Source: a candidate division WOR-3 bacterium
Lineage (GTDB): Bacteria; Hydrothermota; Hydrothermia; JBDRYB01
DNA: 64,000 nucleotides
NCBI GenBank assembly: GCA_039803205.1
Contig: JBDRYB010000001.1
Span: 171,413 to 235,412 of the forward strand
Reading direction: 5' to 3'
Part shown: one piece after another, positions 1 through 64,000 of the stretch
Layout of the letters: each line of letters starts with the position of its first letter
Numbering within the stretch: the stretch's first letter is position 1
The notes under the pieces: model-generated
The model's database searches: none
The model's input: the letters and a program-made list of their open reading frames with translations, nothing else
Told to the model about the DNA's origin: nothing
Position numbers and translations under genes: made by a program

Positions 1-657
1 CTTTCCCCAGACACTTCCCCCGTAATCAGGGTAATCCCCCGTAATGAGGACATGGAGCCGCCCCTGACCATCAACCGCGCAGAACTGGGGATTCACATCA
101 AGAGCAACCGAATCCACGGCTCCGGTTGCGGGATCATACTCGTATAGCGCTCCAGGGCCGTAGGTATAGCTTCCGAGATCGTAGCCCGTGCAAACCACAT
201 ATATCCTTCCGCCAAAAGCGAGAACGCCCTCGGGGGCCTTCCCAACCCTTACCGAATCAACGAGGGAGTTGTTCTCCAGGATATAGAGCATGTCGGACGC
301 GAATCCGGATATGTATATCTTTCCATCAAGCATCGCACCACCGTATGGGTTGGATCCCGGTGGCATGGGTATGGTTGCCACGAGCTCAGGCGGAACGGTT
401 GGCCGGTAGATCATCACGGACGGGGTGCCTGAGAACCCTGAGTTCACGAGATAGAGGTAAGTCCCGTCGGAGAAGAGGATGTTTGGGGTAGCGCCAGCTG
501 GGACCGGATCAACGAGGCTGTCCTCGTTTGGCAGATACACGGCTATTGCCTCTGCCATGTCCTCCACGATATATACCGAGTATTGGGGTTGGGCCTCTGG
601 CTCCCTGTGGCAAGAGAGTGCCAAGAGGACCGCGCTCATATATTTAATCCTTCTCAT
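1..657 (-). CDS. YncE/BtuG-like beta-propeller lipoprotein (partial, runs off the window; not in ORF track)
   Basis: Manual translation from ATG 657 (GGAGG at 663-667): MRRIKYMSAVLLALSC (lipobox-like), then YncE-type blades (TPNILFSDGTYLYLVNSG, VGKAPEGVLAFGGRIYVVCTG). Open to position 1; directly downstream of the B12 receptor. Confidence 0.8.
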   Translation of the reverse strand, partial: MRRIKYMSAVLLALSCHREPEAQPQYSVYIVEDMAEAIAVYLPNEDSLVDPVPAGATPNILFSDGTYLYLVNSGFSGTPSVMIYRPTVPPELVATIPMPPGSNPYGGAMLDGKIYISGFASDMLYILENNSLVDSVRVGKAPEGVLAFGGRIYVVCTGYDLGSYTYGPGALYEYDPATGAVDSVALDVNPQFCAVDGQGRLHVLITGDYPDYGGSVWGK

Positions 658-659
658 CT

Positions 660-2213
660 TTACCTCCAGGTTATTTCCAAGACGAACCTTCTGCCCGGTA
701 TGGGATACCCGGCTATTTGCTGTGGGGTCTGATCCGAGAGGTTTAGAAACGATAGGGAGATACCGAAGCGCTCTCTAGTCAAAGAGGCTCCGGCATCCGC
801 CAAGAGGAAACCCTGCAGCTCCCTAACGCCTCCCGGGGTGGTCACCCTTGGGCCAAGGTAATTCAGGCAAAGCCATAAATTTCTCCAGGAGAGCCTCGCG
901 TGTGCCTTCCAGTCCGGAACATGCGCGAGGCGCCTCGCGCTCCAACGAACAGGATTCCAGGAAACCGTAGCCTCAAAGAAGGCCTCCCTCGCGGAGAACC
1001 CCGCCTCCGGAGCCATAACCCGATCCAGATTCACTGGGCTCCACCTATCCCCCGGAACCCAGGCTATGTAATCATCAACGAGCTTGAGAGAGGCCCAAGC
1101 TCTGAGGTTGTCGGACTCAAGGCCGAGCTCTCCGCCCCACATCTTTTCGGGCCTGAGGAGAGGATTGCCCTTCGCGAACCCATCATCTGGCCAGGCAAGG
1201 TCGTTTATGGCAGGGGCGACTGCATCGCAGAAACCCGCGGCCCTGAACCAAGAGATCCTCAAGCCAGCCTCTCCAACCGGAAAGGCGTTCAGGGTTTCGG
1301 GGCCCTTCCAGAGCACTCCGCCGAGCTGGCAGAACCACCTTTCTCGGATGAGCGCGACCTTTGGCCTCGCGGAATAGGTCACAACGCCAAGCGCGCTCGG
1401 CCTCGCCAGCTCAATGCTCAAACCCAATTTGGAAAATCTCATGCCTATGTTCGCGGCTGTGGTCCTGGAAACCCTGACCTCATCCGAATACGCGATCGCG
1501 TCCCTCAGACCGAAAACACACAGTTCCCCGTAGCTCAAGGAGATGAGCGCTATTGTGTCGGAGAGCCGCGCGGATGGGGTTGGGGAGCCTATGGGGCCAG
1601 GCGATCCCCTCTCTGTCGCGCTAGCTAATAGGCTGGCTGAGAGGTTTCCCGATAGGAATGCCCCTGTAGCCCCGATCTGCTTCTCATCAGAGTTCCTTCT
1701 CCTTGCCTCTCTTCCGAACTCATCCGCGTAGGGATAGCAGTTATCGGCTCTCCTGTATGATAGTCCCCAGAGGGCCGGCCCCATCCGTAAGAATCCGGCC
1801 CCCCCGAAAAGACCAAAACTCCCAGCGAAAAGCCGGGCCTCGGAGGTATCAGGCAACCATAGCCTGATCTCCGGGGACCCGGAAAGCATCAGGATGCCGC
1901 GGCCCATTAATGGCATTGGCAAGAGGGAAAGGTCAACGGTGCCGCTTGCGGGAGAATTCACGGGAACCCCAGCGAGGAGGACCCTCGTGTGCCTGGATGG
2001 GAGGCCGGAGAGCCCAGGGGTCATCATGCCCCCATAATCGTAGAGCCCAAATTGCCTGAGGGTAGCGGAGGGTTCTGTCCCAACCATCAAGGACTCAGCC
2101 CTTATGCCAGGCAAGGAGGCGGTTGCGATCACCTCCTGAACCTGATAAACGGGCAAGGAATCCTCATCAGGCGAGGCTCCTGCGATCGCACAAGCTATCA
2201 AAAACATCCCCAT
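660..2213 (-). CDS. btuB: TonB-dependent receptor, probable cobalamin transporter (short, 517 aa)
   Basis: TonB-box-like QEVIATAS, plug motif HTRVLLAGVPVNSPASGTVDLSLLP, GNPLLRPEK, C-terminal YPIPGRRFVLEITW; preceded by a cobalamin riboswitch. Confidence 0.75.
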   Translation of the reverse strand: MGMFLIACAIAGASPDEDSLPVYQVQEVIATASLPGIRAESLMVGTEPSATLRQFGLYDYGGMMTPGLSGLPSRHTRVLLAGVPVNSPASGTVDLSLLPMPLMGRGILMLSGSPEIRLWLPDTSEARLFAGSFGLFGGAGFLRMGPALWGLSYRRADNCYPYADEFGREARRRNSDEKQIGATGAFLSGNLSASLLASATERGSPGPIGSPTPSARLSDTIALISLSYGELCVFGLRDAIAYSDEVRVSRTTAANIGMRFSKLGLSIELARPSALGVVTYSARPKVALIRERWFCQLGGVLWKGPETLNAFPVGEAGLRISWFRAAGFCDAVAPAINDLAWPDDGFAKGNPLLRPEKMWGGELGLESDNLRAWASLKLVDDYIAWVPGDRWSPVNLDRVMAPEAGFSAREAFFEATVSWNPVRWSARRLAHVPDWKAHARLSWRNLWLCLNYLGPRVTTPGGVRELQGFLLADAGASLTRERFGISLSFLNLSDQTPQQIAGYPIPGRRFVLEITWR

Positions 2214-2297
2214 AACCTCTTATGGGGAGCCATACGGGAAGGCCAGAGAGTTATGCATTTGCCCCTTTCCCCGGAGGCTCCAACTCGTTGGTTTTCG

Positions 2298-2452
2298 GGC
2301 AAGGTTTTCCGGCTTCCGGCTCAGAGGCCCTCGCCTTCCCAGGAGAGCGGCTCTCACCTACAACTCCCAGTGGCATTCTGAGGGCCCCTATCTGCCAGTC
2401 ACGGCTGCGGGGACAGCCCGGGATTCTCACCCGGTTCCCTTGAACCCAGGAG
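2298..2452 (-). promoter_or_regulatory. Cobalamin riboswitch
   Basis: Minus strand reads AGGGAACCGGGTGAGAATCCCGGGCTGTCCCCGCAGCCGTGA...GCCACTGGG...GGGAAGGC...GAAGCCGGAAAACCT, the conserved B12-element motifs in canonical order. Confidence 0.92.
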
Positions 2453-2456
2453 GAAA

Positions 2457-2486
2457 ATTATAGACCATAACCCCGCAGGGATGCAA
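2457..2486 (-). promoter_or_regulatory. Sigma70-type promoter for the riboswitch/btuB transcript
   Basis: TTGCAT-18 nt-TATAAT places the start site at about 2450, the riboswitch 5' end. Confidence 0.6.
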
Positions 2487-2524
2487 GTTGAATTCGCGGC
2501 CTCTTTTGCCTTAACCTTATAGCT

Positions 2525-4366
2525 ATGCTATGGGAGATCTTTTGCCTGGGTATACTCAGCCAACAGCCTGATACCTCAAAAAAAGACACGATGTTCGGCG
2601 CCGGAACCGAAATGGAAGAGGAGGTCACGGCTATTGGCGAATACAGGATAAAGGACATGCGGATGCCCCTTTTGGACCCTCCTTTCAACGCCATAGAGGC
2701 AATAAACCTTTCCCTCGCTCAACAAGGCGCACCGGAGGATGTGATCTCAGCCGCTTCATCCCTCTCATCAAGGGTAAGCGCGCTTGACACGGCCGGCGCG
2801 CTTAGGGTTGCCCAGGGGGTTAAGGTCAAGGGGGAGTACGCCAAATCCGGCGAGTTTCTTGCCGCTGTAGCGGATTACTCCTTCGGGAGATACTGGCTCT
2901 CAGCAGGGGATCTGAAGGACTTCGTAAACAAAAACCGAGGATTCCCTCTGGGCCGGGAGGCGAGGGCCTTGGCTGTCCTCTCATACCTATACTGGGGCAG
3001 GTTCGCGGAGGGCCAAGCAGTTGGCTCTGTGTATGTGAAGGAAGGAGAAGAGGATGTTGAGAGGGGTTTCTGGAACGGTTGGACGATCTGGGCCACCGGA
3101 ATGTGCAGCTATTTCAAGGGGGACTATGAGGTCGCGGAACGCTACTTCCTGGAGAACATAACCCACAATTCGGATTCCCTTGTGGTTCTTTACTCAAGGC
3201 TCGGTGCTGGCTGGTGCAACCTTCACGAGGCCAGGCCCCAGGACGCCAAGGCGCAGTTAGAGATAGTTCTCCTGAGCGCGCCTGAGGGGTCCGATCTCGC
3301 GAGATGCGCTGAGCTGGGCACAGCAATAGCGGTCTTCAATATGGGAAAATATCAGGATGCCTACAAAAGGCTCAACGAGATAAGCGTGCCTTTGCCCAGA
3401 AATCCGTATCTTGCCGCTGAGATACTCTATCAGAAAGGGACTATGGGTGAGGTGATGAGGGATTATGCGGGGTCAGAGCGCTCATGGCGTCAGGTCATAG
3501 AGGATTACGGCAACCTTCCGCAGGCCGCGGACGCGGCTTTCAGGCTCGGTCAGTCATACGCGGCCGGCGGCGACAACGAGCACGCTACAGCCATACTTGA
3601 GTGGCTCGTGAAGCAGTTCCCGGATTATCCGAAGAACGACAGGGCAATATACATGCTCGCCGAGATGTATTTCTCCCTGAAGGATTTCAGGAGCGCCCTG
3701 ATGAAGTTCAAGGAGTTTCTGGCCCGGTTCCCCAACAACCGGCTCGTGCCTGATGTGAGGGAGCGCCTGGCGCAGACATACTACGCCATCGCGCTTGAGG
3801 ATGAAAGCATACTTCCGGAGTTTGAGAGGGAATTTCCAAACTCACAGGAGCTCGCTGAGTCATACTATTACTGGGCCGTGAAACACTACGAGGAGGGAGT
3901 TGCAAAGCAAAACAACTCTGAATACGATACATCCGCGGCCCTATTCCACAAGATGGCGCTTCTTTTCCCAAAGCACAGGAGGGCATCGGACGCCTTGTTC
4001 TATGCGGGGCAGATCTACTTCAACCAGAAGAAATACTCCCTCTCCGCTGACCTCCTTGACAAGTTCATAAGATCCTATCCGGAAAGCGAGCACAGGAATG
4101 AGGCCGCGGTCCTGGTGGGAATGTCCTATGTGATAATAAATAGGCCCATGGAAGCGGTGGGGCTTTTGACCGATCTCCTGAATACCTCTTCTGAGCCCGC
4201 TGATCGGGCGGTTGCCCATCACTACCTCGGGCTAGCCTACATACAGCTGGGAGATGTAGAGAAGGCCTTAGATCATCTGAATGATGCCGCTCTCATTTAC
4301 CAAGACCTGGGCAGGATGGAGGACCTTGAGACCATAAACAAGATCAAGAAGGAGCTGGTCAAGTGA
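2525..4366 (+). CDS. Tetratricopeptide repeat protein (BamD/CpoB-like TPRs), probably exported
   Basis: Repeated motifs such as QVIEDYGNLPQAADAAFRLG, LVKQFPDYPKNDRAIYMLA, FPKHRRASDALFYAG; short hydrophobic N-terminus. Confidence 0.8.
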   Translation: MLWEIFCLGILSQQPDTSKKDTMFGAGTEMEEEVTAIGEYRIKDMRMPLLDPPFNAIEAINLSLAQQGAPEDVISAASSLSSRVSALDTAGALRVAQGVKVKGEYAKSGEFLAAVADYSFGRYWLSAGDLKDFVNKNRGFPLGREARALAVLSYLYWGRFAEGQAVGSVYVKEGEEDVERGFWNGWTIWATGMCSYFKGDYEVAERYFLENITHNSDSLVVLYSRLGAGWCNLHEARPQDAKAQLEIVLLSAPEGSDLARCAELGTAIAVFNMGKYQDAYKRLNEISVPLPRNPYLAAEILYQKGTMGEVMRDYAGSERSWRQVIEDYGNLPQAADAAFRLGQSYAAGGDNEHATAILEWLVKQFPDYPKNDRAIYMLAEMYFSLKDFRSALMKFKEFLARFPNNRLVPDVRERLAQTYYAIALEDESILPEFEREFPNSQELAESYYYWAVKHYEEGVAKQNNSEYDTSAALFHKMALLFPKHRRASDALFYAGQIYFNQKKYSLSADLLDKFIRSYPESEHRNEAAVLVGMSYVIINRPMEAVGLLTDLLNTSSEPADRAVAHHYLGLAYIQLGDVEKALDHLNDAALIYQDLGRMEDLETINKIKKELVK

Positions 4367-4375
4367 GCCCTTACC

Positions 4376-5752
4376 TTAGCAGTCGCCCCTTCTGATCGCG
4401 GCCGCGCCGGCCACCAAAGCCGCAAAAGGCGCCCAGGCGACCCGGAACCGGGCCATGGACCCTGGCCCGGGAAGGAGAACGAGGTAGGCAAGGTATAGCA
4501 TCGGGAAAATAACCATGGGGTTCCTCCGCCCGCGCCAAGCCCCAAGAACGAATAGCAGGTATATTCCGAGCAGAATAGCCGCCTGGGGAATCCAGAGTAG
4601 AAGCGTGGCCTTTTCCCTACGCCAGAGCCTAGCCAGCTCATCCCTGAACGCGGAAAAGCCTTGTCCGGCAAGCCTCAGGTATAGATCCGAGTGTACCCAC
4701 CTACCGGTAAGGATGTAGGAGGTGTTTATCGCTGGCATAAGGCCACGGGGCAGGCCTTTGAGATACACCAGAAAATAATCAACCGGATGCTGAAGAATGT
4801 AATCCGTAGATCTCTCGGCCATGAGCCTTGCCGCGAGCATGGGGTTTGAATCCGCCTCAGCGAGAATGGCCCCCATTTCCCTCACTATTTCCGAATCCAT
4901 GGTCAGAAAATCCTTGCCTTCAATCCTGGCCCTAACAGCCGCATAGTGATACCTCATCAGGGTATAGCCCTGAATGCTGGTAAGCTCTGGGACACGGAAC
5001 TCCAAATAGTTTCTCAGATACCAGAGGCCAATCCCCCCTAAGTAAATTATCAGAGCAAGGCCCGCGCTGAGGGTTCTTTTCCAGGCCCTCCGGACGATAT
5101 AAAAAAGGCAAAGGCCCAGAAATAGCAGAGGGAAAAGGTAAAGCGATGTGGGCTTGGTCAGGGTAGCTGAGGCAGAGGAAACCCCAAGTAGCAGTGCAAA
5201 CAGAGGGTGAGGTTTATCCCACCAAACAAAAAGAAGAAGCAGGGAAAGCACGAGGATGAACGCGAAAAGGGTCTCAGCCATGACCCCAGAGGCCATGAGA
5301 AAGGAGGAAGGCTCACAAGCGAGCGCCAGAGCGGCAAGAAGCCCACCCTTTTGCCCCCAGAGCCTTTTCCCGATACAGAATACGAGGGCCACCGTGAGGG
5401 TTGAAAGGATGACCTGGAATAGGGTTGCGGCCGTAGTGGAGCATCCCGTAGGCCAGTAAAAGAGCGCGAGAAAGAGGGGATAGCCAGGGGTTCTGTCGGG
5501 GTCCGGATCCGAGACAGAGGTTTCTGCGCCACAGTTATGGGGGTTTGGGCAGATCACATAGGAGGCCATGGGCCAGGTGCTGAAGGCGTGGTGTTTAACG
5601 AGATTGGTCGCTATATAGTGATACTGATATGTGTCTGTGCCTTCCCCTCCCCAGAGATACCTCTCAGGGTGCCGTATGCCAAAACTCCAAGGAATGAGCC
5701 TGAGGCAGAGCGCGAGGCCCAGGGTTAGCCAAAGCCACCTGAAGTTGAACAC
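4376..5752 (-). CDS. ArnT/PMT-like (GT-C) membrane glycosyltransferase
   Basis: Multi-TM; DTYQY loop, RTPGYPLFLA, MAETLF, LTKP, RFRV motifs. Confidence 0.75.
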   Translation of the reverse strand: MFNFRWLWLTLGLALCLRLIPWSFGIRHPERYLWGGEGTDTYQYHYIATNLVKHHAFSTWPMASYVICPNPHNCGAETSVSDPDPDRTPGYPLFLALFYWPTGCSTTAATLFQVILSTLTVALVFCIGKRLWGQKGGLLAALALACEPSSFLMASGVMAETLFAFILVLSLLLLFVWWDKPHPLFALLLGVSSASATLTKPTSLYLFPLLFLGLCLFYIVRRAWKRTLSAGLALIIYLGGIGLWYLRNYLEFRVPELTSIQGYTLMRYHYAAVRARIEGKDFLTMDSEIVREMGAILAEADSNPMLAARLMAERSTDYILQHPVDYFLVYLKGLPRGLMPAINTSYILTGRWVHSDLYLRLAGQGFSAFRDELARLWRREKATLLLWIPQAAILLGIYLLFVLGAWRGRRNPMVIFPMLYLAYLVLLPGPGSMARFRVAWAPFAALVAGAAAIRRGDC

Positions 5753-5871
5753 ACGGAAATTATAGGCTTAGGGTGAATCTGAATTCAAAAACCTAAACAA
5801 AAAGCCCTTGGACCAAGGGAACCGTAGCTCTAAGGATGCAATCCCAGCCCCCCAGCCATTATACTCTCAGG

Positions 5872-6315
5872 GTGGTAATTAGGCCAGCCAGGCCGGAGGA
5901 TATTGAGCCTGTCCTCGCGATAGAAAAGGCCTCTTTCCCCGAATCATCCTGGAGCAAAAACGCCTTCCTTTCCGAGCTCGTGAAAACGGGGACCCGGTTC
6001 TGGGTCGCTGATGATGGCGAGGTCGTCGGCTACATCGTTGTCTGGGACATGGTTGATTACCTTTATATTGCCAACATCGCCGTCCGGGAGGACAAGAGGG
6101 GCAGGGGCATAGGGAAGTCCCTCATGCGCGCCTGTTTGGATGAGGCGATTGAGACCCGCAGAAAGGCAATACTCCTGGATGTCAGGGTTTCAAACCAGAG
6201 GGCGAGGAGATTTTACGAGGGCCTCGGTTTCGTGGAGATGAGGCTGAATCCCAGGTTTTACGGCACTGAGGACGGGATAACATACATCCTGATGCTGGAG
6301 GGCCGGGGCCATTGA
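5872..6315 (+). CDS. rimI: Ribosomal protein alanine N-acetyltransferase (GNAT)
   Basis: IEKASF..W, NIAV..RGRGIG, LDVRVSN..A..FYE.LGF. Start moved to GTG 5872, 6 nt after TATACT. Confidence 0.85.
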   Translation: MVIRPARPEDIEPVLAIEKASFPESSWSKNAFLSELVKTGTRFWVADDGEVVGYIVVWDMVDYLYIANIAVREDKRGRGIGKSLMRACLDEAIETRRKAILLDVRVSNQRARRFYEGLGFVEMRLNPRFYGTEDGITYILMLEGRGH

Positions 6316-6375
6316 TTAAAACGACCCTTAGTGGGGCTGGAAGCCCCGCTAACGGAAAGCGTATAATTTTCAGCC

Positions 6376-7518
6376 ATGAAATACGCTATCGTGGGCGCGG
6401 GGAGAATGACCAAGGCTGTCCTCCGCGACCTTCTTAGGCACCCTGACACAGAGATCGTTCGCCTGGGTGATGTTGATCCGGAAAGGGCAAACGCGCTGGC
6501 AGGGGTTTTCCGTGATAAAAGGATAATCCCATCCCGGCTTGACGCACGGGATCCAAACCAGCTGGATCCCTTTCTTGAAGGCACCGATGTCTGCGTTTCT
6601 GCGGCCAGCTATTCGGTTAACCTTGAAGTAACCCGGGCCTGCATTCGCGCGAAAACCCACATGGTTGACATGGGCGGGAACAACAGCGTAGTAAATGCGC
6701 AAAAGGCCCTTTCGGATGACGCCGCAAGGGCTGGCGTAACGATCGTCCCGGACATGGGGCTAGCGCCCGGACTAGCTGATGTTCTCGGTGGGTCGTTCGC
6801 GGAGGAGCTTGATACCGTGCACGAGATACGCCTCAGGGTTGGCGGGCTTCCTCAGAATCCAAGGCCCCCTCTGAACTACGGCCTCATTTTCTCGGTTGAG
6901 GGCCTAATAAACGAGTATGTTGAGCCCTGCCTGGTCATAAGGAACGGCAAAAAGCAAGTAGTCGAGCCCCTTACGGATGTTGAGGAGATATTTTTTCCCG
7001 AGCCTTTCGGAAGGCTTGAGGCGTTTAATACCTCCGGAGGCTCATCAAACCTCCCGGATATGTTTGAGGGCAAGCTAAGGGAGCTTGATTACAAGACGAT
7101 CCGCTATCCTGGCCACTGCGAAAAGATGAGAACCATCCTTGAGCTCGGCCTGATGAGTCACGGCCCCATAAAGGTTGATGGGGTTGATGTTAGTCCGAGA
7201 AGGGTTCTTGAGACCCTAATTGAGATGACCGTCCCCCACATAGAGGACGATGTAACTCTGATGAGATGCTGGGCTATTGGCGAGAAGGATGCAAGGCCTG
7301 TTCGGATTGAATACGAGATGATAGATTATGCCTCAGAGGGCCTCACATCCATGATGAAGACGACGGGTTTCCCGGTCTCCGTTACCGCGCGGATGCTCGC
7401 GGACGGGAGGATCTCCAAAAGGGGTGTCCTCTTGCCTGCCGAGTGCGTTCCGGTCTCAGATATGATAAGGGAGCTCGCTGAGCTCGGAGTCAGGATAGAA
7501 AAGAGGGTTATCGTGTAG
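6376..7518 (+). CDS. Saccharopine dehydrogenase family / lysine 6-dehydrogenase
   Basis: Rossmann GAGRM, GLAPGL, VGGLPQNP.PPLNY..FSVEGLINEY, LEAFNTSGG, YKTIRYPGH. Confidence 0.85.
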   Translation: MKYAIVGAGRMTKAVLRDLLRHPDTEIVRLGDVDPERANALAGVFRDKRIIPSRLDARDPNQLDPFLEGTDVCVSAASYSVNLEVTRACIRAKTHMVDMGGNNSVVNAQKALSDDAARAGVTIVPDMGLAPGLADVLGGSFAEELDTVHEIRLRVGGLPQNPRPPLNYGLIFSVEGLINEYVEPCLVIRNGKKQVVEPLTDVEEIFFPEPFGRLEAFNTSGGSSNLPDMFEGKLRELDYKTIRYPGHCEKMRTILELGLMSHGPIKVDGVDVSPRRVLETLIEMTVPHIEDDVTLMRCWAIGEKDARPVRIEYEMIDYASEGLTSMMKTTGFPVSVTARMLADGRISKRGVLLPAECVPVSDMIRELAELGVRIEKRVIV

Positions 7519-7778
7519 GCCCGAGCTCGCTCAAGCCCAACTTTGACACCAGAACCCTGATCTTTGGGGCTTTGCCTCTGAGTTCCGTATAAAATCAGGT
7601 TTTTTTATTTTCTGAGGACAAGCTCATAGCCACCCTTTCAGGGTTCAGCGGGAAGGTCAGGTTTTCAAGGCATACGGGAGATGGAACTCCGGAAGGGCTT
7701 AGGCCCAAAATCAGCTAATGGGTTCCGAAAAAACGGGTGTTGCTATTACCTACTGATTAGCTATATAATATAAAAGCT

Positions 7779-9749
7779 ATGCTTTTGGCTTTTCTGCTAT
7801 CAACAACCCTCCACGGCATGATCGCGGACGCGGAGACGGGTAACCCTCTTGCTGGTGCCGCGGTTGTCGTCGAGGGCAAGGGTGTGGGCACATACTCTGA
7901 TGAAAGTGGCCATTTTATGCTCACGAACGCGCCCGATCCCCCAATAACTCTCCTCATAAGCATGCTTGGATACCAAACCGAGAGGATTGAGCTCTTGGAA
8001 ATTCCCTCTCACCTCTCAGTTGGTTTGAAACCAGCCGCAATAGGCTCGGAGGAGATAGAAATAATCTCCTCACCAACCCTCCACGATATGAGTCAGTCTC
8101 CTGTGCCAACGCAGAAGCTTGATGCCATACGACTTCAATCAGCAAACCAGACCTCCCTCCAGGATGCGCTAAGGCTCTTGCCCGGCATAACGGTATCAGG
8201 GGATCAGTCATCTGGGGCCGCGGATGGTTTCAGCCCTCGTCTCCAAGGGCTCCTTGCCCACCACACCTTAGTTCTCCTCGATGGCAAGCGCTTGTTCTGC
8301 CACGATGGGGCTGGCTCCAACATCTCCTCGGTTCCCCTACTACTGGTTGAGAGGATTGAAGTGATAGAAGGTGCTTCCTGTGCCATTCACGGCTCAGACG
8401 CTCTGGGAGGGATAATCAACATCATAACCAAAAAACCCTCTCCTGAGCCCATGCATGCTTTCAGGGCCAATTATGGCACATATGGGAACCTGGAGGTGGG
8501 CGCCGCTTTCGGCGGGCCCGGCCCAGCTGGTTCTGCCTACATTCTGAGCATGGGCCAAAAGGCCTACGAAGGCAGAAGAGAGTCCGATGCCTACGAGAGG
8601 CTGAGCGCCTCCTGGAAGTCCGCGTGGAAGGGCTTCAGGCTGAACGGGGATTACAGCGAGGGGACATTGGGGCGTGAGAATCCGGAGCGTTTCTGGAACA
8701 CAATAGGTGAGGCGGGGTTCACTTGGATGGCTGGGTTCTCCCACAACGAGTTAAGCGCCTACGCTAACCACTATGGGAGGGCATATGGCTCATCTGATGC
8801 GACAAACCTCGTTGCGGAGATAAAAGGGGAATCTCACCTTGGGGTCTCATACCATAACCTGATGATGGGCGCGGTCCTCAGGCAGAACCAGTTTGAGCGC
8901 ACAGGCCTTTCTTTGTCCTCTGAGTCATTCTATGGATTTTACTTTGAGGACGACGCGAGGCCGCGAGGATGGCTCAATCTCGATCTGGCCGGCAGGCTCG
9001 ACCGTTATCCAATCGGTGGTTTCCAGCTGACACCTAAGGCCGGTTTCCAACTGGAGCCGAACCGGAGCCTCGTAATAAAGGCTTATTTCGGCAGAGGATT
9101 CAGGGCCCCCAGCCTCCAGGATAGATACGAGGAAAATGTCCCCGCCGGCAGTTATTACAGACAGGGGAATCCGAACCTCGTTCCAGAAATAGCCACGAGC
9201 TACTCATCCGGAATTAAGTTCTCGCCCATCAGCTTCATGAGCTTGAGCGTTTCAGGTTTTTACAACAAAGTAAGCAACATAATGGTCCCTCTTCCTACCG
9301 GAGATTCCCTGGACGGATTGCCTGTCCTCACCCTGCAAAACATCCCCAAGGCCCATTCATGGGGAGTATCACTGAATCTGAGGCTGGAAAGGGAGCCGGC
9401 CTGGGCTGACCTCTCCTATACTTATCTGAACACCAGGGACGACAGCACGGGGATGCCCCTTGGATATGAGCCAAAACACACCCTCTCTGGCCAGCTCACC
9501 TTTGAACAGAGAGGTATTGGCGCGAGCCTCACTGGCGAGTTGGTGAAGGATAGGCTTTATGTCGGAGGGCTAAGGCTTCCGGATTATTTCCTGCTCAACC
9601 TGAACCTTTTCGCGAGGCCACTGAACGGCGTTCAGGTCAACTTTGGGGTTCAGAACCTCCTTGATGAGAAGAACCTCACCTCTGCGGATGGCAGTGCCTC
9701 CCTGTGGGCAGGAAGGGCCTTTGGCGGAGGCATGAATGTGAGGTTCTAG
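7779..9749 (+). CDS. TonB-dependent receptor with N-terminal CarboxypepD_reg-like domain
   Basis: G.IADAETGNPL.GA.V N-domain; plug HTLVLLDG, VERIEVIEG..GSDALGGIINIITK; GFRAPS, GNPNLVPE; C-terminal F. Confidence 0.9.
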   Translation: MLLAFLLSTTLHGMIADAETGNPLAGAAVVVEGKGVGTYSDESGHFMLTNAPDPPITLLISMLGYQTERIELLEIPSHLSVGLKPAAIGSEEIEIISSPTLHDMSQSPVPTQKLDAIRLQSANQTSLQDALRLLPGITVSGDQSSGAADGFSPRLQGLLAHHTLVLLDGKRLFCHDGAGSNISSVPLLLVERIEVIEGASCAIHGSDALGGIINIITKKPSPEPMHAFRANYGTYGNLEVGAAFGGPGPAGSAYILSMGQKAYEGRRESDAYERLSASWKSAWKGFRLNGDYSEGTLGRENPERFWNTIGEAGFTWMAGFSHNELSAYANHYGRAYGSSDATNLVAEIKGESHLGVSYHNLMMGAVLRQNQFERTGLSLSSESFYGFYFEDDARPRGWLNLDLAGRLDRYPIGGFQLTPKAGFQLEPNRSLVIKAYFGRGFRAPSLQDRYEENVPAGSYYRQGNPNLVPEIATSYSSGIKFSPISFMSLSVSGFYNKVSNIMVPLPTGDSLDGLPVLTLQNIPKAHSWGVSLNLRLEREPAWADLSYTYLNTRDDSTGMPLGYEPKHTLSGQLTFEQRGIGASLTGELVKDRLYVGGLRLPDYFLLNLNLFARPLNGVQVNFGVQNLLDEKNLTSADGSASLWAGRAFGGGMNVRF

Positions 9750-9781
9750 TGGCACTCAAACGGGTCGGCCGATGCGGAGAT

Positions 9782-11308
9782 CTACCTGATTATCCTTGTG
9801 GTCCTTATCCGTCCCTGATACCTGAGCATGGCGAGACAGACGCCCTTTACACTTGGATTTGGAATGAAAGTGTGGCCGCCCCGGCTCAGGAGGCCCTCAC
9901 ATAGCCTCTGAACAAGCCTCCCTGAGGCATCGTAGAGATCCAAGGAGACCTCTCCGTCCTTCGGGAGGAAAAGGTATAGCCCCTTGCCCATTGGCCTGAG
10001 AATGAGAGTCTCTTCACCAAAGAGATCCTCTCTCTGGTAAAGCGAACCGCAACCACTCGCATTGTAGGGGTCATCTATGGCGAATATCCGGTAGCCCTGA
10101 GGATCGGGATCAAAAGTCCCTGTTATTATTTCTACACAACCGTCGCCGTCTATGTCTCCGGCAAAGGGCGAGTGAACATCACGAGCAAGAGCTATCCTCC
10201 AGGCTATTGAACCGTCTTCAGCGTTAATACAATAAAGGGTCTCAGTGCTAGCTTGAGAGGCTAAGAACTCTATGTTTCCGTCTCCATCTATATCTCCCGA
10301 AACTCCGGGCAAATGCACTGCTCCAGGAAGCGGCGTAGACCACTTCTGCGTCCCGTCTGAGCCTCTGAGACAATAGATATTGCAGTCAAAACTACCTATA
10401 ATCACCTCCATAGCACCGTCCTGGTCACAATCAACGAGGACAGGAGAACTATACACATCATTTCCCGTAGTGAAACTCCACTTTTGCGCGCCATCCGATC
10501 CGCTCAGGCAATAGAGTTTATCATCCCTGCTACCCACCAACACTTCTATTAATCCATCTCCATCACAGTCACCGAGAGTGGGTGAGCTATACACATTGCC
10601 CCCTGTAGTAAAAGACCATTTTAGTGTCCCGTTTGAGCCCCGAATGCAGTAGATCTTGTAGTCAATACTACCCACCACAACCTCTTTTGCGCCGTCCCCA
10701 TCAATATCCGCAATTGCTGGAGAGCTAGTTAAAACTATAGTGGGTTCCCCCGAGAAGCTCCATTTTTGGGTTCCGTTTGAGGCGCGAAGGCAATAAATGT
10801 AGCCATTGTTAACAGCCGCTATAACCTCTTTTTGTCCATCTCCGTCAACATCTACAATTGCGGGAGCACTTTCTATTCCGCTAGGAGCCGTAAATTTCCA
10901 TCTCTGAGTTCCATCTGACCCGGCTAAGCAGTAGAGGTTGTGATCATTTGAACCTATAACTACTTCGAGATTTCCATCGTTATCAACATCGCCCACCGCT
11001 GATGATGCATCAAAAATGCCTCCTGCCGTGAAGGCCCACTTCGGGGTTCCATCTGAGCCCCCGATACAATAGACCTTCCCGTCATGACTGCCCATGAGCA
11101 CCTCAGGGTTTCCATCGTTATCAACATCAGCTATAGCTGAGAACTGCCACTCAACCGCGTTTCCCGTTGCGAAGCGCCACTTTATTACCGGGGTTGTTAT
11201 GGCGCCTTTCATGAGCTGGACAGAGACATGCGTGGGATCTCCGCCCCACATGGGCCAGGTTCCATAGACCTGGCTTAGGATCACCATGATATATCCTGCT
11301 GCAGTCAT
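9782..11308 (-). CDS. Secreted FG-GAP/PQQ-like repeat beta-propeller with T9SS-like CTD
   Basis: Repeats SSPAIADIDGDG..EVVVGS.D..YC..GS.G..KW; CTD LYDASGRLV. Start reassigned to ATG 11308 (SD GGAGGTG). Confidence 0.8.
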   Translation of the reverse strand: MTAAGYIMVILSQVYGTWPMWGGDPTHVSVQLMKGAITTPVIKWRFATGNAVEWQFSAIADVDNDGNPEVLMGSHDGKVYCIGGSDGTPKWAFTAGGIFDASSAVGDVDNDGNLEVVIGSNDHNLYCLAGSDGTQRWKFTAPSGIESAPAIVDVDGDGQKEVIAAVNNGYIYCLRASNGTQKWSFSGEPTIVLTSSPAIADIDGDGAKEVVVGSIDYKIYCIRGSNGTLKWSFTTGGNVYSSPTLGDCDGDGLIEVLVGSRDDKLYCLSGSDGAQKWSFTTGNDVYSSPVLVDCDQDGAMEVIIGSFDCNIYCLRGSDGTQKWSTPLPGAVHLPGVSGDIDGDGNIEFLASQASTETLYCINAEDGSIAWRIALARDVHSPFAGDIDGDGCVEIITGTFDPDPQGYRIFAIDDPYNASGCGSLYQREDLFGEETLILRPMGKGLYLFLPKDGEVSLDLYDASGRLVQRLCEGLLSRGGHTFIPNPSVKGVCLAMLRYQGRIRTTRIIR

Positions 11309-11349
11309 CTTAACACCTCCGTGTGGTTTTTTGTTCCCAAGGAAAAATA

Positions 11350-11398
11350 AGGCCAGCCGGAGCAGAAACGGGAGGTGCAAGGATTCTCCGGCTGGCCT
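11350..11398 (-). other. Intergenic stem-loop with conserved 23-nt loop (terminator/attenuator-like)
   Basis: 13-bp perfect stem, loop AATCCTTGCACCTCCCGTTTCTG, followed by TATTTTT on the mRNA strand. Confidence 0.65.
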
Positions 11399-11402
11399 GG
11401 TC

Positions 11403-12923
11403 TCATTTTACAACCGCCTTCCCTTTTTGGTTTCCTGCTTTCCAAAAGTAGACCCCTGGCTCAAGGGTCAGCTTGTTCTCTCCCTTTTGGAGTCGCCTCG
11501 CGTAAACAACCCTTCCATCGGAGCTGTATATGTTTATTATTGTCTCCTCGTTCAAGAAAAACAGGGCGCCGCCGGGCGTAGGAGAATAAACTATCTCTGG
11601 CCTTGAAGGGTTGGAGACCTCCTCCGGGTTTAACGGAAGGCATACATCAGTTACGCTTAAGGTAGGAGTTGTTGAGGCTATACTGGGAGATGATATGCTT
11701 GGGGAACAATCCGTGCCAACATTCAGAGAGGATATGTTGGGGACTATATCCATAACGGTGGGCTCGCACTCCTGAACGCATCCAGGGTAGCTTCCATCAG
11801 AATTTACCATAAGAACAAGGAGATCATACCACCCTGCACCGAAGCTATCAGTGTATCCAGCAATCACATAGTTTCCGTCCGGGGTTTGAACTACAGAATG
11901 CGCTTCATCAAAGCCTAGGCCGCCGAACTTCCTGGCCCACTCTAAAGAACCATCGGGGGTTATCCTTAAAAGAAGGAAACTCCGGCCGCCGATGCCGGAG
12001 CTTTCTGTGTATCCAGCAACCGCATAGGTTCCGTCAGCGTTTTGGATTATGGACCAAGCTCCATCATAATGAGTGCCACCGTATGTCTTGGCCCAGGCCA
12101 GAGAACCATCAGAATTGAGCTTGAGGATGAGGAGATCGTATTCGCCCGCCCCAAAACTCAGAGTAGCACCAACGACCATAAACCCCTCATCCACCGTCTG
12201 AATTATGGAATATCCCTCGTCAGAAGCCGGCCCTCCTAACATCTTGCCCCACTCAAGAGAGCCATCGGGGTTGAGCTTGAGCACGAGAACATCATAATCG
12301 CCGCCAGCATAGCCATTTCCTCGGCCTGCTACTGCGTAACCGCCGTCCGCAGTCTGAATTATGGAGAAAGCTTCATCGGTGCGCGTTATCTCCCCGTATG
12401 TCTTGGCCCAGGCCAGAGAACCATCAGAGCTCAGCTTTACAACGAGGAAATCTATCATAAAGGAGTAGCTATCCGTCCATCCGGCGAGCGCATAGCCTCC
12501 GTCTTGGGTTTGGACTATAGAATAAGCATACTCGCTTAATTGGTCTCCCAATGTCTTGGCCCAGATGAGCGAACCGCTAGAGTTAACTTTGAGAATGAGG
12601 ACATCGTTATTTCCCGCGCCGAAACTCTCCGTAGAACCAACTACCACATATCCTCCGTCTGAGACCTGTTTCACGCAGAACCCCCCTTCATAGTTGTTGC
12701 CCCCAAATGTTCTGGCCCAGACCGGAGAACCGTCGGTGTTCACCTTAAATAGCAAGAGATCGTAATCACCCGCGCCAAAGCTCTTCGTAGCCCCTACTAT
12801 AGCAAACCCCCCATCTGTTGTCTGCGCAACAGACCAAGATTCGTCCCAAGAGATACCGCCATATGTCTTAGCCCAAAGGCTTTGTCCCATCAAGGTGGTC
12901 GCTATGATATATGCGCTTATCAT
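11403..12923 (-). CDS. Secreted 52-aa-repeat beta-propeller, paralogue 1
   Basis: Seven repeats of WAKTYGG..D.A.SI.QT.DGGY.V.G.T.SFGAG..D.L.LK; Cys/Ser/Thr/Pro linker; CTD IYSSDGRVVY...LEPGVYFW...KGKAVVK. Confidence 0.85.
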   Translation of the reverse strand: MISAYIIATTLMGQSLWAKTYGGISWDESWSVAQTTDGGFAIVGATKSFGAGDYDLLLFKVNTDGSPVWARTFGGNNYEGGFCVKQVSDGGYVVVGSTESFGAGNNDVLILKVNSSGSLIWAKTLGDQLSEYAYSIVQTQDGGYALAGWTDSYSFMIDFLVVKLSSDGSLAWAKTYGEITRTDEAFSIIQTADGGYAVAGRGNGYAGGDYDVLVLKLNPDGSLEWGKMLGGPASDEGYSIIQTVDEGFMVVGATLSFGAGEYDLLILKLNSDGSLAWAKTYGGTHYDGAWSIIQNADGTYAVAGYTESSGIGGRSFLLLRITPDGSLEWARKFGGLGFDEAHSVVQTPDGNYVIAGYTDSFGAGWYDLLVLMVNSDGSYPGCVQECEPTVMDIVPNISSLNVGTDCSPSISSPSIASTTPTLSVTDVCLPLNPEEVSNPSRPEIVYSPTPGGALFFLNEETIINIYSSDGRVVYARRLQKGENKLTLEPGVYFWKAGNQKGKAVVK

Positions 12924-12970
12924 GAGTTAATCGCTCCTTTTACGACAAAAGATGTGGCTTTCTGAGGAGA

Positions 12971-13021
12971 TGGGCTGGCTCCGGGTATTCCGGGAGGTGC
13001 GAGGGTTCCAGAGCCAGCCCA
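12971..13021 (-). other. Intergenic stem-loop with conserved 23-nt loop
   Basis: 14-bp stem (one U-G pair on the minus strand), loop AACCCTCGCACCTCCCGGAATAC. Confidence 0.65.
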
Positions 13022-13027
13022 CAAACC

Positions 13028-14530
13028 TCATCTTACGATGGCTTTCCCTTTGTATGTTGTAACCTGCCACAGGTATACCCCTTGTTCAAGCCCTATACGG
13101 GTTTCGCCCTTCCTGAGTTCCCCTGAGTATACAAGTCTTCCATCTGGTTTATACATCCTTATACTCACCTCCTCTGAGGCGACGAAAACCAATCCACCCG
13201 GGACTGCGTGGCAGGTTATTCCTGGTTTCTGCACCGTGATGCGGTCTTTTAGGTTTAGAGGCGGGCACATATCTGTTATCGTTAAACTAGGAGCAGTTAT
13301 AGATAGGTTTGGAACTGAGATATCTGGAGAGCAAGGCGCCGCCCCTGATACCGAGAATACGCTTATGGAAGGCGTTGAGACGATCGGATTACAAGGGATA
13401 GCGCATCCCGGGTAGTTCCCTGAGGTGTCCAAACTAAAGGCAAAAATGTCAAAGACCCCATCGCCATGTCGGCCTGCTACCGCAAACCCTCCATCATTAT
13501 TTTGGATCACAGAAGATGCGTATTCCCAAATCCCTCCCCCTACGGTTCTACCCCAGGCGACCGAAGCATCTGAGTTCAGCTTGATGAGAAGGGCATCATC
13601 ATTGCCAGCCCCAAAACTCCCTGTGGAGCCGGCCAAAACATAGCCTCCGTCAGCGGTCTGAATCAGGGAATAAGCGTGGTCAAAGGAGGACCCTCCGTAT
13701 GCCTTTGCCCAACTCAGAGAACCATCTGGGTTCAGTTTTAGGAGAAGAGCCTTGGGATAAGTGCCGAAGTTGTAGGATTCCCCTGCTACCATGAGTCCGC
13801 CGTCTGCTGTTTGAGCTATAGAGTATGCGAAATCATTGTAGTCTCCTGTGCTAAATGCCCTCCCCCAGGCGGGCGAGCCGTCCGAGTTCAGCTTCAGAAC
13901 AAAAATATCAAAACCAGTTAAAGAAAAAACCCCGTGGCCAGTCACAGCATATCCGCCGTCCGATGTCTGGATTATGGAGTAAGCAGTGTCAACATAATTA
14001 GTGGCTCCGAAAGTCCTCGCCCAGGCAATTGAGCCGTCAGGGTTCAACCTGAGGATAAGATCACTGCCACTTATATCACCGCCGAAGCTAATTGTGTTGC
14101 CAGCAAGAGCGTAGCCACCGTCTGATGTCTGAGTTAAAGAATGGGCCTCGTCAGAGCTTGTTCCTCCGTATGTCCTGGCCCAGGAGAGGGAACCATCGGG
14201 TTCCAATTTGATGACGAGGAAATCAGAAGCTCCCGCGCCAAAGCTCCTTGTATATCCCCCAACCAGATACCCTTGGTCTGAGGTTTGGATTACCGAGAAA
14301 GCCCTATCATCATCCGGTCCCCCGTATGTCCTGGCCCAGGAGAGGGAACCATCGGGCCCCAGCTTGATGACGAGGAAATCACAATTACCTGCCCCAAAGC
14401 TACTAGTATATCCTGCGATGACATAGCCGCCTTCCGCAGTCGGAGCTATAGAGTAGGCCAAATCCTGACTAGCTCCTCCATAAGTCTTGGCAAAGAGGCT
14501 CTGAAGTATCGTTAGGATTAACCATGTCAT
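13028..14530 (-). CDS. Secreted 52-aa-repeat beta-propeller, paralogue 2
   Basis: Same repeat, GNYPGC linker and CTD as its neighbours; SD GGAGG. Confidence 0.85.
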   Translation of the reverse strand: MTWLILTILQSLFAKTYGGASQDLAYSIAPTAEGGYVIAGYTSSFGAGNCDFLVIKLGPDGSLSWARTYGGPDDDRAFSVIQTSDQGYLVGGYTRSFGAGASDFLVIKLEPDGSLSWARTYGGTSSDEAHSLTQTSDGGYALAGNTISFGGDISGSDLILRLNPDGSIAWARTFGATNYVDTAYSIIQTSDGGYAVTGHGVFSLTGFDIFVLKLNSDGSPAWGRAFSTGDYNDFAYSIAQTADGGLMVAGESYNFGTYPKALLLKLNPDGSLSWAKAYGGSSFDHAYSLIQTADGGYVLAGSTGSFGAGNDDALLIKLNSDASVAWGRTVGGGIWEYASSVIQNNDGGFAVAGRHGDGVFDIFAFSLDTSGNYPGCAIPCNPIVSTPSISVFSVSGAAPCSPDISVPNLSITAPSLTITDMCPPLNLKDRITVQKPGITCHAVPGGLVFVASEEVSIRMYKPDGRLVYSGELRKGETRIGLEQGVYLWQVTTYKGKAIVR

Positions 14531-14564
14531 AATGAAACCTCCGTGGCTTTGTTTGCAGGTATCA

Positions 14565-16034
14565 TTACTTCACGATCCCTTTTCCTCTGTATGAACCTGC
14601 CCTCCATATGTAGACTCCCCTTCTGAGATCTATTCTGGTAGAACCCTTACGAATCCTTCCAAAATAAACAAGTCTGCCATCATAGGCATAGAGATCGATC
14701 TCGGATTCTATTACGGATCTGAAAACCAGGCCACCCGGAACTGAGAAGCAGGTAATCGGAGAGAGGGGGGGTTCTGTCTCCCTATCATAAAGAGAAGGGC
14801 AAAGGTCATTGGATACCAGAGAAAGGCTAATAGGACTCATAACCGGATTCCCCACCGAGATAGCCCATGCAGCTGTGGGAACCTGTGGAGAGGAGATATT
14901 TAATGTGGGTTCCATGATGATGGGGTTGCAATCCTGGACACAGCCCTGATAGTCACCGTTAACTCCTATTCTCATAACGATAGCCCGGCTAGATGTGGCA
15001 GAGATGGGGTAACCGCAAATGATGAATCCGGCGGCATTCTGACGGATGGAATATGCCCTTTCTTCGCCTCCGGCTCCAAAAGTCTTAGCCCATTCCAAGC
15101 TCCCGTCCGAAGCCAGTTTCGCGATAATGAAATCCGTGATACCACTACCGAAGCTCTTAGTCCAGCCCGCTGAGGCACACCCCCCATTATCTACTTGCGT
15201 TACTGACCATCCATACTCGTAGTCCGAACCCCCAAGGGTTTTCGCCCAGATCAAGCTCCCGTCAGAAGAGAGCTTGAGGATGGCCATATCGTAACTGCCA
15301 GCACCGTAGGCATTGGTGAATCCTGTTACATAGAGACTGAGATCAAATCCGATATCAACCCCATGGAACTCTAAGCCGTCAAACACTCTAGCCCATTGGG
15401 GGTTGCCATCCCACTGGAGTTTTAGCACTATCCCACCCTGATCCTTGCGCCCCACCACGATATACCCTCCATCCGAGGTCTTAGTAAGGCTGAAACCGTT
15501 TTCGATACCAGCATCACCGTACTGCTTAGCCCACTGAAGAGAACCTGTAGAGTTCATCTTGATAACGGTGATCTGGGGATCCAAAGCCGCGTCCCAGGTG
15601 TATCCCGCTATTACGAGTCCGTTATCCGGGCTCTCAACCAAACCGAAAGCGTAGTCATAACTATTTGTCCCCCCCACTATCCTTGCCCAGCGGAGCGCCC
15701 CGTCTGATCCGAGCTTTAGGACTATGAGATCATATCCTCCGCCAAAACTGTTGGTATACCCGGCTACACCGAAGTCCCCATCGGAACACTCTATTATTGC
15801 CTCTCCTCTGTCATCTCCTGAATCCCCAAAGACATTAGCCCACTCTACACTCCCGTCTTGGGATAGCTTGAATACCAGGAGGTCCCTAGAACCTCCCCAT
15901 GTGGTCGTGTAATTGCCCACAGCGGCATATCCCCCATCAGCGGTAGGGGTTATCCAATTGACTTCTATATGGGGAGGTCCGTATTCCTTAGCCCAAACCC
16001 CAATTAGGATATCCAGGAAAAACCATCCAAGCAT
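14565..16034 (-). CDS. Secreted 52-aa-repeat beta-propeller, paralogue 3 (diverged)
   Basis: Degenerate repeats, GDYQGCVQDC linker, CTD LYAYDGRLVY...GVYIW. Confidence 0.8.
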   Translation of the reverse strand: MLGWFFLDILIGVWAKEYGPPHIEVNWITPTADGGYAAVGNYTTTWGGSRDLLVFKLSQDGSVEWANVFGDSGDDRGEAIIECSDGDFGVAGYTNSFGGGYDLIVLKLGSDGALRWARIVGGTNSYDYAFGLVESPDNGLVIAGYTWDAALDPQITVIKMNSTGSLQWAKQYGDAGIENGFSLTKTSDGGYIVVGRKDQGGIVLKLQWDGNPQWARVFDGLEFHGVDIGFDLSLYVTGFTNAYGAGSYDMAILKLSSDGSLIWAKTLGGSDYEYGWSVTQVDNGGCASAGWTKSFGSGITDFIIAKLASDGSLEWAKTFGAGGEERAYSIRQNAAGFIICGYPISATSSRAIVMRIGVNGDYQGCVQDCNPIIMEPTLNISSPQVPTAAWAISVGNPVMSPISLSLVSNDLCPSLYDRETEPPLSPITCFSVPGGLVFRSVIESEIDLYAYDGRLVYFGRIRKGSTRIDLRRGVYIWRAGSYRGKGIVK

Positions 16035-16049
16035 CTCGTTCCTCCTTCC

Positions 16050-17552
16050 TCACCTTACAACTGCTTTACCTTTGTATTGTCCGGATTCCCAAAGATAGAC
16101 TCCCTGGTCCAGGTTTATACGGTTTTCGCCCCTTAGGAGATCACCGCAATAAACGAGCCTCCCATCAGAAGAATATACTCTGAGGCCAGTAGCCATCTGG
16201 CTTATAAAAACGAGACCACCGCTTACAGAAGCGGCTACCACATGGGGCGAGAAATTAAAGGTGTCCTCGCTTGAACCCTCGTAAACAGGGACCGAGGCGC
16301 AGAAATCTGCCTGTGTGGGAGTAACTGGATCGAAGGTAGCGTTATAGTTGTTGGAGGTTATGGATACCGTGGTTGTGGTTATTCCAGGAACATCCTCAAC
16401 GGCTACCACATCGTTCGGGATAAGGGAGGCATCCGACACGCAGTTGGGATATTCCCCGTTTGCCGCTATCTTCATAACAAACATATCCTCATCAGTTGAT
16501 ATACTACCCTTGCCAGCAAAAACCAAGGTCCCGTCCGATGCTTGGATGACATCCCGGAAGTGCCACCATCCAGATGGACTCGCTGGAAACCTCTTTTGCC
16601 ACCTCAATGTCCCGTCCGGCCCTATTCTGAGAGCCACGCCTCCGTTTCCACCCGCCACCACATAGTCACCGCCAGAAAGCTGTATTCCAGAATAACCCCA
16701 CTCATACCCTGAGGTGCCAAAGGATTTCGCCCACTCCAAGGCCCCATCGGAGGCTACCTTCAGAACGAGGATGTCGTTTTGGCCAGCCCCAAAGCTATAT
16801 GTGGTTCCAACGACCAAGAAGCCCCCATCAGAGGTTCCGGTTATGGAATGCCCGGCATCATAATTCGTGCCGCCATAGGTTTTTGCCCAAATTACAGTTC
16901 CATCCGTGCCAACCTTAATCACTATCACATCTCCTTTGGGGTCCCCAAAGCTCTTAGTGTAGCCCGTTATCGCGTAGCCACTGTTATCAACCGCCTTAGC
17001 AACAGAATAGCCATAGTCTTCGCCGCTTCCTCCATAGGCCTTTGTCCAATTTATGCCCCCGCTACTACTGAGTTTCGCGAGCGCGATGTCCCAGTTGTTT
17101 CCGCCGAAGGTACCTGCAACTAGGAAATCGCTAGCCGAACTCTGGATCAGATCCTCGGCATATATGTTGCGATTCGCGAGAGAGTAGGTCTTTATCCACT
17201 GCAAGGATCCGGATGAGCTCACCTTGGCCAAAAGAAAATTCCAATAGAAGAATGGGGATTCTTGCCCGCAAACCAACAAGCTCCCGTCTGAGAGCTGGAG
17301 CACGGATACGGCCCGATGGTTATTCCCGCTCAGCCACCTACACCATTCTCTCGTCCCGTCCTGGCTAAGCTTCAGAAGCATGAGATTCTCAAACCCATTT
17401 GATTCTTCGTATCCTGCTACCGCATATCCGCCATCTGTTGTCTGGATCAATGAAAAGGCCGCTTCGTTCATATACGGGTCCCATCCTTCCCAGCCATATC
17501 CTTTGGACCAAAGAGTCTGGCCCAGCGCAACAAAGATGATTATCCCTGACAT
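16050..17552 (-). CDS. Secreted 52-aa-repeat beta-propeller, paralogue 4 (diverged)
   Basis: Degenerate repeats, GEYPNC linker, CTD VYSSDGRLVY...GVYLW. Confidence 0.8.
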   Translation of the reverse strand: MSGIIIFVALGQTLWSKGYGWEGWDPYMNEAAFSLIQTTDGGYAVAGYEESNGFENLMLLKLSQDGTREWCRWLSGNNHRAVSVLQLSDGSLLVCGQESPFFYWNFLLAKVSSSGSLQWIKTYSLANRNIYAEDLIQSSASDFLVAGTFGGNNWDIALAKLSSSGGINWTKAYGGSGEDYGYSVAKAVDNSGYAITGYTKSFGDPKGDVIVIKVGTDGTVIWAKTYGGTNYDAGHSITGTSDGGFLVVGTTYSFGAGQNDILVLKVASDGALEWAKSFGTSGYEWGYSGIQLSGGDYVVAGGNGGVALRIGPDGTLRWQKRFPASPSGWWHFRDVIQASDGTLVFAGKGSISTDEDMFVMKIAANGEYPNCVSDASLIPNDVVAVEDVPGITTTTVSITSNNYNATFDPVTPTQADFCASVPVYEGSSEDTFNFSPHVVAASVSGGLVFISQMATGLRVYSSDGRLVYCGDLLRGENRINLDQGVYLWESGQYKGKAVVR

Positions 17553-17593
17553 AGTTCACGCTCCTTTCGTTTTTGGTTTCGCATAGCGCCTAT

Positions 17594-17627
17594 ATTTTAC
17601 GGAAGGGTCTAGAACAAAACTAGAACA
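17594..17627 (-). promoter_or_regulatory. Promoter of the propeller cluster with a direct-repeat operator
   Basis: CTAGAACA at 17609 and 17620 (11-bp period), 9 nt upstream of a minus-strand TAAAAT (17594-17599). Confidence 0.6.
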
Positions 17628-17681
17628 GATCAGCGGCAGAACTTGACTTCGTCTGAAGGTATGCCTTAAAATTAATTTCTC

Positions 17682-19253
17682 ATGGACACATACGAATTGG
17701 TCGCTGATGGACTGAATTTTCTTAGAGACGCCAAGGATTCGGCAATGGTGGAGGATTATCTTCTCTCGTTAAAGGAGGTTGACCCCCTCGCGTGGCTTAT
17801 TTTGAAAGCGAGATACGCGTGTGCGCAATGGAGGAGCGGTGAGGCTTTACAGAAGGGGAGGAGCTTACTCTCAAAGGTCGCTGGCGACGCGCGTCTTACC
17901 GCTTTCCTGTTTAATCTTCTTGGAGTTGCACAGATGCGAACCGGAAATCTCTCGGCGGCCATGGGCTGGTTCTCAAAGGTTCTGGAAATTGATGATCCTG
18001 CGGTGAAAACTGAGGCCATGTCCGCCAGGTTGAACCTCATGGCCTGCAAATTCATGATGGGCGAATATGGATCTCTTTACAGAGACATAGAGCTAGCCAC
18101 CTCAGAATACTCTCTAGGAGACAACCCCAGGATCCGCTTTCTCAGCGCCGCACTCAGGCTGATCCAGGGGGAACCGGAAAAAGCATTCGGTATCCTCAGC
18201 TACCTCAGTGATGAGAAACTATCAATCAGCGAGCGGAATAACGGAATAGAGCTGAAAGGGTTGGTTCTGAGATTCTTGAAAAGGTTCCACGAATCCCGAA
18301 ATGCCTTTATAACTTCTATTCAGGGATATGCCAACTTCGGGAGCGCTTACGCGCCCTTTCCTTGCGCTAAGGCTCTGCAACTGAGCAGGTTTGCTGGCAT
18401 TGAGCCTCCGCCTGTGGCTCTGGTAAGGAAATGTTTAACCCTTGCTAAAAAGGGTGGTTGGAGCGAGCAGGCCGCAGCTCAGGAGGTTAAAGCCCTCCTC
18501 ATAGAGGATGACAGAGAATGCTCCGAGGCCCTGTTTGCCGCAGCTCAAGGATACAGTAGGGCAAATCAACTCTTTGAGGCGTGTCTAACAGGTCTATCAG
18601 CCGCTTACCTGGCCTGGAAAACCGAATCCTCAGTTTTCCCATCAGTTCTGAAGTTTCTTGCTCACCTAGCGCCTTTGCACCCTGGGTTTAAGTGCGATCC
18701 TATTCTGGGGAAGTTCTTTCAAAAAATTGAGCCCCTGCTTTTTGATGAGGGAGGGGAAAACCGCGGTATAAGAGCTTACCTTATTGGTGGGCTGAGGGTA
18801 TATGTTGGCGGTGAGAAAATACACCCCCTGAACTGGCGGTCAAAGCGGGCCGCAAAAGCTCTAATCTATTTACTTCTGTCGCCAAACCACAGGATACCCA
18901 CTGACCACCTTTTCTATCTTCTCTGGCCCAGGAGGGACTATAAGAAGCCTGGGAACAAAGCGCTTCTATACAAAGCGATATACACCATAAGAGAGGCCCT
19001 TGGGGATCGCGCGCTCCTGACAAAGCGCCACGATTTTTACCAGCTAGAGGATGTTTGGACAGACCTGTGTGAGATTGAAAGCCTTATGAGGCTAGCTGAT
19101 ACAGCGCGCGATCCTGCAGAAAAAGAGGAGTATCTCGCCAGAGCACGAAAATTTGCGGGGGGCGAACTCCTCCCTGAGCTTCCATATGACCGGCACATTG
19201 AGGAGTTCAAGGAGCACTATAAAAGGCTGAGGAAAAGGCTTGGCTTGGAGTAA
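17682..19253 (+). CDS. Transcriptional regulator: N-terminal TPR-like region, C-terminal SARP/AfsR-like wHTH and partial BTAD
   Basis: IRAYLIGGLRVYVGGEKI...WRSKRAAKALIYLL...LWP...LYKAIYTIREALG...VWTD...GELLPEL; TTGACT-18-TAAAAT upstream. Confidence 0.75.
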   Translation: MDTYELVADGLNFLRDAKDSAMVEDYLLSLKEVDPLAWLILKARYACAQWRSGEALQKGRSLLSKVAGDARLTAFLFNLLGVAQMRTGNLSAAMGWFSKVLEIDDPAVKTEAMSARLNLMACKFMMGEYGSLYRDIELATSEYSLGDNPRIRFLSAALRLIQGEPEKAFGILSYLSDEKLSISERNNGIELKGLVLRFLKRFHESRNAFITSIQGYANFGSAYAPFPCAKALQLSRFAGIEPPPVALVRKCLTLAKKGGWSEQAAAQEVKALLIEDDRECSEALFAAAQGYSRANQLFEACLTGLSAAYLAWKTESSVFPSVLKFLAHLAPLHPGFKCDPILGKFFQKIEPLLFDEGGENRGIRAYLIGGLRVYVGGEKIHPLNWRSKRAAKALIYLLLSPNHRIPTDHLFYLLWPRRDYKKPGNKALLYKAIYTIREALGDRALLTKRHDFYQLEDVWTDLCEIESLMRLADTARDPAEKEEYLARARKFAGGELLPELPYDRHIEEFKEHYKRLRKRLGLE

Positions 19254-19341
19254 AGCCCTTTCTTCATCCCCTCTTGAAGATCTCGTAGATGTATCCTCTG
19301 GAGAAGGGGGCCTAGGGAAGGTTTTGGGTAAGGGTCAGAGA

Positions 19342-19677
19342 CTAGGGTTTATCATCCGGTTCCGGCCTCTCCTGGGTGAACTGGGGCATGAAACCGATCC
19401 TCTTGCCCTCCTCTTCTCCTGGTATCCTTATCTCGCCAAAACGGGCCTCGTATTTCCTTATGTTGTCCTCTATGGTCCGTAGGAGGAGTTTGGCGTGCTG
19501 GGGAGTCATGATGACCCTCGTCTCAACCTTTACCTTCTGCACGCCGGGCACGACACGGCCGAAGTCAAAAACGAACTCCGATGGGCTGTGGGTTATCAGG
19601 ACGAAATTTGAGTATGTCCCATCCCAAGCGTTTTCCGGAAGCTCAATCTGGAGATGCGGAGGGGGCAAATCCTTCAT
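19342..19677 (-). CDS. DUF3467 family protein
   Basis: GTYSN..LITHSPSEFVFDF...RVIMTPQHAK..L.DNIRKYE..FGEI. Confidence 0.85.
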   Translation of the reverse strand: MKDLPPPHLQIELPENAWDGTYSNFVLITHSPSEFVFDFGRVVPGVQKVKVETRVIMTPQHAKLLLRTIEDNIRKYEARFGEIRIPGEEEGKRIGFMPQFTQERPEPDDKP

Positions 19678-21701
19678 TTTCTCACCACCTTTGTTGAGAG
19701 CAATCCTCTGCCGCCAAGTTTTAACTCCACGATGTAGAGGCCAGCTGGCGCTCTTGAAAGATCAACCGAAACAGAATTGAGTCCGGGCTTTGTTATGGCT
19801 GATTCGCGGCACACGAGCCTTCCGTCAACTGAGTATGCTTTGAGATCCGCGGGAATGCCGCCGCAGGAGACAAATTCAATCCGGAAGATGTTCCTGGTTG
19901 GGGTTGGCCCCACGGATATGATCCTCGTGGCGATGCGATCCGAAGCGCCCTCGTCTATCCCGATGTGGACGATATGCTCGTCTATGATCCAGTTCTCGGG
20001 GTCAAACTGAAGCGTGGTAGGCTTGCCGGGGAGGGTAATTGAGAAGCCCTGGACATCAAGGCTATCCCAAAGGATGACCGTCGTATCAAGGGTGCCGTCC
20101 CTGAACCTCATGGGGACCGGCATCTTGAATGTCGGAACCCCGTAATCGTGGGACTGGGTCTGTTTTATGAGGACGCCGACCTGCCACATCCCTCCTCCTA
20201 TTGAATCCGCTTCCCAACCCACATCGTATTTAGGGTGCCCTGGCCTGTATAGCCACTCGTCAAAAAACCAGCCCAGGCTGAGGCCAGTGAAAGCCTGGTA
20301 TTCCTGGGTGAAGTCCCTCGTGAGCGCGTAGCTCTCAGCGTGGTTGTTCTTATAGTATCTCAAAGCGGCCCAGAAAGCGAGGGTGTCCCCTCCGAGCAGG
20401 TATTCCGTTATCTTCTTGAGGGAGTGAAGGACGCAACCTGCCTTGTCGTATGTCTCAACCGAGAACAGCTCCTCAAGGCTCTGGCCGGGGTTGTATATGG
20501 GAATAGGGGGCCATGTGTAGTATTGGAGGTAGATCCTCATTCTAACCGAATCAATCCAGTATTGATACATGTTAGGCCCCCAATACCAACCCCACCAGAC
20601 AGCCTCAGAGAAGGTGGCAAAGCCCTCGTTCAGCCATATGTCTGGCCATGTGCCGCATGTCACATAGTCCCCCCACCAGTGGTGGGAGAGCTCGTGGGCC
20701 TGGACCCAAATCGTTCTCAGCGAGTCCCCGTATATGCCGAACCCGGTGAATGTATTTGTCTGGTTCTCCATAGCTCCTCCGAGCTCGTCTATCTGGACCT
20801 GGGAGTATTTCTGATCCATGAAGGGATAAACCCCGTAGAGGGCCGAATAGCCCTCCATTGCCCTTGGAAGGAGCTTGTAGTCCAGCTCCGCGGCCGCTGA
20901 ATCAGCGTGGGATACATAGTGAACGATGGGAAGGGTATCGCCGGCCCAGATGAATGTATCCCGAATGGTAGCGTAATCGTAAGCGGCAAAGACTATGAGA
21001 TATGTGGCTATCTGGCGGTCATTGACCCATCTGTATGTCCACCATGTGAAGTTCTGGACTGAGTCCACGAGAACCCCGTTTGCCACAACACGCCAGCCCG
21101 CTGGAACAGTCGCAGTTATCTCAGACCTCGCCTTCTCGGAAGGAACATCAACGCAAGGAAACCAGTGCCTAGCTCCCCAGGGCTCATCATCAACATAGCA
21201 TATCGTATCCCCTATTGTGAGGCCGCCGGAGGAGATTATGCCCTCAGGATGAGTCGGGGGGCCGTGGTAAAAGACCGATGCCGTGTCTATCCTGCCAGGG
21301 GATGGGTTCGGTATAACGATGTTCAGGATCCTCCCGGTGTCGGAGCCTGAGAGGGACCAAATAGCCGGAGCGCCATCCAGAAGAACCGAATCCACAACAA
21401 GTCCGAGGTTTGGCGTCGCGCTCATTGAATCAACGAAGTTTAGCCTAAGGAAAACGGAATCCTCGGTTATCTGGAACTCCACATCACACCTGGCGTTCAT
21501 TATGCTATCGCCAACCGTGTCTATGGTCAAGTTTATGCTGTATTTGAGGATATCCCAGGGCAAGTCTGGCGGCAGGGTGTCAAGCTCCATTATGCCGAAG
21601 CGCTCCCTAAGGCGCAGTTTCTCATCCATGGCCCGGATCTCGTCTAGGCTTGGGATCCCATCAGGCCATCCGAGCGCAAAGAACAAAATAGCGTTCATCA
21701 T
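19674..21701 (-). CDS. M1 family zinc aminopeptidase with T9SS-type CTD
   Basis: GGAMEN, HELSH-x18-E (WLNEGFAT), YDKAG; CTD YSVDGRLV...PAGLYIV. ATG 21701 lies 6 nt after TATAAT. Confidence 0.92.
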   Translation of the reverse strand: MMNAILFFALGWPDGIPSLDEIRAMDEKLRLRERFGIMELDTLPPDLPWDILKYSINLTIDTVGDSIMNARCDVEFQITEDSVFLRLNFVDSMSATPNLGLVVDSVLLDGAPAIWSLSGSDTGRILNIVIPNPSPGRIDTASVFYHGPPTHPEGIISSGGLTIGDTICYVDDEPWGARHWFPCVDVPSEKARSEITATVPAGWRVVANGVLVDSVQNFTWWTYRWVNDRQIATYLIVFAAYDYATIRDTFIWAGDTLPIVHYVSHADSAAAELDYKLLPRAMEGYSALYGVYPFMDQKYSQVQIDELGGAMENQTNTFTGFGIYGDSLRTIWVQAHELSHHWWGDYVTCGTWPDIWLNEGFATFSEAVWWGWYWGPNMYQYWIDSVRMRIYLQYYTWPPIPIYNPGQSLEELFSVETYDKAGCVLHSLKKITEYLLGGDTLAFWAALRYYKNNHAESYALTRDFTQEYQAFTGLSLGWFFDEWLYRPGHPKYDVGWEADSIGGGMWQVGVLIKQTQSHDYGVPTFKMPVPMRFRDGTLDTTVILWDSLDVQGFSITLPGKPTTLQFDPENWIIDEHIVHIGIDEGASDRIATRIISVGPTPTRNIFRIEFVSCGGIPADLKAYSVDGRLVCRESAITKPGLNSVSVDLSRAPAGLYIVELKLGGRGLLSTKVVRK

Positions 21702-21824
21702 GGGCAAATTATAAATCCAGAGGGAGCTGGATTAAAAGCTTTTGGGGGTGGCCAACCCCGCAACCGGATGAAAAAATGGTGTAAAATGGCTCAAAAAACT
21801 GATCTCCCGCGGATCGTGCGTTCA

Positions 21825-22039
21825 AAGTCCTTGCCGGAAAAGGATTTATGCCATTCAGGCTCCGGATGGGGCATTTTGCGCTTTCTAATTCTAAAGTCCT
21901 TATCAGATAAGGACTTAGGTCATCTAGGTTCAGAATTTTCAGTCCGGCCGTGGAAGCCTGTTTTTCCGGCCCGGGAAAGGCAATATTGGCCAATCAGAAA
22001 CGGATACCGATCGCCGAAGTCCTTGATACACAAGGATTT
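21825..22039. repeat. Three 23-bp palindromes AAGTCCTT-N7-AAGGAYTT
   Basis: Copies at 21825-21847, 21894-21916 and 22017-22039. Confidence 0.8.
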
Positions 22040-22081
22040 AGATGTGTATGGCTCTTTCCAAGGCCAGGCCTTGATTACAGC

Positions 22082-22111
22082 TTGACACAGCCCCGCGTCC
22101 CGCTCTATGCT
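22082..22111 (+). promoter_or_regulatory. Sigma70-type promoter of hup
   Basis: TTGACA-18-TATGCT; AGGAGGT SD before ATG 22194. Confidence 0.6.
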
Positions 22112-22193
22112 TTTCGGTATGAACATAGGCTTTGATAGTTTGGGGGAAAGAGGAGCCTCTCCCACAAAAACAAACCATAAGGAGGTTAAATAG

Positions 22194-22469
22194 ATGAACA
22201 AGCAGCAGCTCATAAACACCATAGCCTCAAAGGCAGGCATAACAAAGAAGGATGCAGGAAGGGCGCTTGACGCGTTCATAAACGCTGTCAAGGAAACCCT
22301 GAAGAAGGGTGAGGAGATAAGGCTCGTTGGATTCGGCACCTTCCAGGTGCGCAAGAGGGCCGCTAGGCCTGGCAGGAACCCGCAGACCAAGAAACCCATC
22401 CAGATACCCGCTAAGAAGGTTCCGGCCTTCAGGGCGAGCTCAGAGCTCAAGAAGATCGTCAACAAGTAA
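22194..22469 (+). CDS. hup: HU family DNA-binding protein
   Basis: MNKQQLI...[19 protein letters not shown]...IPAKKVPAF. Confidence 0.97.
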
Positions 22470-22507
22470 AAAGGGGTTGGTGGGGCTCCTCTCCCCCTTT
22501 TGAAAAC

Positions 22508-22532
22508 AAGCCGGGCTTTAGCCCGGCTTTTT
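22508..22532 (+). terminator. Intrinsic terminator after hup
   Basis: AAGCCGGGCT-TT-AGCCCGGCTT followed by further T residues. Confidence 0.85.
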
Positions 22533-22575
22533 CATTAATGGGCCGGGGTGATATGGTGATATTATAATATCAACC

Positions 22576-23925
22576 GTGCGCAACGCCCTGATCTTTTTGG
22601 CCTTCCTTCTCTTCAGGCTCATCCTTTCTGTCCCAGCCCTCAAGGAGCCATCCATTAGCCTCCGGATAAACCCGGACGCGGATCACTATCATGCCCTGGG
22701 CCTCAACATGGCGAGAAACAGCTCCTTCAGCAGGGCCCCTTCGCCTCCATATGTGCCAGATGGGCTAAGGACCCCTCTTTACCCCACGCTAATAGGGATC
22801 TCTGATAAGATCACAGGGGATCCGATAAGGCCCGTTGTTTTTCTCCAGGCAATCCTCTGGGCCTTGATGGGTATGGGTATAATGATTTTCGCGGAGAAAA
22901 AATTCGGGTTTGCCTCTGGGCTCACATCAGGGCTTCTGCTCATAACCAGCCCGCTTAGCCTGAAATACGGCCCCAGCATCATGTCGGAGAACCTTTTCAC
23001 GCCCGCTCTGGTCGCGGGAGCGATGGTCTTTCTCCGTGCCAGGGAAAGCGGCTCGCTAAGGCTTTTCGCCTTATCCGGACTCATCTTTGGTCTCTCGGCC
23101 TTGGTGAGGCCCTCCTCGCTACCCCTTGGATTACTTCTGGCGCTTTTGGTGGGGCGGCCTTTCCCGAAAAAAGGCCTAGCTTTTCTGGGTTTGTGGGTTG
23201 CTCCGATTGGTATGTGGGTAATTAGGAACTGGCTCACCTTTGGTTTCCCCTTCTTCTCAACGGTCTTCTTTCTCAACATCATAGCGCAGAACGCTCCAAG
23301 GGTGATTGCCGTGGCCGAGGGGATCTCCCTCAAGGAGGCTGAAATGAGGGTCGCAGAGGACCTCCGCGAGAGATACCGCGCTGATGAGTCCTGGTTCTAC
23401 GATCCGGTTCGCCTCCGCACCATGCTTCCATACGGCCTGGAGGTAATAAAGGAGCACCCGAAGGAATACCTCTTGCTACACGCGAAGGGCACTGCCCTGT
23501 GCTTTCTCCCCCTGGATCCCGGTTCCCTCGGGATTACCCTGGGGTTCTGGGAGGCCTCACCCGTTGACCCGTTTGAGCTCATAAACCAAGCGATGATAAG
23601 GCCAGCCGAGGCGCTCAGGACAGCGAGGGAATCCTTTGAGAAATTCGGTCCCCTTGGGCTCACCCTCTTTGTCTTCATAATCTTACACACGCTCACCCTG
23701 TATGGCCTTGCAACAGCAGGCGCAATAAGATTGAGAGGAGAATTTGCCGCTGTGGCCCTCTCTCTGATCACGGTTGGTGCCTTGGTTTTCATGACAGGGC
23801 CTTTGGGCTCCCCTCGTTTCCGCTTGCCAGCCGAACCTTTTCTAGCGCTCCTTGCTGGCCGAGCCCTTCTGAGCCGAAAACCCTCTTTGGGTTGCAAGCG
23901 ATCCCATAAACAGCTTAAAATTTAA
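22576..23925 (+). CDS. ArnT/PMT-like (GT-C) membrane glycosyltransferase
   Basis: DADHY, RTPLYP, MSENLF, LVRP, W..RNW, PRFR; similar to 4376-5752. Confidence 0.75.
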   Translation: MRNALIFLAFLLFRLILSVPALKEPSISLRINPDADHYHALGLNMARNSSFSRAPSPPYVPDGLRTPLYPTLIGISDKITGDPIRPVVFLQAILWALMGMGIMIFAEKKFGFASGLTSGLLLITSPLSLKYGPSIMSENLFTPALVAGAMVFLRARESGSLRLFALSGLIFGLSALVRPSSLPLGLLLALLVGRPFPKKGLAFLGLWVAPIGMWVIRNWLTFGFPFFSTVFFLNIIAQNAPRVIAVAEGISLKEAEMRVAEDLRERYRADESWFYDPVRLRTMLPYGLEVIKEHPKEYLLLHAKGTALCFLPLDPGSLGITLGFWEASPVDPFELINQAMIRPAEALRTARESFEKFGPLGLTLFVFIILHTLTLYGLATAGAIRLRGEFAAVALSLITVGALVFMTGPLGSPRFRLPAEPFLALLAGRALLSRKPSLGCKRSHKQLKI

Positions 23926-23927
23926 GC

Positions 23928-25895
23928 ATGGAGATACTTCTGAGCCTGTTGGCCTTTGAGAGCATACATCACGCGCAGATGGCCGAACACGAAGCCTTGC
24001 CATACATACCACCAACCCAAACCATTCCACTGTCCGGAAAGCATCAGGTTGACAGGACGGTCTACGGGTTCTATCCGTATTGGATGGGGACCGCTTATCG
24101 GAGCCTTGACTACGATCTCCTCTCGCACATAGCCTGGTTCGCTGTTTCCGTGAACTCAACTGGAAACATAGGCACATGGAACAACTGGCCTGGAGGATGG
24201 GCAGAGCTCGTTGATAGCGCGCACGCCCATGGGATCAGGCTTCACATGACCGCAACCTGCTTTGATCCTGATGTAATAAGGAGCATAATAACGAGCTACA
24301 AGGCTTACTGCTCCCATGTCCTGGTTGAGGCCGCGCTTTCCGGCGGCGCTGATGGCATAAACATAGACTTTGAATTCCCATACTCCTCGGATTCCCTTCT
24401 ATTTCTGGATTTCATCAGAATACTCTCGGATTCCTGTAGGGCGAGAGGGCTTGAGCTTTGCCTTTGTGTTGGCGCGGTTAACTGGAACGGGAGGTTCCTG
24501 GTTGACCGGCTCGCCCCCCTCCTTGACGGGATATTCATAATGGGCTACGGATACTTTTGGTCAGGCTCCCCAACAACCGGGCCCGTCTCTCCACTCACAG
24601 GCTACACCTATAATGTGACGAACTCAATAACCTACTATGTCAACTACGCTGGCGGCCCTGAGAAGATAATAATAGGATTGCCTTACTACGGCTACAAATG
24701 GAAGGCAAATGGCCCGGACCCAGGGGATTCAACCCTTGCAACCGGGACTGCTATGACATACGCCAACGCGGCGGATGAGTCCGAGACATACGGCCTTCTC
24801 TGGCACTCCTATTCCCAGACCCCGTGGTATAGATACTACACAACCGCCTGGTATCAGACATGGTTTGACAACGATTCCTCTCTGGACCTCAAGTATGACC
24901 TTGCTATAGAAAGAGGGCTTCAGGGGGTTGGGATATGGGCACTTGGCTACGATGGGGATAGGCCGGAGCTCTGGGAGGAGCTGGAGGAGCACTTCTTCGT
25001 GGCTCGGATAAACGCGAGGGTGGGGCCTGATTCCTGCCTAATAACATGCTCAGTTGATCCCTCGGATTCGGTTGTCTGGCAGGGGAAGGTCGGCCCAGGG
25101 CCCTCCGAGGTCACCGTGAGGAGGCGAGCCACATACGATATAGCGTTTCAATCAAGCCCAAGATACAACTCAGCCTTTGCGGAAAACATAGCTGTGAGGA
25201 GGGACACAGCCATAGGAGAGATAACGCTTTCCGCCAGGGACACCGAGTATGTCATAGACGATCTCGATCCCGAGTGCTTTTTCTCAGGCGCATGGAGGCC
25301 ATCTGAATACATATCAGGCTACTGGGGGCTGGGATACAGGTGGGCAAAGGGGGGAGCGCCGGCCAGCGTCCTCTTCATCCCGGAGGCTATAACCCATGGG
25401 GTCTATCGGGTCTTTCTGAGATACACATCCGCGCCCAACAGGGCCGAAGATGTTCCGGTCAGGGTTCAGTATGCCGGCGGGGACACCGTTATCACGGTTG
25501 ATCAGACATCTGGCGGCGGAGATTGGTTTTATCTTGGAGAATTTGAACTCGCGCCGGGCAGTTATGTCCAGGTGAGCAACGCCTTCTCCGATACAACAAA
25601 GGTGGTTATCGCTGATGCTGTGTGTTTCAGTAGGGCTGGCGCTGGCACGGTTGACGCTGGCGAGGAGGCCCCGTTCTCCGCGGCATACGACCCGAAAACC
25701 AGGGCCTTTTTAGCGCAAAGCCCATTACCAGCGGCTCTCTCGCTCTACGATGTCTCAGGGAGGCTGATAAGACAAGAGGGGTTCTCGGGAAAGCTCGTTT
25801 TGGGCATGGGGGATCTTCCAAAAGGGATATATTTCGCCTGGATGAGGGCTCATCAGCCCGAGCGCTCTCTCGTGCTCAAGTGCGTGGTGCGGTAG
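23928..25895 (+). CDS. Secreted GH18 glycoside hydrolase with golvesin-like beta-sandwich and T9SS-type CTD
   Basis: DGINIDFE, IMGYGY, KIIIGLPYYG, GVGIWALGYD; DQTSGGGDW..LG...VIADAV; LYDVSGRLI...LPKGIYF. Confidence 0.88.
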   Translation: MEILLSLLAFESIHHAQMAEHEALPYIPPTQTIPLSGKHQVDRTVYGFYPYWMGTAYRSLDYDLLSHIAWFAVSVNSTGNIGTWNNWPGGWAELVDSAHAHGIRLHMTATCFDPDVIRSIITSYKAYCSHVLVEAALSGGADGINIDFEFPYSSDSLLFLDFIRILSDSCRARGLELCLCVGAVNWNGRFLVDRLAPLLDGIFIMGYGYFWSGSPTTGPVSPLTGYTYNVTNSITYYVNYAGGPEKIIIGLPYYGYKWKANGPDPGDSTLATGTAMTYANAADESETYGLLWHSYSQTPWYRYYTTAWYQTWFDNDSSLDLKYDLAIERGLQGVGIWALGYDGDRPELWEELEEHFFVARINARVGPDSCLITCSVDPSDSVVWQGKVGPGPSEVTVRRRATYDIAFQSSPRYNSAFAENIAVRRDTAIGEITLSARDTEYVIDDLDPECFFSGAWRPSEYISGYWGLGYRWAKGGAPASVLFIPEAITHGVYRVFLRYTSAPNRAEDVPVRVQYAGGDTVITVDQTSGGGDWFYLGEFELAPGSYVQVSNAFSDTTKVVIADAVCFSRAGAGTVDAGEEAPFSAAYDPKTRAFLAQSPLPAALSLYDVSGRLIRQEGFSGKLVLGMGDLPKGIYFAWMRAHQPERSLVLKCVVR

Positions 25896-25957
25896 GGGAG
25901 ATCATTGCCCCAGTCCCTTGAGTGAAACGCGATGCCATTCTGGTTTATCCTTATGCG

Positions 25958-26947
25958 GTGGATAACTCCCAGCTCAAAAAGGTCAAGCGCGGGGTCCAAG
26001 TAGCCCTCGTAGTCTTCGGCTTGGTCGCCATAGGGGTCCTCTATCTCACGGTTGACCCAAAGTTGACCCTGGAAGCCCTGCGGAGTTCAAGGCCAATTGG
26101 GCTTTTGGTCGCGGCTGGGCTCTGGACCGCGTGGTTCCTGACTGATGGGCTGAGGACCCGCTACCTGGCGAAGACCCTGGGCCAGCGCCTGCCGTATTCA
26201 ACTGCTTTGGACATGATCTCCGCTGGCATGTTCCTCGCGGTAGTGACCCCGTTTCAGGTCTCTGGCCTGCCCTATCAGCTTTGGATATTCAAGCAGGACG
26301 GCGATATAGACCCTGGCCCAGGCACCGCGCTCATAGTTCTCAGGGGGCTTCTCATATACCTCTTTGTCTTCAGCACAGCGCCTTTCGCGCTCTGGGTTTT
26401 TGGGATAAAGGAGCAGTCCGGATTCTTCAAGGCGGTTCTCATCTACTTCCTGGTCATAGCCTCGGTCTTCTTCTTGGTGTTTCTTCTCTCGCTCATTAAT
26501 CCGGAGGCTCTGCCGAGGGTTATAAGATGGAAAAGGGCGCAGAAGCCGATCGCTGGTTTCGTTGGGCAAATGAAGGAGATGCGGAGGGCAATAGGCACCT
26601 TCTTCACAGCAAAGAGGCCTGGCCCCCTCCTTGCGACCATAGGCTTATCAATACTCTGCCTGCTATTTTTCTGGTCAACCGTGCCCGCAGTCCTCTGGTC
26701 TCTCGGCCTCAGCTTTGATCCGCTAAAAGCGTTTCTCCTACAGGCGCTTTTACAGGGCGCTTTGCTCTACTCGCCCACGCCCGGCGCGGCAGGAATAGCA
26801 GAGGGCGCCGGAGCGGCTGTCTTCTCGTCGCTTTGTCCAAAGCACCTTCTCGGTGTCTTTATCGTTCTCTGGCGGTTTTTCACGGTCTACATGACCGCTA
26901 TAGTCGGCGGGTTCTTCTTCTTCAGGAGAGCTGGGAGGATGAGGTGA
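25958..26947 (+). CDS. Lysylphosphatidylglycerol synthase TM / flippase-like protein
   Basis: Multi-TM; VTPFQVSGLP, PTPGAAGIAE, LWRFFTVY. GTG 25958 lies 6 nt after TATCCT (ORF track start 25922). Confidence 0.8.
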   Translation: MDNSQLKKVKRGVQVALVVFGLVAIGVLYLTVDPKLTLEALRSSRPIGLLVAAGLWTAWFLTDGLRTRYLAKTLGQRLPYSTALDMISAGMFLAVVTPFQVSGLPYQLWIFKQDGDIDPGPGTALIVLRGLLIYLFVFSTAPFALWVFGIKEQSGFFKAVLIYFLVIASVFFLVFLLSLINPEALPRVIRWKRAQKPIAGFVGQMKEMRRAIGTFFTAKRPGPLLATIGLSILCLLFFWSTVPAVLWSLGLSFDPLKAFLLQALLQGALLYSPTPGAAGIAEGAGAAVFSSLCPKHLLGVFIVLWRFFTVYMTAIVGGFFFFRRAGRMR

Positions 26948-27023
26948 GGCTACTATGGAAAACGGAGATTTGAGCCCATTTTCTGCACGAAAGAGTCTCA
27001 ATAAGAGAAATGTGTGGCATGGG

Positions 27024-27395
27024 AGCTCCTCACTCCACAAGGACTTCCTGGTTTTTCAAACGGATCGCGAGACCTGTTTCTACCCGGAAATTTCTTATCT
27101 TTTCGGCCTATGAAATCAGCACTCAGAGGGAGTTTCAGATTCATGCAGGATCTGGGTTGAACCCGTGACCCCACTAGGCCATTAACCCGCACCACATCAC
27201 CGATAACCTAATCCTACTGGTATATTTCCCCCCTGTTTTGGCCATAGCTTGGCCGAAAACCGGCATTTTTGGCCTCCGGAACCAAAAACCATCAATCCAG
27301 ATCTTCCCGATAAAATCAGAGAATTCCACATTTTAGCTCAGCTAAGTTCTTGGGCCATAGGAACTTGCACCGAACTCCTTGCCGGACAAGGACTT
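27024..27395. repeat. Further copies of the 8-7-8 palindrome
   Basis: AAGTTCTT-N7-AGGAACTT at 27344-27366, AACTCCTT-N7-AAGGACTT at 27373-27395, degenerate AGCTCCTC-N7-AAGGACTT at 27024-27046. Confidence 0.65.
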
Positions 27396-27484
27396 AGAAG
27401 GGGTTGAAAGGGGGGCGGGTGAGGGTTGGGTGAGATTAAACGTGAGCTCTATACTATGCACATGAACGAAAAAGGGAGAAGCTC

Positions 27485-29299
27485 ATGAGGGCTTTATCAG
27501 GGGCCTTAAATATTATAGCTCAAGCCATGGCCCAGGCACGAGATATAGGAAGGAGAGTTTGGAAGGTCTTGGAGTCTCTCATTAGGAAGATTAGGGGTCC
27601 AAAGAACGGAGAAAAGAATGAGGGTGAAAAGGTTGAGGCTACAAAGAACGGGGAAAAGAATGAGGGTGAAAAGGTTGAGGCTACAAAGAACGGGGAAAAG
27701 AATGAGGGTGAAGATATTAAACGCTTTCCTCTTTATCCAGTCTACTTTGGGAGGGACAGCGTGTATTTCTTTCAGTATTTCCTCGCCGATGCCAAAGATA
27801 GTCTGGACATAATGACATACAGTGTGACTCCTGAAGCGGTAAGAGAAGTTTTTGCAAAAATTGGTCAGGGACTCCGGATTAGAATGATTGCAAATAGGTT
27901 CTCCAACTATGGTGAGATCAGAAGATTTTTTGAGGAGGAGAAGAAATGTAATTTTGAGTGCAGAAGATGGTCTCGGTGTCACGCAAAAATGATTATTAAG
28001 GACCGCAAAGCCGTGCTTCTGGGATCATCAAACCTTACAGTAGGGTCTGTCTCATCCAGGGGTTACAATTTCGAAGCTGATGTAATCCTCGAAGAAAATA
28101 GGGATATAAGCATAGTTTTTGACGCTGTATGGGATAATGTTCTTGATAAATTAAGCGATAGGTTGCCCCAAGGATTGGGAAATGTGCTTTTGAGTTGTAA
28201 TAAATTCGGGATACCAGAAAGGTTGATGAAACATATAGAGACTTGCGAGAAGATGATAATAGCAGTTCCAGCACTCATGATTGATAGGAAGGTATTCGGA
28301 GCCGTGAGGGAATTGAACGAGAAAGCAGATATTAAGTATTATTTGACTTGGCCATCTAGAGCATCCAGGGAAAATATAAAAATTCTACATAAGATAATGG
28401 AGGATAGCACGAAGAGCCTAAAACCACGAGGTAGAAAAATATGTGAGCTTGAGCGCAAGAGCAGGAATATTCATGCTAAAATATACATATTTGACGAAAA
28501 TATCGCTTTAATTTCCTCAGTTAACATGAGTCTTGCCTCATGGACTGAGAATTTTGAGAGTGGAGTTTTAATAGAGGATCCTGAAATTATTAAAGGACTC
28601 ATTGAAGAACTGGATAAGTTACCTCGAAGATATGAGGATAATATTACTGTCGATGAAGGCGGTGGTAATGGTGGAGGTGGCCCAGAAGACGAGCAACCTG
28701 AAAGTGTTAGCATCTATTTTGAACCAGAGGGCAAGAAGTATATCCCAGATATTGACAGACTCTTTGAAAAATACCAGCAAGATGTGGGCTCCACTAGAGA
28801 AGAATCCCCTGAAGGTGAAACGAGTCGCCAACCTGAAAAGGGAGGGAAGAAGAAGCAGGACAAGAAAATTCAATCAAGTGAAGAAAAAAGCAAATCCCCG
28901 GGCAAATCCGATGGGATTATCAATGAAAATAATAAATCTAATAAATCGAAAGAAAATAATAAATCGAAACAGGAAGGCAATAAGATAGAAACAGGAGGGG
29001 GTGGATCAGAGTCAAATGGGGAAAGATGTACCAATGGGGCAGATGAAGAAAAGCCTATGCGGAGGAGAAGTAGAAGAAGGTATAAGCCGTCCATTAAACT
29101 CACAGAAGGAACCGGTAAAGTAACAGTTATAGTGGGAGAGGAACATAAACACCCCAGATCCATTGACTGGATAGATGAGTTCTGTAAGTCTAAAAATAAG
29201 GATGTAATCATCCGTTTCAGACGTAAAAGTCAAAATGTCAAGCGACAAGTAAGAGTGGCTAAAAGGGCATTATTGAAACGATTGGAGAAAGCATTCTGA
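27485..29299 (+). CDS. Phospholipase D superfamily protein with two HKD motifs (possible nuclease)
   Basis: HAKMIIKD...GSSNLT...NFE and HAKIYIFD...SSVNMS...NFE; low-complexity tail; visibly AT-rich relative to flanks. Confidence 0.85.
   Translation: MRALSGALNIIAQAMAQARDIGRRVWKVLESLIRKIRGPKNGEKNEGEKVEATKNGEKNEGEKVEATKNGEKNEGEDIKRFPLYPVYFGRDSVYFFQYFLADAKDSLDIMTYSVTPEAVREVFAKIGQGLRIRMIANRFSNYGEIRRFFEEEKKCNFECRRWSRCHAKMIIKDRKAVLLGSSNLTVGSVSSRGYNFEADVILEENRDISIVFDAVWDNVLDKLSDRLPQGLGNVLLSCNKFGIPERLMKHIETCEKMIIAVPALMIDRKVFGAVRELNEKADIKYYLTWPSRASRENIKILHKIMEDSTKSLKPRGRKICELERKSRNIHAKIYIFDENIALISSVNMSLASWTENFESGVLIEDPEIIKGLIEELDKLPRRYEDNITVDEGGGNGGGGPEDEQPESVSIYFEPEGKKYIPDIDRLFEKYQQDVGSTREESPEGETSRQPEKGGKKKQDKKIQSSEEKSKSPGKSDGIINENNKSNKSKENNKSKQEGNKIETGGGGSESNGERCTNGADEEKPMRRRSRRRYKPSIKLTEGTGKVTVIVGEEHKHPRSIDWIDEFCKSKNKDVIIRFRRKSQNVKRQVRVAKRALLKRLEKAF
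27601..27712 (+). repeat. In-frame 42-bp tandem repeat (about 2.7 copies)
   Basis: Encodes KNGEKNEGEKVEAT repeats. Confidence 0.9.
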
Positions 29300-29456
29300 A
29301 ATCCTCTGCCAGGTTTCTATGAGGTCATAAAAATTTTCTAACCCCAGAACCAGGTTTTCATCCATGATAGCCTTGCCTATCCTCCTCGCAATCGTTCAAA
29401 ACAAATCAGTGGACTCGGCAAAGTTGATCGTCCGCGCGAAATCCATTATAATATTC

Positions 29457-29510
29457 GCATCCTCACGGGTGCGCCTACCCGCATAACCCATGAGGATGGC
29501 AACTAGGCGG
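29457..29510 (+). ncRNA. Candidate small structured RNA (unassigned)
   Basis: TTGATC-17-TATAAT (29424-29452) leads into hairpin CATCCTCA...TGAGGATG, whose loop CGCCTA matches downstream TAGGCG. Confidence 0.35.
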
Positions 29511-29535
29511 TAAGGCTTGGCGACTTTCCTTGTTC

Positions 29536-31371
29536 TCACACCCTTCCCAGCCACCTTCGGATGCCCCACTCAGCCCCAAGCAGGAGGACGGGAAGGATGA
29601 GGAGCCAGGGCAAATCCAGGAATCTCAAAGGAGGCGACTGCGTTCTCATCCCTTCGATGAATCTCCGAATGTCCTCCGGCGAGCGCGCGATGAAACCGCC
29701 CGAGCCCTCTGAAAGCCCCCTCAGGAAATTCGTATCAACTCCCCAATCGTAGGCCTCGGCCGGCCAAGGAGACACGGAAAACCCGACCGTTTTGCTCCCG
29801 ACAACCTCCCCGCCCCTGTAGAAATCCACCCTCAAGGAGTGATCCCCTGGCTCTAGGGCCAACGGGCCGGACTGGAAAACCCCCGGCCCTATCTTCCTCA
29901 TGGGCTCTCTCCCTATCCTCGGCCATATATCCTCTGCTGGTGAGCCATCCGCGAGCCTCGCCTCCGCGTTCACGAAACCGGGCTGGCCGTAGTGGAGGTC
30001 CTCTGCCCAGGCTGAGAGCGCCAGCCCCTCTGAGAGGGCTTTTGAAACGAAATCGGAGAGTATCAACCTGTATAGCTCGCCCCCTGAGGCGTTGTTCTGG
30101 GCCCAGAGAGCTGGCGATGCCACATAGAGCACGCCCTCCCTCCTGAAGACAATGGGCCAGGCCCCTGCCGAAAGCATGACCTCCTGGGCCTGGTTCGTTG
30201 GGACCCTCCAGAACCTCGTTAGGGGGGGAATGCCCCTCAGAACGCTGTCCGGAATGGGGGAACCCGGCGCTGGGCTGAGGTAGATCCCATCGCCAGCGTA
30301 TTCCGAGGCACCCGGTATTCCCCAGGGGTCGGAACTCATGAAGACCAAGCAGGGGCTTTTGCCGAGATACCTTCCGAGCTCCCTCCTGGACCCTATGAGA
30401 ACGAGGGCATCCGCGTCTCCCTCCGGACCCCCTGAATCCCTCACGCTGTCCCCCACGAGCTCAGCCCACCTCCCCCCTGCCACCCGGACGAAGGACCTCA
30501 AGCTTATTCCAGGAACCCCCTCAAGCGCTCTCCTCACAGCACCGACATCCGGCCACGGCCCGTCGGCTATCAGGAAAACCTCAAAGCCCCCTTTCTCAAC
30601 AGCGATTGACCTCGTCCTCGCGTTGTCATCTGGCGGATCGCCCTGAACATCTGGGGAGAAACTCGCCCTTATTCTCGCGAGGCCAGGCTTCCTCACGCTC
30701 AGCATTAGCCCTATGAAACCGCTTCCCTCGGATAGGGAAAGGGCGCTGTCCTTGACTAACTCTCCGTTCACGGATACCCTCAGCCTCCCGCGCCAGTCTC
30801 CGCCCCTCAGAGCGAATCTCACGGTTAACGGGAATTCCTGGCCGAGATTGACATGTCTCGGCGCCTCAAGGCCCAAAACCGAGAGGTTGAAGGCCCTTCT
30901 CTTTGGGGGCAGTAGCGCGAGGACAGGGGCCTTTGGCTCCGGTTCGCTCGTCGCGTTGTGAAGCCCATCTGAGAGAAGGATGTATGCATCCGCTCCAAGT
31001 GAAAAGGGAAGGCTCAGATCCGTGTAATCCGATGAATCGACGGAGAGGGGCGTCTTCGGGTCCCGGATCAGCCTCCCTGAGACCCCAAGGAGGGATTTCT
31101 CGCCGGGGAGAGAGCGAATCTCCCCGAGCAGGGAATCCTCCCAGGCCATAGCCTCCCCCATGCTCGGAGAGAGGTCAAGAACGACGAGAAGGTGCGGATA
31201 CTCGGCCTTGCCCGCGCCCAGCCTTGGATTGATGAGGAGGGCTATCAACATGGCAAAGGCCAAGGCCCTCATGAGGAGCAGATACCAAGGCCCACGCCTA
31301 TACAGGATGAACGAGGAGCCTATCCCTAGGATGAGGGAGAGAAGGAGGAGGGTCATGATGGTCTGGTTCAA
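29536..31371 (-). CDS. Membrane-anchored VWA-domain protein with Ig-like domains
   Basis: N-terminal TMs, MIDAS-like DLSPSM and LLSDG, C-terminal L..LS..SGG and EWGIRRW.G. Confidence 0.7.
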   Translation of the reverse strand: MNQTIMTLLLLSLILGIGSSFILYRRGPWYLLLMRALAFAMLIALLINPRLGAGKAEYPHLLVVLDLSPSMGEAMAWEDSLLGEIRSLPGEKSLLGVSGRLIRDPKTPLSVDSSDYTDLSLPFSLGADAYILLSDGLHNATSEPEPKAPVLALLPPKRRAFNLSVLGLEAPRHVNLGQEFPLTVRFALRGGDWRGRLRVSVNGELVKDSALSLSEGSGFIGLMLSVRKPGLARIRASFSPDVQGDPPDDNARTRSIAVEKGGFEVFLIADGPWPDVGAVRRALEGVPGISLRSFVRVAGGRWAELVGDSVRDSGGPEGDADALVLIGSRRELGRYLGKSPCLVFMSSDPWGIPGASEYAGDGIYLSPAPGSPIPDSVLRGIPPLTRFWRVPTNQAQEVMLSAGAWPIVFRREGVLYVASPALWAQNNASGGELYRLILSDFVSKALSEGLALSAWAEDLHYGQPGFVNAEARLADGSPAEDIWPRIGREPMRKIGPGVFQSGPLALEPGDHSLRVDFYRGGEVVGSKTVGFSVSPWPAEAYDWGVDTNFLRGLSEGSGGFIARSPEDIRRFIEGMRTQSPPLRFLDLPWLLILPVLLLGAEWGIRRWLGRV

Positions 31372-31682
31372 GCTTCGGGAGAAAAAATCCTCAGACCCAG
31401 CTCCTCAAACTTCTTGAAATCCTTGACATTATTTGTTACCAGGGGTATTCCCAGTTCCAGAGCGGTTGCGGCTATCCAGATGTCAGACCAGTGCTTGCGG
31501 GGCTTGAAGCCGGTTCTCTTAACAAGATGAATGGCCAAGGAAACAGCCCTGCGTATCAAGCTGGTAGATGAGTGATAGATTTCACATTTTGCCAGGAACT
31601 CCTTCCAGGTGGCAAGAAACTGGTGGCGGTTCTCGTCTGATTCCAACCAGAATTCTATCGTATCCAGCACTATAGCATTCAA
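31368..31682 (-). CDS. PIN-domain (VapC-like) ribonuclease
   Basis: IVLDT at the N-terminus; SDIWIAATALELGIPLVTNNVKDF. Confidence 0.85.
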   Translation of the reverse strand: MNAIVLDTIEFWLESDENRHQFLATWKEFLAKCEIYHSSTSLIRRAVSLAIHLVKRTGFKPRKHWSDIWIAATALELGIPLVTNNVKDFKKFEELGLRIFSPEA

Positions 31683-32575
31683 CTCTCGTCCTCCTCGCTA
31701 CTTCCCCAAAGGATTTCTCTGATCTCTTGAAGTTGACTTTCGCTGGGCATATCAGGTATCATGCCCACGAATCTCTGGAAATCAGTGGGTTCAAGGTGTT
31801 CCTTGTCCTCCCAGGGAAAGAGCTCGGCCTCAGAGGCTATGGCCTCAATGCGAAAACGCAGTATCCTCTCCGTCTTCTTGTCTATCTCGGCAAAACCCTT
31901 TACCTTCACATTCCTCCTGAACGGGTGAAGGTGATGGTATACAGTTTCCTCAAGGGAAGGTGGATAAGAACACCTTATCTGACCGAGATGGGGGTTTATC
32001 AAGAGGCACTTCTCCTTAGAGTGCCTGAAGTCAGCCTCCACGAGCTTGCCTACCAGTATCATGGGCTTGATAAGAGGCTTCTCCAGAAACTCCTTGAAGG
32101 CGTGGTATGCCGATTCGTTATAGACGCGTTCCCGTTTTCTCCTGGGCATCCTGACCTCAATGGGCCCTATCATTCTCAGGACCTTGGGGGGCGCGAGATC
32201 AGCAAGCTCCTTTACTATGGGCAGTAGATCGGGGGAGGCCTCCCGTTCATCCTCTACATGTTCCCAGGTTTCCATGAGAAGCTCCAAGGCCCTTTCGGGC
32301 GCGAGCTCGGGTTCCACATCCGGCTCCGGGGTCAGGGGCCCGGGCGCGGGTTTGGGAGCAACGAGGCCTATCTGGGTAGAACCCTGTTCCCACGCCGCAA
32401 TCCTCAGGCCAAAGCGTTCCGGATCAAACCTTATTCCCTTTATTATTTGCCCAAGAGCGGCCCTATAGGCAGAATTGAATTTCCCAAGCACCCTCAGCAG
32501 AGCATCAAGGGGCAGCTCACCTTCCTCCGCCTCCGTGAAGCGCAGAACAACCAAAACCTCTTCCATTTTCCTCAA
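31679..32575 (-). CDS. Hypothetical protein coupled to the PIN gene
   Basis: 298-aa ORF with a 4-nt overlap; OB-like C-terminal half and antitoxin-like tail. Confidence 0.65.
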   Translation of the reverse strand: MRKMEEVLVVLRFTEAEEGELPLDALLRVLGKFNSAYRAALGQIIKGIRFDPERFGLRIAAWEQGSTQIGLVAPKPAPGPLTPEPDVEPELAPERALELLMETWEHVEDEREASPDLLPIVKELADLAPPKVLRMIGPIEVRMPRRKRERVYNESAYHAFKEFLEKPLIKPMILVGKLVEADFRHSKEKCLLINPHLGQIRCSYPPSLEETVYHHLHPFRRNVKVKGFAEIDKKTERILRFRIEAIASEAELFPWEDKEHLEPTDFQRFVGMIPDMPSESQLQEIREILWGSSEEDES

Positions 32576-32629
32576 GGCAAACCTCCCTGAGCTGTTATAA
32601 TATTAGCGCAGGGTCGCGAGCGATTGCAA

Positions 32630-33361
32630 TCATTTCCAAAAAAGATCAACTGACCCCATGAAGTAATCCAGGCCCTCTGCCCCGATGTCCAGCGAGGCAA
32701 AAGGCAGGCCCAGGCCGAACCCCCATGTGAGGCCCCTCTCCCTCGTGAAGGGGTTCTCCCTCCAGCCAGCCCTCGCGGATATGTCGGCAAAGGATGCGAC
32801 GGTGAAGGATGCGTCAAACCCAGCGCTCATCCTCCACTTCCGCTCCCCCCACGGCTGTCTGAGGTCCAGAATGACGATATATGGAACGCTGTATCCCGTG
32901 ACCAAGGATAAAGAAAGCCCTGTCTCCGGCTCGCGGACGAGCTCGTATAGGGCCAGGCCACCAGCGAGCCTCCCGAGGCCCCTTATTGATGCCTGCGGCA
33001 CCAAACCAAGGCTAATGTGGACTCGGTGGTCCTGGCCATCGTGGGAGTATGCCCCTAGCCCACCGAGGGAGAGCCAGCTTAGGAGGGCCTTGCTCAGAGA
33101 GACCCCGTATTCCCACTCATCTGAGGCGAATGAGCCGTATACCAGGGAATTGAACTCGTGCGCTGGAAGTATGACGGCTAATGATTGGGTGTCCCCGGCC
33201 CATGTCCTAGCGTAGATGCCCTCAAGCCTGTTGAAGAGGCCGAGGGTTCCAGGGTTATCCCGCGCGGCTCCTGGGTCATATGGAAGCCCTGATAGGGAAC
33301 CGAGCGCAACGGCCTTGGCGCTCCAGAAGGCTCCGAGTAGGATAGTGCCCAAGCCGGTCAT
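32630..33361 (-). CDS. Outer-membrane beta-barrel, PorV/PorQ/FadL-like
   Basis: SAKAVALG...DPGAARDNPGTLG resembles the family N-terminal motif; amphipathic strands, ARAGW, TWGFGL, aromatic C-terminus. Confidence 0.55.
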   Translation of the reverse strand: MTGLGTILLGAFWSAKAVALGSLSGLPYDPGAARDNPGTLGLFNRLEGIYARTWAGDTQSLAVILPAHEFNSLVYGSFASDEWEYGVSLSKALLSWLSLGGLGAYSHDGQDHRVHISLGLVPQASIRGLGRLAGGLALYELVREPETGLSLSLVTGYSVPYIVILDLRQPWGERKWRMSAGFDASFTVASFADISARAGWRENPFTRERGLTWGFGLGLPFASLDIGAEGLDYFMGSVDLFWK

Positions 33362-33400
33362 CGCTCTGGCAGAAATTATGAACCACAGGCCGCGGTTTTT

Positions 33401-33835
33401 TCAAAATCCCGCGCCAGCTCGCTCAGGGTGTATGATCACCTCCCACTCCAGCCTCGCTATGGCCTTGAGGTGAGCCGAGACAGAGCAGTATTTCTCAATT
33501 GAAAGCCTTGCCGCTTTCTCGTAATCCCCCCTGTTTTTCTCCTGGCCAACGAAGTGATACTCAATCCTTATCTCCTCGTAGACCCTCGGATGGGTTTCGG
33601 CCCTCCGGCCTTCTATGTCGATCCAGAAATCAGAGAAACCGACCCCGGTTTTCCCCAATATGGAGACCACATCCATGCCAGTGCAGGCCGCCGCGCACGC
33701 CAGGAGGGTCTCCATGGGCGTGGGGCCCTCTCCGCCTCGCTCGGGGCCGACATCAAAATGAATGGGGCGGCCCGATGGCCCCTGGGCCACGAACCTCATT
33801 CCGGATATGTGATCCAGCCTGAGCTTTGTGGTCAT
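33401..33835 (-). CDS. OsmC/YhfA family protein
   Basis: GPTPMETLL...ACTGMDV, HPRVY, LSIEKYCSV. Confidence 0.9.
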   Translation of the reverse strand: MTTKLRLDHISGMRFVAQGPSGRPIHFDVGPERGGEGPTPMETLLACAAACTGMDVVSILGKTGVGFSDFWIDIEGRRAETHPRVYEEIRIEYHFVGQEKNRGDYEKAARLSIEKYCSVSAHLKAIARLEWEVIIHPERAGAGF

Positions 33836-34953
33836 TCCTCGAAGCTCCTTTCCTTGGCCTTGAGAAACGCGAAGAGGCTTTCAAGGAGCCGTTTCAGCTC
33901 CTTGGCCTTAGGGTGAGCGTTTAGGGATGACACCTCGTCAAGACAGCCCATAGCCATCTCAAAATCCCCGCTCATAACCAGGGCACAAGCGACATGGTAG
34001 TTTATACGGGGAGAAAGCGAAGGGTCCCTTCGCGCGGCCTCCAAGTATCTCCTTACCGCTTCCTTGTATTTCCCCTGAGCGTAATAGACCTCCCCGAGAA
34101 ACAGGTGAGCGACAGAAAGGGTGGGATCGAGAGCGAGGGCCTTTGCCGCGATGTCCTCTGCCTGCTCAAAATCCTCCATCTCAAAGCGCTCATAGGCCAT
34201 AAGGAGCAACCTGTGCACCACGGGGAACACATCCTGGGGAGGGGTCTCTCGCTCGGTGACCTCAATTACGCCCTTCTCAATCAAGGAGACTACTGCCTTT
34301 GCGACCTCAAATGTGCTCTCTGGGAACTGATCCGCTATCTCGCGGACGGACCTATTCCCGTCAACCGAGGCCAGGACCTTCCACTCGCTCGGCGTGAAGC
34401 TCAGAGGGCCATCCGGGAGGGATTTTGTATATTGGGGCACGACCTCAAAAGAGGGGAGCTTGGACGAGATCCACTCCCACTCGTCAATGTGCCTGGCCCC
34501 CTGAACCAGGAGCTCCAGAGAATCAACCTCAAGGAGATTCAGGGTCTCCGGGACATCCATATCCTTGAATAGGAACCTGCCGCTGTTCCAGCGGAGCAAT
34601 TCGCCCATCCTCTCCTCAGTGAGGCGCTTCGCGTGTCTCGCTACCTCAACCTTCCTCGGGTTATCCGATTCCAGTATCTCAATCAGGGTGTTCAGCTCCG
34701 TGGCCTCACCCGCTTTCAATGCGGGCATTGGGTATCCCATAACCGAGAGGACATCGGACAATTGCTTTCCTCTTCTCAGGTAGATGAACTTTACCTGGCC
34801 CTCCCTGAGAAATATGTTCCCTCTATCACCGATGCCCTCCTCAAGGCTCAGGTGTTCCCTCTCAACGATGAGGACTCCGGTCCTCCTGTTCATCAGGAGT
34901 ATCTGAAGGAGGTCCATCAAGGGGAGATCGGATAATTCGCCCCTAAGAGGCAC
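33832..34953 (-). CDS. DUF4388 (PATAN-like) domain and TPR protein
   Basis: LRGELSDLPLMDLLQIL...TGVL; W.SGRF.F; EWKVL..VDG.RSV; C-terminal TPRs. Confidence 0.8.
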   Translation of the reverse strand: MPLRGELSDLPLMDLLQILLMNRRTGVLIVEREHLSLEEGIGDRGNIFLREGQVKFIYLRRGKQLSDVLSVMGYPMPALKAGEATELNTLIEILESDNPRKVEVARHAKRLTEERMGELLRWNSGRFLFKDMDVPETLNLLEVDSLELLVQGARHIDEWEWISSKLPSFEVVPQYTKSLPDGPLSFTPSEWKVLASVDGNRSVREIADQFPESTFEVAKAVVSLIEKGVIEVTERETPPQDVFPVVHRLLLMAYERFEMEDFEQAEDIAAKALALDPTLSVAHLFLGEVYYAQGKYKEAVRRYLEAARRDPSLSPRINYHVACALVMSGDFEMAMGCLDEVSSLNAHPKAKELKRLLESLFAFLKAKERSFEE

Positions 34954-37285
34954 CTCTTCCTCCTTTTTGTTTTGAAACCTCTGCCATCAGGTATGCTCTC
35001 ATGTTCTCCAGCTGGGCTATGTTCCGCTTTGCCTTCCACGCGAGGGCCTGGTCATAAGCGAGGCTCTCAACCTCTTTCCAGTTCTTTATAGCGGCCTCAT
35101 AGGCTCCCCTTATAGCGCACATCAGGCCCATGAGGTAGAACACCCTTGCCCTGTCAACGCCGGTTTTCAGAGCCTCCTCAAGGCGCTCAGAGGCCTCGTC
35201 ATATCGCTCTCGGAGAAAAGCGACCTCACCGAGAAACAGATGGCCTCTCGGGTCCCCTCTGGAGATGAGGGCCTGGGCTATCCGCTGAACCTCATCGTGT
35301 TTTCCGGATGAGATCATGAGCTCCCCGACCCAGAACAGGGCCTCCGGGTTCTCGTGATCCAGGAGAAGGGCCTTTTTCAGGAACATCTCTGCCTCCCTGG
35401 GCCTTCTGAGCCTCAGAAGAACCCTCCCTGCCCATGCCCAGAGATCGGGGTCTTTCTCCTGGCCCTTGAGCATGTAAAGTATGTGTTTGAGGGCCGCTGC
35501 CCAGTTGCCGAGCCACTCCTCTGAGAGGGCCAAAAGGAGCCTGTCCTCAGGCGTAGGGTTGGTTATGGAAGAGAGATACTCCCTTGCCTCCCTGAACCTT
35601 CCGGATCGGAAATAGACGAGGGCCTTGACCCTCAGGAAACGCTGATCAAAAGGAGAGGCCTTCAGGAGTTCGTCCAATATTGCCAGAACATCCCTGTGCT
35701 TCCCGGTCTCAAGGAGCTTGTCCAGGACCTCATCAAGCCTTCCGCTCCTTTCCAGCTCCTCTGCTGGCGGAAGGGATTCCGAGACCTCAACCGGTATATC
35801 AAATGATAGGCCCCTGAAGGCGAAAAACATGGTGTCTTTCCTGTAGTAGTGCCGGATCGCCCTTGCCTGGCGCATGAACTCAAAGAAACGGGCAAAGCTC
35901 TTTTTCTTGAAATATATGGAGCCCAGGCCTATAAGAGCATCCCCGAAGCCAGGGTCTATCCTGAGAGCCGAGAGGAGCTCCTTTTCCGCGCCCTCATCAT
36001 CCCCCAGAACCCTTTTTATCTCCGAGAGCAGGTTGTGATAGTGAACGCCTTCCCCCCTGGCCTCCTTGAAATGTTCAAGGGCTCTGGCCGCTCCTTCCGC
36101 ATCCCCTGACCTGAGAAGGATATACGCCTTGTTGTAGAAGGCCACCGGAATGCTCTCGGCCTTGCTGAGTTGAGGGAGCGCTTCCCCAGGGGAGCGGTTC
36201 ACGAGGTAAAGTAGAACGCCGTAATTTAGGCAGGCGAACTCGTCCCCGGATTCAGCGGCCAGGCTCGCGGATTCCAGGGCTGGTTTGGCCCTTCCCATGA
36301 AATACGAGTTCAGGGCCCTCAGGATGAGCGCCTCTGTGTTCGGGTGGGGCATGCTGTTGAGGAGGAGCATGCTCGTTGAATGCTGGCCCTCCAAGAAATA
36401 TAGGAGCGCCTCTGCCATGAGGGCCTTTTGGGTTTCCTGGGGGCTTGTGGCGAACTTCTTCGCCTTCTCTATCTCCCTCTCAGCATCGGAGAAAAGCCCC
36501 TTGCCCATGTAAGCCTCCGCGAGCTCCAACCTTGACTGGAACGGGTCTCCACCCGCCTCAGGCTCAGGCTCTACCTCAGGCTCGGCTTCCACGCTGAGGA
36601 CATCCTCCGCCTCAGTCAGCTTCGGGTTTATTGCTGATGCCTTCTCAACGCACTCAAGCGCCTTGTCCAAGAGCCCCATCTCCCCGTAGACGAAAGAGAG
36701 CAGGTAATATGTCTCAGCGGAATCGGGGTCAAGTTGCCTCGCCTTTTCCAGCTCCTGAAGGGCAATATCAAGGCGCTGGGTGTTGTAGTGAACCTCACCG
36801 AGGAGCCTGTATGCCTCTGCCGAGCCAGGGTCCACCTCCACCACCCTCTTCAAGAAACCCTCAGCTCCGTGATAATCCCTGCGCTTTCTCAGTATCCTCG
36901 CGGCACCGAGGAGCGCCCTCGTCTCAGACGGCCTCACGCTGAGAACGGACATGAACTCCGCGAGGGCCTCGTTGCTCCTGCCCATGTTGGAGAGCGCTTC
37001 GGCAGTCGCCAGGCGCCTTGCGATCGCATCCGGATACCCCTGCGCCCTTGAGAGATAATATTCAAGGACATCGTCCTTCCTCCCTACGGTTCTGAGAACG
37101 GCCTCAAGGTTTCGCCTCGCTGGTTCAAAGTTGGGGTCTATCTCAAGCGCCCTCTCCAGCTCCCGAACAGCGTCCTCCGCATATCCCTTCCTGAAAAGTA
37201 TTACCGCTATGTTGTTGTGCGCGTGGGGATCGCGAGGGTCCAGCCTCTCCGCGAGCCCAACCAGAAACCCTCGTTCATCCATCAT
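34943..37285 (-). CDS. Large tetratricopeptide repeat protein
   Basis: Numerous TPRs (AHNNIAVILFRKG..EDA...ALEIDP). Confidence 0.85.
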   Translation of the reverse strand: MMDERGFLVGLAERLDPRDPHAHNNIAVILFRKGYAEDAVRELERALEIDPNFEPARRNLEAVLRTVGRKDDVLEYYLSRAQGYPDAIARRLATAEALSNMGRSNEALAEFMSVLSVRPSETRALLGAARILRKRRDYHGAEGFLKRVVEVDPGSAEAYRLLGEVHYNTQRLDIALQELEKARQLDPDSAETYYLLSFVYGEMGLLDKALECVEKASAINPKLTEAEDVLSVEAEPEVEPEPEAGGDPFQSRLELAEAYMGKGLFSDAEREIEKAKKFATSPQETQKALMAEALLYFLEGQHSTSMLLLNSMPHPNTEALILRALNSYFMGRAKPALESASLAAESGDEFACLNYGVLLYLVNRSPGEALPQLSKAESIPVAFYNKAYILLRSGDAEGAARALEHFKEARGEGVHYHNLLSEIKRVLGDDEGAEKELLSALRIDPGFGDALIGLGSIYFKKKSFARFFEFMRQARAIRHYYRKDTMFFAFRGLSFDIPVEVSESLPPAEELERSGRLDEVLDKLLETGKHRDVLAILDELLKASPFDQRFLRVKALVYFRSGRFREAREYLSSITNPTPEDRLLLALSEEWLGNWAAALKHILYMLKGQEKDPDLWAWAGRVLLRLRRPREAEMFLKKALLLDHENPEALFWVGELMISSGKHDEVQRIAQALISRGDPRGHLFLGEVAFLRERYDEASERLEEALKTGVDRARVFYLMGLMCAIRGAYEAAIKNWKEVESLAYDQALAWKAKRNIAQLENMRAYLMAEVSKQKGGRGAS

Positions 37286-37878
37286 CCCAGCATTTCCCCT
37301 ATCTTCTCAGCGAAAATGGCTATGGATTCCTGCAACGGCACGAATATCATCTCCCATGTGACCTTGGACTCTACCCTCATCTCAACCTCTATCCCTATGA
37401 ATAGAGAGCCCGGGGTCCCGGCCTGGTCAACGAACCCTGAGACGATATCCCCGTGTGGGCCGCGCTCCACCCTCGGGGTTGACTGAAAAGCGACCAGATC
37501 CATCATGTTCGCCATGGCTGAGAGGAAAGCGCCTGAGACGATGTGAGCGGTCTCGGCCAGGCCTGATATGGCTAGTTCCTCGTTCTCCGAGAGATTCCCC
37601 TCTGGCCAGAGCGCCTCAAGTATTGGCCTTGCGGAGGATTCTGAGACGCACATGAGGACCCATCCCTTGATGTCCCCAAGGACCCTAAACCTGAAGCCGA
37701 AGACAGGCGTTCTGTCCCCGTCAAAAGCCTCCCTCGCCTCAGAGAGGGTGCCGTGCCAGACCCTCGGAACAGCTATGCTTACGGGCCTGCCGAGGAGGGT
37801 TGAGAGGGCTGTAGCGCCGTGTCCTGAGCCTATGTTTATTATCTCCCTGAGGCCGTCCAAGAGCTCCTCATCCCTCAT
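37282..37878 (-). CDS. cheC: CheY-P phosphatase CheC family
   Basis: REIINIGSGHGATALS.LL...I.VP; second site ETAHIV is degenerate. Confidence 0.85.
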   Translation of the reverse strand: MRDEELLDGLREIINIGSGHGATALSTLLGRPVSIAVPRVWHGTLSEAREAFDGDRTPVFGFRFRVLGDIKGWVLMCVSESSARPILEALWPEGNLSENEELAISGLAETAHIVSGAFLSAMANMMDLVAFQSTPRVERGPHGDIVSGFVDQAGTPGSLFIGIEVEMRVESKVTWEMIFVPLQESIAIFAEKIGEMLG

Positions 37879-38246
37879 GCGCTCTCCCTGAGAACCCTCC
37901 CTATGACCTCAAGAACCACAGAGGGGTGAAACGGCTTGACTATGAAATCCTTGGCTCCGGAGCTCATGGCCTCAGATACGAGGCTCTGCTGGCCCATGGC
38001 CGATACCACCACTATCCTCGCCTTCGGATCCGAAGCCATTATCTCCTTTATGGCGTCTATCCCGGACATATCTGGCATGACGAGGTCCATCGTCACCACA
38101 TCCGGCTTAAGCCTCTTGTAAAGGGCTATCGCCTCTGAACCCGTCTCCGCCTCACCGGAGACCTCGTAGCCCCCCTCCTCAAGTATCTTGGCGAGGAGCT
38201 TTCGCATGAACTTGGCATCGTCAGCAATGAGAACCCTGTTCCTCAT
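37875..38246 (-). CDS. cheY: Single-domain response regulator, CheY-like
   Basis: VLIADDAKFMR, PDVVTMDLVMP, SAMGQQ, DFIVKPF. Confidence 0.85.
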   Translation of the reverse strand: MRNRVLIADDAKFMRKLLAKILEEGGYEVSGEAETGSEAIALYKRLKPDVVTMDLVMPDMSGIDAIKEIMASDPKARIVVVSAMGQQSLVSEAMSSGAKDFIVKPFHPSVVLEVIGRVLRESA

Positions 38247-38293
38247 CGGGCAAATTATAATGGGTTGGCGGGGGTTATCTCAATTTCGGGGGC

Positions 38294-39817
38294 CTACCTC
38301 ACCGCCAATTTCCCCTTTTGTATATTGGTCTCCCAGATGTAGACCCCTGGCTCAAGGGGGATCCGGTTCTCGCCCTCGTGCAATTCGCCGGAATAGACTA
38401 GCCTTCCGTCGGATTTGTATATCTTTATCCCAACATCATAAGGGGAAATGAAAAGCGCGCCTCCGGGGACCGGGGAGCAGGTTATTTTGGGCCTGTTATA
38501 AACATCCCTTTCTTCAACGGCTGGCGGACAAACATCGGTTATAGTCAGGCTCGGGGTAGTTATAGTGGGGCTTGGGGATGATGTCTGAGGGGAGCAAGTC
38601 GTCACGCTAACCGAGGGCGAGGATGTGATCAGCGAGGGCGTTCCAACGGTTGGGGAGCATTCCTGAACACAGCCGGGATAGTTCCCGTCAGAACCCAGCT
38701 TGAGGACGAGGAAATAAGAACCGCCGGTGCCGAAACTCCTTGTGTATCCAGCGACAGCGTAGCCTCCGTCAGAAGTTTGGATTATGGAGCGGGCATCGTC
38801 ATAATCCGTTCCACCAAATGTCCTTGCCCAAACGAGAGAACCGTTGGAGTTCAGCTTGAGAACGAGGAAATCACCATAGCCAGCGCCGAAGCTCTCTGTT
38901 GCTCCCGCAACAGCGTAGCCTCCATCCGAGGTTTGGGTTATGGAGTAGGCCCAGTCATCGCCTATCCCCCCAAAAGTCCTTGCCCAGGCGAGAGAACCGT
39001 TGGAGTTCAGCTTGAGGACGAGGAAATCTTGATTGCCGGCGCCAAAGCTCTTTGTCTCTCCCGCGACAGCGTAGCCTCCATCAGAGGTTTGGGTGATGGA
39101 GAGGGCCCAGTCATAATTTGTTCCCCCAAATGTCCTTGCCCAGGCGAGAGAACCATCCGGGTTCAGCTTGAGGACGAGGAAATCATAATCGCCAGCGCCG
39201 AAACTATGTGTGGCTCCCGCGACAGCATAGCCTCCATCAGAGGTCTGGGTTATGGACTCGGCCCAGTCATCGCCTATCCTCCCAAATGTCCTTGCCCAGG
39301 CGAGAGAGCCATCCGGGTTCAGCTTGAGGACGAGGAAATCTTGATTGCCGGCGCCAAAGCTCTTTGTCTCTCCCGCGACAGCGTAGCCTCCATCAGAGGT
39401 TTGGGTGATGGAGAGGGCCCAGTCATAATTTGTTCCCCCAAATGTCCCTGCCCAGGCGAGAGAACCGTTGGAGTTCAGCTTGAGGACGAAGAAATCGACA
39501 TACCCGGCGCCGAAACTCGGCGTGTATCCCGCGACAGCGTAGCCTCCGTCAGAGGTCTGGGTTATGGAGTGGGCATAGTCCCAGCCCGTTCCACCAAATG
39601 TCCTGGCCCAAGCAACTGAGCCATCCGGATTCAGCTTGAGGACGAGGAAATCACTATTGCCGGCGCCGAAACTATATGTCCATCCCGCGACAGCGTAGCC
39701 TCCGTCCGCAGTCTGGACTATGGAGCGGGCATCGTCCCAGTTCGTTCCGCCAAAGGCTTTGGCGAAGAGCCACTGAGCGACCAAGATGTTTGTTGTGATA
39801 AAAGCGTATATCATCAT
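38294..39817 (-). CDS. Secreted 52-aa-repeat beta-propeller, paralogue 5 (copy A)
   Basis: Seven near-identical 156-bp repeats; start 39817 or 39814 after GGAGGG. Confidence 0.88.
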   Translation of the reverse strand: MMIYAFITTNILVAQWLFAKAFGGTNWDDARSIVQTADGGYAVAGWTYSFGAGNSDFLVLKLNPDGSVAWARTFGGTGWDYAHSITQTSDGGYAVAGYTPSFGAGYVDFFVLKLNSNGSLAWAGTFGGTNYDWALSITQTSDGGYAVAGETKSFGAGNQDFLVLKLNPDGSLAWARTFGRIGDDWAESITQTSDGGYAVAGATHSFGAGDYDFLVLKLNPDGSLAWARTFGGTNYDWALSITQTSDGGYAVAGETKSFGAGNQDFLVLKLNSNGSLAWARTFGGIGDDWAYSITQTSDGGYAVAGATESFGAGYGDFLVLKLNSNGSLVWARTFGGTDYDDARSIIQTSDGGYAVAGYTRSFGTGGSYFLVLKLGSDGNYPGCVQECSPTVGTPSLITSSPSVSVTTCSPQTSSPSPTITTPSLTITDVCPPAVEERDVYNRPKITCSPVPGGALFISPYDVGIKIYKSDGRLVYSGELHEGENRIPLEPGVYIWETNIQKGKLAVR

Positions 39818-39868
39818 AAAACCCTCCGTTACGCCTAAATTATAAACCTTGTCAAGGGGCAAAACAGC

Positions 39869-39953
39869 CTACCGGATGGCCATCTTGCCGGATTGGTTGC
39901 GGGTTACGGGTTGCGGGTTGCGGGTTGTCCAGATGTAGACCCCTGGCTCAAGG
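39869..39953 (-). pseudogene. Orphan 3' tail of a propeller-family gene
   Basis: Encodes LEPGVYIWTTRNPQPVTRNQSGKMAIR*, nearly identical to the end of 51067-52608. Confidence 0.85.
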
Positions 39954-39989
39954 CTCAGCGAGCCTAAAACCGCGCACCATTATTATCCT

Positions 39990-40763
39990 ATGCCAAGCTG
40001 CAAGAGGATGAGATTGCCGGAGGGCCTCGTGTCCGATATGGTTCGGAAGGGGCTTGGCCCGCAGGAGATAGGGGTCTATTTCGCCCTGATAGCTGACCCG
40101 CAAACCCATCCATCTGGGGTTGTCCTGAACCAGGAGATAACGAGAACGAGGCTCGGTTTGGCCAAGAAAACCTGGAACCGGGTCCTGAGGAGGCTGGAAA
40201 AGGCCGGTTTCGTGATCCCATCCAGGGAGGTAAAAGGGGTTTTGCTCGTCCCGGAGATGAGCTCCTACTGCCTCAGAACCCCCTCTCAGTTTCACAGGGC
40301 TTTACGAGAAATGGCTGGGGTTCCGGATGACATAGCGTCCCCGTGGAAGGAGAGATACAGGGAGGAACTTTCATCCGAAAGGAATAATAAAAGATCTTAT
40401 AATAAAAAACATGAGAAAAATAATACAAAAGATGTTCCTGAGGGATGCGCGAGGGCGAACGAGCTCGTTTCTGCCTTCGCGAGCGCGTGGAAAACCCAGA
40501 ACCCAGGGGTTCCTTTCTCAGGAGGAGGTGGGCTGGGAAGGTTCCTCAAATCAGCCCTGCGGGAACTCCAGCGAGATGGTTGCCCGGAACCGCAGGAGAC
40601 CATAAGAAAGACGATTGCCTATTGGTTCAATCCTCCCCCTGATCTGCACGGGTTCGCGAGCTCTGTCTCATACGGGTGGGAAGGGTTCATAAAGAAATAC
40701 CCGGAGCTCCTCAGGCGGGTTAGATACGACGAGAGGCCAACGCAAACGAGGAGGATCAATTGA
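39990..40763 (+). CDS. Putative phage-type replication initiator/organiser (HTH)
   Basis: N-terminal wHTH-like RTRLGLAKKTWNRVLRRLEKAGFV, N/K-rich linker, coupled to a downstream ATPase. Confidence 0.5.
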   Translation: MPSCKRMRLPEGLVSDMVRKGLGPQEIGVYFALIADPQTHPSGVVLNQEITRTRLGLAKKTWNRVLRRLEKAGFVIPSREVKGVLLVPEMSSYCLRTPSQFHRALREMAGVPDDIASPWKERYREELSSERNNKRSYNKKHEKNNTKDVPEGCARANELVSAFASAWKTQNPGVPFSGGGGLGRFLKSALRELQRDGCPEPQETIRKTIAYWFNPPPDLHGFASSVSYGWEGFIKKYPELLRRVRYDERPTQTRRIN

Positions 40764-41467
40764 TCATCGGTCCGGATTGCACATGCCTCGGCAGGGAGGA
40801 GAAGGCAGGGGATTGCTCGGCCCGAAAGGCCGACCTCTTGATACTCTCGGCATCGGGACCAGGAGAGATAGCCAGGTATTCGCCCTATTGCCGATACACC
40901 CAGGCCATCCTGGGCCCAAAGCGAGAGAGATACGCTGATATTGAAGCAACGAGGGTGATGATCTGGGGCGGATTCCCAAGGGAAATGGCGAAGGGAGCGA
41001 GGCTTTCGGATCTCCCCCCTGAGCTCCTTAAGTGGGATCACCCAAAGATCCTGTTTTTGACCGGAAGGCCAGGCGTCGGGAAGACCTGGGCCGCTGCCGC
41101 CCTCATCCGAAGGGAGCTTGGGGAGGCGATCCTGAAAGGCCCCCTTTGCTCCTATCCTACCGCCTTCGTCTATGCCCCCGATGTTCCGCCATTTTCCAGG
41201 GTCTACGACCTTCCGTGGATCGGCGCGGACCTCCTCCTCATAGATGACCTCCCATTATACGATGCCCATCGCGCCCCACTTTGGCAATCAATTTGCGATT
41301 TCAGATACAGGAACGGGCTGGGCATGCTCATAACAGCGAACACCGAGGCGATTGCCCTGAGCTCCATTGCCCCAAGCTGGAGGCCCGTGCTCTCAAGGCT
41401 ATTTGATGGGGAGCGCTCCTTGGCGATTGAGCTCTCAGGAGCAGACAGGAGGCTCAGAACCTCTTGA
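40760..41467 (+). CDS. DnaC/IstB-like AAA+ ATPase (helicase loader-like)
   Basis: Walker A GRPGVGKT, Walker B DLLLIDDL, RYRN...LITAN, SRL, LSGADRR; N-terminal Cys residues. Confidence 0.75.
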   Translation: MIIGPDCTCLGREEKAGDCSARKADLLILSASGPGEIARYSPYCRYTQAILGPKRERYADIEATRVMIWGGFPREMAKGARLSDLPPELLKWDHPKILFLTGRPGVGKTWAAAALIRRELGEAILKGPLCSYPTAFVYAPDVPPFSRVYDLPWIGADLLLIDDLPLYDAHRAPLWQSICDFRYRNGLGMLITANTEAIALSSIAPSWRPVLSRLFDGERSLAIELSGADRRLRTS

Positions 41468-41672
41468 TTATGAGGCTCAGTATCCAGAATATCACGCTGA
41501 GGACGAGCGAGACCAGGATCGCTGATGTTATGGGAAAGTAAAAGAAGAACCCCTCCCTCTTGATGATTATGTCCCCTGGGAGGCCCCCTCTCTTTAGTAT
41601 CAAAGCGAATGCGATGAGGACCGAACCAAAAGCGACAAGGACCGCTCCGAGGAGAACGAGGAACCTCCCCAT
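41454..41672 (-). CDS. DUF2905 family small membrane protein
   Basis: G.LPGDI.IKRE.F.FYFPITS.I..S. Confidence 0.85.
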   Translation of the reverse strand: MGRFLVLLGAVLVAFGSVLIAFALILKRGGLPGDIIIKREGFFFYFPITSAILVSLVLSVIFWILSLIIKRF

Positions 41673-41673
41673 G

Positions 41674-42741
41674 CTAAACCACGATGAGGTCCTTCGGAGA
41701 CCTCGTTATGACCTCAGCCTCAGGCTCCTTGACCCAAACCATGTCCTCTATCCTCACCCCGAACACTCCCTCAATGTATATGCCCGGCTCAACAGTCGTG
41801 ACCTCGCCGCCCTCAAGGGTGCAATCAGCCAGATACGAGAGGTGGGGGGCCTCGTGCACATCAAGCCCAACCCCGTGGCCGAGCCCGTGGCCGAACCGTT
41901 CCCCGAACCCTTTTTCGGCTATAAAATCCCTCGCCATGGCGTCCGCGTCCCTGCAGGAGAGGCCGGGCCTCAGGCCCACGATAGCCCTTTCCTGCGCCTC
42001 CTTTACTATACCGTATATCTCCGTGAAATCCTCTGGAGGGGAGGAAGGGCCTATCCAGATCGTTCTGGTCATGTCTGAGGCGTAGCCCATGAGCGAGGCG
42101 CCGAAATCAAGGAGCAGGACCGCGTTTTTCTCTATCACGGCATCCCTCGGCCTCGCGTGCGGGAGAGCGGAGTGGGGCCCGCCTGCCACTATGGTCGGAA
42201 AAGCCGGGCCATCAGCCCCTTCTTTTCTCATTAGGTAATCCATCTCAAGCGCGAGCTCGGCCTCCGTGATCTGGCCAGGCCTTATGTTATCAAGGACCCA
42301 GCTGAAGACCCTCTCCGTTATGGCCTGGGCTGAGGATATGGCCTTCACCTCATCCGGGCCCTTTATCTTTCTGAGCGCGTAGACAGCGCCCTTGAGGGGC
42401 AAGAAGGGAATCCCCAGCTTATCCTTGAACGCCTCGTATTGCTCGTATGTCATGGACTCAGGCTCAAAGTATAGCTCGGAAAGCCCTGAGAGGTATTCGG
42501 GGAGTTCCCTGAATATACCCTCGCTGGTTATGCGGATCCTGCACAGATCGCCTATTTCCTCCCTTGATTGTATATCATAACGAAAATCAGTAAAGAAGAC
42601 AGCCTCGTCCCCCCTTATCAAGAGGTAGGCTGATGAGCCCGAGAACCCGGTCAGGTATCGGATGTTCTTGATGTTGGTCACGAGAAACCCGGGTATTCCC
42701 CTGTCTGAGAGGGATTTCTTGAGGCGTTCCAGGTTGTTCAT
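41674..42741 (-). CDS. Xaa-Pro peptidase (M24B)
   Basis: NIRYLTGFSGS, SALPH, DFGA...SDMTRT, HGLGHGVGLDVHE, EPGIY, GVRIED. Confidence 0.93.
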   Translation of the reverse strand: MNNLERLKKSLSDRGIPGFLVTNIKNIRYLTGFSGSSAYLLIRGDEAVFFTDFRYDIQSREEIGDLCRIRITSEGIFRELPEYLSGLSELYFEPESMTYEQYEAFKDKLGIPFLPLKGAVYALRKIKGPDEVKAISSAQAITERVFSWVLDNIRPGQITEAELALEMDYLMRKEGADGPAFPTIVAGGPHSALPHARPRDAVIEKNAVLLLDFGASLMGYASDMTRTIWIGPSSPPEDFTEIYGIVKEAQERAIVGLRPGLSCRDADAMARDFIAEKGFGERFGHGLGHGVGLDVHEAPHLSYLADCTLEGGEVTTVEPGIYIEGVFGVRIEDMVWVKEPEAEVITRSPKDLIVV

Positions 42742-44915
42742 CTGCGGAATATCCTCTTCCAGAACCCGCGCTTCTCGTAATACTTGCCCGTGTATCGCTT
42801 TATCTCAAGCGGGACATCGTTGAACACGGTTCCGAGGAGCCTTATGCTCCCTGTTCTCAGCCTCTCTGCGGCCTCCGCCACATTGCCCTTCCTGCTGAAC
42901 CCGTATCTGACGACGAGTATGACCCCTGATGCCCATCTGGCCATGTGCACGGCGTCGACAACCGGGAGGACGGGGGGGCAATCAAACATGATGCAATCAA
43001 ATCTCCCTTTGGTTTCCATGACCAGCCTGGTGAGGTTCTCGCGCCCAAGGAGGGCTGAGGGATCCGGGGGAACGGTTCCGCCTGGGATCACGGCGAGCCC
43101 ATCCAGAGAAACAACCACATCATCCGGCCTGGCTTTTCCTACCAGGATGTCGGAGAGCCCAGGGGCCAAGGGAACGCCGAATATCTCGTGGAGCCGGGGC
43201 TTCCTCATGTCCCCGTCAACGAGGAGAACCCTCTTCCCCATGCCCGAGAGGGCCCTTGCCACCCCAACCGCGACCGTGCTCTTTCCCTCGCCGGCCGCTG
43301 GGCTGGTTATCACGATGACCTTGGTGGGGTCCTCTGTGGGGATGTAGTCAAGCGATAGCCCGAGCAATTTGAAGGATTCCTCCATGAAGACCCTGGATGA
43401 GCCTGAATCAGCGGCCCTCGGGATCACGGAGAGGCAAGTCGCCTTCGTCAGGCGCTCGAGGACCTTCTTGCTCCTAACGCTAACATCCAGGGACTCCGAT
43501 ATGAATATCCCCAGAATTGAGAGGAGCAGACCAGCCAAAAACCCCATGGCCGCGTTGAATCTCTTTCTGGGCTGGACGGGATAAGGGTCAGGAAGGGCTG
43601 AATCCACCATGACGATGATGCCCGTTTCCTGATTCTCGTTTATCTTTATCTCGTAAAGGTTCTTCGTAAGGGCAGAGTAGACCTCCTCTCCTGCATCAAC
43701 CTTGGCCGCGAGGCGCTCAATCTCTATAATCCTCGCTGGCAGGTCCCTCATCTGAGCCGCGTATCTCCCGTATAGCGCATCAAGCTCCTCAAGCCTCTTC
43801 TGGTAGATCGCCATCCTGTTCGCTATTACGGCCTGCTCCAGGGTGTTTATCTGGGAATCAAGTAGCATTATCGTCGGATGATCGGGTTTATACATGGAAA
43901 GGAGCTTTGCCTTTTCGTTCCTGAGGTTGATGAGGTCAGCCTCCATCATTGAGTATGATGTATCCGGCAAAAGTTTCTTTGATCTTTCGTATGCTGACGG
44001 ATACTGCTTTCTCAGGATCTCAAGCGCGGTCCTCGTCTCCATCCGCTCCTTCTCTATTTCATCAATGGCCCCGAGGATTATCTGGCTCTGGGCAGTTGGC
44101 TCAAACACCCCATACTGCTTTCGCATTTCCACCAAGAGGTCGCCAAGCGAATCCAGCTCGTGCCTCATGTCAGCCAACTGCTCCTCGAGGAACCTTCTCA
44201 TGAGCCTGGAGCGCTCCTTGTCCATTTCCATTATGAACCTGGAGTATTCCCTCGCGTAGGCATTTGTCAGCATTGCGGCCTTCTCCGGCGTCTCAGCGGT
44301 GAGCATGAGGGACATTATCTCGGTCGGCCCCTCCATGAGGACCATCACCCTGCCCTGGAGGTCTCCTGCAACGGCCTGAAGGTCCACGATGTTTATGGAT
44401 ACCCTTTGGCCAGGCTCCAGGCCCTCTGCCTTCACGGTGAATGACCAGTTCTCAACAGGGGTCGGCTCCCCGAACCTCCCGCGCCCAACGAGCTTCCCAT
44501 CCCTTTCAACCCTGAAGCTGTCCCCTTGGGATATTATGGTGTATGACCCCCCTTTGAAGCTATCGGGGAAACTGCAATCGCAGAAGCTTATCTCGGCTCC
44601 GGGGGGCTTTTCGGCCACGAATATGTTCAGGCCAAGTCTTCTTGCGACATTCTCCGCTATAATCCTGCTCTTTATGAGATTCACTTGGGTCTGGAAGGGA
44701 TCTGCCACGAAGAAAGGGGTTCCTACCGCTGTTTTGAGGACGCTTGTTGACCTCGCGAGGTCAACCCTCATCCTGGCTGTTCCCTGATAAACCGGCTTCG
44801 TCGTGAACGATACCACCAAGGAAGCACCAACCGAACCGAGCATTATCGCCGCCACCATTAACCAGTGCTTCTTGAAGAGCTCCCAGTAAAACCTTATCTC
44901 TTTCCTGTCCTCCAT
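42738..44915 (-). CDS. wzc: Polysaccharide co-polymerase / BY tyrosine autokinase
   Basis: Two TMs with a coiled-coil between; ITSPAAGEGKST, VDGDMRKP, DCPPVL; short Tyr cluster YTGKYY. Confidence 0.88.
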   Translation of the reverse strand: MEDRKEIRFYWELFKKHWLMVAAIMLGSVGASLVVSFTTKPVYQGTARMRVDLARSTSVLKTAVGTPFFVADPFQTQVNLIKSRIIAENVARRLGLNIFVAEKPPGAEISFCDCSFPDSFKGGSYTIISQGDSFRVERDGKLVGRGRFGEPTPVENWSFTVKAEGLEPGQRVSINIVDLQAVAGDLQGRVMVLMEGPTEIMSLMLTAETPEKAAMLTNAYAREYSRFIMEMDKERSRLMRRFLEEQLADMRHELDSLGDLLVEMRKQYGVFEPTAQSQIILGAIDEIEKERMETRTALEILRKQYPSAYERSKKLLPDTSYSMMEADLINLRNEKAKLLSMYKPDHPTIMLLDSQINTLEQAVIANRMAIYQKRLEELDALYGRYAAQMRDLPARIIEIERLAAKVDAGEEVYSALTKNLYEIKINENQETGIIVMVDSALPDPYPVQPRKRFNAAMGFLAGLLLSILGIFISESLDVSVRSKKVLERLTKATCLSVIPRAADSGSSRVFMEESFKLLGLSLDYIPTEDPTKVIVITSPAAGEGKSTVAVGVARALSGMGKRVLLVDGDMRKPRLHEIFGVPLAPGLSDILVGKARPDDVVVSLDGLAVIPGGTVPPDPSALLGRENLTRLVMETKGRFDCIMFDCPPVLPVVDAVHMARWASGVILVVRYGFSRKGNVAEAAERLRTGSIRLLGTVFNDVPLEIKRYTGKYYEKRGFWKRIFRR

Positions 44916-44921
44916 AGCGCC

Positions 44922-45500
44922 CTATCGGTTCATCAAGAGGTAAACGGATATTCCAACTGATACTCCGGTTGCCAGCATGTAGAAGATGCCTGACCAGCCT
45001 CCCCACTTTGAGAGGAGGGTTCTCGGCACATATATGATGTCTCCGGATTCAACCCCAGCCTCAATCGCGGACTGGCCTTTCTTCATCGCCGCGTTCAGGT
45101 TGACCCTGGCCGCTGAGCCCTTCTTTATTAGGGAGACCCTTCCGAGGTCTCCTGATGGCGTTGGCCCCCCTGCCAGGGCCACTATCTCAAGGATGGTCTC
45201 GGAGCCCGTGATGTAGTATTCCCTCGGGCCGAAAACCTCCCCTGTGACATAGACCCTGAAGAGGGGCTCAAGGGTCAACTGCGGGTTGTTGTAGTATGTC
45301 TCGTAAGCCTTCTCCAGCTCAGCCCTGAGAGCCTCGGCCTCCTTTCCCCCGGCCGTGACCTTGCCCAGAATGGGTAGGTAGCAACTGCCGTCCTCCAGCA
45401 CCCGGTATTGGCCGGATATCATGGTGTCCGGCCAGAGGTAGACCCTTATCATGTCACCAGGGGCAAGAACAATGGCCGTAAGCCAAGGCAATAGAATCAT
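44922..45500 (-). CDS. Polysaccharide export protein (Poly_export plus SLBB, Wza-like)
   Basis: LAPGD.I, DG..YLP.LG.V..GG, VYVTGEV..P, ALAGGP, SGDIIYVP; no lipobox. Confidence 0.85.
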   Translation of the reverse strand: MILLPWLTAIVLAPGDMIRVYLWPDTMISGQYRVLEDGSCYLPILGKVTAGGKEAEALRAELEKAYETYYNNPQLTLEPLFRVYVTGEVFGPREYYITGSETILEIVALAGGPTPSGDLGRVSLIKKGSAARVNLNAAMKKGQSAIEAGVESGDIIYVPRTLLSKWGGWSGIFYMLATGVSVGISVYLLMNR

Positions 45501-45655
45501 GCTTAGAGGGCAAATGATAAAGAAAACGGATATGACCGCGCAAGCTCCCTTTTCACCTGCCCGGCCCTTCTGTTAAAGGCCGAATCCGGGCCAGCGCGGC
45601 TGGTTGATCCTCACCGCGGGCTCGGATTATCATTTGAGCGCAAAGGAGGTCTCTG

Positions 45656-48340
45656 ATGCTTCTGGAAATACTCATAGCGAGCCAAACCCTCCCCGGCCTC
45701 TACTTTGAGAGCGGCACGGAGGGCACCTGGGCAAAGATATACACGGGAACAGAGTGGATAAACGAGAAACCCATGAGGAGCCAGCCCATCCCCCCGAAGG
45801 TAGCTGACACGGCCGTGCTCTGGGTTGACAGGAACCACGGAAACGCGGTGGCTGAGCATGTGGCAATAACAGGGGACGGGATGCACATCTTCGCTGGATG
45901 GTGGTTGAACAACAAGCGGGTTTCCGCATACAGGACCCTCGGGACGAATGTCCCCATATGGATGGACAGCCTTCCGGACGCTGAGTGGCAGATAAGGGTT
46001 GACGCATCAAGGGTTGACAAGTTCACATCCGCTGTCCCCGGCCACCCAACCATGGATTGCTACGATAAGGGCTCGGCCACGCCCCTCTGGGAGTTCCGCT
46101 ATCCACCGGGATTCCGGGCCGCGGGCTGGAAGACCTCGGCTGTCTCCTACGATGGCGCTGTTGCCGCATTCATAGGCTCAAACGGCGCTGTTGGCAAGGT
46201 ATGGGTCCTCTCCACAGCCACCGGCGAAACCCTGTGGACAAGGGAGTTCAGCTACGCGAGAGGACCATACGGAGTTGATCTCTCCTCAGATGGCTCGGTC
46301 TGCCTGGTCACATGCTACGACTCCTGCTTCGTCTACGAAAACGGCACCCTGAGGGGCAACTTCTACCACTACGGCCAGGTTCCCTCGGCCATATCTGGCG
46401 ATGGGTCCATAGTGGCGTCCGCCAACTACAACGCTACGGTTCAGGTATGGCAGTGGAACGGATCATCCTATGTTCTCCTTTGGCAGAACAGCGTGGGAAA
46501 CACCTGGGCCACATCTGTTGATGTCTCGCGAGATGGCTCAACCATAGCCTGCGGAACAGGATACAGCAACGGAACCCTGAGGGTATATGACATCTCCTCC
46601 TCTACCCCGCTCTGGACATACGCTGGATACGGCGGATACGGCTCAGGGGTCTGGGCCGTGGCCGTTTCCGGGGACGGAGGGCACATCATTGCCGCATCCT
46701 ACGGGGACACCCTTCCAAACGACACATTCAAGGTTTTAACCGTTCACGACAGGTCCTCATCTGTGCCCCTCCTGACCGTGAACGGCCAGCAGGAGCCCGG
46801 CTCATTGTTCTCGTGCGACATATCCGATGACGGGGTATACGCTACGGCCGGAGGAAAGGCTGTCCACGCATACACCCTTGGCAACGGCGGCGAGGTCTAC
46901 GCGATAATCATAGGGGCTTCGCCCTCGGCGAATGTGGGGACAGAGGCGATACTCTCGCCCCCCAAGTGGGTTCAGCTTTCGGGCAACTACCAGGTCCAAG
47001 CCAGGTTCAGGAACTACGGGGATTCCCCCGCGAGCTTCCCCGTTTATTTCAGGATAGACACGGCCGGCGGAACCGTCTACTCATCCTCCTCAAGCATAAC
47101 CAACCTCGGCCCAGGCTCTCCTCAGACCATAACATTCTCTCCGAACTGGACCCCCCCGAACTACAACCTCTACACAGCCTACGCCTGGACAGAGCTCAGT
47201 GGGGATGGCTACCACGGGGATGATACGGTTTCCCTGACAATAAAGTGCTTCCACGATGCTATGGCTGTTAGCATAGATCAGCCTTTTGACACCATAACCG
47301 TGAATCAGCCCTTTACCCCAGGGGTGACCGTCAAAAACAACGGTTCATACACGGAATCCTTCAGGGTGATCCTCAACATTTACGATTCCTATATGACGCT
47401 CATATACTCGGATACAGCGGTCTCATCCCCCATAGCGCCAGACGCGCAGACGAGGGTGACATTCTCCCCCCAGTGGGCGCCGCCAGCGATAGGATCATAT
47501 ACCGCGGAGGCGATAGCTGAGGTCACGGACAACTACTACACGGACAACGACACGGTGAGAAAGCCTTTTGAGGCTACCTACGAGATCATATACGACGATG
47601 GGGTTCCGGAGGCCTACTATGTGGTCAGCTTCTCGGACGACAACAACAAGTTCGCTGTCCGCTTCACACCGACCATAGACCCACCCCTTTACATAACCCA
47701 GGGCAGGATATATGTGAACCAGGCGGGAAAGCCCTTTGACTATGTGATACTCTGCCCTGATGCTGGAGGCCGCCCTGACACGGCCGCTCCCTATGATACG
47801 GTATACAATGTCTCGGCGCCCTCAGCCCCAGCCTGGGCCTTCTTTGATTTCAGCCCGGACATATATCTCACATCCGGGTCCGACATATGGCTCGTCATCC
47901 ACTGGCCCTCATCAAGCCCGGGCGCTCCAGGGGTCGGGGCTGACAACAACTGGTTCGTGGACACAAGGAGCTGGTGGTATAACAACTCATCGGGCTGGAA
48001 CAACTGGACATCCCACGACTGGATGATCAGGGTGACCCAGGACACGGCCCCATCAGATGTCGCTGAGCCCCCGGACAATCTGAGGTTCTGGGTTGGAATG
48101 CCTTCCCCAAATCCAGCGAGGGGCCAAGCCATCCTCTCATACAGCTTGCCGGACGAGACCGATGTTGAGGTAAAGCTATATACGGTTGACGGGAGGCTGG
48201 CGAAGGAGCTCTTCTCAGGGAGAGAGGGGCCCGGAGTCCACAACCTGAGCCTGGCTCTGGATGTGCCGAACGGGGTCTATTTCCTGAGGCTCAGAGCCGG
48301 GAACCAGAAAGCACTGAGGAAGCTGGCTATCCTGCGCTAG
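45656..48340 (+). CDS. Secreted beta-propeller with two CARDB-like domains and T9SS CTD
   Basis: Repeats V.VS.DG; V.N.G...F.V Ig-like modules; CTD PSPNP...LYTVDGRL...PNGVYFLRL. Confidence 0.8.
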   Translation: MLLEILIASQTLPGLYFESGTEGTWAKIYTGTEWINEKPMRSQPIPPKVADTAVLWVDRNHGNAVAEHVAITGDGMHIFAGWWLNNKRVSAYRTLGTNVPIWMDSLPDAEWQIRVDASRVDKFTSAVPGHPTMDCYDKGSATPLWEFRYPPGFRAAGWKTSAVSYDGAVAAFIGSNGAVGKVWVLSTATGETLWTREFSYARGPYGVDLSSDGSVCLVTCYDSCFVYENGTLRGNFYHYGQVPSAISGDGSIVASANYNATVQVWQWNGSSYVLLWQNSVGNTWATSVDVSRDGSTIACGTGYSNGTLRVYDISSSTPLWTYAGYGGYGSGVWAVAVSGDGGHIIAASYGDTLPNDTFKVLTVHDRSSSVPLLTVNGQQEPGSLFSCDISDDGVYATAGGKAVHAYTLGNGGEVYAIIIGASPSANVGTEAILSPPKWVQLSGNYQVQARFRNYGDSPASFPVYFRIDTAGGTVYSSSSSITNLGPGSPQTITFSPNWTPPNYNLYTAYAWTELSGDGYHGDDTVSLTIKCFHDAMAVSIDQPFDTITVNQPFTPGVTVKNNGSYTESFRVILNIYDSYMTLIYSDTAVSSPIAPDAQTRVTFSPQWAPPAIGSYTAEAIAEVTDNYYTDNDTVRKPFEATYEIIYDDGVPEAYYVVSFSDDNNKFAVRFTPTIDPPLYITQGRIYVNQAGKPFDYVILCPDAGGRPDTAAPYDTVYNVSAPSAPAWAFFDFSPDIYLTSGSDIWLVIHWPSSSPGAPGVGADNNWFVDTRSWWYNNSSGWNNWTSHDWMIRVTQDTAPSDVAEPPDNLRFWVGMPSPNPARGQAILSYSLPDETDVEVKLYTVDGRLAKELFSGREGPGVHNLSLALDVPNGVYFLRLRAGNQKALRKLAILR

Positions 48341-48389
48341 ATCCTTCAAGGAGGCGCAGATATGCAACGAGGAGGATAACCGTTATCAG

Positions 48390-49445
48390 GTGAGCCAGAA
48401 CCAGGAGCGAGGCCTCTACATCCACATCCCTTTTTGCCAGAGCAGGTGCCCCTATTGCTCGTTCTACTCCGAAACGGGCCTTCACCTGAGCGATGATTTC
48501 CTGGAGGCCCTGGCTAATGAGGCTCAGGAATTCAAGGGTTATTGCTTCTCAACATGCTACATAGGCGGTGGGACCCCTTCAGTTCTGTCTCCGGATCAAA
48601 CAGAGAGGCTGTTCGGGATAATCCGAGAGAACTTTGAGCTGGACCGGGGCGCTGAGATAACGGTTGAGGTCAACCCGGAGTCCGCGACCGGGGATCTTCT
48701 CAGAACGCTAAAAGGCCTGGGTGCGAACAGGCTCTCTGTGGGCGCGCAGTCCACCTGGGACAGCGAGCTGGAGCGCCTCGGCAGAAGGCACAGGAACTCG
48801 GACACGATAAGGTGCGTGGAGAACGCCTTGGCCGTGGGCTTCTCAAACATAAACCTTGACCTCATCTTCGGGTTCATCGGCCAGACAGAGGAAAGCTGGA
48901 GAAAGAGCCTCGTGCGGGCCACAGAGCTCCCAATAACCCACATATCAACATACGCCCTGAGCCCACACGGAGGGGTTGAGGAGCTCTCCGAGGAAGAGAT
49001 CATCGTCATGTATGAGATTAGGGACGAGGTCTTGGGCGCTCGCGGCTTCCTGAGATACGAGATAAGCAACTACGCGAGGCCCGGCTACGAATCCGTGCAC
49101 AACCTTATATACTGGCGCCGCAAGGAATACCTGGGCCTCGGGCCCTCTGCCTCAAGCTTCATGGGAAACCGGAGGTGGAGGAACGAACCGGATCTTGAGC
49201 TTTACCTGAAGGCCCCTCCTTTCCAGAGAGAGGAAGAAACCCTCACGCCGGAGCAGGCCAGGCTTGAGGAGATATTCCTGGGGCTCAGGCTCTCTGATGG
49301 GATCGATCTTGGGATCTCGGAGCTCCCGGAGGAACTCGTGGGCCTCGTAGAAATAAAGAACCGCCGGGTCTCCTTGACCCCAAAAGGGGTTCTCGTCTCA
49401 GACCGGGTCGCGCTGGAGCTGTTTGAGGTGCTCGGAAACCAATGA
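48390..49445 (+). CDS. hemW: Radical SAM heme chaperone HemW
   Basis: LYIHIPFCQSRCPYCSF, GGGTPS, YEISNYA, HNLIYW. Confidence 0.9.
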   Translation: MSQNQERGLYIHIPFCQSRCPYCSFYSETGLHLSDDFLEALANEAQEFKGYCFSTCYIGGGTPSVLSPDQTERLFGIIRENFELDRGAEITVEVNPESATGDLLRTLKGLGANRLSVGAQSTWDSELERLGRRHRNSDTIRCVENALAVGFSNINLDLIFGFIGQTEESWRKSLVRATELPITHISTYALSPHGGVEELSEEEIIVMYEIRDEVLGARGFLRYEISNYARPGYESVHNLIYWRRKEYLGLGPSASSFMGNRRWRNEPDLELYLKAPPFQREEETLTPEQARLEEIFLGLRLSDGIDLGISELPEELVGLVEIKNRRVSLTPKGVLVSDRVALELFEVLGNQ

Positions 49446-49473
49446 TTCCCGTCCTTTTATCTGCGAATAATCC

Positions 49474-51015
49474 CTATCTGATCGCCAGCTTGCCGGATTG
49501 GTTACGAGTTACGGGTTCCGGGTTACGGGTTGTCCAGATGTAGACCCCTGGCTCAAGGGGGAGCCGGTTCTCGCCCTCCTGCAATTCGCCGGAATAGACT
49601 AGCCTTCCGTCTGCCTTGTATATCTTTATCCCAATATCATAAGGGGAAATGAAGAGCGCGGCGCCCGGAACCGGGGAGCAGGTTATCCTGGAGCCCGGAA
49701 GGATGTCTCTCTCTCTGACATAAACCGTTGGGCAAACCTCGGTTATGGCCGGATCTGGGGTGGTTATAGTTGGGTCTGGGGATGATGTCTGAGGGGAGCA
49801 GTCCGCGCCAACTGAGGGTTCGGTTATGGTTGGCGAAACATCGTAGACGGTTGGGGAGCATTCCTGGACACAGCCGGGATAGTTCCCGTCAGAACCCAGC
49901 TTGAGGACGAGGAAATCATAATCGCCGGCGCCGAAACTCCTTGCCTTTCCCGCGACAGCGTAGCCTCCATCCGCGGTCTGAGCTATGGAGGAGGCCATGT
50001 CCCAGTCTGTTCCGCCAAATGTCCTCGCCCAGGCAAGTGAACCATCCGGGTTAAGCTTGAGGACTAGGAAATCACTATTGCCAGCGCCGAAACTCTGTGT
50101 GTATCCCGCGACAGCGTAGCCTCCATCAGAGGTCTGGTTTATGGAGGAGGCTATGTCCCCGTTTGTTCCGCCAAATGTCCTCGCCCAGGCAAGTGAACCA
50201 TCCGGGTTCAGCTTGAGAACGAAGCAATCAAAATAGCCAGCGCCGAAACTCTGTGTGTATCCCGCGACAGCGTAGCCTCCATCAAAGGTTTGGGTTATGG
50301 AGGAGGCATCATCCGTGCTTGTTCCCCCAAATGTCCTTGCCCAGGCAAGAGAGCCGTCGGAGTTCAGCTTGAGGACGAGGAGATCCCGATCGCCAGCACC
50401 GAAACTATATGTGTGTCCCGCGACAGCGTACCCTCCATCAGAGGTCTGGGTTATGGAATAGGCCCTATCCCAGCTGGTTCCGCCAAATGTCCTTGCCCAG
50501 GCGAGAGAGCCATCCGGGTTCAGCTTGAGGACAAGGAAATCAGCATTGCCAGCGCCGAAACTATATGTGATTCCCGCGACAGCGTAGCCTCCATCCGCGG
50601 TCTGAGCTATGGAGGAGGCTATGTCGTAGTCTGTTCCCCCAAATGTCCTTGCCCAAGCGAGAGAGCCGTTGGAGTTCAGCTTGAGGACGAGGAGATCCCG
50701 ATCGCCAGCGCCGAAACTATATGTGTGTCCCGCGACAGCGTAGCCCCCATCAGAGGTCTGGGTCATGGAGTAGGCCGTGTCCCAGTCTGTTCCGCCAAAT
50801 GTCCTTGCCCAGACAGGTGAGCCATCCGGGTCCAGCTTGAGAACGAGGAAATCATAACCGCCAGCGCCGAAACTCTGTGTGCGTCCCGCGACAGCGTAGC
50901 CCCCATCCGCGGTCTGGACTATGGAGCGGGCCTCGTCCCAGTTCGTTCCGCCAAAGGCTTTGGCGAAGAGCCACTGACCAACCAAGATGTTTGTGGTTAT
51001 TATAGCGTATATCAT
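49474..51015 (-). CDS. Secreted 52-aa-repeat beta-propeller, paralogue 6 (copy B)
   Basis: Seven 156-bp repeats; last blade, linker and CTD almost identical to copy C. Confidence 0.88.
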   Translation of the reverse strand: MIYAIITTNILVGQWLFAKAFGGTNWDEARSIVQTADGGYAVAGRTQSFGAGGYDFLVLKLDPDGSPVWARTFGGTDWDTAYSMTQTSDGGYAVAGHTYSFGAGDRDLLVLKLNSNGSLAWARTFGGTDYDIASSIAQTADGGYAVAGITYSFGAGNADFLVLKLNPDGSLAWARTFGGTSWDRAYSITQTSDGGYAVAGHTYSFGAGDRDLLVLKLNSDGSLAWARTFGGTSTDDASSITQTFDGGYAVAGYTQSFGAGYFDCFVLKLNPDGSLAWARTFGGTNGDIASSINQTSDGGYAVAGYTQSFGAGNSDFLVLKLNPDGSLAWARTFGGTDWDMASSIAQTADGGYAVAGKARSFGAGDYDFLVLKLGSDGNYPGCVQECSPTVYDVSPTITEPSVGADCSPQTSSPDPTITTPDPAITEVCPTVYVRERDILPGSRITCSPVPGAALFISPYDIGIKIYKADGRLVYSGELQEGENRLPLEPGVYIWTTRNPEPVTRNQSGKLAIR

Positions 51016-51066
51016 AAATAAACCTCTGTTAGGCTCAAATTATAAACCTTTGTCAAGGGGCAAAAC

Positions 51067-52608
51067 CTACCGGATCGCCAGCTTGCCGGATTGGTTGCGG
51101 GTTACGGGTTGCGGGTTACGGGTTGTCCAGATGTAGACCCCTGGCTCAAGGGGGAGCCGGTTCTCGCCCTCGTGCAATTCGCCGGAATAAGCTAGCCTTC
51201 CATCGGCCTTGTATATCTTTATCCCAATCTCATAAGGGGAGATGAAGAGCGCGGCGCCCGGAACCGGGGAGCAGGTTATCCTGGAGCCCGGAAGGATGTC
51301 TCTCTCTCTGACATAAACCGTTGGGCAAACCTCGGTTATGGCCGGATCTGGGGTGGTTATAGTTGGGTCTGGGGATGATGTCTGAGGGGAGCAGTCCGCG
51401 CCAACTGAGGGTTCGGTTATGGTTGGCGAAACATCGTAGACGGTTGGGGAGCATTCCTGGACACAGCCGGGATAGTTCCCGTCAGAACCCAGCTTGAGGA
51501 CGAGGAAATCATAATCGCCGGCGCCGAAACTCCTTGCCTTTCCCGCGACAGCGTAGCCCCCATCCGCGGTCTGAGCTATGGAGGAGGCCATGTCCCAGTC
51601 TGTTCCGCCAAATGTCCTCGCCCAGGCAAGTGAACCATCCGGGTTCAGCTTGAGGACTAGGAAATCACCATTGCCAGCGCCGAAACTCTCTGTGTATCCC
51701 GCGACAGCGTAGCCCCCATCAGAGGTCTGGGTTATGGAGGAGGCATGGTCCCAGCTCGTTCCCCCAAATGTCCTTGCCCAGGCAAGAGAGCCATCCGGGT
51801 TAAGCTTGAGAACGAGGAAATCATAACCGCCAGTGCCGAAACTCTGTGTGTATCCCGCGACAGCGTAGCCCCCATCAGAGGTCTGAGCTATGGAGGAGGC
51901 TATGTCGTAGTCTGTTCCCCCAAATGTCCTTGCCCAGGCGAGAGAGCCATCCGGGTTAAGCTTGAGAACGAGGAGATCATAACCGCCAGCGCCGAAACTA
52001 TATGTGTATCCCGCGACAGCGTAGCCTCCATCAGAGGTCTGGGTTATGGAATAGGCCCTATCCCAGCTGGTTCCGCCAAATGTCCTTGCCCAGTGGATAG
52101 AGCCATCCGGGTTCAGCTTGAGGACGAGGAAATCATCATCGCCAGCGCCGAAACTATATGTGTGTCCCGCGACAGCGTACCCTCCATCAGAGGTCTGGGT
52201 TATGGAATAGGCCCTATCCCAGCTGGTTCCGCCAAATGTCCTTGCCCAGTGGATAGAGCCATCCGGGTTCAGCTTGAGGACGAGGAGATCAGCATTGCCA
52301 GCGCCGAAACTATATGTGTATCCCGCGACAGCGTAGCCTCCATCAGAGGTCTGGGTCATGGAGTAGGCTCCGTCCTCGCTTGTTCCGCCAAATGTCCTTG
52401 CCCAGACAGGTGAGCCATCCGGGTTCAGCTTGAGAACGAGGAAATCATAATCGCCAGCGCCGAAACTATATGTGTATCCCGCGACAGCGTAGCCTCCATC
52501 AGAGGTCTGGATTATGGAGCGGGCCTCGTCCCAGTTCGTTCCGCCAAAGGCTTTGGCGAAGAGCCACTGACCAACCAAGATGTTTGTGGTTATGAAAGCA
52601 TATATCAT
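51067..52608 (-). CDS. Secreted 52-aa-repeat beta-propeller, paralogue 7 (copy C)
   Basis: Tandem near-duplicate of copy B; start at ATG 52608 by homology and SD. Confidence 0.88.
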   Translation of the reverse strand: MIYAFITTNILVGQWLFAKAFGGTNWDEARSIIQTSDGGYAVAGYTYSFGAGDYDFLVLKLNPDGSPVWARTFGGTSEDGAYSMTQTSDGGYAVAGYTYSFGAGNADLLVLKLNPDGSIHWARTFGGTSWDRAYSITQTSDGGYAVAGHTYSFGAGDDDFLVLKLNPDGSIHWARTFGGTSWDRAYSITQTSDGGYAVAGYTYSFGAGGYDLLVLKLNPDGSLAWARTFGGTDYDIASSIAQTSDGGYAVAGYTQSFGTGGYDFLVLKLNPDGSLAWARTFGGTSWDHASSITQTSDGGYAVAGYTESFGAGNGDFLVLKLNPDGSLAWARTFGGTDWDMASSIAQTADGGYAVAGKARSFGAGDYDFLVLKLGSDGNYPGCVQECSPTVYDVSPTITEPSVGADCSPQTSSPDPTITTPDPAITEVCPTVYVRERDILPGSRITCSPVPGAALFISPYEIGIKIYKADGRLAYSGELHEGENRLPLEPGVYIWTTRNPQPVTRNQSGKLAIR

Positions 52609-52668
52609 AACCAAACCCTCCGTTAGGCCTAAATTATAATATAAACCTTTGTCAAGGGGCAAAACAGC

Positions 52669-52772
52669 CTACCGGATGGCCAGCTTGCCGGATTGGTTGC
52701 GGGTTACGGGTTGCGGGTTACGGGTTGTCCAGATGTAGACCCCTGGGTCAAGGGGGAAATGAAAAAAGCGCA
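52669..52772 (-). pseudogene. Orphan 3' tail of a propeller-family gene
   Basis: PLDPGVYIWTTRNPQPVTRNQSGKLAIR*, joined to a short patch resembling the ALFISP codons (internal deletion). Confidence 0.8.
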
Positions 52773-52953
52773 GTGTTTCAAAATTCCGGATCACCGGACA
52801 AAGGGATTGTCTGAGTGCCAAGAGCCCCTGAGATGTCTCATCGGTGGGATATAGCAAAAGCCTCTTCGAGGCTGAAGGGCTCAGCCTTGTCCGTTCATAA
52901 TCTCTTCCCTTATCCCGTAAGGGCAAAATCTTAGTGGCCTCGCCGGAGGCACA

Positions 52954-53400
52954 TCAAGGCCCCCCAGCCCTGGTTTTCAAAGGCTTAGGGCCATAAGGGG
53001 TCGGCTTTGGCTCATCCGCCCAGGTTCCCGAACGGTTATGAACCTCAAATATACCCTTGCCCACCATCTGAGCTTTGCCCTTGCCCGTCGCGTCAATCAC
53101 CAGGTCCTTGCCGAGGGCCATAACTATGAAGTCCGAGCCGGAAATGCTGAAAGTGCCTATTCCAGGAACGAATTTCCAGGCTTCATCTCCGTCAGCCACC
53201 TTCTCAGGGACCTGCGCGTCCCCGGCCAGGTCCTTATACCACAGCGAACCCTCGCCGGTTATGGTAAGGGAACCATGACCTCTTATATAGACCAGGCCGT
53301 TGCCCTCCGCGTGAAGGGTTTTCTCGGTCTCGCTCTTTCCTTTTTCGTGTCCTTGGCCGCCGGTCCCAGCAAACAAAAGGCCCGCGATCACTAATTTCAC
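52954..53400 (-). CDS. Hypothetical exported beta-rich protein
   Basis: SD GGAGGTG, GTG start, hydrophobic N-terminus, Gly-rich beta repeats. Confidence 0.65.
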   Translation of the reverse strand: MKLVIAGLLFAGTGGQGHEKGKSETEKTLHAEGNGLVYIRGHGSLTITGEGSLWYKDLAGDAQVPEKVADGDEAWKFVPGIGTFSISGSDFIVMALGKDLVIDATGKGKAQMVGKGIFEVHNRSGTWADEPKPTPYGPKPLKTRAGGP

Positions 53401-53508
53401 GATTCACCTCCTTGAGCACGCAGATTGTAAAGCTACGGCACGATCCCTTTCCACTCAAGGGGAAAGATGGTTGAATCCCATCCCATCGTTCCAGCATAAT
53501 AAAACCCC

Positions 53509-54498
53509 TTGCGAAAGATCGGCGTCATGACCTCTGGAGGCGATTGCCCCGGCCTCAACGCGGCCTTAAGGGCAATAGTCCGAAGGGCAAAAAAGGACCA
53601 CGGCCTTTCGGTTATTGGCTTCATGAGGGCTTGGGAGGGGTTGCTTGAAGGGGATTTCTTTGAGATGGATTTCCAGCATGTCTCGGGCATCCTTCCCCTG
53701 GGCGGCACCATCCTCCACACGACCCGCAAGAACCTCCTTGAAAAGCCCGGCACAATGGAAAGGGTCCTCGCCAGGCTTGACGAAATAGGGCTTGATGGCC
53801 TCATAATCATCGGCGGCGATGGAACCCTGCACTGGGCTTGGCAACTCCACAAGCGTTGGCCCAAAGTGGTTGTCATACCCAAGACCATAGACAACGATGT
53901 CTGGGGAACTCGTTATTCAATAGGTTTTGACACCGCTGTCTCGGTGGCGGTTGAGGCTCTTGACCGTCTTCACACCACGGCTGAATCCCACGATAGGGTC
54001 TTTGTTGTTGATGTGATGGGAAGGGCAACGGGATGGATAGCCATACACGCTGGGATTGCGGGGGGAGCGGATGTGATAGTCATCCCGGAGCATCCCCTCC
54101 GGGAATCCGAGGTCCTCCAAATAGTTGATGAACGCCGAGCAAGGGGAAAATCGTTCTCAATAATCATAGTCGCTGAAGGGGTTCACTATGTCGCCATGAA
54201 GGAGAAGGAGAGCGCTTCAAAATACCTGGCTGGATTGATTGAGTCAGAGCTCGGAATTTCGGCCCGAACCGTCAAGCTGGACTATGTTCTCAGGGGTGGA
54301 ACCCCAACCTCCTACGACCGGCTCCTCGCCACCAGAATGGGATACACAGCGGTTGATTTCCTGGTGGCGGGGAAATTCGGCGTGATGACCTCTTTGAGGG
54401 GAACCCAAATAGCCTCCGTTCCGATACAGCGCGTCGTGGGCAGAATAAACAGGGTTGACGAAGCCCTCTGGGCAATGGCCAGGACATTCTTCGGATGA
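53509..54498 (+). CDS. pfkA: 6-phosphofructokinase
   Basis: TSGGDCPGLNA, GGTIL, IGGDGT, PKTIDND, VMGR, RGG.P..YDR. Confidence 0.93.
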   Translation: MRKIGVMTSGGDCPGLNAALRAIVRRAKKDHGLSVIGFMRAWEGLLEGDFFEMDFQHVSGILPLGGTILHTTRKNLLEKPGTMERVLARLDEIGLDGLIIIGGDGTLHWAWQLHKRWPKVVVIPKTIDNDVWGTRYSIGFDTAVSVAVEALDRLHTTAESHDRVFVVDVMGRATGWIAIHAGIAGGADVIVIPEHPLRESEVLQIVDERRARGKSFSIIIVAEGVHYVAMKEKESASKYLAGLIESELGISARTVKLDYVLRGGTPTSYDRLLATRMGYTAVDFLVAGKFGVMTSLRGTQIASVPIQRVVGRINRVDEALWAMARTFFG

Positions 54499-54506
54499 GG
54501 CTATCC

Positions 54507-55130
54507 CTACATCTCAGGAACCCAAAGGCAATTTCCCAATCTCTTGGCCTTGCCCGTCTTTATGAAGTAAAGCGTGAGGGCCGCGGCAACCGCGTCCAGG
54601 GCATCCGGGTCAAGCTTTTGCCAGATGTCCTTCCCGAGATTAGGGATGTATTCAGCCAAAAGAAGCAAACGCTGGAGCTGACCGCGCTCGGAGAGCTTGT
54701 TGGCGAGAGGGCCGTATGAGCCTGCCCTGGATAACATGACGAAGCTCGCGTGGGGGTAGACCTCGTAGACCTTGTGCTTCCCGCGCGATCCGGTTGCGAA
54801 GCCCTCTGCCTTTGGCTTTCCAGCGAGGCCCAGGAACTCCTTTGCTCTTGCGTAGAGAGCGGGCATGTATCCCCCGCCGGGGGGTAAGCACGGGATCCCC
54901 AGCTCCCAAAGGGCCTTTTCCTCCTCTCGCCACATGCGCCCCTTTCTGGGAAGGTAAATCGGGCAGTCAAGCGCGATCTCGGTTATCTCGGCGTTCTTCA
55001 GTATGCTCGTGAGGTCATTTTTTGTTCCGAAACGGAAAAGCCCAGCCATGGCTATGGCATCATCCCCGACCCTTATCGTGGCAAGAACCCCAGGCCTCTT
55101 TATCGCAATATCCATTCCAGCGCAGATCAT
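54507..55130 (-). CDS. DUF429 family (RNase H-like) protein
   Basis: GMD at the N-terminus, ALDCP, EVYPH, DALDA..AA. Confidence 0.8.
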   Translation of the reverse strand: MICAGMDIAIKRPGVLATIRVGDDAIAMAGLFRFGTKNDLTSILKNAEITEIALDCPIYLPRKGRMWREEEKALWELGIPCLPPGGGYMPALYARAKEFLGLAGKPKAEGFATGSRGKHKVYEVYPHASFVMLSRAGSYGPLANKLSERGQLQRLLLLAEYIPNLGKDIWQKLDPDALDAVAAALTLYFIKTGKAKRLGNCLWVPEM

Positions 55131-55888
55131 CAGAATATCCTCCTCCCATCCGTGGCTCTGAGGCCTATCTGAAACACAACGGGATCGTCAACAGGCCTGT
55201 ATATACCTGGATCGTGAAGCCTCTCATACTCAAGGAAAAGCATGAGGGTGGCTCCTGCTCCTCTCACGAAAACCCCTGTCTCTGCCCTCGTATCCGCGTA
55301 GGTTGCCCAAGGATACCCGTCCAACTTAACATCAGCGCACAGGTAAGGCCCCCAACCCCAGGATGCCCTCAGCCTTATCCCGGCTTCCCAGGACCATGTC
55401 AGGCCCGTTATCCTTCCGGTCGGGTCATCAAGCCAGAGGACATATTTGTGCGCCCTCGTGTAGAATGGTTTCCGGATGACCCCGGCGTGCACGCTTGAGA
55501 AGATGAGTGTCCTTTCGTCCCTGTCTATGTCGTGCTTGCACCGATGGGTGAAACCCACCTGGGCTATGAAGCCCCGTCCCCCATGAGAGAGAAGGGCGCC
55601 TTCTTCCCAGTATAAAGCGAGGGGCTGAAACCTTATCTTTGACTCAGGGCCAGCAACGAGCTCGTTCGCTCCGTAAATGCAAAGGGTGATGTCCCTCACT
55701 CTGAGGATGTCAAGAAGCCCGCCTATGCGCACAGACCACGCGTATGTCGTATCGGGCAGGTATCCGCCGTAGGATGCCCACGCGCCAATCCCACCAAGGT
55801 ATGTTCCGCTCGTGTCCACAGCGGGATTGAGGATCACGCTCCTTGCGGGAAACGGAACGGAAAGGAGCCCAAGCATGATCCCATTCAT
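55130..55888 (-). CDS. Hypothetical outer-membrane beta-barrel protein (paralogue of the next gene)
   Basis: F.PLA..WEEG, HRCKHDID, LEYER.HD.G.Y; C-terminal F; ATG overlaps the upstream TGA. Confidence 0.65.
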   Translation of the reverse strand: MNGIMLGLLSVPFPARSVILNPAVDTSGTYLGGIGAWASYGGYLPDTTYAWSVRIGGLLDILRVRDITLCIYGANELVAGPESKIRFQPLALYWEEGALLSHGGRGFIAQVGFTHRCKHDIDRDERTLIFSSVHAGVIRKPFYTRAHKYVLWLDDPTGRITGLTWSWEAGIRLRASWGWGPYLCADVKLDGYPWATYADTRAETGVFVRGAGATLMLFLEYERLHDPGIYRPVDDPVVFQIGLRATDGRRIF

Positions 55889-56637
55889 CAGAAAATAACC
55901 CCTTTGGCCCACGATCCAAGCCCTATCCCGAAATGGCCTTTGGCTTTTGGCTTCCCGTAGAGCCCGGAGTCGTGAGCCCGTTCGTATTCAAGAAATCCAG
56001 CAAAACTGGCGCCCTGCCCCCTCGTGAATCCCCCTGTCCTCCCGAGGGCATCAAGGCCGAGGCCGTCTTTATATGCAAACAACACGATGCCCCCGGTCGC
56101 AAAAACCTCCCCTGAGGCCCAGGATGCTCTTGCGCCCAGGCTCCAGAGAAGCCTCCCTTCCCTGGCCTCCGGGTAATCCGTCCTGTAGAGGTATAGGCAC
56201 GCGAACCCCTGAGCGTGCTCGCCCAGGATGCCGCCGAGGAGCCTCGTTCCCACGAGTATCCGTCTCAGGGTGTCAACATCGTGCTTGCACGAATGGAGAA
56301 ACCCTGTTTGCCAGAAGGCGCTTTCTGCGGGCCCTGTTATGAGAATCCCCTCTTCCCAGCGCACCGCAAGGGGGTGGAACGAGATCAACCCTCCTGGTGA
56401 CGAGGAGATTACCTCCGAGGAAGCGACTATTGCCGCGCTCTTGCCGTTTCCTCTGATGAGCTCAAGAAATCCGCCCATCTTGATGCTAAATGAAAGCTCG
56501 CGATCCCACGGATACCAGGAAGCGTTTGCCCATATTCCTGAGGCTCTGAGCCAGCCATCATCAGCCGCGCATGCGAGGGGATTGATCGCTATGCCCCTTG
56601 CAGGGGAGGGCATTGAGAGCATGAAGGCCCAAACCAA
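55888..56637 (-). CDS. Hypothetical outer-membrane beta-barrel protein
   Basis: FHPLAVRWEEG, HSCKHDVD, LEYERAHDSGLY; C-terminal F. Confidence 0.65.
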   Translation of the reverse strand: MVWAFMLSMPSPARGIAINPLACAADDGWLRASGIWANASWYPWDRELSFSIKMGGFLELIRGNGKSAAIVASSEVISSSPGGLISFHPLAVRWEEGILITGPAESAFWQTGFLHSCKHDVDTLRRILVGTRLLGGILGEHAQGFACLYLYRTDYPEAREGRLLWSLGARASWASGEVFATGGIVLFAYKDGLGLDALGRTGGFTRGQGASFAGFLEYERAHDSGLYGKPKAKGHFGIGLGSWAKGVIF

Positions 56638-56716
56638 AGGTGATATTATAAAGTGATCTTGCCTTTGGGTTCTCTATTCTTGCGCCGGAATGCGTTCTGG
56701 CCTTATCCTATTAATA

Positions 56717-58186
56717 GTGAAGATCCTTTGGGTTGATGACGAGATAGATCAGTTCAAGAGCCACCTGCTTTTTCTTGAATCAGAAGGGCTTACCGTCAAG
56801 ACCGCTTCCTCCGCGCATGAGGCGCTTGAGGCTCTGGCCAGGGAGGCCTTCAACCTGATACTTCTGGACTACAGGATGCCAGGGGTTGATGGGCTTACGC
56901 TTTTTAGAGAGATAAAGCGCATGGCCCCACATGTTCCTATAGCCATGGTAACCATGATGTCCGACAAGGATGTAATGGAGACAGCGGTAGCGGCTGAGGC
57001 CTTTGATTTTGTAATAAAACCCGTCCAACCATCCCAGATAGTCGTGATAGCGAAGAAGGTCGCGGCAAGGGAGGTGAAGCAGAAAAAGTTGGGGAAAGAG
57101 CTCGCAGAGGTCTTTAGAACCCTTTCCACCCTCCCGGATACATACCAGGGATGGCTGGCAAAGGCAAGGCTCCTAATGGAGACCAGGTTGGGCCTATCCG
57201 AAGAGGACAGGAAAGCGCTTGATGAGGCCCTCGCATCAGCAAACGAGGAGTTCGCGCGCTGGATTGCCAGGAATTATCCAAGGCTCCTCTCAGAGGGCTA
57301 CAATTTCTCTCACAATATCCTGGAGCGCCACATCTTTCCCACCCTGAAAGAGGGGGGAAAGGCCATCCTCTTTCTCATTGACTGCTTTAGGCTTGATCAG
57401 TTCTCCTACTTTATCCCCACCCTCTCCTCGGATCTGAGGATCGGTATTGTGGATTACATGTCCATACTCCCATCCGCGACCGGATTCTCCAGGAACGCCA
57501 TGTTCGCTGGGGTGCTTCCAAAGGAGATACACGCTAGGCATCCGGGCTGGCTTGACGATAATCAGAACGAGCAGACTCTCCTTTCGGAAAACTTGGCCAG
57601 GTGCGGACTAGGTGGTCTCACCTTCACATACAGGAAGCTCAATACATTTGAGGACCTGAAGCGCCTCATAATTTCTGATAAACCTCTCCAGGTATACATC
57701 ATCAACTTCGTGGACCTAATGTTCCACCTCAGACACGAGCTGGATGTCCTCAAGGCCCTGGGCGAGAGCGTTGATGCGCTCATGCATTGGGGAGACTTCC
57801 TCCTCAAGGAATCCGAGCTCGCGGATAAGGTCAAGGAGGCAGTCGATCAAGGGTTCAAGGCCTTCATAACCTCGGACCACGGATGGGTCATGGCCGAAAG
57901 GCCGTCGCTCATCCACGGAGGAGGGGACCTCACCCCTGGGCTCCGGTATAAGTTCGGAGATTCAATAAGGCTTGTTCAGAACTCCGGGATCATAGTAAAG
58001 GAGCTATCAGATTGGGGGTTGCCCTCAATCCCCGGCGCGCACAGGCTCCTTCTTTCCACTGACTACTCATTCCTGGTCTATTCAACTGACCCGCGCAGAT
58101 ACGAGAAGGTCTATAAGGGAGGGGTTTTCCACGGCGGGATAAGCCTAGAGGAGATGGCCCTGCCCCTGATCAGGGTAGAAAAATGA
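56717..58186 (+). CDS. porX: PorX-like response regulator (receiver plus PglZ/alkaline-phosphatase domain)
   Basis: KILWVDDEID..K.H..FLE, LLDYRMPG; IDCFR.DQ, SILPSAT..SRNA.FAG, TSDHG, HGGISLEEM. Confidence 0.8.
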   Translation: MKILWVDDEIDQFKSHLLFLESEGLTVKTASSAHEALEALAREAFNLILLDYRMPGVDGLTLFREIKRMAPHVPIAMVTMMSDKDVMETAVAAEAFDFVIKPVQPSQIVVIAKKVAAREVKQKKLGKELAEVFRTLSTLPDTYQGWLAKARLLMETRLGLSEEDRKALDEALASANEEFARWIARNYPRLLSEGYNFSHNILERHIFPTLKEGGKAILFLIDCFRLDQFSYFIPTLSSDLRIGIVDYMSILPSATGFSRNAMFAGVLPKEIHARHPGWLDDNQNEQTLLSENLARCGLGGLTFTYRKLNTFEDLKRLIISDKPLQVYIINFVDLMFHLRHELDVLKALGESVDALMHWGDFLLKESELADKVKEAVDQGFKAFITSDHGWVMAERPSLIHGGGDLTPGLRYKFGDSIRLVQNSGIIVKELSDWGLPSIPGAHRLLLSTDYSFLVYSTDPRRYEKVYKGGVFHGGISLEEMALPLIRVEK

Positions 58187-58719
58187 GCCTGATTCCGAAC
58201 CACAAGCCGCGACCTGGGAGTTGTGAGAGCAAACGATTGAGCCTGGTGTATGTGGGCCTTGGCTCAAACATGGGCGACAGGTTATCCAATCTAAGGGAGG
58301 GGGTGAAAGCCTTGAGAAAGATGGGAAGCATCCTCGCTGTTTCCTCTGTCTACGAGACAGAGCCCTGGGGCCGAGAGGATCAGAATTGGTTTCTCAACGC
58401 TGTTGTTCTCCTGGAAACGAGCTTGAGCCCCATTGATCTCCTCAGAGCGTTGAAGTCAGCAGAGGCTGGGTTCAAGAGGGAGCCGGGGAAGTGGTCCCCG
58501 CGGGAGCTTGATATGGACATCCTGCTATACGATGGGGAAACCAAGAGCACAGGGGAGCTGGTCATACCCCATCCGGAAATGGGGAACCGCTCCTTTGTTC
58601 TCGTGCCCCTTGCTGAGCTGTTCAACCGAGGGGCGCCCTCTCTCGGATACCCAATAGGAAACATATGCCCTGATGGGAAGGTTGTTAGGCTTTTCTCGGG
58701 GCCGGAGGCGATAACATGA
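58183..58719 (+). CDS. folK: HPPK (folate biosynthesis)
   Basis: GLGSNMGDR, SSVYETEPWG, FLNAV, PRELDMDIL, IPHP...R.FVLVPL. Confidence 0.95.
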   Translation: MSLIPNHKPRPGSCESKRLSLVYVGLGSNMGDRLSNLREGVKALRKMGSILAVSSVYETEPWGREDQNWFLNAVVLLETSLSPIDLLRALKSAEAGFKREPGKWSPRELDMDILLYDGETKSTGELVIPHPEMGNRSFVLVPLAELFNRGAPSLGYPIGNICPDGKVVRLFSGPEAIT

Positions 58720-59489
58720 AGATAACCGTTCCGCACATAGTTTCAATGAAGGGCAAGGAGAAAATAGTTGCCCTCACCGCTTATGATTTTACCTTTGCAA
58801 GGCTCCTTGATGAGGCAGGGATTGATGTAATCCTGGTTGGAGACAGTGCGGCCATGACGGTCCACGGGCACCCCAACACCCTTGCCATATCCCTGGATGA
58901 GATGCTCGCGCACACGAGGGCTGTGGCACGAGGCGTCAAGAACGCGCTCCTGGTAGGAGACATGCCATTTGGCTCTTACCAGAGCTCTGCAGAAGAGGGA
59001 ATAAGGTCCGCGATTGCATTCCTCAAGGCAGGGGCTGAGGCCGTCAAGATCGAGGGGGGCAAGGAGATCGCTCCCTTGGTCAGGGAGCTGACGAGAATGG
59101 GGATACCGGTGATGGGGCATGTCGGAATGCTTCCCCAGCGAGTTCACGCATACGGCGGGTTCAAGCTCCAAAAGGACAGGGCGATAATTGAGGATGCCAA
59201 AGCGATATCCGAGGCTGGGGCGTTTTCCTTGGTGCTCGAGAAGATACCCACGGCCCTCGCCAAGGAGATAACCGAGACCGTTCCCGTTCCCACCATAGGC
59301 ATAGGAGCAGGCCCGCATTGCGATGGCCAGGTTCTCGTTCTCTATGACATGCTGGGCCTCAATCCGGAGTTCAGGCCGAGGTTCCTCAAGAGATATGTGG
59401 ATGGATGGGGAATATTGAAAAAGGCAGTGGAGGACTACGCCAAAGAGGTGAGAGAGGGGCTTTATCCGGATGAGGAGCACAGCTTCTAG
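58716..59489 (+). CDS. panB: 3-methyl-2-oxobutanoate hydroxymethyltransferase
   Basis: LTAYD, LVGDS, DMPFGSY, AVKIEGG, TIGIGAGPHCDGQVLV. Confidence 0.97.
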   Translation: MKITVPHIVSMKGKEKIVALTAYDFTFARLLDEAGIDVILVGDSAAMTVHGHPNTLAISLDEMLAHTRAVARGVKNALLVGDMPFGSYQSSAEEGIRSAIAFLKAGAEAVKIEGGKEIAPLVRELTRMGIPVMGHVGMLPQRVHAYGGFKLQKDRAIIEDAKAISEAGAFSLVLEKIPTALAKEITETVPVPTIGIGAGPHCDGQVLVLYDMLGLNPEFRPRFLKRYVDGWGILKKAVEDYAKEVREGLYPDEEHSF

Positions 59490-59549
59490 TTGAAAAGGGC
59501 CAGGGGCATCCCTTAAGATTTCGGCTCAAACCCATAGGAGGTTTTTGCG

Positions 59550-59912
59550 ATGAAGAAGCTATTGTTTGGCTTTGTGCTCGTAGGTTTCCTGGCGGGGTGC
59601 GCGACCATCGTCATTGACGCGCCGCCCGGCGCCGACAACACGGTATCCTTGACCTCTCAGCCATCCGGAGGCTCCTCGTATCACTTCGTTGCCAAGAAGA
59701 AGGTATGGTATATACTTTGGGGGCTCATCCCAATCACAGACAACCACACCGCTGATCTGGTTGCCGCAAGCGCGCAGGGCAAACCCGTGAGGAATCTCAG
59801 AGCCACGACCACCTACACCTTCGTTGACTGGCTTCTATCAGTGGTTCTAAACATCATACCCACCACAATCCAAGTGAAATCGGTTATAGTTGAGGGCGAT
59901 GTGGTGAAGTAA
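59550..59912 (+). CDS. Bor/Iss-like lipoprotein
   Basis: MKK..hydrophobic..LAGC lipobox; WYILWGLIP; TFVD. Confidence 0.65.
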   Translation: MKKLLFGFVLVGFLAGCATIVIDAPPGADNTVSLTSQPSGGSSYHFVAKKKVWYILWGLIPITDNHTADLVAASAQGKPVRNLRATTTYTFVDWLLSVVLNIIPTTIQVKSVIVEGDVVK

Positions 59913-59989
59913 TCCCTGAGCTATTCGAAACACATTTGTTTTCGGCAAAGGCCAGGCGCGATGGCCTGGTTCTGGATTATAATTTCCAC

Positions 59990-60709
59990 ATGCGAGTCAT
60001 AATAACTGGCGGTTCAAGGGGAATAGGCTTTGAGATAGCGAAGAGGTTCGCAGAGGGCGGAAGCTTGGCCCTCGTTGATGTTCTGGAGGAGGATCTGAGG
60101 AGCGCTGAGGCGAGCTTGAAGGGGATGGGGGCGGATACAAGGGTCTTCATCGCTGATGTGAGGGATCGCGCGAGAGCGGAGGAGATAGCAAGGTCCCTTG
60201 TAGATGCCTGGGGGGGAATTGATCTCCTCGTGAACAACGCTGGTGTGACGAGGGACAAGCTCTTCATGCGCATGGAAGAGGAGGATTGGAACGCGGTCAT
60301 AGACATCAACCTCAAGGGCGCCTTCGTCTATTCAAGGGCTGTCTTCCCGATCATGCTGAGGCAGAGATCCGGAGTCATAATCAACATCTCGTCCGTGGTC
60401 GGAATAATCGGAAACCTCGGCCAGACCGCTTATTCAGCCTCAAAGGCCGGCCTTATCGCGCTGACGAAATCCCTGGCAAAGGAAGGAGGCAAGCGGGGGG
60501 TGAGGTGCGTGGCTGTGGCTCCGGGTTTCATAAGGACCGCGATGACCGATGCTCTTCCCGAGGAAATAAAATCCGAGTATCTATCAAGGATAGCCCTCGG
60601 CAGGTTCGGAGAGGCCTCGGAGGTCGCGGAGCTGGTCCATTTCCTGGCGTCTGAGAGGGCATCCTATATCACGGGCCAGGTTTTCGTGATCGACGGAGGG
60701 ATGATATGA
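59990..60709 (+). CDS. fabG: 3-oxoacyl-ACP reductase
   Basis: TGGSRGIG, NNAGVTRD, YSASK, PGFIRT.MT; ATG 59990 lies 6 nt after TATAAT. Confidence 0.9.
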   Translation: MRVIITGGSRGIGFEIAKRFAEGGSLALVDVLEEDLRSAEASLKGMGADTRVFIADVRDRARAEEIARSLVDAWGGIDLLVNNAGVTRDKLFMRMEEEDWNAVIDINLKGAFVYSRAVFPIMLRQRSGVIINISSVVGIIGNLGQTAYSASKAGLIALTKSLAKEGGKRGVRCVAVAPGFIRTAMTDALPEEIKSEYLSRIALGRFGEASEVAELVHFLASERASYITGQVFVIDGGMI

Positions 60710-60733
60710 TCTTGAAAAATTGGAGGTTTTGAG

Positions 60734-62167
60734 ATGCCAGAGGTAAAGGCCCTGAAATGCGCTTCGTGCGGAGCGCCCCTAGAGGCCGAAAAGGGCCAGA
60801 CCAGGATCAAGTGCCCCTTCTGCGGAACCGTTAACATGATAGAGCCAGAGCCAGGGGAGGCTGAAATACCGAGCATAACGATTGATCTGAGCGAGCTAGT
60901 TGAGACAGCCATCGCTGAGGCTGAGAAGGCGCCCAGGCCCGCCCCCCCTCCAGCGGGATTAAAAGCCGCTGGCATAACAGCAGTAATAATTTTGCTCTTA
61001 CTCATTTTGATCCCGGTGGGCCTCTCTATTGGGATCCCCTTGCTCATAAAGAAGGCGGGTAGTTATTCCCTCCGCCAGGCAGGGATCAAGGGTGACAAAA
61101 TGGTGGCTGTCCTATACAAGGATTCAAAGTATCACTTGGGCCGCGTGAACCCGAAGAACGGCAAGATCATCTGGCGGAAGGAATTGGGCAAGGAGTATTC
61201 GATCGCGAGTATAGCCATAGGCGATGAGAGGGTTTATACCGCATCAGGGGATGGTTCTCTGAGTTGCTATGACCTGGATAACGGCAGTTTGCTCTGGGAA
61301 GCCAACACCCGCGCGTATGTTTATCTGAACAACCTCGTTCCCCTTGGGAATGGCGTATGCTTTTTGGGCAACGATGACACCCTCAGGTTCTTCAACGCGG
61401 ATGGGAAACAGACCTTGAGCCGATGCTATAAAACCTATTGCTTGCCAAGGGCCCAGGGCGAAAGGATATATCTGGCCCAGGACAGCTTGCTCTCGGCTAT
61501 CAACCCCGAAAACGGGAAGGCTGTTTTCACGACGAGATTGGGTTTTGACCCCAGATACATGTGTTTGGACCCCTCTGGAATTTATGTTCTCGGCAATGCC
61601 TATTGGCAGAGCAAGACATGCCTCGTCAAACTCGATCTCAAGACCGGCTCTGTGCTCTGGGAGAACGCGTATCCTGAGACTTACGCTTACGATTCTCTGC
61701 TGGCACTGGGCAAAACCCTTTATCTCTTTGACGATTCTTTAGCCTCCGTTAGCTCATCCAGCGGCCAGAGGCTTGGAAATTTCTACGATGAGGCTTGGGA
61801 ACCCACGCGCGTGATCCCTGGGGATGACAATACCTACATCGTTCTCAGGAGGTCAAGGGGCGTCACGGCGTTCAGGCTCGTATCCGCTGATCCTGGTTCA
61901 CTGGCCACCACTTGGAGAGAGGAGCTCAAGGACACCCTGGTTGTCTTTGGAGACGGTGCCTTCATCATTGACACCGCATCGGATGGAGCAATCGTCAGAA
62001 AGCTGGATGGCAAAACCGGCAAAGAGCTCTGGAAGAAAAAGATTGAGCTGAAAGGCTACATCTGGGATGCCTTTTTGGCAGGAGGCAATTTGATCATAGA
62101 GGGTTCGGGGGCAACTCTCGCCATAAGAACCAAGGACGGCAAGAAGGCCTGGAAGGGGATAAGATAG
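60734..62167 (+). CDS. Zn-ribbon, TM helix and PQQ-like beta-propeller protein
   Basis: CASCGAPL...CPFCG, one TM helix, repeats D..TG..LW. Confidence 0.75.
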   Translation: MPEVKALKCASCGAPLEAEKGQTRIKCPFCGTVNMIEPEPGEAEIPSITIDLSELVETAIAEAEKAPRPAPPPAGLKAAGITAVIILLLLILIPVGLSIGIPLLIKKAGSYSLRQAGIKGDKMVAVLYKDSKYHLGRVNPKNGKIIWRKELGKEYSIASIAIGDERVYTASGDGSLSCYDLDNGSLLWEANTRAYVYLNNLVPLGNGVCFLGNDDTLRFFNADGKQTLSRCYKTYCLPRAQGERIYLAQDSLLSAINPENGKAVFTTRLGFDPRYMCLDPSGIYVLGNAYWQSKTCLVKLDLKTGSVLWENAYPETYAYDSLLALGKTLYLFDDSLASVSSSSGQRLGNFYDEAWEPTRVIPGDDNTYIVLRRSRGVTAFRLVSADPGSLATTWREELKDTLVVFGDGAFIIDTASDGAIVRKLDGKTGKELWKKKIELKGYIWDAFLAGGNLIIEGSGATLAIRTKDGKKAWKGIR

Positions 62168-62186
62168 GATAACCCCGGGATCATAA

Positions 62187-62603
62187 CTATTGAAAGCTCA
62201 GCACCCTCAGGAGCCAGAGAGCGGCAACGGCCCTTTTCTCAAAGACGCCAACTGGGCCATCCAGATGGCCTATTGTCCTGTATGAAGCGTCGGTTATGTC
62301 CCCGTCGTCCTCTATGTGAAGGATAGTTCTGTAGCTCTCATCCGTGACATCCCCATCTTCCTCAACATGGCCTATTGTCCTGTATGAATCGTCGGTTATG
62401 TCCCCGTCGTCCTCAATGTGGCCTATTGTCCTGTATGAATCGTCGGTTATGTCCCCGTCTTCTTCAATATGCGCTATTGTCCTGTAGCTTTCGTCAGTTA
62501 TGCGTCCATCGGCCTCCAAGTGGGCTATCGTCCTGTAGCTGTCATCGCGGACGGTTATATCCCCTGAGAAAACCATCGCGCTCAACAGAAAAATCTCTAT
62601 CAT
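62187..62603 (-). CDS. Small 17-aa repeat protein (five-fold beta-flower-like)
   Basis: About six repeats of DGDITDDSYRTIGHIE(E/D) (51 bp). Confidence 0.7.
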   Translation of the reverse strand: MIEIFLLSAMVFSGDITVRDDSYRTIAHLEADGRITDESYRTIAHIEEDGDITDDSYRTIGHIEDDGDITDDSYRTIGHVEEDGDVTDESYRTILHIEDDGDITDASYRTIGHLDGPVGVFEKRAVAALWLLRVLSFQ

Positions 62604-62713
62604 GGTCTTAATTATCGGGCTTTGCCGCGGATCATTTCAACTGAGAAGAGAAGGTATCCTCCAGGCAGGTTTTTGCATTATAATTTGCATCTTAGCAACC
62701 ATGGAGGTGCAAG

Positions 62714-64000
62714 ATGAAGCACTTGTCAGCCGTAATAGCTTTGGCAGTCTCCGTGAGCTGGGGAGGACTGCCGCATGTGAAGGACGGAAGGGGCGGAGGG
62801 ATAGAGCCCCAAATCAATGAGGGCTCTAGGGACCCGGTCCTTGTTCCCTCAGGCCCAGTCACTTGGGTAAAGACATACATAACATCCCAGAGGGCTGAGA
62901 TATGGTTCCTGGCGCCGAATCACCATGCGGCTACGGACATGGACAACGATGGAGACATAGATATTGTCTTTACAGCGCTGAGCTCGGACGATCCATGGTG
63001 GGGCCAGGTATACATAGCCTACAACCAGAACTTCCCGGTGTTCTCCGTCTCAGCAATAAGCCCAGAGGTCAGAACACCATACGCGCTTGATGTTGACGAC
63101 AGGAACGGGGATGGCCTCAAGGATGTCCTCTACTGCTCTGCCAGATATCACGAGGATACCTGGGGAGACACATATGGGCATCCCTTCTGGCTCATGGCCC
63201 CGAGCTGGACCCAAATTGACCTGGGGGAGTATGACTTCCCGAACCACTGCGCGGCATGGGACTTTGATGGGGATGGGATCCTTGACGCGGTCTTCGGGGA
63301 TGAGAATTCCGCTGTTTATGTCTCCCTCACTGGGGGAGCTGGACTGATAACAGTCATGTCCGGCTACGGCGAGGGGGTTTCCATAGGTGATTTCAACGAG
63401 GATGGCCAGATGGATATAGTATCAGCTGGTTGGGGGCCTGTTGCCGTGGCGCTGAACCAGGGAGGAGGACAGAGCTGGAACGCCTATCAGGTTCACGCTA
63501 AGGCCGGCCACGGCGTCCAGGTTGGCGATGTGAACGGCGATGGCCATCTTGATATAGTGGGTTGCCACCAGGATGTGATGCTCCTTCTCGGCAACGGGGC
63601 AGGTGGCTTTACTCCGGTGACCGTTTATTCTAATTTCGCTGATACCCTCCCGGGTTTCGGCGGCCTCTCCGAGTCCGAGGTGGGAATCGCTGACATTGAC
63701 GGCGATGGGGATCGGGACATAATCGTCTCAACCATGAGGCCTTTGGTCCACACCATAGCCTGGTTTGACAACCTGGGAGGCAATCCCCCGACATTCCAGA
63801 TGTGGCCCGTTGAACCAGGGACAGGCCAGAGCTCGTATGGGGTTGAGGTAAAGGATGTCAACAGGGATGGATGTGTTGATATTGTCGCTGGGGTCGGGCC
63901 AAATCTCTATGTGTGGCTGAACACGGACTGCGCTACCGACATAACAGAGGGGTATGCCGAGAGGCCGAAAGAGGAGCTCGGGTTTACCGGCAGATTTTCC
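62714..64000 (+). CDS. Secreted FG-GAP/VCBS repeat protein (partial; not in ORF track)
   Basis: Manual translation from ATG 62714 (SD GGAGGTG): MKHLSAVIALAVSVSWG...; DMDNDGDIDIV, DFNEDGQMDIV, DVNGDGHLDIV, DIDGDGDRDII; open to the window end. Confidence 0.85.
   Translation, partial: MKHLSAVIALAVSVSWGGLPHVKDGRGGGIEPQINEGSRDPVLVPSGPVTWVKTYITSQRAEIWFLAPNHHAATDMDNDGDIDIVFTALSSDDPWWGQVYIAYNQNFPVFSVSAISPEVRTPYALDVDDRNGDGLKDVLYCSARYHEDTWGDTYGHPFWLMAPSWTQIDLGEYDFPNHCAAWDFDGDGILDAVFGDENSAVYVSLTGGAGLITVMSGYGEGVSIGDFNEDGQMDIVSAGWGPVAVALNQGGGQSWNAYQVHAKAGHGVQVGDVNGDGHLDIVGCHQDVMLLLGNGAGGFTPVTVYSNFADTLPGFGGLSESEVGIADIDGDGDRDIIVSTMRPLVHTIAWFDNLGGNPPTFQMWPVEPGTGQSSYGVEVKDVNRDGCVDIVAGVGPNLYVWLNTDCATDITEGYAERPKEELGFTGRFS

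Follow-up and report, generated by a model that had tools for sequence, protein, structure and literature searches.

Short, uncharged N-terminal leaders as probable minimal Sec signals in a candidate division WOR-3 bacterium

The DNA considered here, a stretch of 64,000 nucleotides (the window) from an uncultured hot-spring bacterium of candidate division WOR-3, encodes a series of proteins expected to be exported whose N-termini offer only a brief hydrophobic leader free of Lys and Arg. Canonical Sec signal peptides are about 18–30 residues long, and the locus raises two questions: whether such abrupt N-termini are genuine, and if so whether they direct export. The analysis described below establishes that they are the real starts of these proteins. 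Comparison of the sequences further suggests that they are probably export signals of signal peptidase I (SPase I) cargo, and thus minimal Sec signal peptides.

Start sites of the short leaders

The relevant features of the window are collected in Table 1. All nine N-termini quoted in the first-pass annotation were recovered at their given starts, and the same type of start is found in at least seven further open reading frames (ORFs) of the window. Among the window proteins scanned, two matched PF18962, one with 27.4 bits, at the 27-bit cut-off, and the other with 22.2 bits, under it.

Table 1. Proteins of the window with short leaders, and two contrast cases. On the minus strand the start is the higher coordinate; SD, Shine-Dalgarno; "quoted" marks the nine examples of the first-pass annotation, all confirmed.
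Feature	Coordinates	Strand	Leader or signal	Remarks
TonB-receptor-like barrel	660..2207	-	MFLIACAIAGA	weak PF00593 match, 22.9 bits, under cut-off
TPR/YfiO-like protein	2525..4366	+	MLWEIFCLGILS, QQ next	
TonB-dependent receptor	7779..9749	+	MLLAFLLST (9 aa, codons 7779-7805)	quoted; CarboxypepD_reg domain begins at residue 10-12 (Pfam)
FG-GAP/PQQ propeller with sorting domain	9782..11308	-	MTAAGYIMVILS, Q next	ATG with SD match 7; TTG further upstream, the longer alternative, has no good SD
DUF5122 paralogue	11403..12923	-	MISAYIIATTLMG, Q next	upstream stop one codon off; SD match 6
DUF5122 (delta-60) propeller with sorting domain	13028..14530	-	MTWLILTIL, next QSL-FAKTYGG	quoted; GGAGG ahead of ATG
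DUF5122 paralogue	14565..16034	-	MLGWFFLDILIGV	upstream stop five codons off; SD match 7
DUF5122 paralogue	16050..17552	-	MSGIIIFVALG, Q next	quoted; TGA one codon 5'; AAAGGAG ahead of ATG
M1 peptidase with Por_Secre_tail	19674..21701	-	MMNAILFFALG	quoted
GH18 protein with C-terminal sorting domain	23928..25895	+	MEILLSLLA	quoted; PF00704 match; sorting-domain HMM match
DUF5122 paralogue	38294..39817	-	MMIYAFITTNILVA, Q next	
Wza-like polysaccharide export protein	44922..45500	-	MILLPWLT	quoted; Poly_export alignment from residue 9 (Pfam); nearest upstream stop 24 codons off, no start codon between
894-aa beta-propeller/CARDB protein with Por_Secre_tail	45656..48340	+	MLLEILIAS, Q next	quoted; PF18962 match; TGA 6 codons 5' of start; AAGGAGG 6 nt ahead of ATG
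DUF5122 paralogue	49474..51015	-	MIYAIITTNILVG, Q next	
DUF5122 paralogue	51067..52608	-	MIYAFITTNILVG, Q next	quoted
Lipoprotein, contrast case	59550..59912	+	basic signal MKKLLFGFVLVGFLAGC	
5-fold beta-flower protein	62187..62603	-	MIEIFLLSA	quoted
FG-GAP sorting-domain protein, contrast case	62714..64000	+	near-canonical signal MKHLSAVIALAVSVSWG	

The in-frame stop codons claimed at 7758 and 23916 are present (TAG and TAA, respectively), and the remaining seven quoted ORFs have in-frame upstream stops 1–24 codons away. Since TAA, TAG and TGA are all found upstream, recoding of one stop codon is ruled out as an explanation. A frameshifted upstream start of the MKK type was sought for the nine examples and found in no frame. 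The same picture emerges for the 125 short leaders counted genome-wide in sorting-domain proteins (defined below): 88 have no upstream in-frame ATG, GTG or TTG, 47 have an upstream stop no more than five codons off, 120 start with ATG, and 79 are preceded by a Shine-Dalgarno match of at least 6 nt. The mature parts of the proteins begin correspondingly early. The distance from start codon to first mature domain, which the first-pass annotation had proposed as a check, places the domains at residues 9–18 across the cases examined, and the conserved mature motif of DUF5122 begins after 12–17 residues in 29 of 30 paralogues.

Composition, putative cleavage site and other signal classes

Genome-wide counts were made with home-made gene calls and a home-made signal classifier, and sorting domains were located with our own profile HMM, which found 232 tails among 1964 ORFs of at least 90 aa (about 12%). 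A leader was classed as short if the Met was followed by a Leu/Ile-rich stretch of 7–10 residues that was over by residue 14 and lacked Lys and Arg. Among 227 proteins bearing such a domain at the C-terminus, 125 are classed as having a short uncharged start, with no Lys or Arg before or inside the hydrophobic stretch, and only 43 have a basic n-region; a few of the latter calls look like over-extended starts. The corresponding figure for proteins without a sorting domain is 196 of 1724 (Fisher p = 1e-47), although some of these are false positives from cytosolic proteins, Rossmann-fold starts for example. The chance level at internal Met residues is 1.6–4.5%, and 1.6% for windows within the same sorting-domain proteins. 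When only the 201 sorting-domain proteins of this genome having an h-region are considered, Lys and Arg are absent from 159 and the hydrophobic stretch is over by residue 14 in 136.

The leaders share a simple layout of 8–14 residues in all: after Met and one or two variable positions come six to nine residues rich in Leu, Ile and Phe, and then a small residue (Ser, Gly or Ala). Hydrophobic residues make up 62–90% at positions 4–10, and charged residues 0–4% at positions 2–10. The leaders therefore contain the roughly seven or more hydrophobic residues expected of an h-region, and lack both the positively charged n-region and the length of about 18–30 residues of a Sec/SPase I signal. They lack the Cys of a lipobox, and have no Arg at all, hence no twin-arginine motif. 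Nor are they unusually hydrophobic: the best seven-residue Kyte-Doolittle window averages 2.90, against 2.77 for the basic signals of the same genome (p = 0.30), and they thus show none of the compensatory hydrophobicity described for E. coli mutants. Short leaders are borne by three Omp85 proteins including BamA (MLIAIFAQ), by TonB receptors and by Skp, and since all of these must be exported, their leaders count in favour of a role as export signals.

A Gln after the leader, to which the first-pass annotation had drawn attention, is indeed enriched, occurring at residues 8–16 in 62 of the 125 proteins compared with 138 of 868 controls; it is preceded directly by Ser, Gly or Ala in 45 of the 62. 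On the best reading, the leaders would often be cleaved before this Gln. If Gln is taken as the putative +1 residue, then 34 of the 62 proteins have Leu at position –3 rather than the usual small residue. The other 63 leaders have no Gln at residues 8–16, and a search of the genome, which is 96% complete, for a plant-type glutaminyl cyclase (PF05096) found none.

Lipoproteins are different. As previously claimed, the two in the window (59550+ and the ORF ending at 657-) carry basic signals, and genome-wide Lys or Arg is present in 75 of 81 lipobox matches, corresponding to about 75 predicted lipoproteins; at most three of the six uncharged matches are plausible.

Spread across the phylum and the export machinery

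A search for related loci across genome contigs with the TonB receptor gave no relative, and protein homologues were searched for instead. The first-pass annotation had allowed that homologues might reveal longer starts; on alignment, homologues from other assemblies proved to share the short leaders. In all 18 close homologues of the TonB receptor, two of which belong to this genome, the domain is preceded by no more than 12 residues, with no Lys or Arg among them, while 29 of 35 distant homologues, with 15–76 preceding residues, do contain Lys or Arg. Similarly, among 74 DUF5122 homologues with the motif, 44 (seven from this genome) have no more than 16 preceding residues, 42 of them without Lys or Arg, and 23 of the 26 with at least 26 preceding residues contain Lys or Arg. 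The leader is kept in 14 of 16 orthologue pairs with a genome of the same genus, at an identity of 0.60 compared with 0.77 in the next 40 residues.

For the wider phylum 20 genomes were sampled, about 73–100 kb from most and 191–500 kb from three. In 100-kb samples, the proportion of all proteins with a short start was too noisy to tell genomes apart (2–20%, cytosolic false positives included) and was replaced by counts of sorting-domain proteins and by BamA. Six of eight sorting-domain proteins with an h-region in a congener lack Lys and Arg, and the BamA leader is short in all 40 other genomes of the class. Outside the class, where BamA rests on three genes from three genomes (two for SRP-positive families), the signal is basic in two and, in the remaining one, uncharged but about 19 residues long. 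The trait nevertheless extends to other families of the phylum, in about one third of their sorting-domain proteins. In families that possess SRP, Lys and Arg are absent from 11 of 34 such proteins, with short leaders in 3 of 5 in one genome (G052) and 6 of 26 in another (G024); in SRP-negative families outside the class, 14 of 19 contain Lys or Arg. The suggestion that the minimal signal is lineage-specific thus holds in that the trait peaks in this genus, but not in that it extends to other families of the phylum, SRP-positive ones among them.

The genome encodes a Sec translocon and signal peptidase I, with SecA, SecY and LepB scoring 373.8, 369.4 and 144.3 bits; LspA and TatC are also present. 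The first-pass annotation had envisaged adapted Sec/SPase I machinery, for which inspection of these proteins gave no support. There is a single LepB with ordinary catalytic motifs, and SecY agrees with that of E. coli at 10 of the 11 pore-ring and prlA positions considered, with no prlA change among them.

What does stand out in the machinery is a lack of SRP throughout the class, and this lack does not track the short-leader trait. The Ffh M-domain was found in none of 65 genomes of the class (families f1–f13), SRP RNA in none of 64, and a full-length SRP54-type GTPase, Ffh or FtsY, in none of 64, the best partial match being 30.3 bits; SRP RNA is present in four of five Ffh-positive relatives. 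The weak SRP54-GTPase match in the present genome is an ABC ATPase, and weak partial matches of this type occur in 30 other genomes of the class. Relatives that possess SRP have short leaders as well, so the two traits do not coincide in extent, and the sorting-domain counts across families do not support linking the leaders to the loss of SRP. YidC is above cut-off in 190 of 201 genomes of the phylum, including both congeners, and was not found in the present one; given its presence in the congeners, this was rejected as a true loss and attributed to an assembly gap, which urges caution in reading absence from one genome.

Alternative readings, candidate mechanism and comparison with known systems

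The short leaders could be an artefact of wrong start codons, recoded stops, assembly errors or frameshifts in poly-A runs of the n-region, but this possibility has been all but refuted. For 37 of 125 leaders an in-frame start codon does exist further upstream, and a few basic calls seem over-extended, but all three kinds of stop lie directly upstream, no MKK-type start occurs in another frame, the short starts follow strong Shine-Dalgarno sites, the same N-termini recur in dozens of homologues that come from independent assemblies and were called by independent gene callers, and lipoproteins identified by the same method keep basic signals.

Two other readings accept the starts. The leaders might be recognised by a lineage-specific factor or altered translocon, replacing or following the lost SRP, instead of by the ordinary SecA/SecY route. 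The missing SRP components, the SRP RNA retained by most Ffh-positive relatives, and the uniformly short BamA leaders of the class beside mainly basic ones outside it would all accord with this. It is nevertheless unlikely, given the short leaders of SRP-positive families, the largely basic signals of SRP-negative families outside the class and the E. coli-like SecY; and no candidate factor was found. Alternatively, the N-termini could remain uncleaved and form a small tag that faces the membrane or lipid, or could serve some other export route. Leu at –3 is atypical for SPase I, and half of the leaders lack the Gln landmark, as might then be expected; yet BamA and TonB-receptor barrels need release from the inner membrane, 7–10 hydrophobic residues are too few to span a membrane as a helix, the leaders evolve more rapidly than the mature sequence, which is typical of signals that are removed, and the twin-arginine motif of another route is absent. 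We consider this reading distinctly improbable. Minimal Sec signals thus remain the preferred interpretation, although the Leu at –3, the lack of extra hydrophobicity and the lack of a plant-type glutaminyl cyclase count against it. So does a review (PMC5875014), according to which model systems export markedly more slowly when the n-region charge is zero or negative, and the h-region must have a minimal length.

How such a signal might work can be sketched. SecA would pass the chain to SecYEG, where the leader would form the short arm of a hairpin on entering the lateral gate. An arm of 9–12 residues would be too short both to keep its N-terminus at the cytoplasmic face and to reach LepB, on the outer face, with its cleavage site, and we propose that the N-terminus must then sink into the membrane, which would account for shortness and absent charge occurring together. 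The single LepB would cut after Ser, Gly or Ala to expose Gln, which may cyclise, while lipoproteins would take a separate basic signal of 13–22 residues. That this represents a distinct mode of translocon engagement, with an uncharged N-terminus of 8–12 residues buried in gate or bilayer for SPase I cargo only, evolved in a class lacking SRP, which is universal elsewhere, and with a recognition step that sets this cargo apart from the basic-signal lipoproteins, is a tentative and rather doubtful proposal.

A literature search found no paper on short uncharged leaders or on the absence of SRP from this class. If the minimal-signal interpretation is correct, the accepted lower limits of a Sec signal (a basic n-region and some 18 or more residues) fail in nature, and in WOR-3 and similar uncultured lineages a large part of the envelope and secreted proteome would probably escape standard predictors. 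It would also bear on how the export channel of this bacterium recognises its cargo, the uncharged leaders of SPase I cargo and basic signals of lipoproteins forming a natural system in which to study the role of the n-region. A class with SecA, SecY and YidC but without Ffh, FtsY and SRP RNA likewise makes it possible to test how membrane proteins are targeted in the absence of SRP, a question of long standing.

Experiments on E. coli charge mutants have shown that a Sec signal can function at zero net n-region charge, and prlA suppressors that SecY variants can accept defective signals. Unlike those mutants, the WOR-3 leaders are uncharged as the natural majority form, with neither prlA changes nor added hydrophobicity. 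They resemble canonical Sec/SPase I signals, as set out in the review (PMC5875014), in having an N-terminal hydrophobic core followed by a small residue, in a genome that encodes SecA, SecY and LepB, and also in adjoining the mature domain and evolving faster than it; they differ in lacking a basic n-region, in their length of about 8–14 residues, and in a –3 position that is mostly Leu. Life without a working SRP recalls Streptococcus mutans, in which SRP is reported to be dispensable (PMC8546722), and YidC is widespread in the WOR-3 phylum; S. mutans still encodes SRP, however, and here 64 genomes of a free-living class have no detectable Ffh, FtsY or SRP RNA. The closest parallel to the Gln is the Q-rule, which has been reported (PMC5837995) for Bacteroidetes but not for the FCB group at large. 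In WOR-3 the Gln follows far shorter leaders and a plant-type cyclase was not found, but its enrichment after the leader and the small residue ahead of it recall that rule, and many of the WOR-3 cargo proteins bear a type IX-like C-terminal domain, as in Bacteroidetes.

Short N-termini in the window

The first-pass annotation had claimed very short, non-basic signal peptides on exported proteins in the window, and all nine of the N-termini that it quoted (9/9) were found at their coordinates. Pfam hits confirm a location outside the cytoplasm for these proteins: the first domain of the TonB-dependent receptor aligns from residue 10-12 and Poly_export in the Wza-like protein from residue 9, a GH18 enzyme and DUF5122 and FG-GAP propellers are also assigned, and weak Por_Secre_tail matches come from an M1 peptidase and from a propeller protein. 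At least seven further ORFs in the window have the same kind of start, and the two window lipoproteins retain, as had been claimed, normal basic signals (MKK/MRR).

The in-frame stops reported at 7758 and 23916 are both present, and every quoted start has a stop 1-24 codons upstream. A longer protein obtained through one recoded stop is ruled out, since all three stop codons occur in this position (TAG before 7779, TAA before 23928, and TGA before 45656 and 17552). No upstream start of the Met-Lys-Lys type was found in other frames for the nine quoted N-termini. Ribosome-binding sites are strong at several short starts, with AAGGAGG 6 nt 5' of the ATG at 45656 and GGAGG upstream of the starts at 14530 and 52608. 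At 7779 (+) and 21701 (-) there is instead a TATAAT-like hexamer a few bases 5' of the ATG, without a Shine-Dalgarno (SD) sequence, and these two mRNAs may be leaderless or have a very short leader. The public record of the gene at 13028-14530 is a 352-aa piece lacking the initial Met (P0002; 100% identity over 70% of the query), so the public gene call seems to be partial.

Features of the window, with coordinates and strand
Feature	Coordinates	Strand	Remarks
DUF5122 ('delta-60') propeller paralogues, tandem array	11403-17552, 38294-39817, 49474-52608	-	each with a sorting tail
604-aa ORF	27485-29299	+	tandem Lys/Glu-rich repeats near N-terminus, three near-identical copies; C-terminal half very basic, low-complexity

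Short leaders across the genome and among homologues

A home-made gene caller, combining codon log-odds with an SD term, predicted 1964 ORFs (90 aa or longer) in the assembly that contains the window, G000 (2.32 Mb in 50 contigs, 95.9% complete). An SD match of at least 6 nt precedes 420/1960 first start codons against 54/1964 random internal sites, which indicates that the organism uses SD sequences. A profile HMM built from ten C-terminal sorting tails in the window, and then iterated, detected such tails in 232 proteins, about 12% of these ORFs. Among the 227 with a closed 5' end, 125 fall into a short class, defined by the absence of Lys and Arg and by a hydrophobic stretch that starts no later than residue 3 and finishes no later than residue 14; another 34 are also uncharged, with a longer or later stretch, a basic residue is present in 43, and 25 lack such a hydrophobic stretch. 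The background of this classifier at internal Met residues is 4.5% over all proteins and 1.6% in sorting-domain proteins. For 88 of the 125 short leaders the interval from the preceding stop to the start as called contains no in-frame ATG, GTG or TTG, and in 47 this interval is five codons or fewer; 120 start with ATG and 79 have an SD match of at least 6 nt. Over the whole proteome 321/1951 closed ORFs are in the short class, some of them cytosolic false positives. Its members include Skp (family confirmed), several TonB receptors, BamA and the other two Omp85 genes, together with SurA-, TolC- and LptD-like proteins whose likeness was judged by eye only.

The lipoproteins of the same genome behave differently, 75 of 81 lipobox hits having Lys or Arg in the n-region; of the six uncharged hits, three at most look real. 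This split argues against an artefact, because one caller produced both sets, and suggests that the genome has signals of two kinds. The basic signals of the lipoproteins are themselves rather short, with the lipobox Cys mostly at residue 14-18 (53 of 75).

The conserved motif of the mature DUF5122 protein, [FW]A[KR]xYGG, is preceded by 12-17 residues in 29 of 30 paralogues. The gene at 13028-14530 was used as query for public homologues, whose source records name them 'candidate division WOR-3 bacterium', and among the 120 matches listed the motif lies within 70 residues in 74. Among these 74 listed matches, 44 have at most 16 residues ahead of the motif (42 of them without Lys/Arg, and seven from G000), four have 19-22 uncharged residues, and 26 have at least 26 residues, with Lys/Arg in the first eight in 23 of the 26. 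In all 18 close TonB-receptor homologues (47-100% identity, two from G000) the domain is preceded by no more than 12 residues, none of them Lys or Arg, MLLYVLLSA being typical; among distant homologues with 15-76 preceding residues, 29/35 have Lys/Arg. Between G000 and the same-genus genome G032, a short uncharged leader stands in the same place in 14 of 16 orthologue pairs, and in nine pairs leader identity is 0.60 against 0.77 in the next 40 residues. The homologue alignments, a check named in the first-pass annotation, thus show conservation of the short form and reveal no hidden canonical signals.

Secretion machinery and distribution in the phylum

G000 encodes SecA, SecY, LspA and TatC, and a single LepB, a 244-aa protein that spans the membrane once and whose Ser and Lys motifs are ordinary. 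Its SecY is identical to that of E. coli at F67, I82, I86, I187, I191, I278, S282, F286, L407 and I408, and has Val in place of S68; we take the positions compared to be pore-ring and prlA sites. YidC (PF02096) was not found in the assembly, probably because of an assembly gap, since it scores above cut-off in 190/201 phylum genomes, including both congeners.

Neither an Ffh M-domain nor, at E <= 1, an SRP RNA was found in G000, and the only SRP54-GTPase match (16.9 bits) proved to be an ABC ATPase. The Ffh M-domain is present in 104 of 201 sampled phylum genomes, and was found in 0/65 genomes of families f1-f13, those of the class to which G000 belongs, and in 0/19 of families f19, f23 and f25-f28 elsewhere in the phylum. 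Across 64 class genomes no full-length SRP54-type GTPase (Ffh/FtsY) was found, only partial matches of at most 30.3 bits, and SRP RNA was found in 0/64; SecY and SecA, as positive controls, were detected in 64/64 and 62/64, and SRP RNA in 4/5 Ffh-positive relatives tested. YidC is likewise present in the class, and several of these 64 genomes are 99-100% complete, in 3-4 contigs.

Sorting-domain proteins with a hydrophobic start in G000 and in 20 other sampled genomes (about 73-500 kb each)
Genomes	No Lys/Arg	Median end of hydrophobic stretch (residue)
G000	159/201	13
Other class genomes	14/34	15
SRP-negative families outside the class	5/19	19
SRP-positive families	11/34	17.5

In the congener G032, 6/8 sorting-domain proteins are uncharged. 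Two SRP-positive genomes have short leaders (3/5 in G052; six, against 16 basic, in G024), while the SRP-negative G078 has 5/5 basic. In most families, SRP-positive or -negative alike and including class families f2 and f3, the signal of Skp is canonical. The N-terminus of BamA was examined in 40 other class genomes, using small fragments of sequence; in 40/40 an in-frame stop closely precedes the leader, which is about 7-17 residues long. With starts as chosen here, 32/40 leaders lack Lys/Arg and 8/40 contain one Lys, at residue 2-4, and three f8 starts (TTG without SD) are uncertain. Outside the class, three BamA genes gave a canonical signal (f18), an uncharged one of about 19 residues (f31) and a long, basic one (f28). 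On this survey of sorting-domain proteins, Skp and BamA, the short-leader trait is a phylum-wide tendency, strong in the class for BamA and peaking in the genus of G000, and it does not simply follow loss of SRP.

Leader anatomy and a possible route of export

In the short leaders, residues 2-3 after Met are of mixed composition; hydrophobic residues, with many Leu and Ile, then make up 62-90% at positions 4-10, and Ser, Gly, Ala, Gln or Pro occupy positions 11-14. Gln occurs at residues 8-16 in 62/125, against 138/868 among proteins that lack a hydrophobic start; it is preceded by Ser, Gly or Ala in 45 of the 62, and Leu stands at -3 in 34.

The best-supported interpretation, with export, cleavage site and topology as we infer them, is that the short leaders are minimal Sec/SPase I signals. 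We suggest that a leader of this length could reach LepB only if its uncharged N-terminus entered the membrane, which would tie shortness and missing charge together. Several points count against an easy fit with a Sec/SPase I signal: the Leu at -3; the lack of hydrophobic compensation, no extra hydrophobicity over the basic signals of G000 having been seen; and, according to PMC5875014, the slowing of export by uncharged n-regions in model systems. No description of the short-signal trait or of an SRP-less free-living lineage was found in open-access papers and bioRxiv preprints. A plant-type glutaminyl cyclase was not found in G000, which is not decisive because Gln can cyclise spontaneously; this is stated in PMC5837995, where the Q-rule is described as valid for Bacteroidetes but not for the FCB group as a whole.

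What the first reader, a model, noticed from the sequence alone, without database searches (positions are those of the whole stretch)
38294..52608. Beta-propeller repertoire with hypervariable positions and shuffled blades
Seen: copies A, B and C each have seven 156-bp blades with a nearly invariant scaffold, WARTFGGTxxDxAxSIxQTSDGGYAVAGxTxSFGAGxxDFLVLKLNPDGSLA. Variation is concentrated at about 8-9 x positions, enriched in W/Y/D/R/H. Variable cassettes recur out of register: DYDIAS in B blade 3 and C blade 5; SWDRAY in B4, C3 and C4; A3 matches A5 and A4 is close to A6. The same first cassette pairs with different second cassettes (SWDRAY with HTY-DR, HTY-DD or YTY-GY). B and C share N- and C-termini but differ internally. 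Inference: a recombination-diversified family of secreted binders, conceptually like designed repeat-protein libraries or variable lymphocyte receptors.
Basis: partly seen in the sequence, partly recalled or inferred. Interest (0 to 1): 0.88.

Follow-up and report, generated by a model that had tools for sequence, protein, structure and literature searches.

The report
Recombination-shuffled secreted beta-propeller repertoire
A hot-spring bacterium that seems to lack DNA mismatch repair carries about sixty genes for probably secreted propeller-shaped proteins, and in the youngest few the framework is kept uniform by recombination while eight residues on one face vary quickly and differ between strains, much like fungal self/non-self receptors but outside the cell.

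Summary
They are three of four highly repetitive members of a 62-ORF delta-60/DUF5122 beta-propeller family in this WOR-3 genome.

Recombination among blades is significant even on scaffold codons, and blades group by species rather than by gene or position. Eight codons carry about twice the neutral diversity (0 of 240 simulations reach it) and are Tyr/Trp-rich. Three of them coincide with top-face active-site positions of the solved homolog CylK.

Closely related MAGs keep older paralogs at about 98% identity but carry different blades on mosaic linkers. Other assemblies reproduce A and half of B. C's blade order is unverified.

I found no reverse transcriptase, silent cassettes or nearby recombinase. 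MutS1 is missing in 3 of 3 genomes of this genus and present in 38 of 38 class relatives.

Verdict: unprogrammed concerted evolution plus diversifying selection, as in fungal HNWD receptors, not VLR-like assembly. Binding is inferred. Earlier scan notes mention these propellers but not the shuffling.

The parts
38294..39817 (-). Gene A, 507 aa: short hydrophobic N-terminus, 7-blade propeller, Cys/Thr/Ser/Pro linker, CTD-like tail
   Evidence: P0169; other assemblies P0160 and P0170 give the same residues
38678..39769 (-). Blade array of A (7 x 156 bp); A3-A4 / A5-A6 two-blade duplication, 131-nt exact repeat
39869..39959 (-). Orphan copy of the family's 3' end directly upstream of A; remnant of an upstream tandem copy or junction of an integrated unit
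   Evidence: on a unique 0-difference contig from 39924 in run X1
39990..41467 (+). Weak HTH protein plus DnaC-like loader; probable mobile-element remnant abutting the orphan tail of A
   Evidence: remnant status is inference
49474..51015 (-). Gene B, 513 aa, same architecture; AlphaFold2 model pLDDT 91.6
   Evidence: P0122 repeats end of B4 to the C-terminus with one change
49879..50970 (-). Blade array of B (7 x 156 bp)
51067..52608 (-). Gene C, 513 aa, tandem partner of B (90% identical protein)
   Evidence: no second assembly among the 3 cluster members
51472..52563 (-). Blade array of C (7 x 156 bp); C3/C4 share a 106-nt exact tract
52669..52771 (-). Orphan 3' end upstream of C, shortened by an internal deletion relative to another assembly
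   Evidence: P0168 has the same upstream junction and a longer tail
52768..52866 (-). Copy of a dispersed repeat (more than 10 places in the genome), probably an IS end remnant, abutting the orphan tail
   Evidence: no Pfam transposase hit, so the IS label is inference
51093..51124 (.). 7-bp tandem repeat (4.6 copies) inside the coding tail of C; also at 49500-49531, 39895-39927 and 52695-52726
   Evidence: P0174 shows a shifted reading after this repeat

Best explanation
A, B, C and a fourth gene D outside the window (G000 C1:95410-96951) are the currently homogenising core of a genus-wide expansion of about 60 delta-60/DUF5122 seven-bladed propellers, probably exported by type IX secretion. 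Step 1 (shown statistically): homologous recombination between 156-bp blades, within and between genes, keeps the scaffold uniform and moves sub-blade tracts, whole blades, linker halves and tails between genes. Step 2 (shown by a custom test): selection favours new residues at eight codons per blade, so mutations there are kept and redistributed. Step 3 (inferred from topology and from CylK): these residues, 56 per protein, form one Tyr/Trp/Asp/Ser/Asn-rich top-face surface that binds external macromolecules. Step 4 (correlation in one lineage plus established knowledge): loss of MutS1/MutL removes the barrier to recombination between 80-90% identical blades and raises mutation supply; RecA does the exchange and no dedicated enzyme is needed. 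Step 5 (inferred): copies that drift below about 70% internal identity stop exchanging and persist as stable paralogs. Diversity arises in the population over generations, not by programmed assembly in each cell. My best guess for the targets is variable surfaces of neighbouring cells, biofilm polymers or phage proteins (adhesin or decoy).
For: PHI-type test p<0.001 on all 21 blades, the 15 inner blades and scaffold codons alone. Exact out-of-register tracts between genes that span variable codons: 2 of 17 tracts of 45 nt or more. Scaffold distance within a gene (0.08-0.14) equals that between the four genes (0.09-0.14) and is below that to sister species (0.17-0.24); the 20 inner blades form one group, support 80/85. 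pN at variable codons 0.56 against scaffold pS 0.27 and scaffold pN 0.06; ratio 2.08 against 0.82-0.85 in neutral gene-conversion simulations, 0 of 240 reaching it; 7 of the 8 sites are also the top 7 by entropy in 194 blades of other paralogs. The model has 28 propeller strands with 1+3 closure, and the two variable loops alternate onto one face. CylK Leu438, Asp440, Glu374, Phe499 and Tyr473 fall on blade positions 11, 13, 13, 13 and 39 (hand count on the alignment; residues from PMC8916777 passages). Named WOR-3 MAGs with older paralogs 97.6-98.2% identical carry P0022, P0171 and P0135: none of 11 parsed blades matches any of the 28 A-D blades at more than 5 of 8 sites, and the linkers are A/B, D/A/C and BC/D/A mosaics; 14 alleles of older or short paralogs differ at 0-3 variable sites each. 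P0025 shares D's start and 61 of 63 tail residues but has a different, older propeller. Zero-, one-, two- and three-blade derivatives exist. MutS_I 0 of 3 in the genus, 38 of 38 elsewhere, confirmed by MutS_V and tblastn; MutL 0 of 3; NucS 0 of 3; RecA present.
Against: No ligand, expression or secretion data. B and C do not hit the T9SS tail HMM at E 0.1, and none of A, B, C hits the Pfam tail model. The selection and recombination tests are my own scripts, not codeml or PhiPack; pS at the variable codons is itself high (0.48), partly from multi-step codon paths, so local hypermutation is not excluded. The mismatch-repair link rests on one lineage, in genomes 86-98% complete; MutL was also not found in 6 of 38 relatives. 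The conserved-scaffold/variable-face pattern occurs in 35 of 114 top homologs, 27 of them without this linker, so it does not need this genus. P0022, P0171 and P0135 have no DNA context and could be paralogs absent from G000 rather than alleles. Terminal blades 1 and 7 do follow position. Short-read assembly is known to garble such repeats (bioRxiv 2025.01.13.632504, section read), and no contig spans a whole gene.
Confidence: 0.7

Rival explanations
1. Escape rather than binding: the proteins coat the cell and the top face is diversified to evade phage receptor-binding proteins or other attackers. The genetic mechanism is the same but the selective agent differs.
For: Surface export is likely, and fast strain-level turnover fits an arms race.
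Against: The variable residues are 5-6 fold enriched in Tyr and Trp and poor in Lys and Glu, which from general knowledge suits a binding site better than an escape surface. They sit at the ligand-contacting positions of CylK.
Confidence: 0.12
2. Recent amplification and neutral concerted evolution in a mismatch-repair-deficient genome, with the loops merely unconstrained.
For: Highly repetitive propellers arise continuously (PMC9218822, results read in part). Degenerate zero- to three-blade copies and orphan tails show much of the turnover is undirected. The pattern is common in the family.
Against: Variable-codon pN is twice scaffold pS, and 0 of 240 neutral simulations reach it. Four-fold codons interleaved with the variable ones are almost invariant (positions 14, 16, 29, 31). 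The composition is strongly biased.
Confidence: 0.08
3. The mosaics are assembly chimeras of a few near-identical genes or strains.
For: No laid contig spans a whole gene; 56 of 143 records in run X1 fit two places. B and C share a 317-nt exact repeat. Sister-species assemblies break inside these genes. C has no second assembly.
Against: The longest exact repeats inside genes are 131 and 106 nt. Other assemblies give A1-A5, A5-end and B4-end in the same order, although they may derive from the same strain or reads. Misassembly cannot invent the new residues in P0022, P0171 and P0135 or the pN excess. An out-of-register tract exists twice with different flanks whichever path is taken.
Confidence: 0.05
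4. A programmed diversifier (VLR-like cassette assembly, vlsE/pilS-type silent cassettes, shufflon or diversity-generating retroelement) acts on these genes.
For: Variation comes in short cassettes between invariant anchors. Some variable codons (10, 38) keep a fixed pyrimidine third base, as adenine mutagenesis would. Direct-repeat tails flank A and C.
Against: No RVT_1 in the genome. 62 of 224 variable codons end in G and Trp is common, which adenine mutagenesis of AAY codons cannot give. The orphan pieces hold no blades. No inverted repeats of 30 nt or more. None of 7 integrase matches lies in the window. The shared orphan boundary is not a fixed att site, since another assembly has a longer tail at the C junction.
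Confidence: 0.03
5. The proteins are CylK/BrtB-like enzymes whose top-face pockets diversify substrate range.
For: CylK is the only significant PDB sequence match (E 2e-26) and the top fold match.
Against: CylK needs an N-terminal domain supplying Arg105, which these proteins lack. The positions of its catalytic residues are the least conserved here.
Confidence: 0.02

Closest known systems
Fungal HNWD/NWD NLR WD40 sensors (Podospora het-d, het-e, het-r; PMC1805685, PMC4986451, bioRxiv 2025.01.13.632504)
   Same: Propeller repeats over 80% identical, concerted evolution within and between family members, repeat-number variation, and a few codons per repeat under diversifying selection on the interaction face.
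   Different: Not WD40. No NACHT or effector domain. Bacterial, with an N-terminal export-like segment and a CTD-like tail. Eight variable sites per blade rather than four. Most of the roughly 60 paralogs are no longer homogenised. No known ligand.
Highly repetitive prokaryotic propellers (HR-WD40, PMC5587647; continuous amplification from single blades, PMC9218822)
   Same: High internal identity, divergent predicted hotspot residues, and an age gradient from near-identical to diverged blades.
   Different: The passages I read describe amplification within single genes. Here there is exchange between genes, mosaic linkers, strain-level replacement and a lineage-wide expansion. DUF5122, delta-60 and gene conversion do not occur in the main text of PMC9218822.
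delta-60 repeat / DUF5122 / SBBP-like propellers, with CylK as solved homolog
   Same: TIGR02608 142 bits against a cut-off of 76.5 and PF17164 103-116 bits against 27; seven-blade fold.
   Different: No CylK N-terminal domain or conserved catalytic residues. Function of the family is undescribed in the searches run.
Staphylococcus aureus lpl tandem paralog cluster (PMC2568036, abstract only)
   Same: Tandem exported-protein paralogs shuffled by homologous recombination at a conserved internal region, with a 3' end-spacer-5' end unit travelling together, like the orphan tail-spacer-gene units here.
   Different: lpl has one central conserved region, whereas here seven internal repeats give blade-level mosaics. 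Lipoproteins of a pathogen rather than CTD-tailed propellers.
Variable lymphocyte receptors, vlsE/pilE cassette systems, diversity-generating retroelements (recalled)
   Same: Variable residues displayed on a constant repeat or scaffold.
   Different: No expression-locus/silent-cassette layout, no reverse transcriptase or template, no dedicated enzyme found.

Membership tests
delta-60 repeat / DUF5122 propeller | HMM score above curated cut-off | tested here: met
   PF17164 for A, B, C; TIGR02608 for B
delta-60 repeat / DUF5122 propeller | beta-propeller fold | tested here: met
   AlphaFold2 model of B, pLDDT 91.6; top Foldseek match CylK, E 1e-20
T9SS type A cargo | C-terminal sorting domain HMM | tested here: inconclusive
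   34 of 51 aligned members including D hit TIGR04183, B and C do not; no Pfam tail hit for A, B, C; all-beta tail in the model
T9SS type A cargo | T9SS machinery in the genome | tested here: met
   SprA over cut-off, 4 PorV-family over cut-off, 125 tail matches among 150 of 187 candidates scored
T9SS type A cargo | cleaved signal peptide and actual export | not testable with these tools
   hydrophobic helix at residues 2-11 before a conserved Gln; no signal-peptide predictor or proteomics
HNWD-type concerted repeat sensors (works like) | repeats over 80% identical within and between genes, grouping by species | tested here: met
   scaffold identity 84-88% in A-D; distances and tree
HNWD-type concerted repeat sensors (works like) | few codons under diversifying selection on one face | tested here: met
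   (custom test); face by topology and CylK mapping
HNWD NLR family (membership) | NACHT domain, effector domain and WD40 repeats | tested here: not met
   none in Pfam or NCBIfam scans
Diversity-generating retroelement | reverse transcriptase | tested here: not met
   PF00078 0 matches in a 96% complete genome; control rings in 3 of 14
Diversity-generating retroelement | adenine-specific variation from a template repeat | tested here: not met
   third bases T79 C72 G62 A11 of 224, Trp 23
Silent-cassette gene conversion (VLR, vlsE, pilS) | promoterless blade cassettes beside one expression locus | tested here: not met
   blades occur in ORFs with their own starts; orphan pieces by A and C carry tails only
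Silent-cassette gene conversion (VLR, vlsE, pilS) | high-rate switching within a clone | not testable with these tools
   only short contigs available
CylK/BrtB alkylating enzymes | N-terminal domain with Arg105 and conserved Tyr473 | tested here: not met
   match covers the propeller only; the Tyr473-equivalent position is among the most variable

The most novel reading that the evidence does not exclude
This WOR-3 genus runs an extracellular, population-level binder library. Having lost mismatch repair, it keeps a small hyper-recombining master pool of propeller genes that continually remixes positively selected paratope-like cassettes, overwrites older loci and seeds copies that later freeze into about 50 stable specialised binders. 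That would be a bacterial, secreted counterpart of the fungal non-self receptor repertoire, with repair loss as the enabling step.
Probability: 0.3. Interest if true: 0.85.

Novelty: new variant of a known kind. Interest (0 to 1): 0.62.

Why it matters
Concerted evolution with hypervariable faces is documented for intracellular fungal immune receptors. Here the same process appears in a probably secreted family that fills about 4% of a free-living hot-spring bacterium's genome, with young and old members side by side and strain-level alleles available. That makes the amplify-diversify-freeze cycle of repeat proteins, and the role of mismatch-repair loss in it, testable. The consensus-like scaffold with eight naturally randomised positions per blade is also a natural template for engineered binders, possibly heat-stable given the habitat (stability not tested).

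Tried and rejected
Site-specific att/integron-like cassette: the orphan tails before A and C start within a few bases of the same motif, but P0168 shows a longer tail at the C junction, so that boundary is a later deletion. Rejected for C, open for A.

DGR, shufflon and silent cassettes: rejected.

A 23-nt pattern scan of JGI metagenomes for conspecific loci found 0, so the other-strain genes have no DNA context.

Read laying: contigs only, none spanning a gene. The joints between A, B and C at likeness 88 mostly have short sides or foreign letters and are best read as paralog cross-mapping. Summed depth over the genes is higher in X3 and X4 but is not copy number, so neither was used.

Synteny: in both sister genomes a different gene precedes cheY; no propeller follows hemN in G002 or lies beside the 148-aa ORF in either (output partly cut), so there were no orthologous loci to compare.

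Promoter and terminator scan at B/C was at chance level (3 against 2.2; 5 against 3.3). Rfam found only a cobalamin riboswitch far away and ARAGORN no tRNA.

Weak lectin HMM hits (BP39L E 4e-7, 29 bits against a cut-off of 400) were not taken as membership. The IS identity of the dispersed repeat got no Pfam support.
Full report
OBSERVATION. Three minus-strand genes, A (38294-39817), B (49474-51015) and C (51067-52608), each encode a short hydrophobic start, seven ungapped 52-residue repeats, a Cys/Thr/Ser/Pro linker and an all-beta tail. Over 21 blades, 22 of 52 positions are invariant and several use one codon throughout, while positions 10, 11, 13, 15, 30, 32, 38 and 39 take 4-10 residues.

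THE FAMILY IS MUCH LARGER. The 2.32-Mb genome has 62 ORFs with this blade, 52 with five or more, 369 blades in 89 kb, many in tandem. Of 31 members with at least four ungapped blades, four stand apart with 84-88% scaffold nucleotide identity between blades (A, B, C and D at C1:95410-96951); the next is 70% and the rest grade down to 39%. One-, two- and zero-blade deletion derivatives exist. Homologs are labelled candidate division WOR-3 and the four runs holding the DNA are hot-spring metagenomes of one study. Matches at E 1e-20 number 38, 25 and 19 in the three genomes of this genus (capped at 37 candidates scored) and 0-8 in 38 class relatives. The proteins are delta-60/DUF5122 members above cut-off. 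The genome encodes SprA, PorV-family proteins and 125 T9SS tail matches. Of 51 aligned homologs 34, including D, hit the tail model, but B and C do not, so export is likely but not shown.

RECOMBINATION. A PHI-type permutation test of my own gives p<0.001 for all 21 blades, the 15 inner blades, and scaffold codons alone. Nearest neighbours differ between blade halves, for example B4 with C3 then B2, and B3 with C5 then C2. Terminal blades 1 and 7 follow position, and B2 and B6 are closest to C2 and C6, but B3, B4 and B5 are closest to C5, C3 and C6. Scaffold distances within genes equal those between the four genes and are lower than to sister species; the 20 inner blades form one group (80/85 support) in a 33-row tree with 13 sister-species blades, three partial genes having given no usable blade. 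That is the criterion used for concerted evolution in PMC1805685 (abstract and one results section read).

SELECTION. For 20 inner blades, pN is 0.56 at the eight codons against scaffold pS 0.27 and scaffold pN 0.06. Seven of the eight are independently the seven most variable positions in 194 blades of other paralogs, and give the same ratio (2.1). Simulated gene conversion with neutral variable codons gives 0.82-0.85 (sd 0.16-0.21) in four settings, 0 of 240 reaching 2.08. Caveats: the test is home-made, and pS at the variable codons is also high (0.48), so local hypermutation is not excluded, although four-fold codons interleaved with them are almost invariant.

STRUCTURE. AlphaFold2 on a 51-sequence alignment gives pLDDT 91.6 and 28 propeller strands with the first strand closing the last blade. 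The only significant PDB sequence match and top fold match is CylK. Counting by hand on the alignment, its top-face active-site residues Leu438, Asp440, Glu374, Phe499 and Tyr473 (PMC8916777, passages) fall on blade positions 11, 13, 13, 13 and 39, all hypervariable here. CylK's N-terminal domain is absent, so the shared feature is a ligand-contacting face, not catalysis.

OTHER ASSEMBLIES AND STRAINS. P0160 (A1 to mid A5), P0170 (A5 to end) and P0122 (end of B4 to end) come from other assemblies and repeat the blade order; P0122 differs at one residue, where B6 has C6's residue. They may derive from the same strain or reads. C has no second assembly. Logan contigs of runs X1 and X2 match without differences over parts of A and over most of 39924-49548, but none spans a gene. 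Illumina assemblies garble comparable fungal repeats (bioRxiv 2025.01.13.632504; abstract, first part of the introduction and one results section read). Here the longest exact repeats inside genes are 131 and 106 nt, with 317 nt shared by the B and C ends. Named WOR-3 MAGs whose older paralogs are 97.6-98.2% identical to this genome's carry P0022, P0171 and P0135. Their 11 parsed blades have 79-100% scaffold identity to A-D blades but match at most 3-5 of 8 variable residues, and their linkers switch cleanly between A-, B/C- and D-type segments. Fourteen alleles of older or short paralogs differ at only 0-3 variable sites each. P0025 and two cluster mates share D's start and 61 of 63 tail residues around an older propeller, 66% identical overall, which suggests D's body was overwritten. 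Without DNA context these could be paralogs rather than alleles; either way the pool differs between close genomes.

HOW COPIES MOVE. Orphan copies of the gene's own 3' end lie directly upstream of A and C, next to an HTH/DnaC-like pair and a dispersed repeat. I first read them as att sites, but P0168 has the same junction as upstream of C with a longer tail, so the present boundary is a secondary deletion. They are best read as remnants of tandem arrays that grow, shrink and relocate by tail-to-tail recombination, similar to the 3' end-spacer-5' end unit described for S. aureus lpl (PMC2568036, abstract). For A, a pop-out and reinsertion is consistent with P0022, P0135, P0173 and P0174 but is inference. 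In the two sister genomes no propeller gene was seen at the corresponding sites examined.

WHAT DRIVES IT. No reverse transcriptase, no integrase in the window, no inverted repeats, no blade-bearing silent cassettes, and codon ends incompatible with adenine mutagenesis. RecA is present. MutS_I is missing in 3 of 3 genomes of the genus (86-98% complete) and present in 38 of 38 relatives. MutS_V and tblastn with two relatives' MutS1 find only a weak match, probably MutS2. MutL is missing in 3 of 3, but also in 6 of 38 relatives, and NucS in 3 of 3. That MutS/MutL block recombination between diverged sequences is established knowledge, recalled and not read here. This is one lineage and one event, and the conserved-scaffold/variable-face pattern also occurs in 35 of 114 top homologs, 27 without this linker (the hits were selected by similarity to a repetitive query). 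Repair loss is therefore a plausible amplifier, not a requirement.

COMPARISON AND NOVELTY. The process matches fungal HNWD WD40 sensors (PMC1805685; PMC4986451, passages), but the proteins are not NLRs. Highly repetitive prokaryotic propellers with divergent hotspot residues are known (PMC5587647, passages; PMC9218822, passages and the first third of the results). Eight literature searches showed no description of this family's expansion or shuffling. The WOR-3 survey PMC12542636 has no occurrence of propeller, T9SS, mutS or repeat in its main text (term search only). Supplements were not read and subscription papers are not covered. Earlier scan notes record SARP-regulated secreted propellers and a converted paralog tail in this genome but not blade shuffling.

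VERDICT. The feature is real. It is a new variant of a known evolutionary mechanism in a new setting: a probably secreted binder repertoire diversified by unprogrammed recombination and positive selection in a genus that appears to lack mismatch repair. The VLR analogy overstates the mechanism. Interest 0.62; 0.85 if the master-pool library reading (probability 0.3) holds.

Noticed in passing
genome-wide, G000, G001, G002: MutS1, MutL and NucS were not found in any of the three genomes of this genus, while all 38 class relatives searched have MutS1. Worth a separate look for mutation spectrum and other converted paralogs.
   Followed up: partly
window 39895-39927, 49500-49531, 51093-51124, 52695-52726: A 7-bp tandem repeat inside the coding tail adds three units in frame in B and C; P0174 reads in another frame after it. 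Slippage could switch off the sorting signal, a possible phase-variation site.
   Followed up: partly
window 52768-52866: A repeat of about 30-115 bp dispersed at more than 10 places in the genome; the longer copies encode a short frame that looks like a transposase end (recalled, no Pfam hit).
   Followed up: partly
window 52879-52962: An 84-nt copy (85% identical) of a stretch at G000 C27:23338-23420 that there runs into the start of an HU-like gene (label recalled from the translation, not tested).
   Followed up: no
window 39990-41467: An HTH protein and a DnaC-like loader in the middle of chromosomal genes, with no integrase nearby.
   Followed up: partly
G000 C1:262439-262730 (L035): A zero-blade derivative: family start joined by deletion to the tail, frameshifted here but in frame in P0166. 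P0174 runs on into the family's spacer, hinting at a further copy downstream in other strains.
   Followed up: partly
genome-wide, G000: At least 125 T9SS tail matches and seven PorV-like matches in a 2.3-Mb genome, an unusually large secreted set for its size.
   Followed up: no
window 62265-62546 and 27600-27712: Tandem repeats of period 51/102 in a 138-aa five-fold beta-flower protein (PF21785), and of period 42 in a low-GC gene.
   Followed up: no
window 2281-2464: Cobalamin riboswitch, 83.5 bits.
   Followed up: no
P0003-P0120: Many metagenomic delta-60 propellers with other architectures, some with 10-14 blades and including named Desulfobacterales and Methanosarcinaceae proteins, share the blade; 27 of them show a conserved scaffold with the same divergent sites.
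   Followed up: partly
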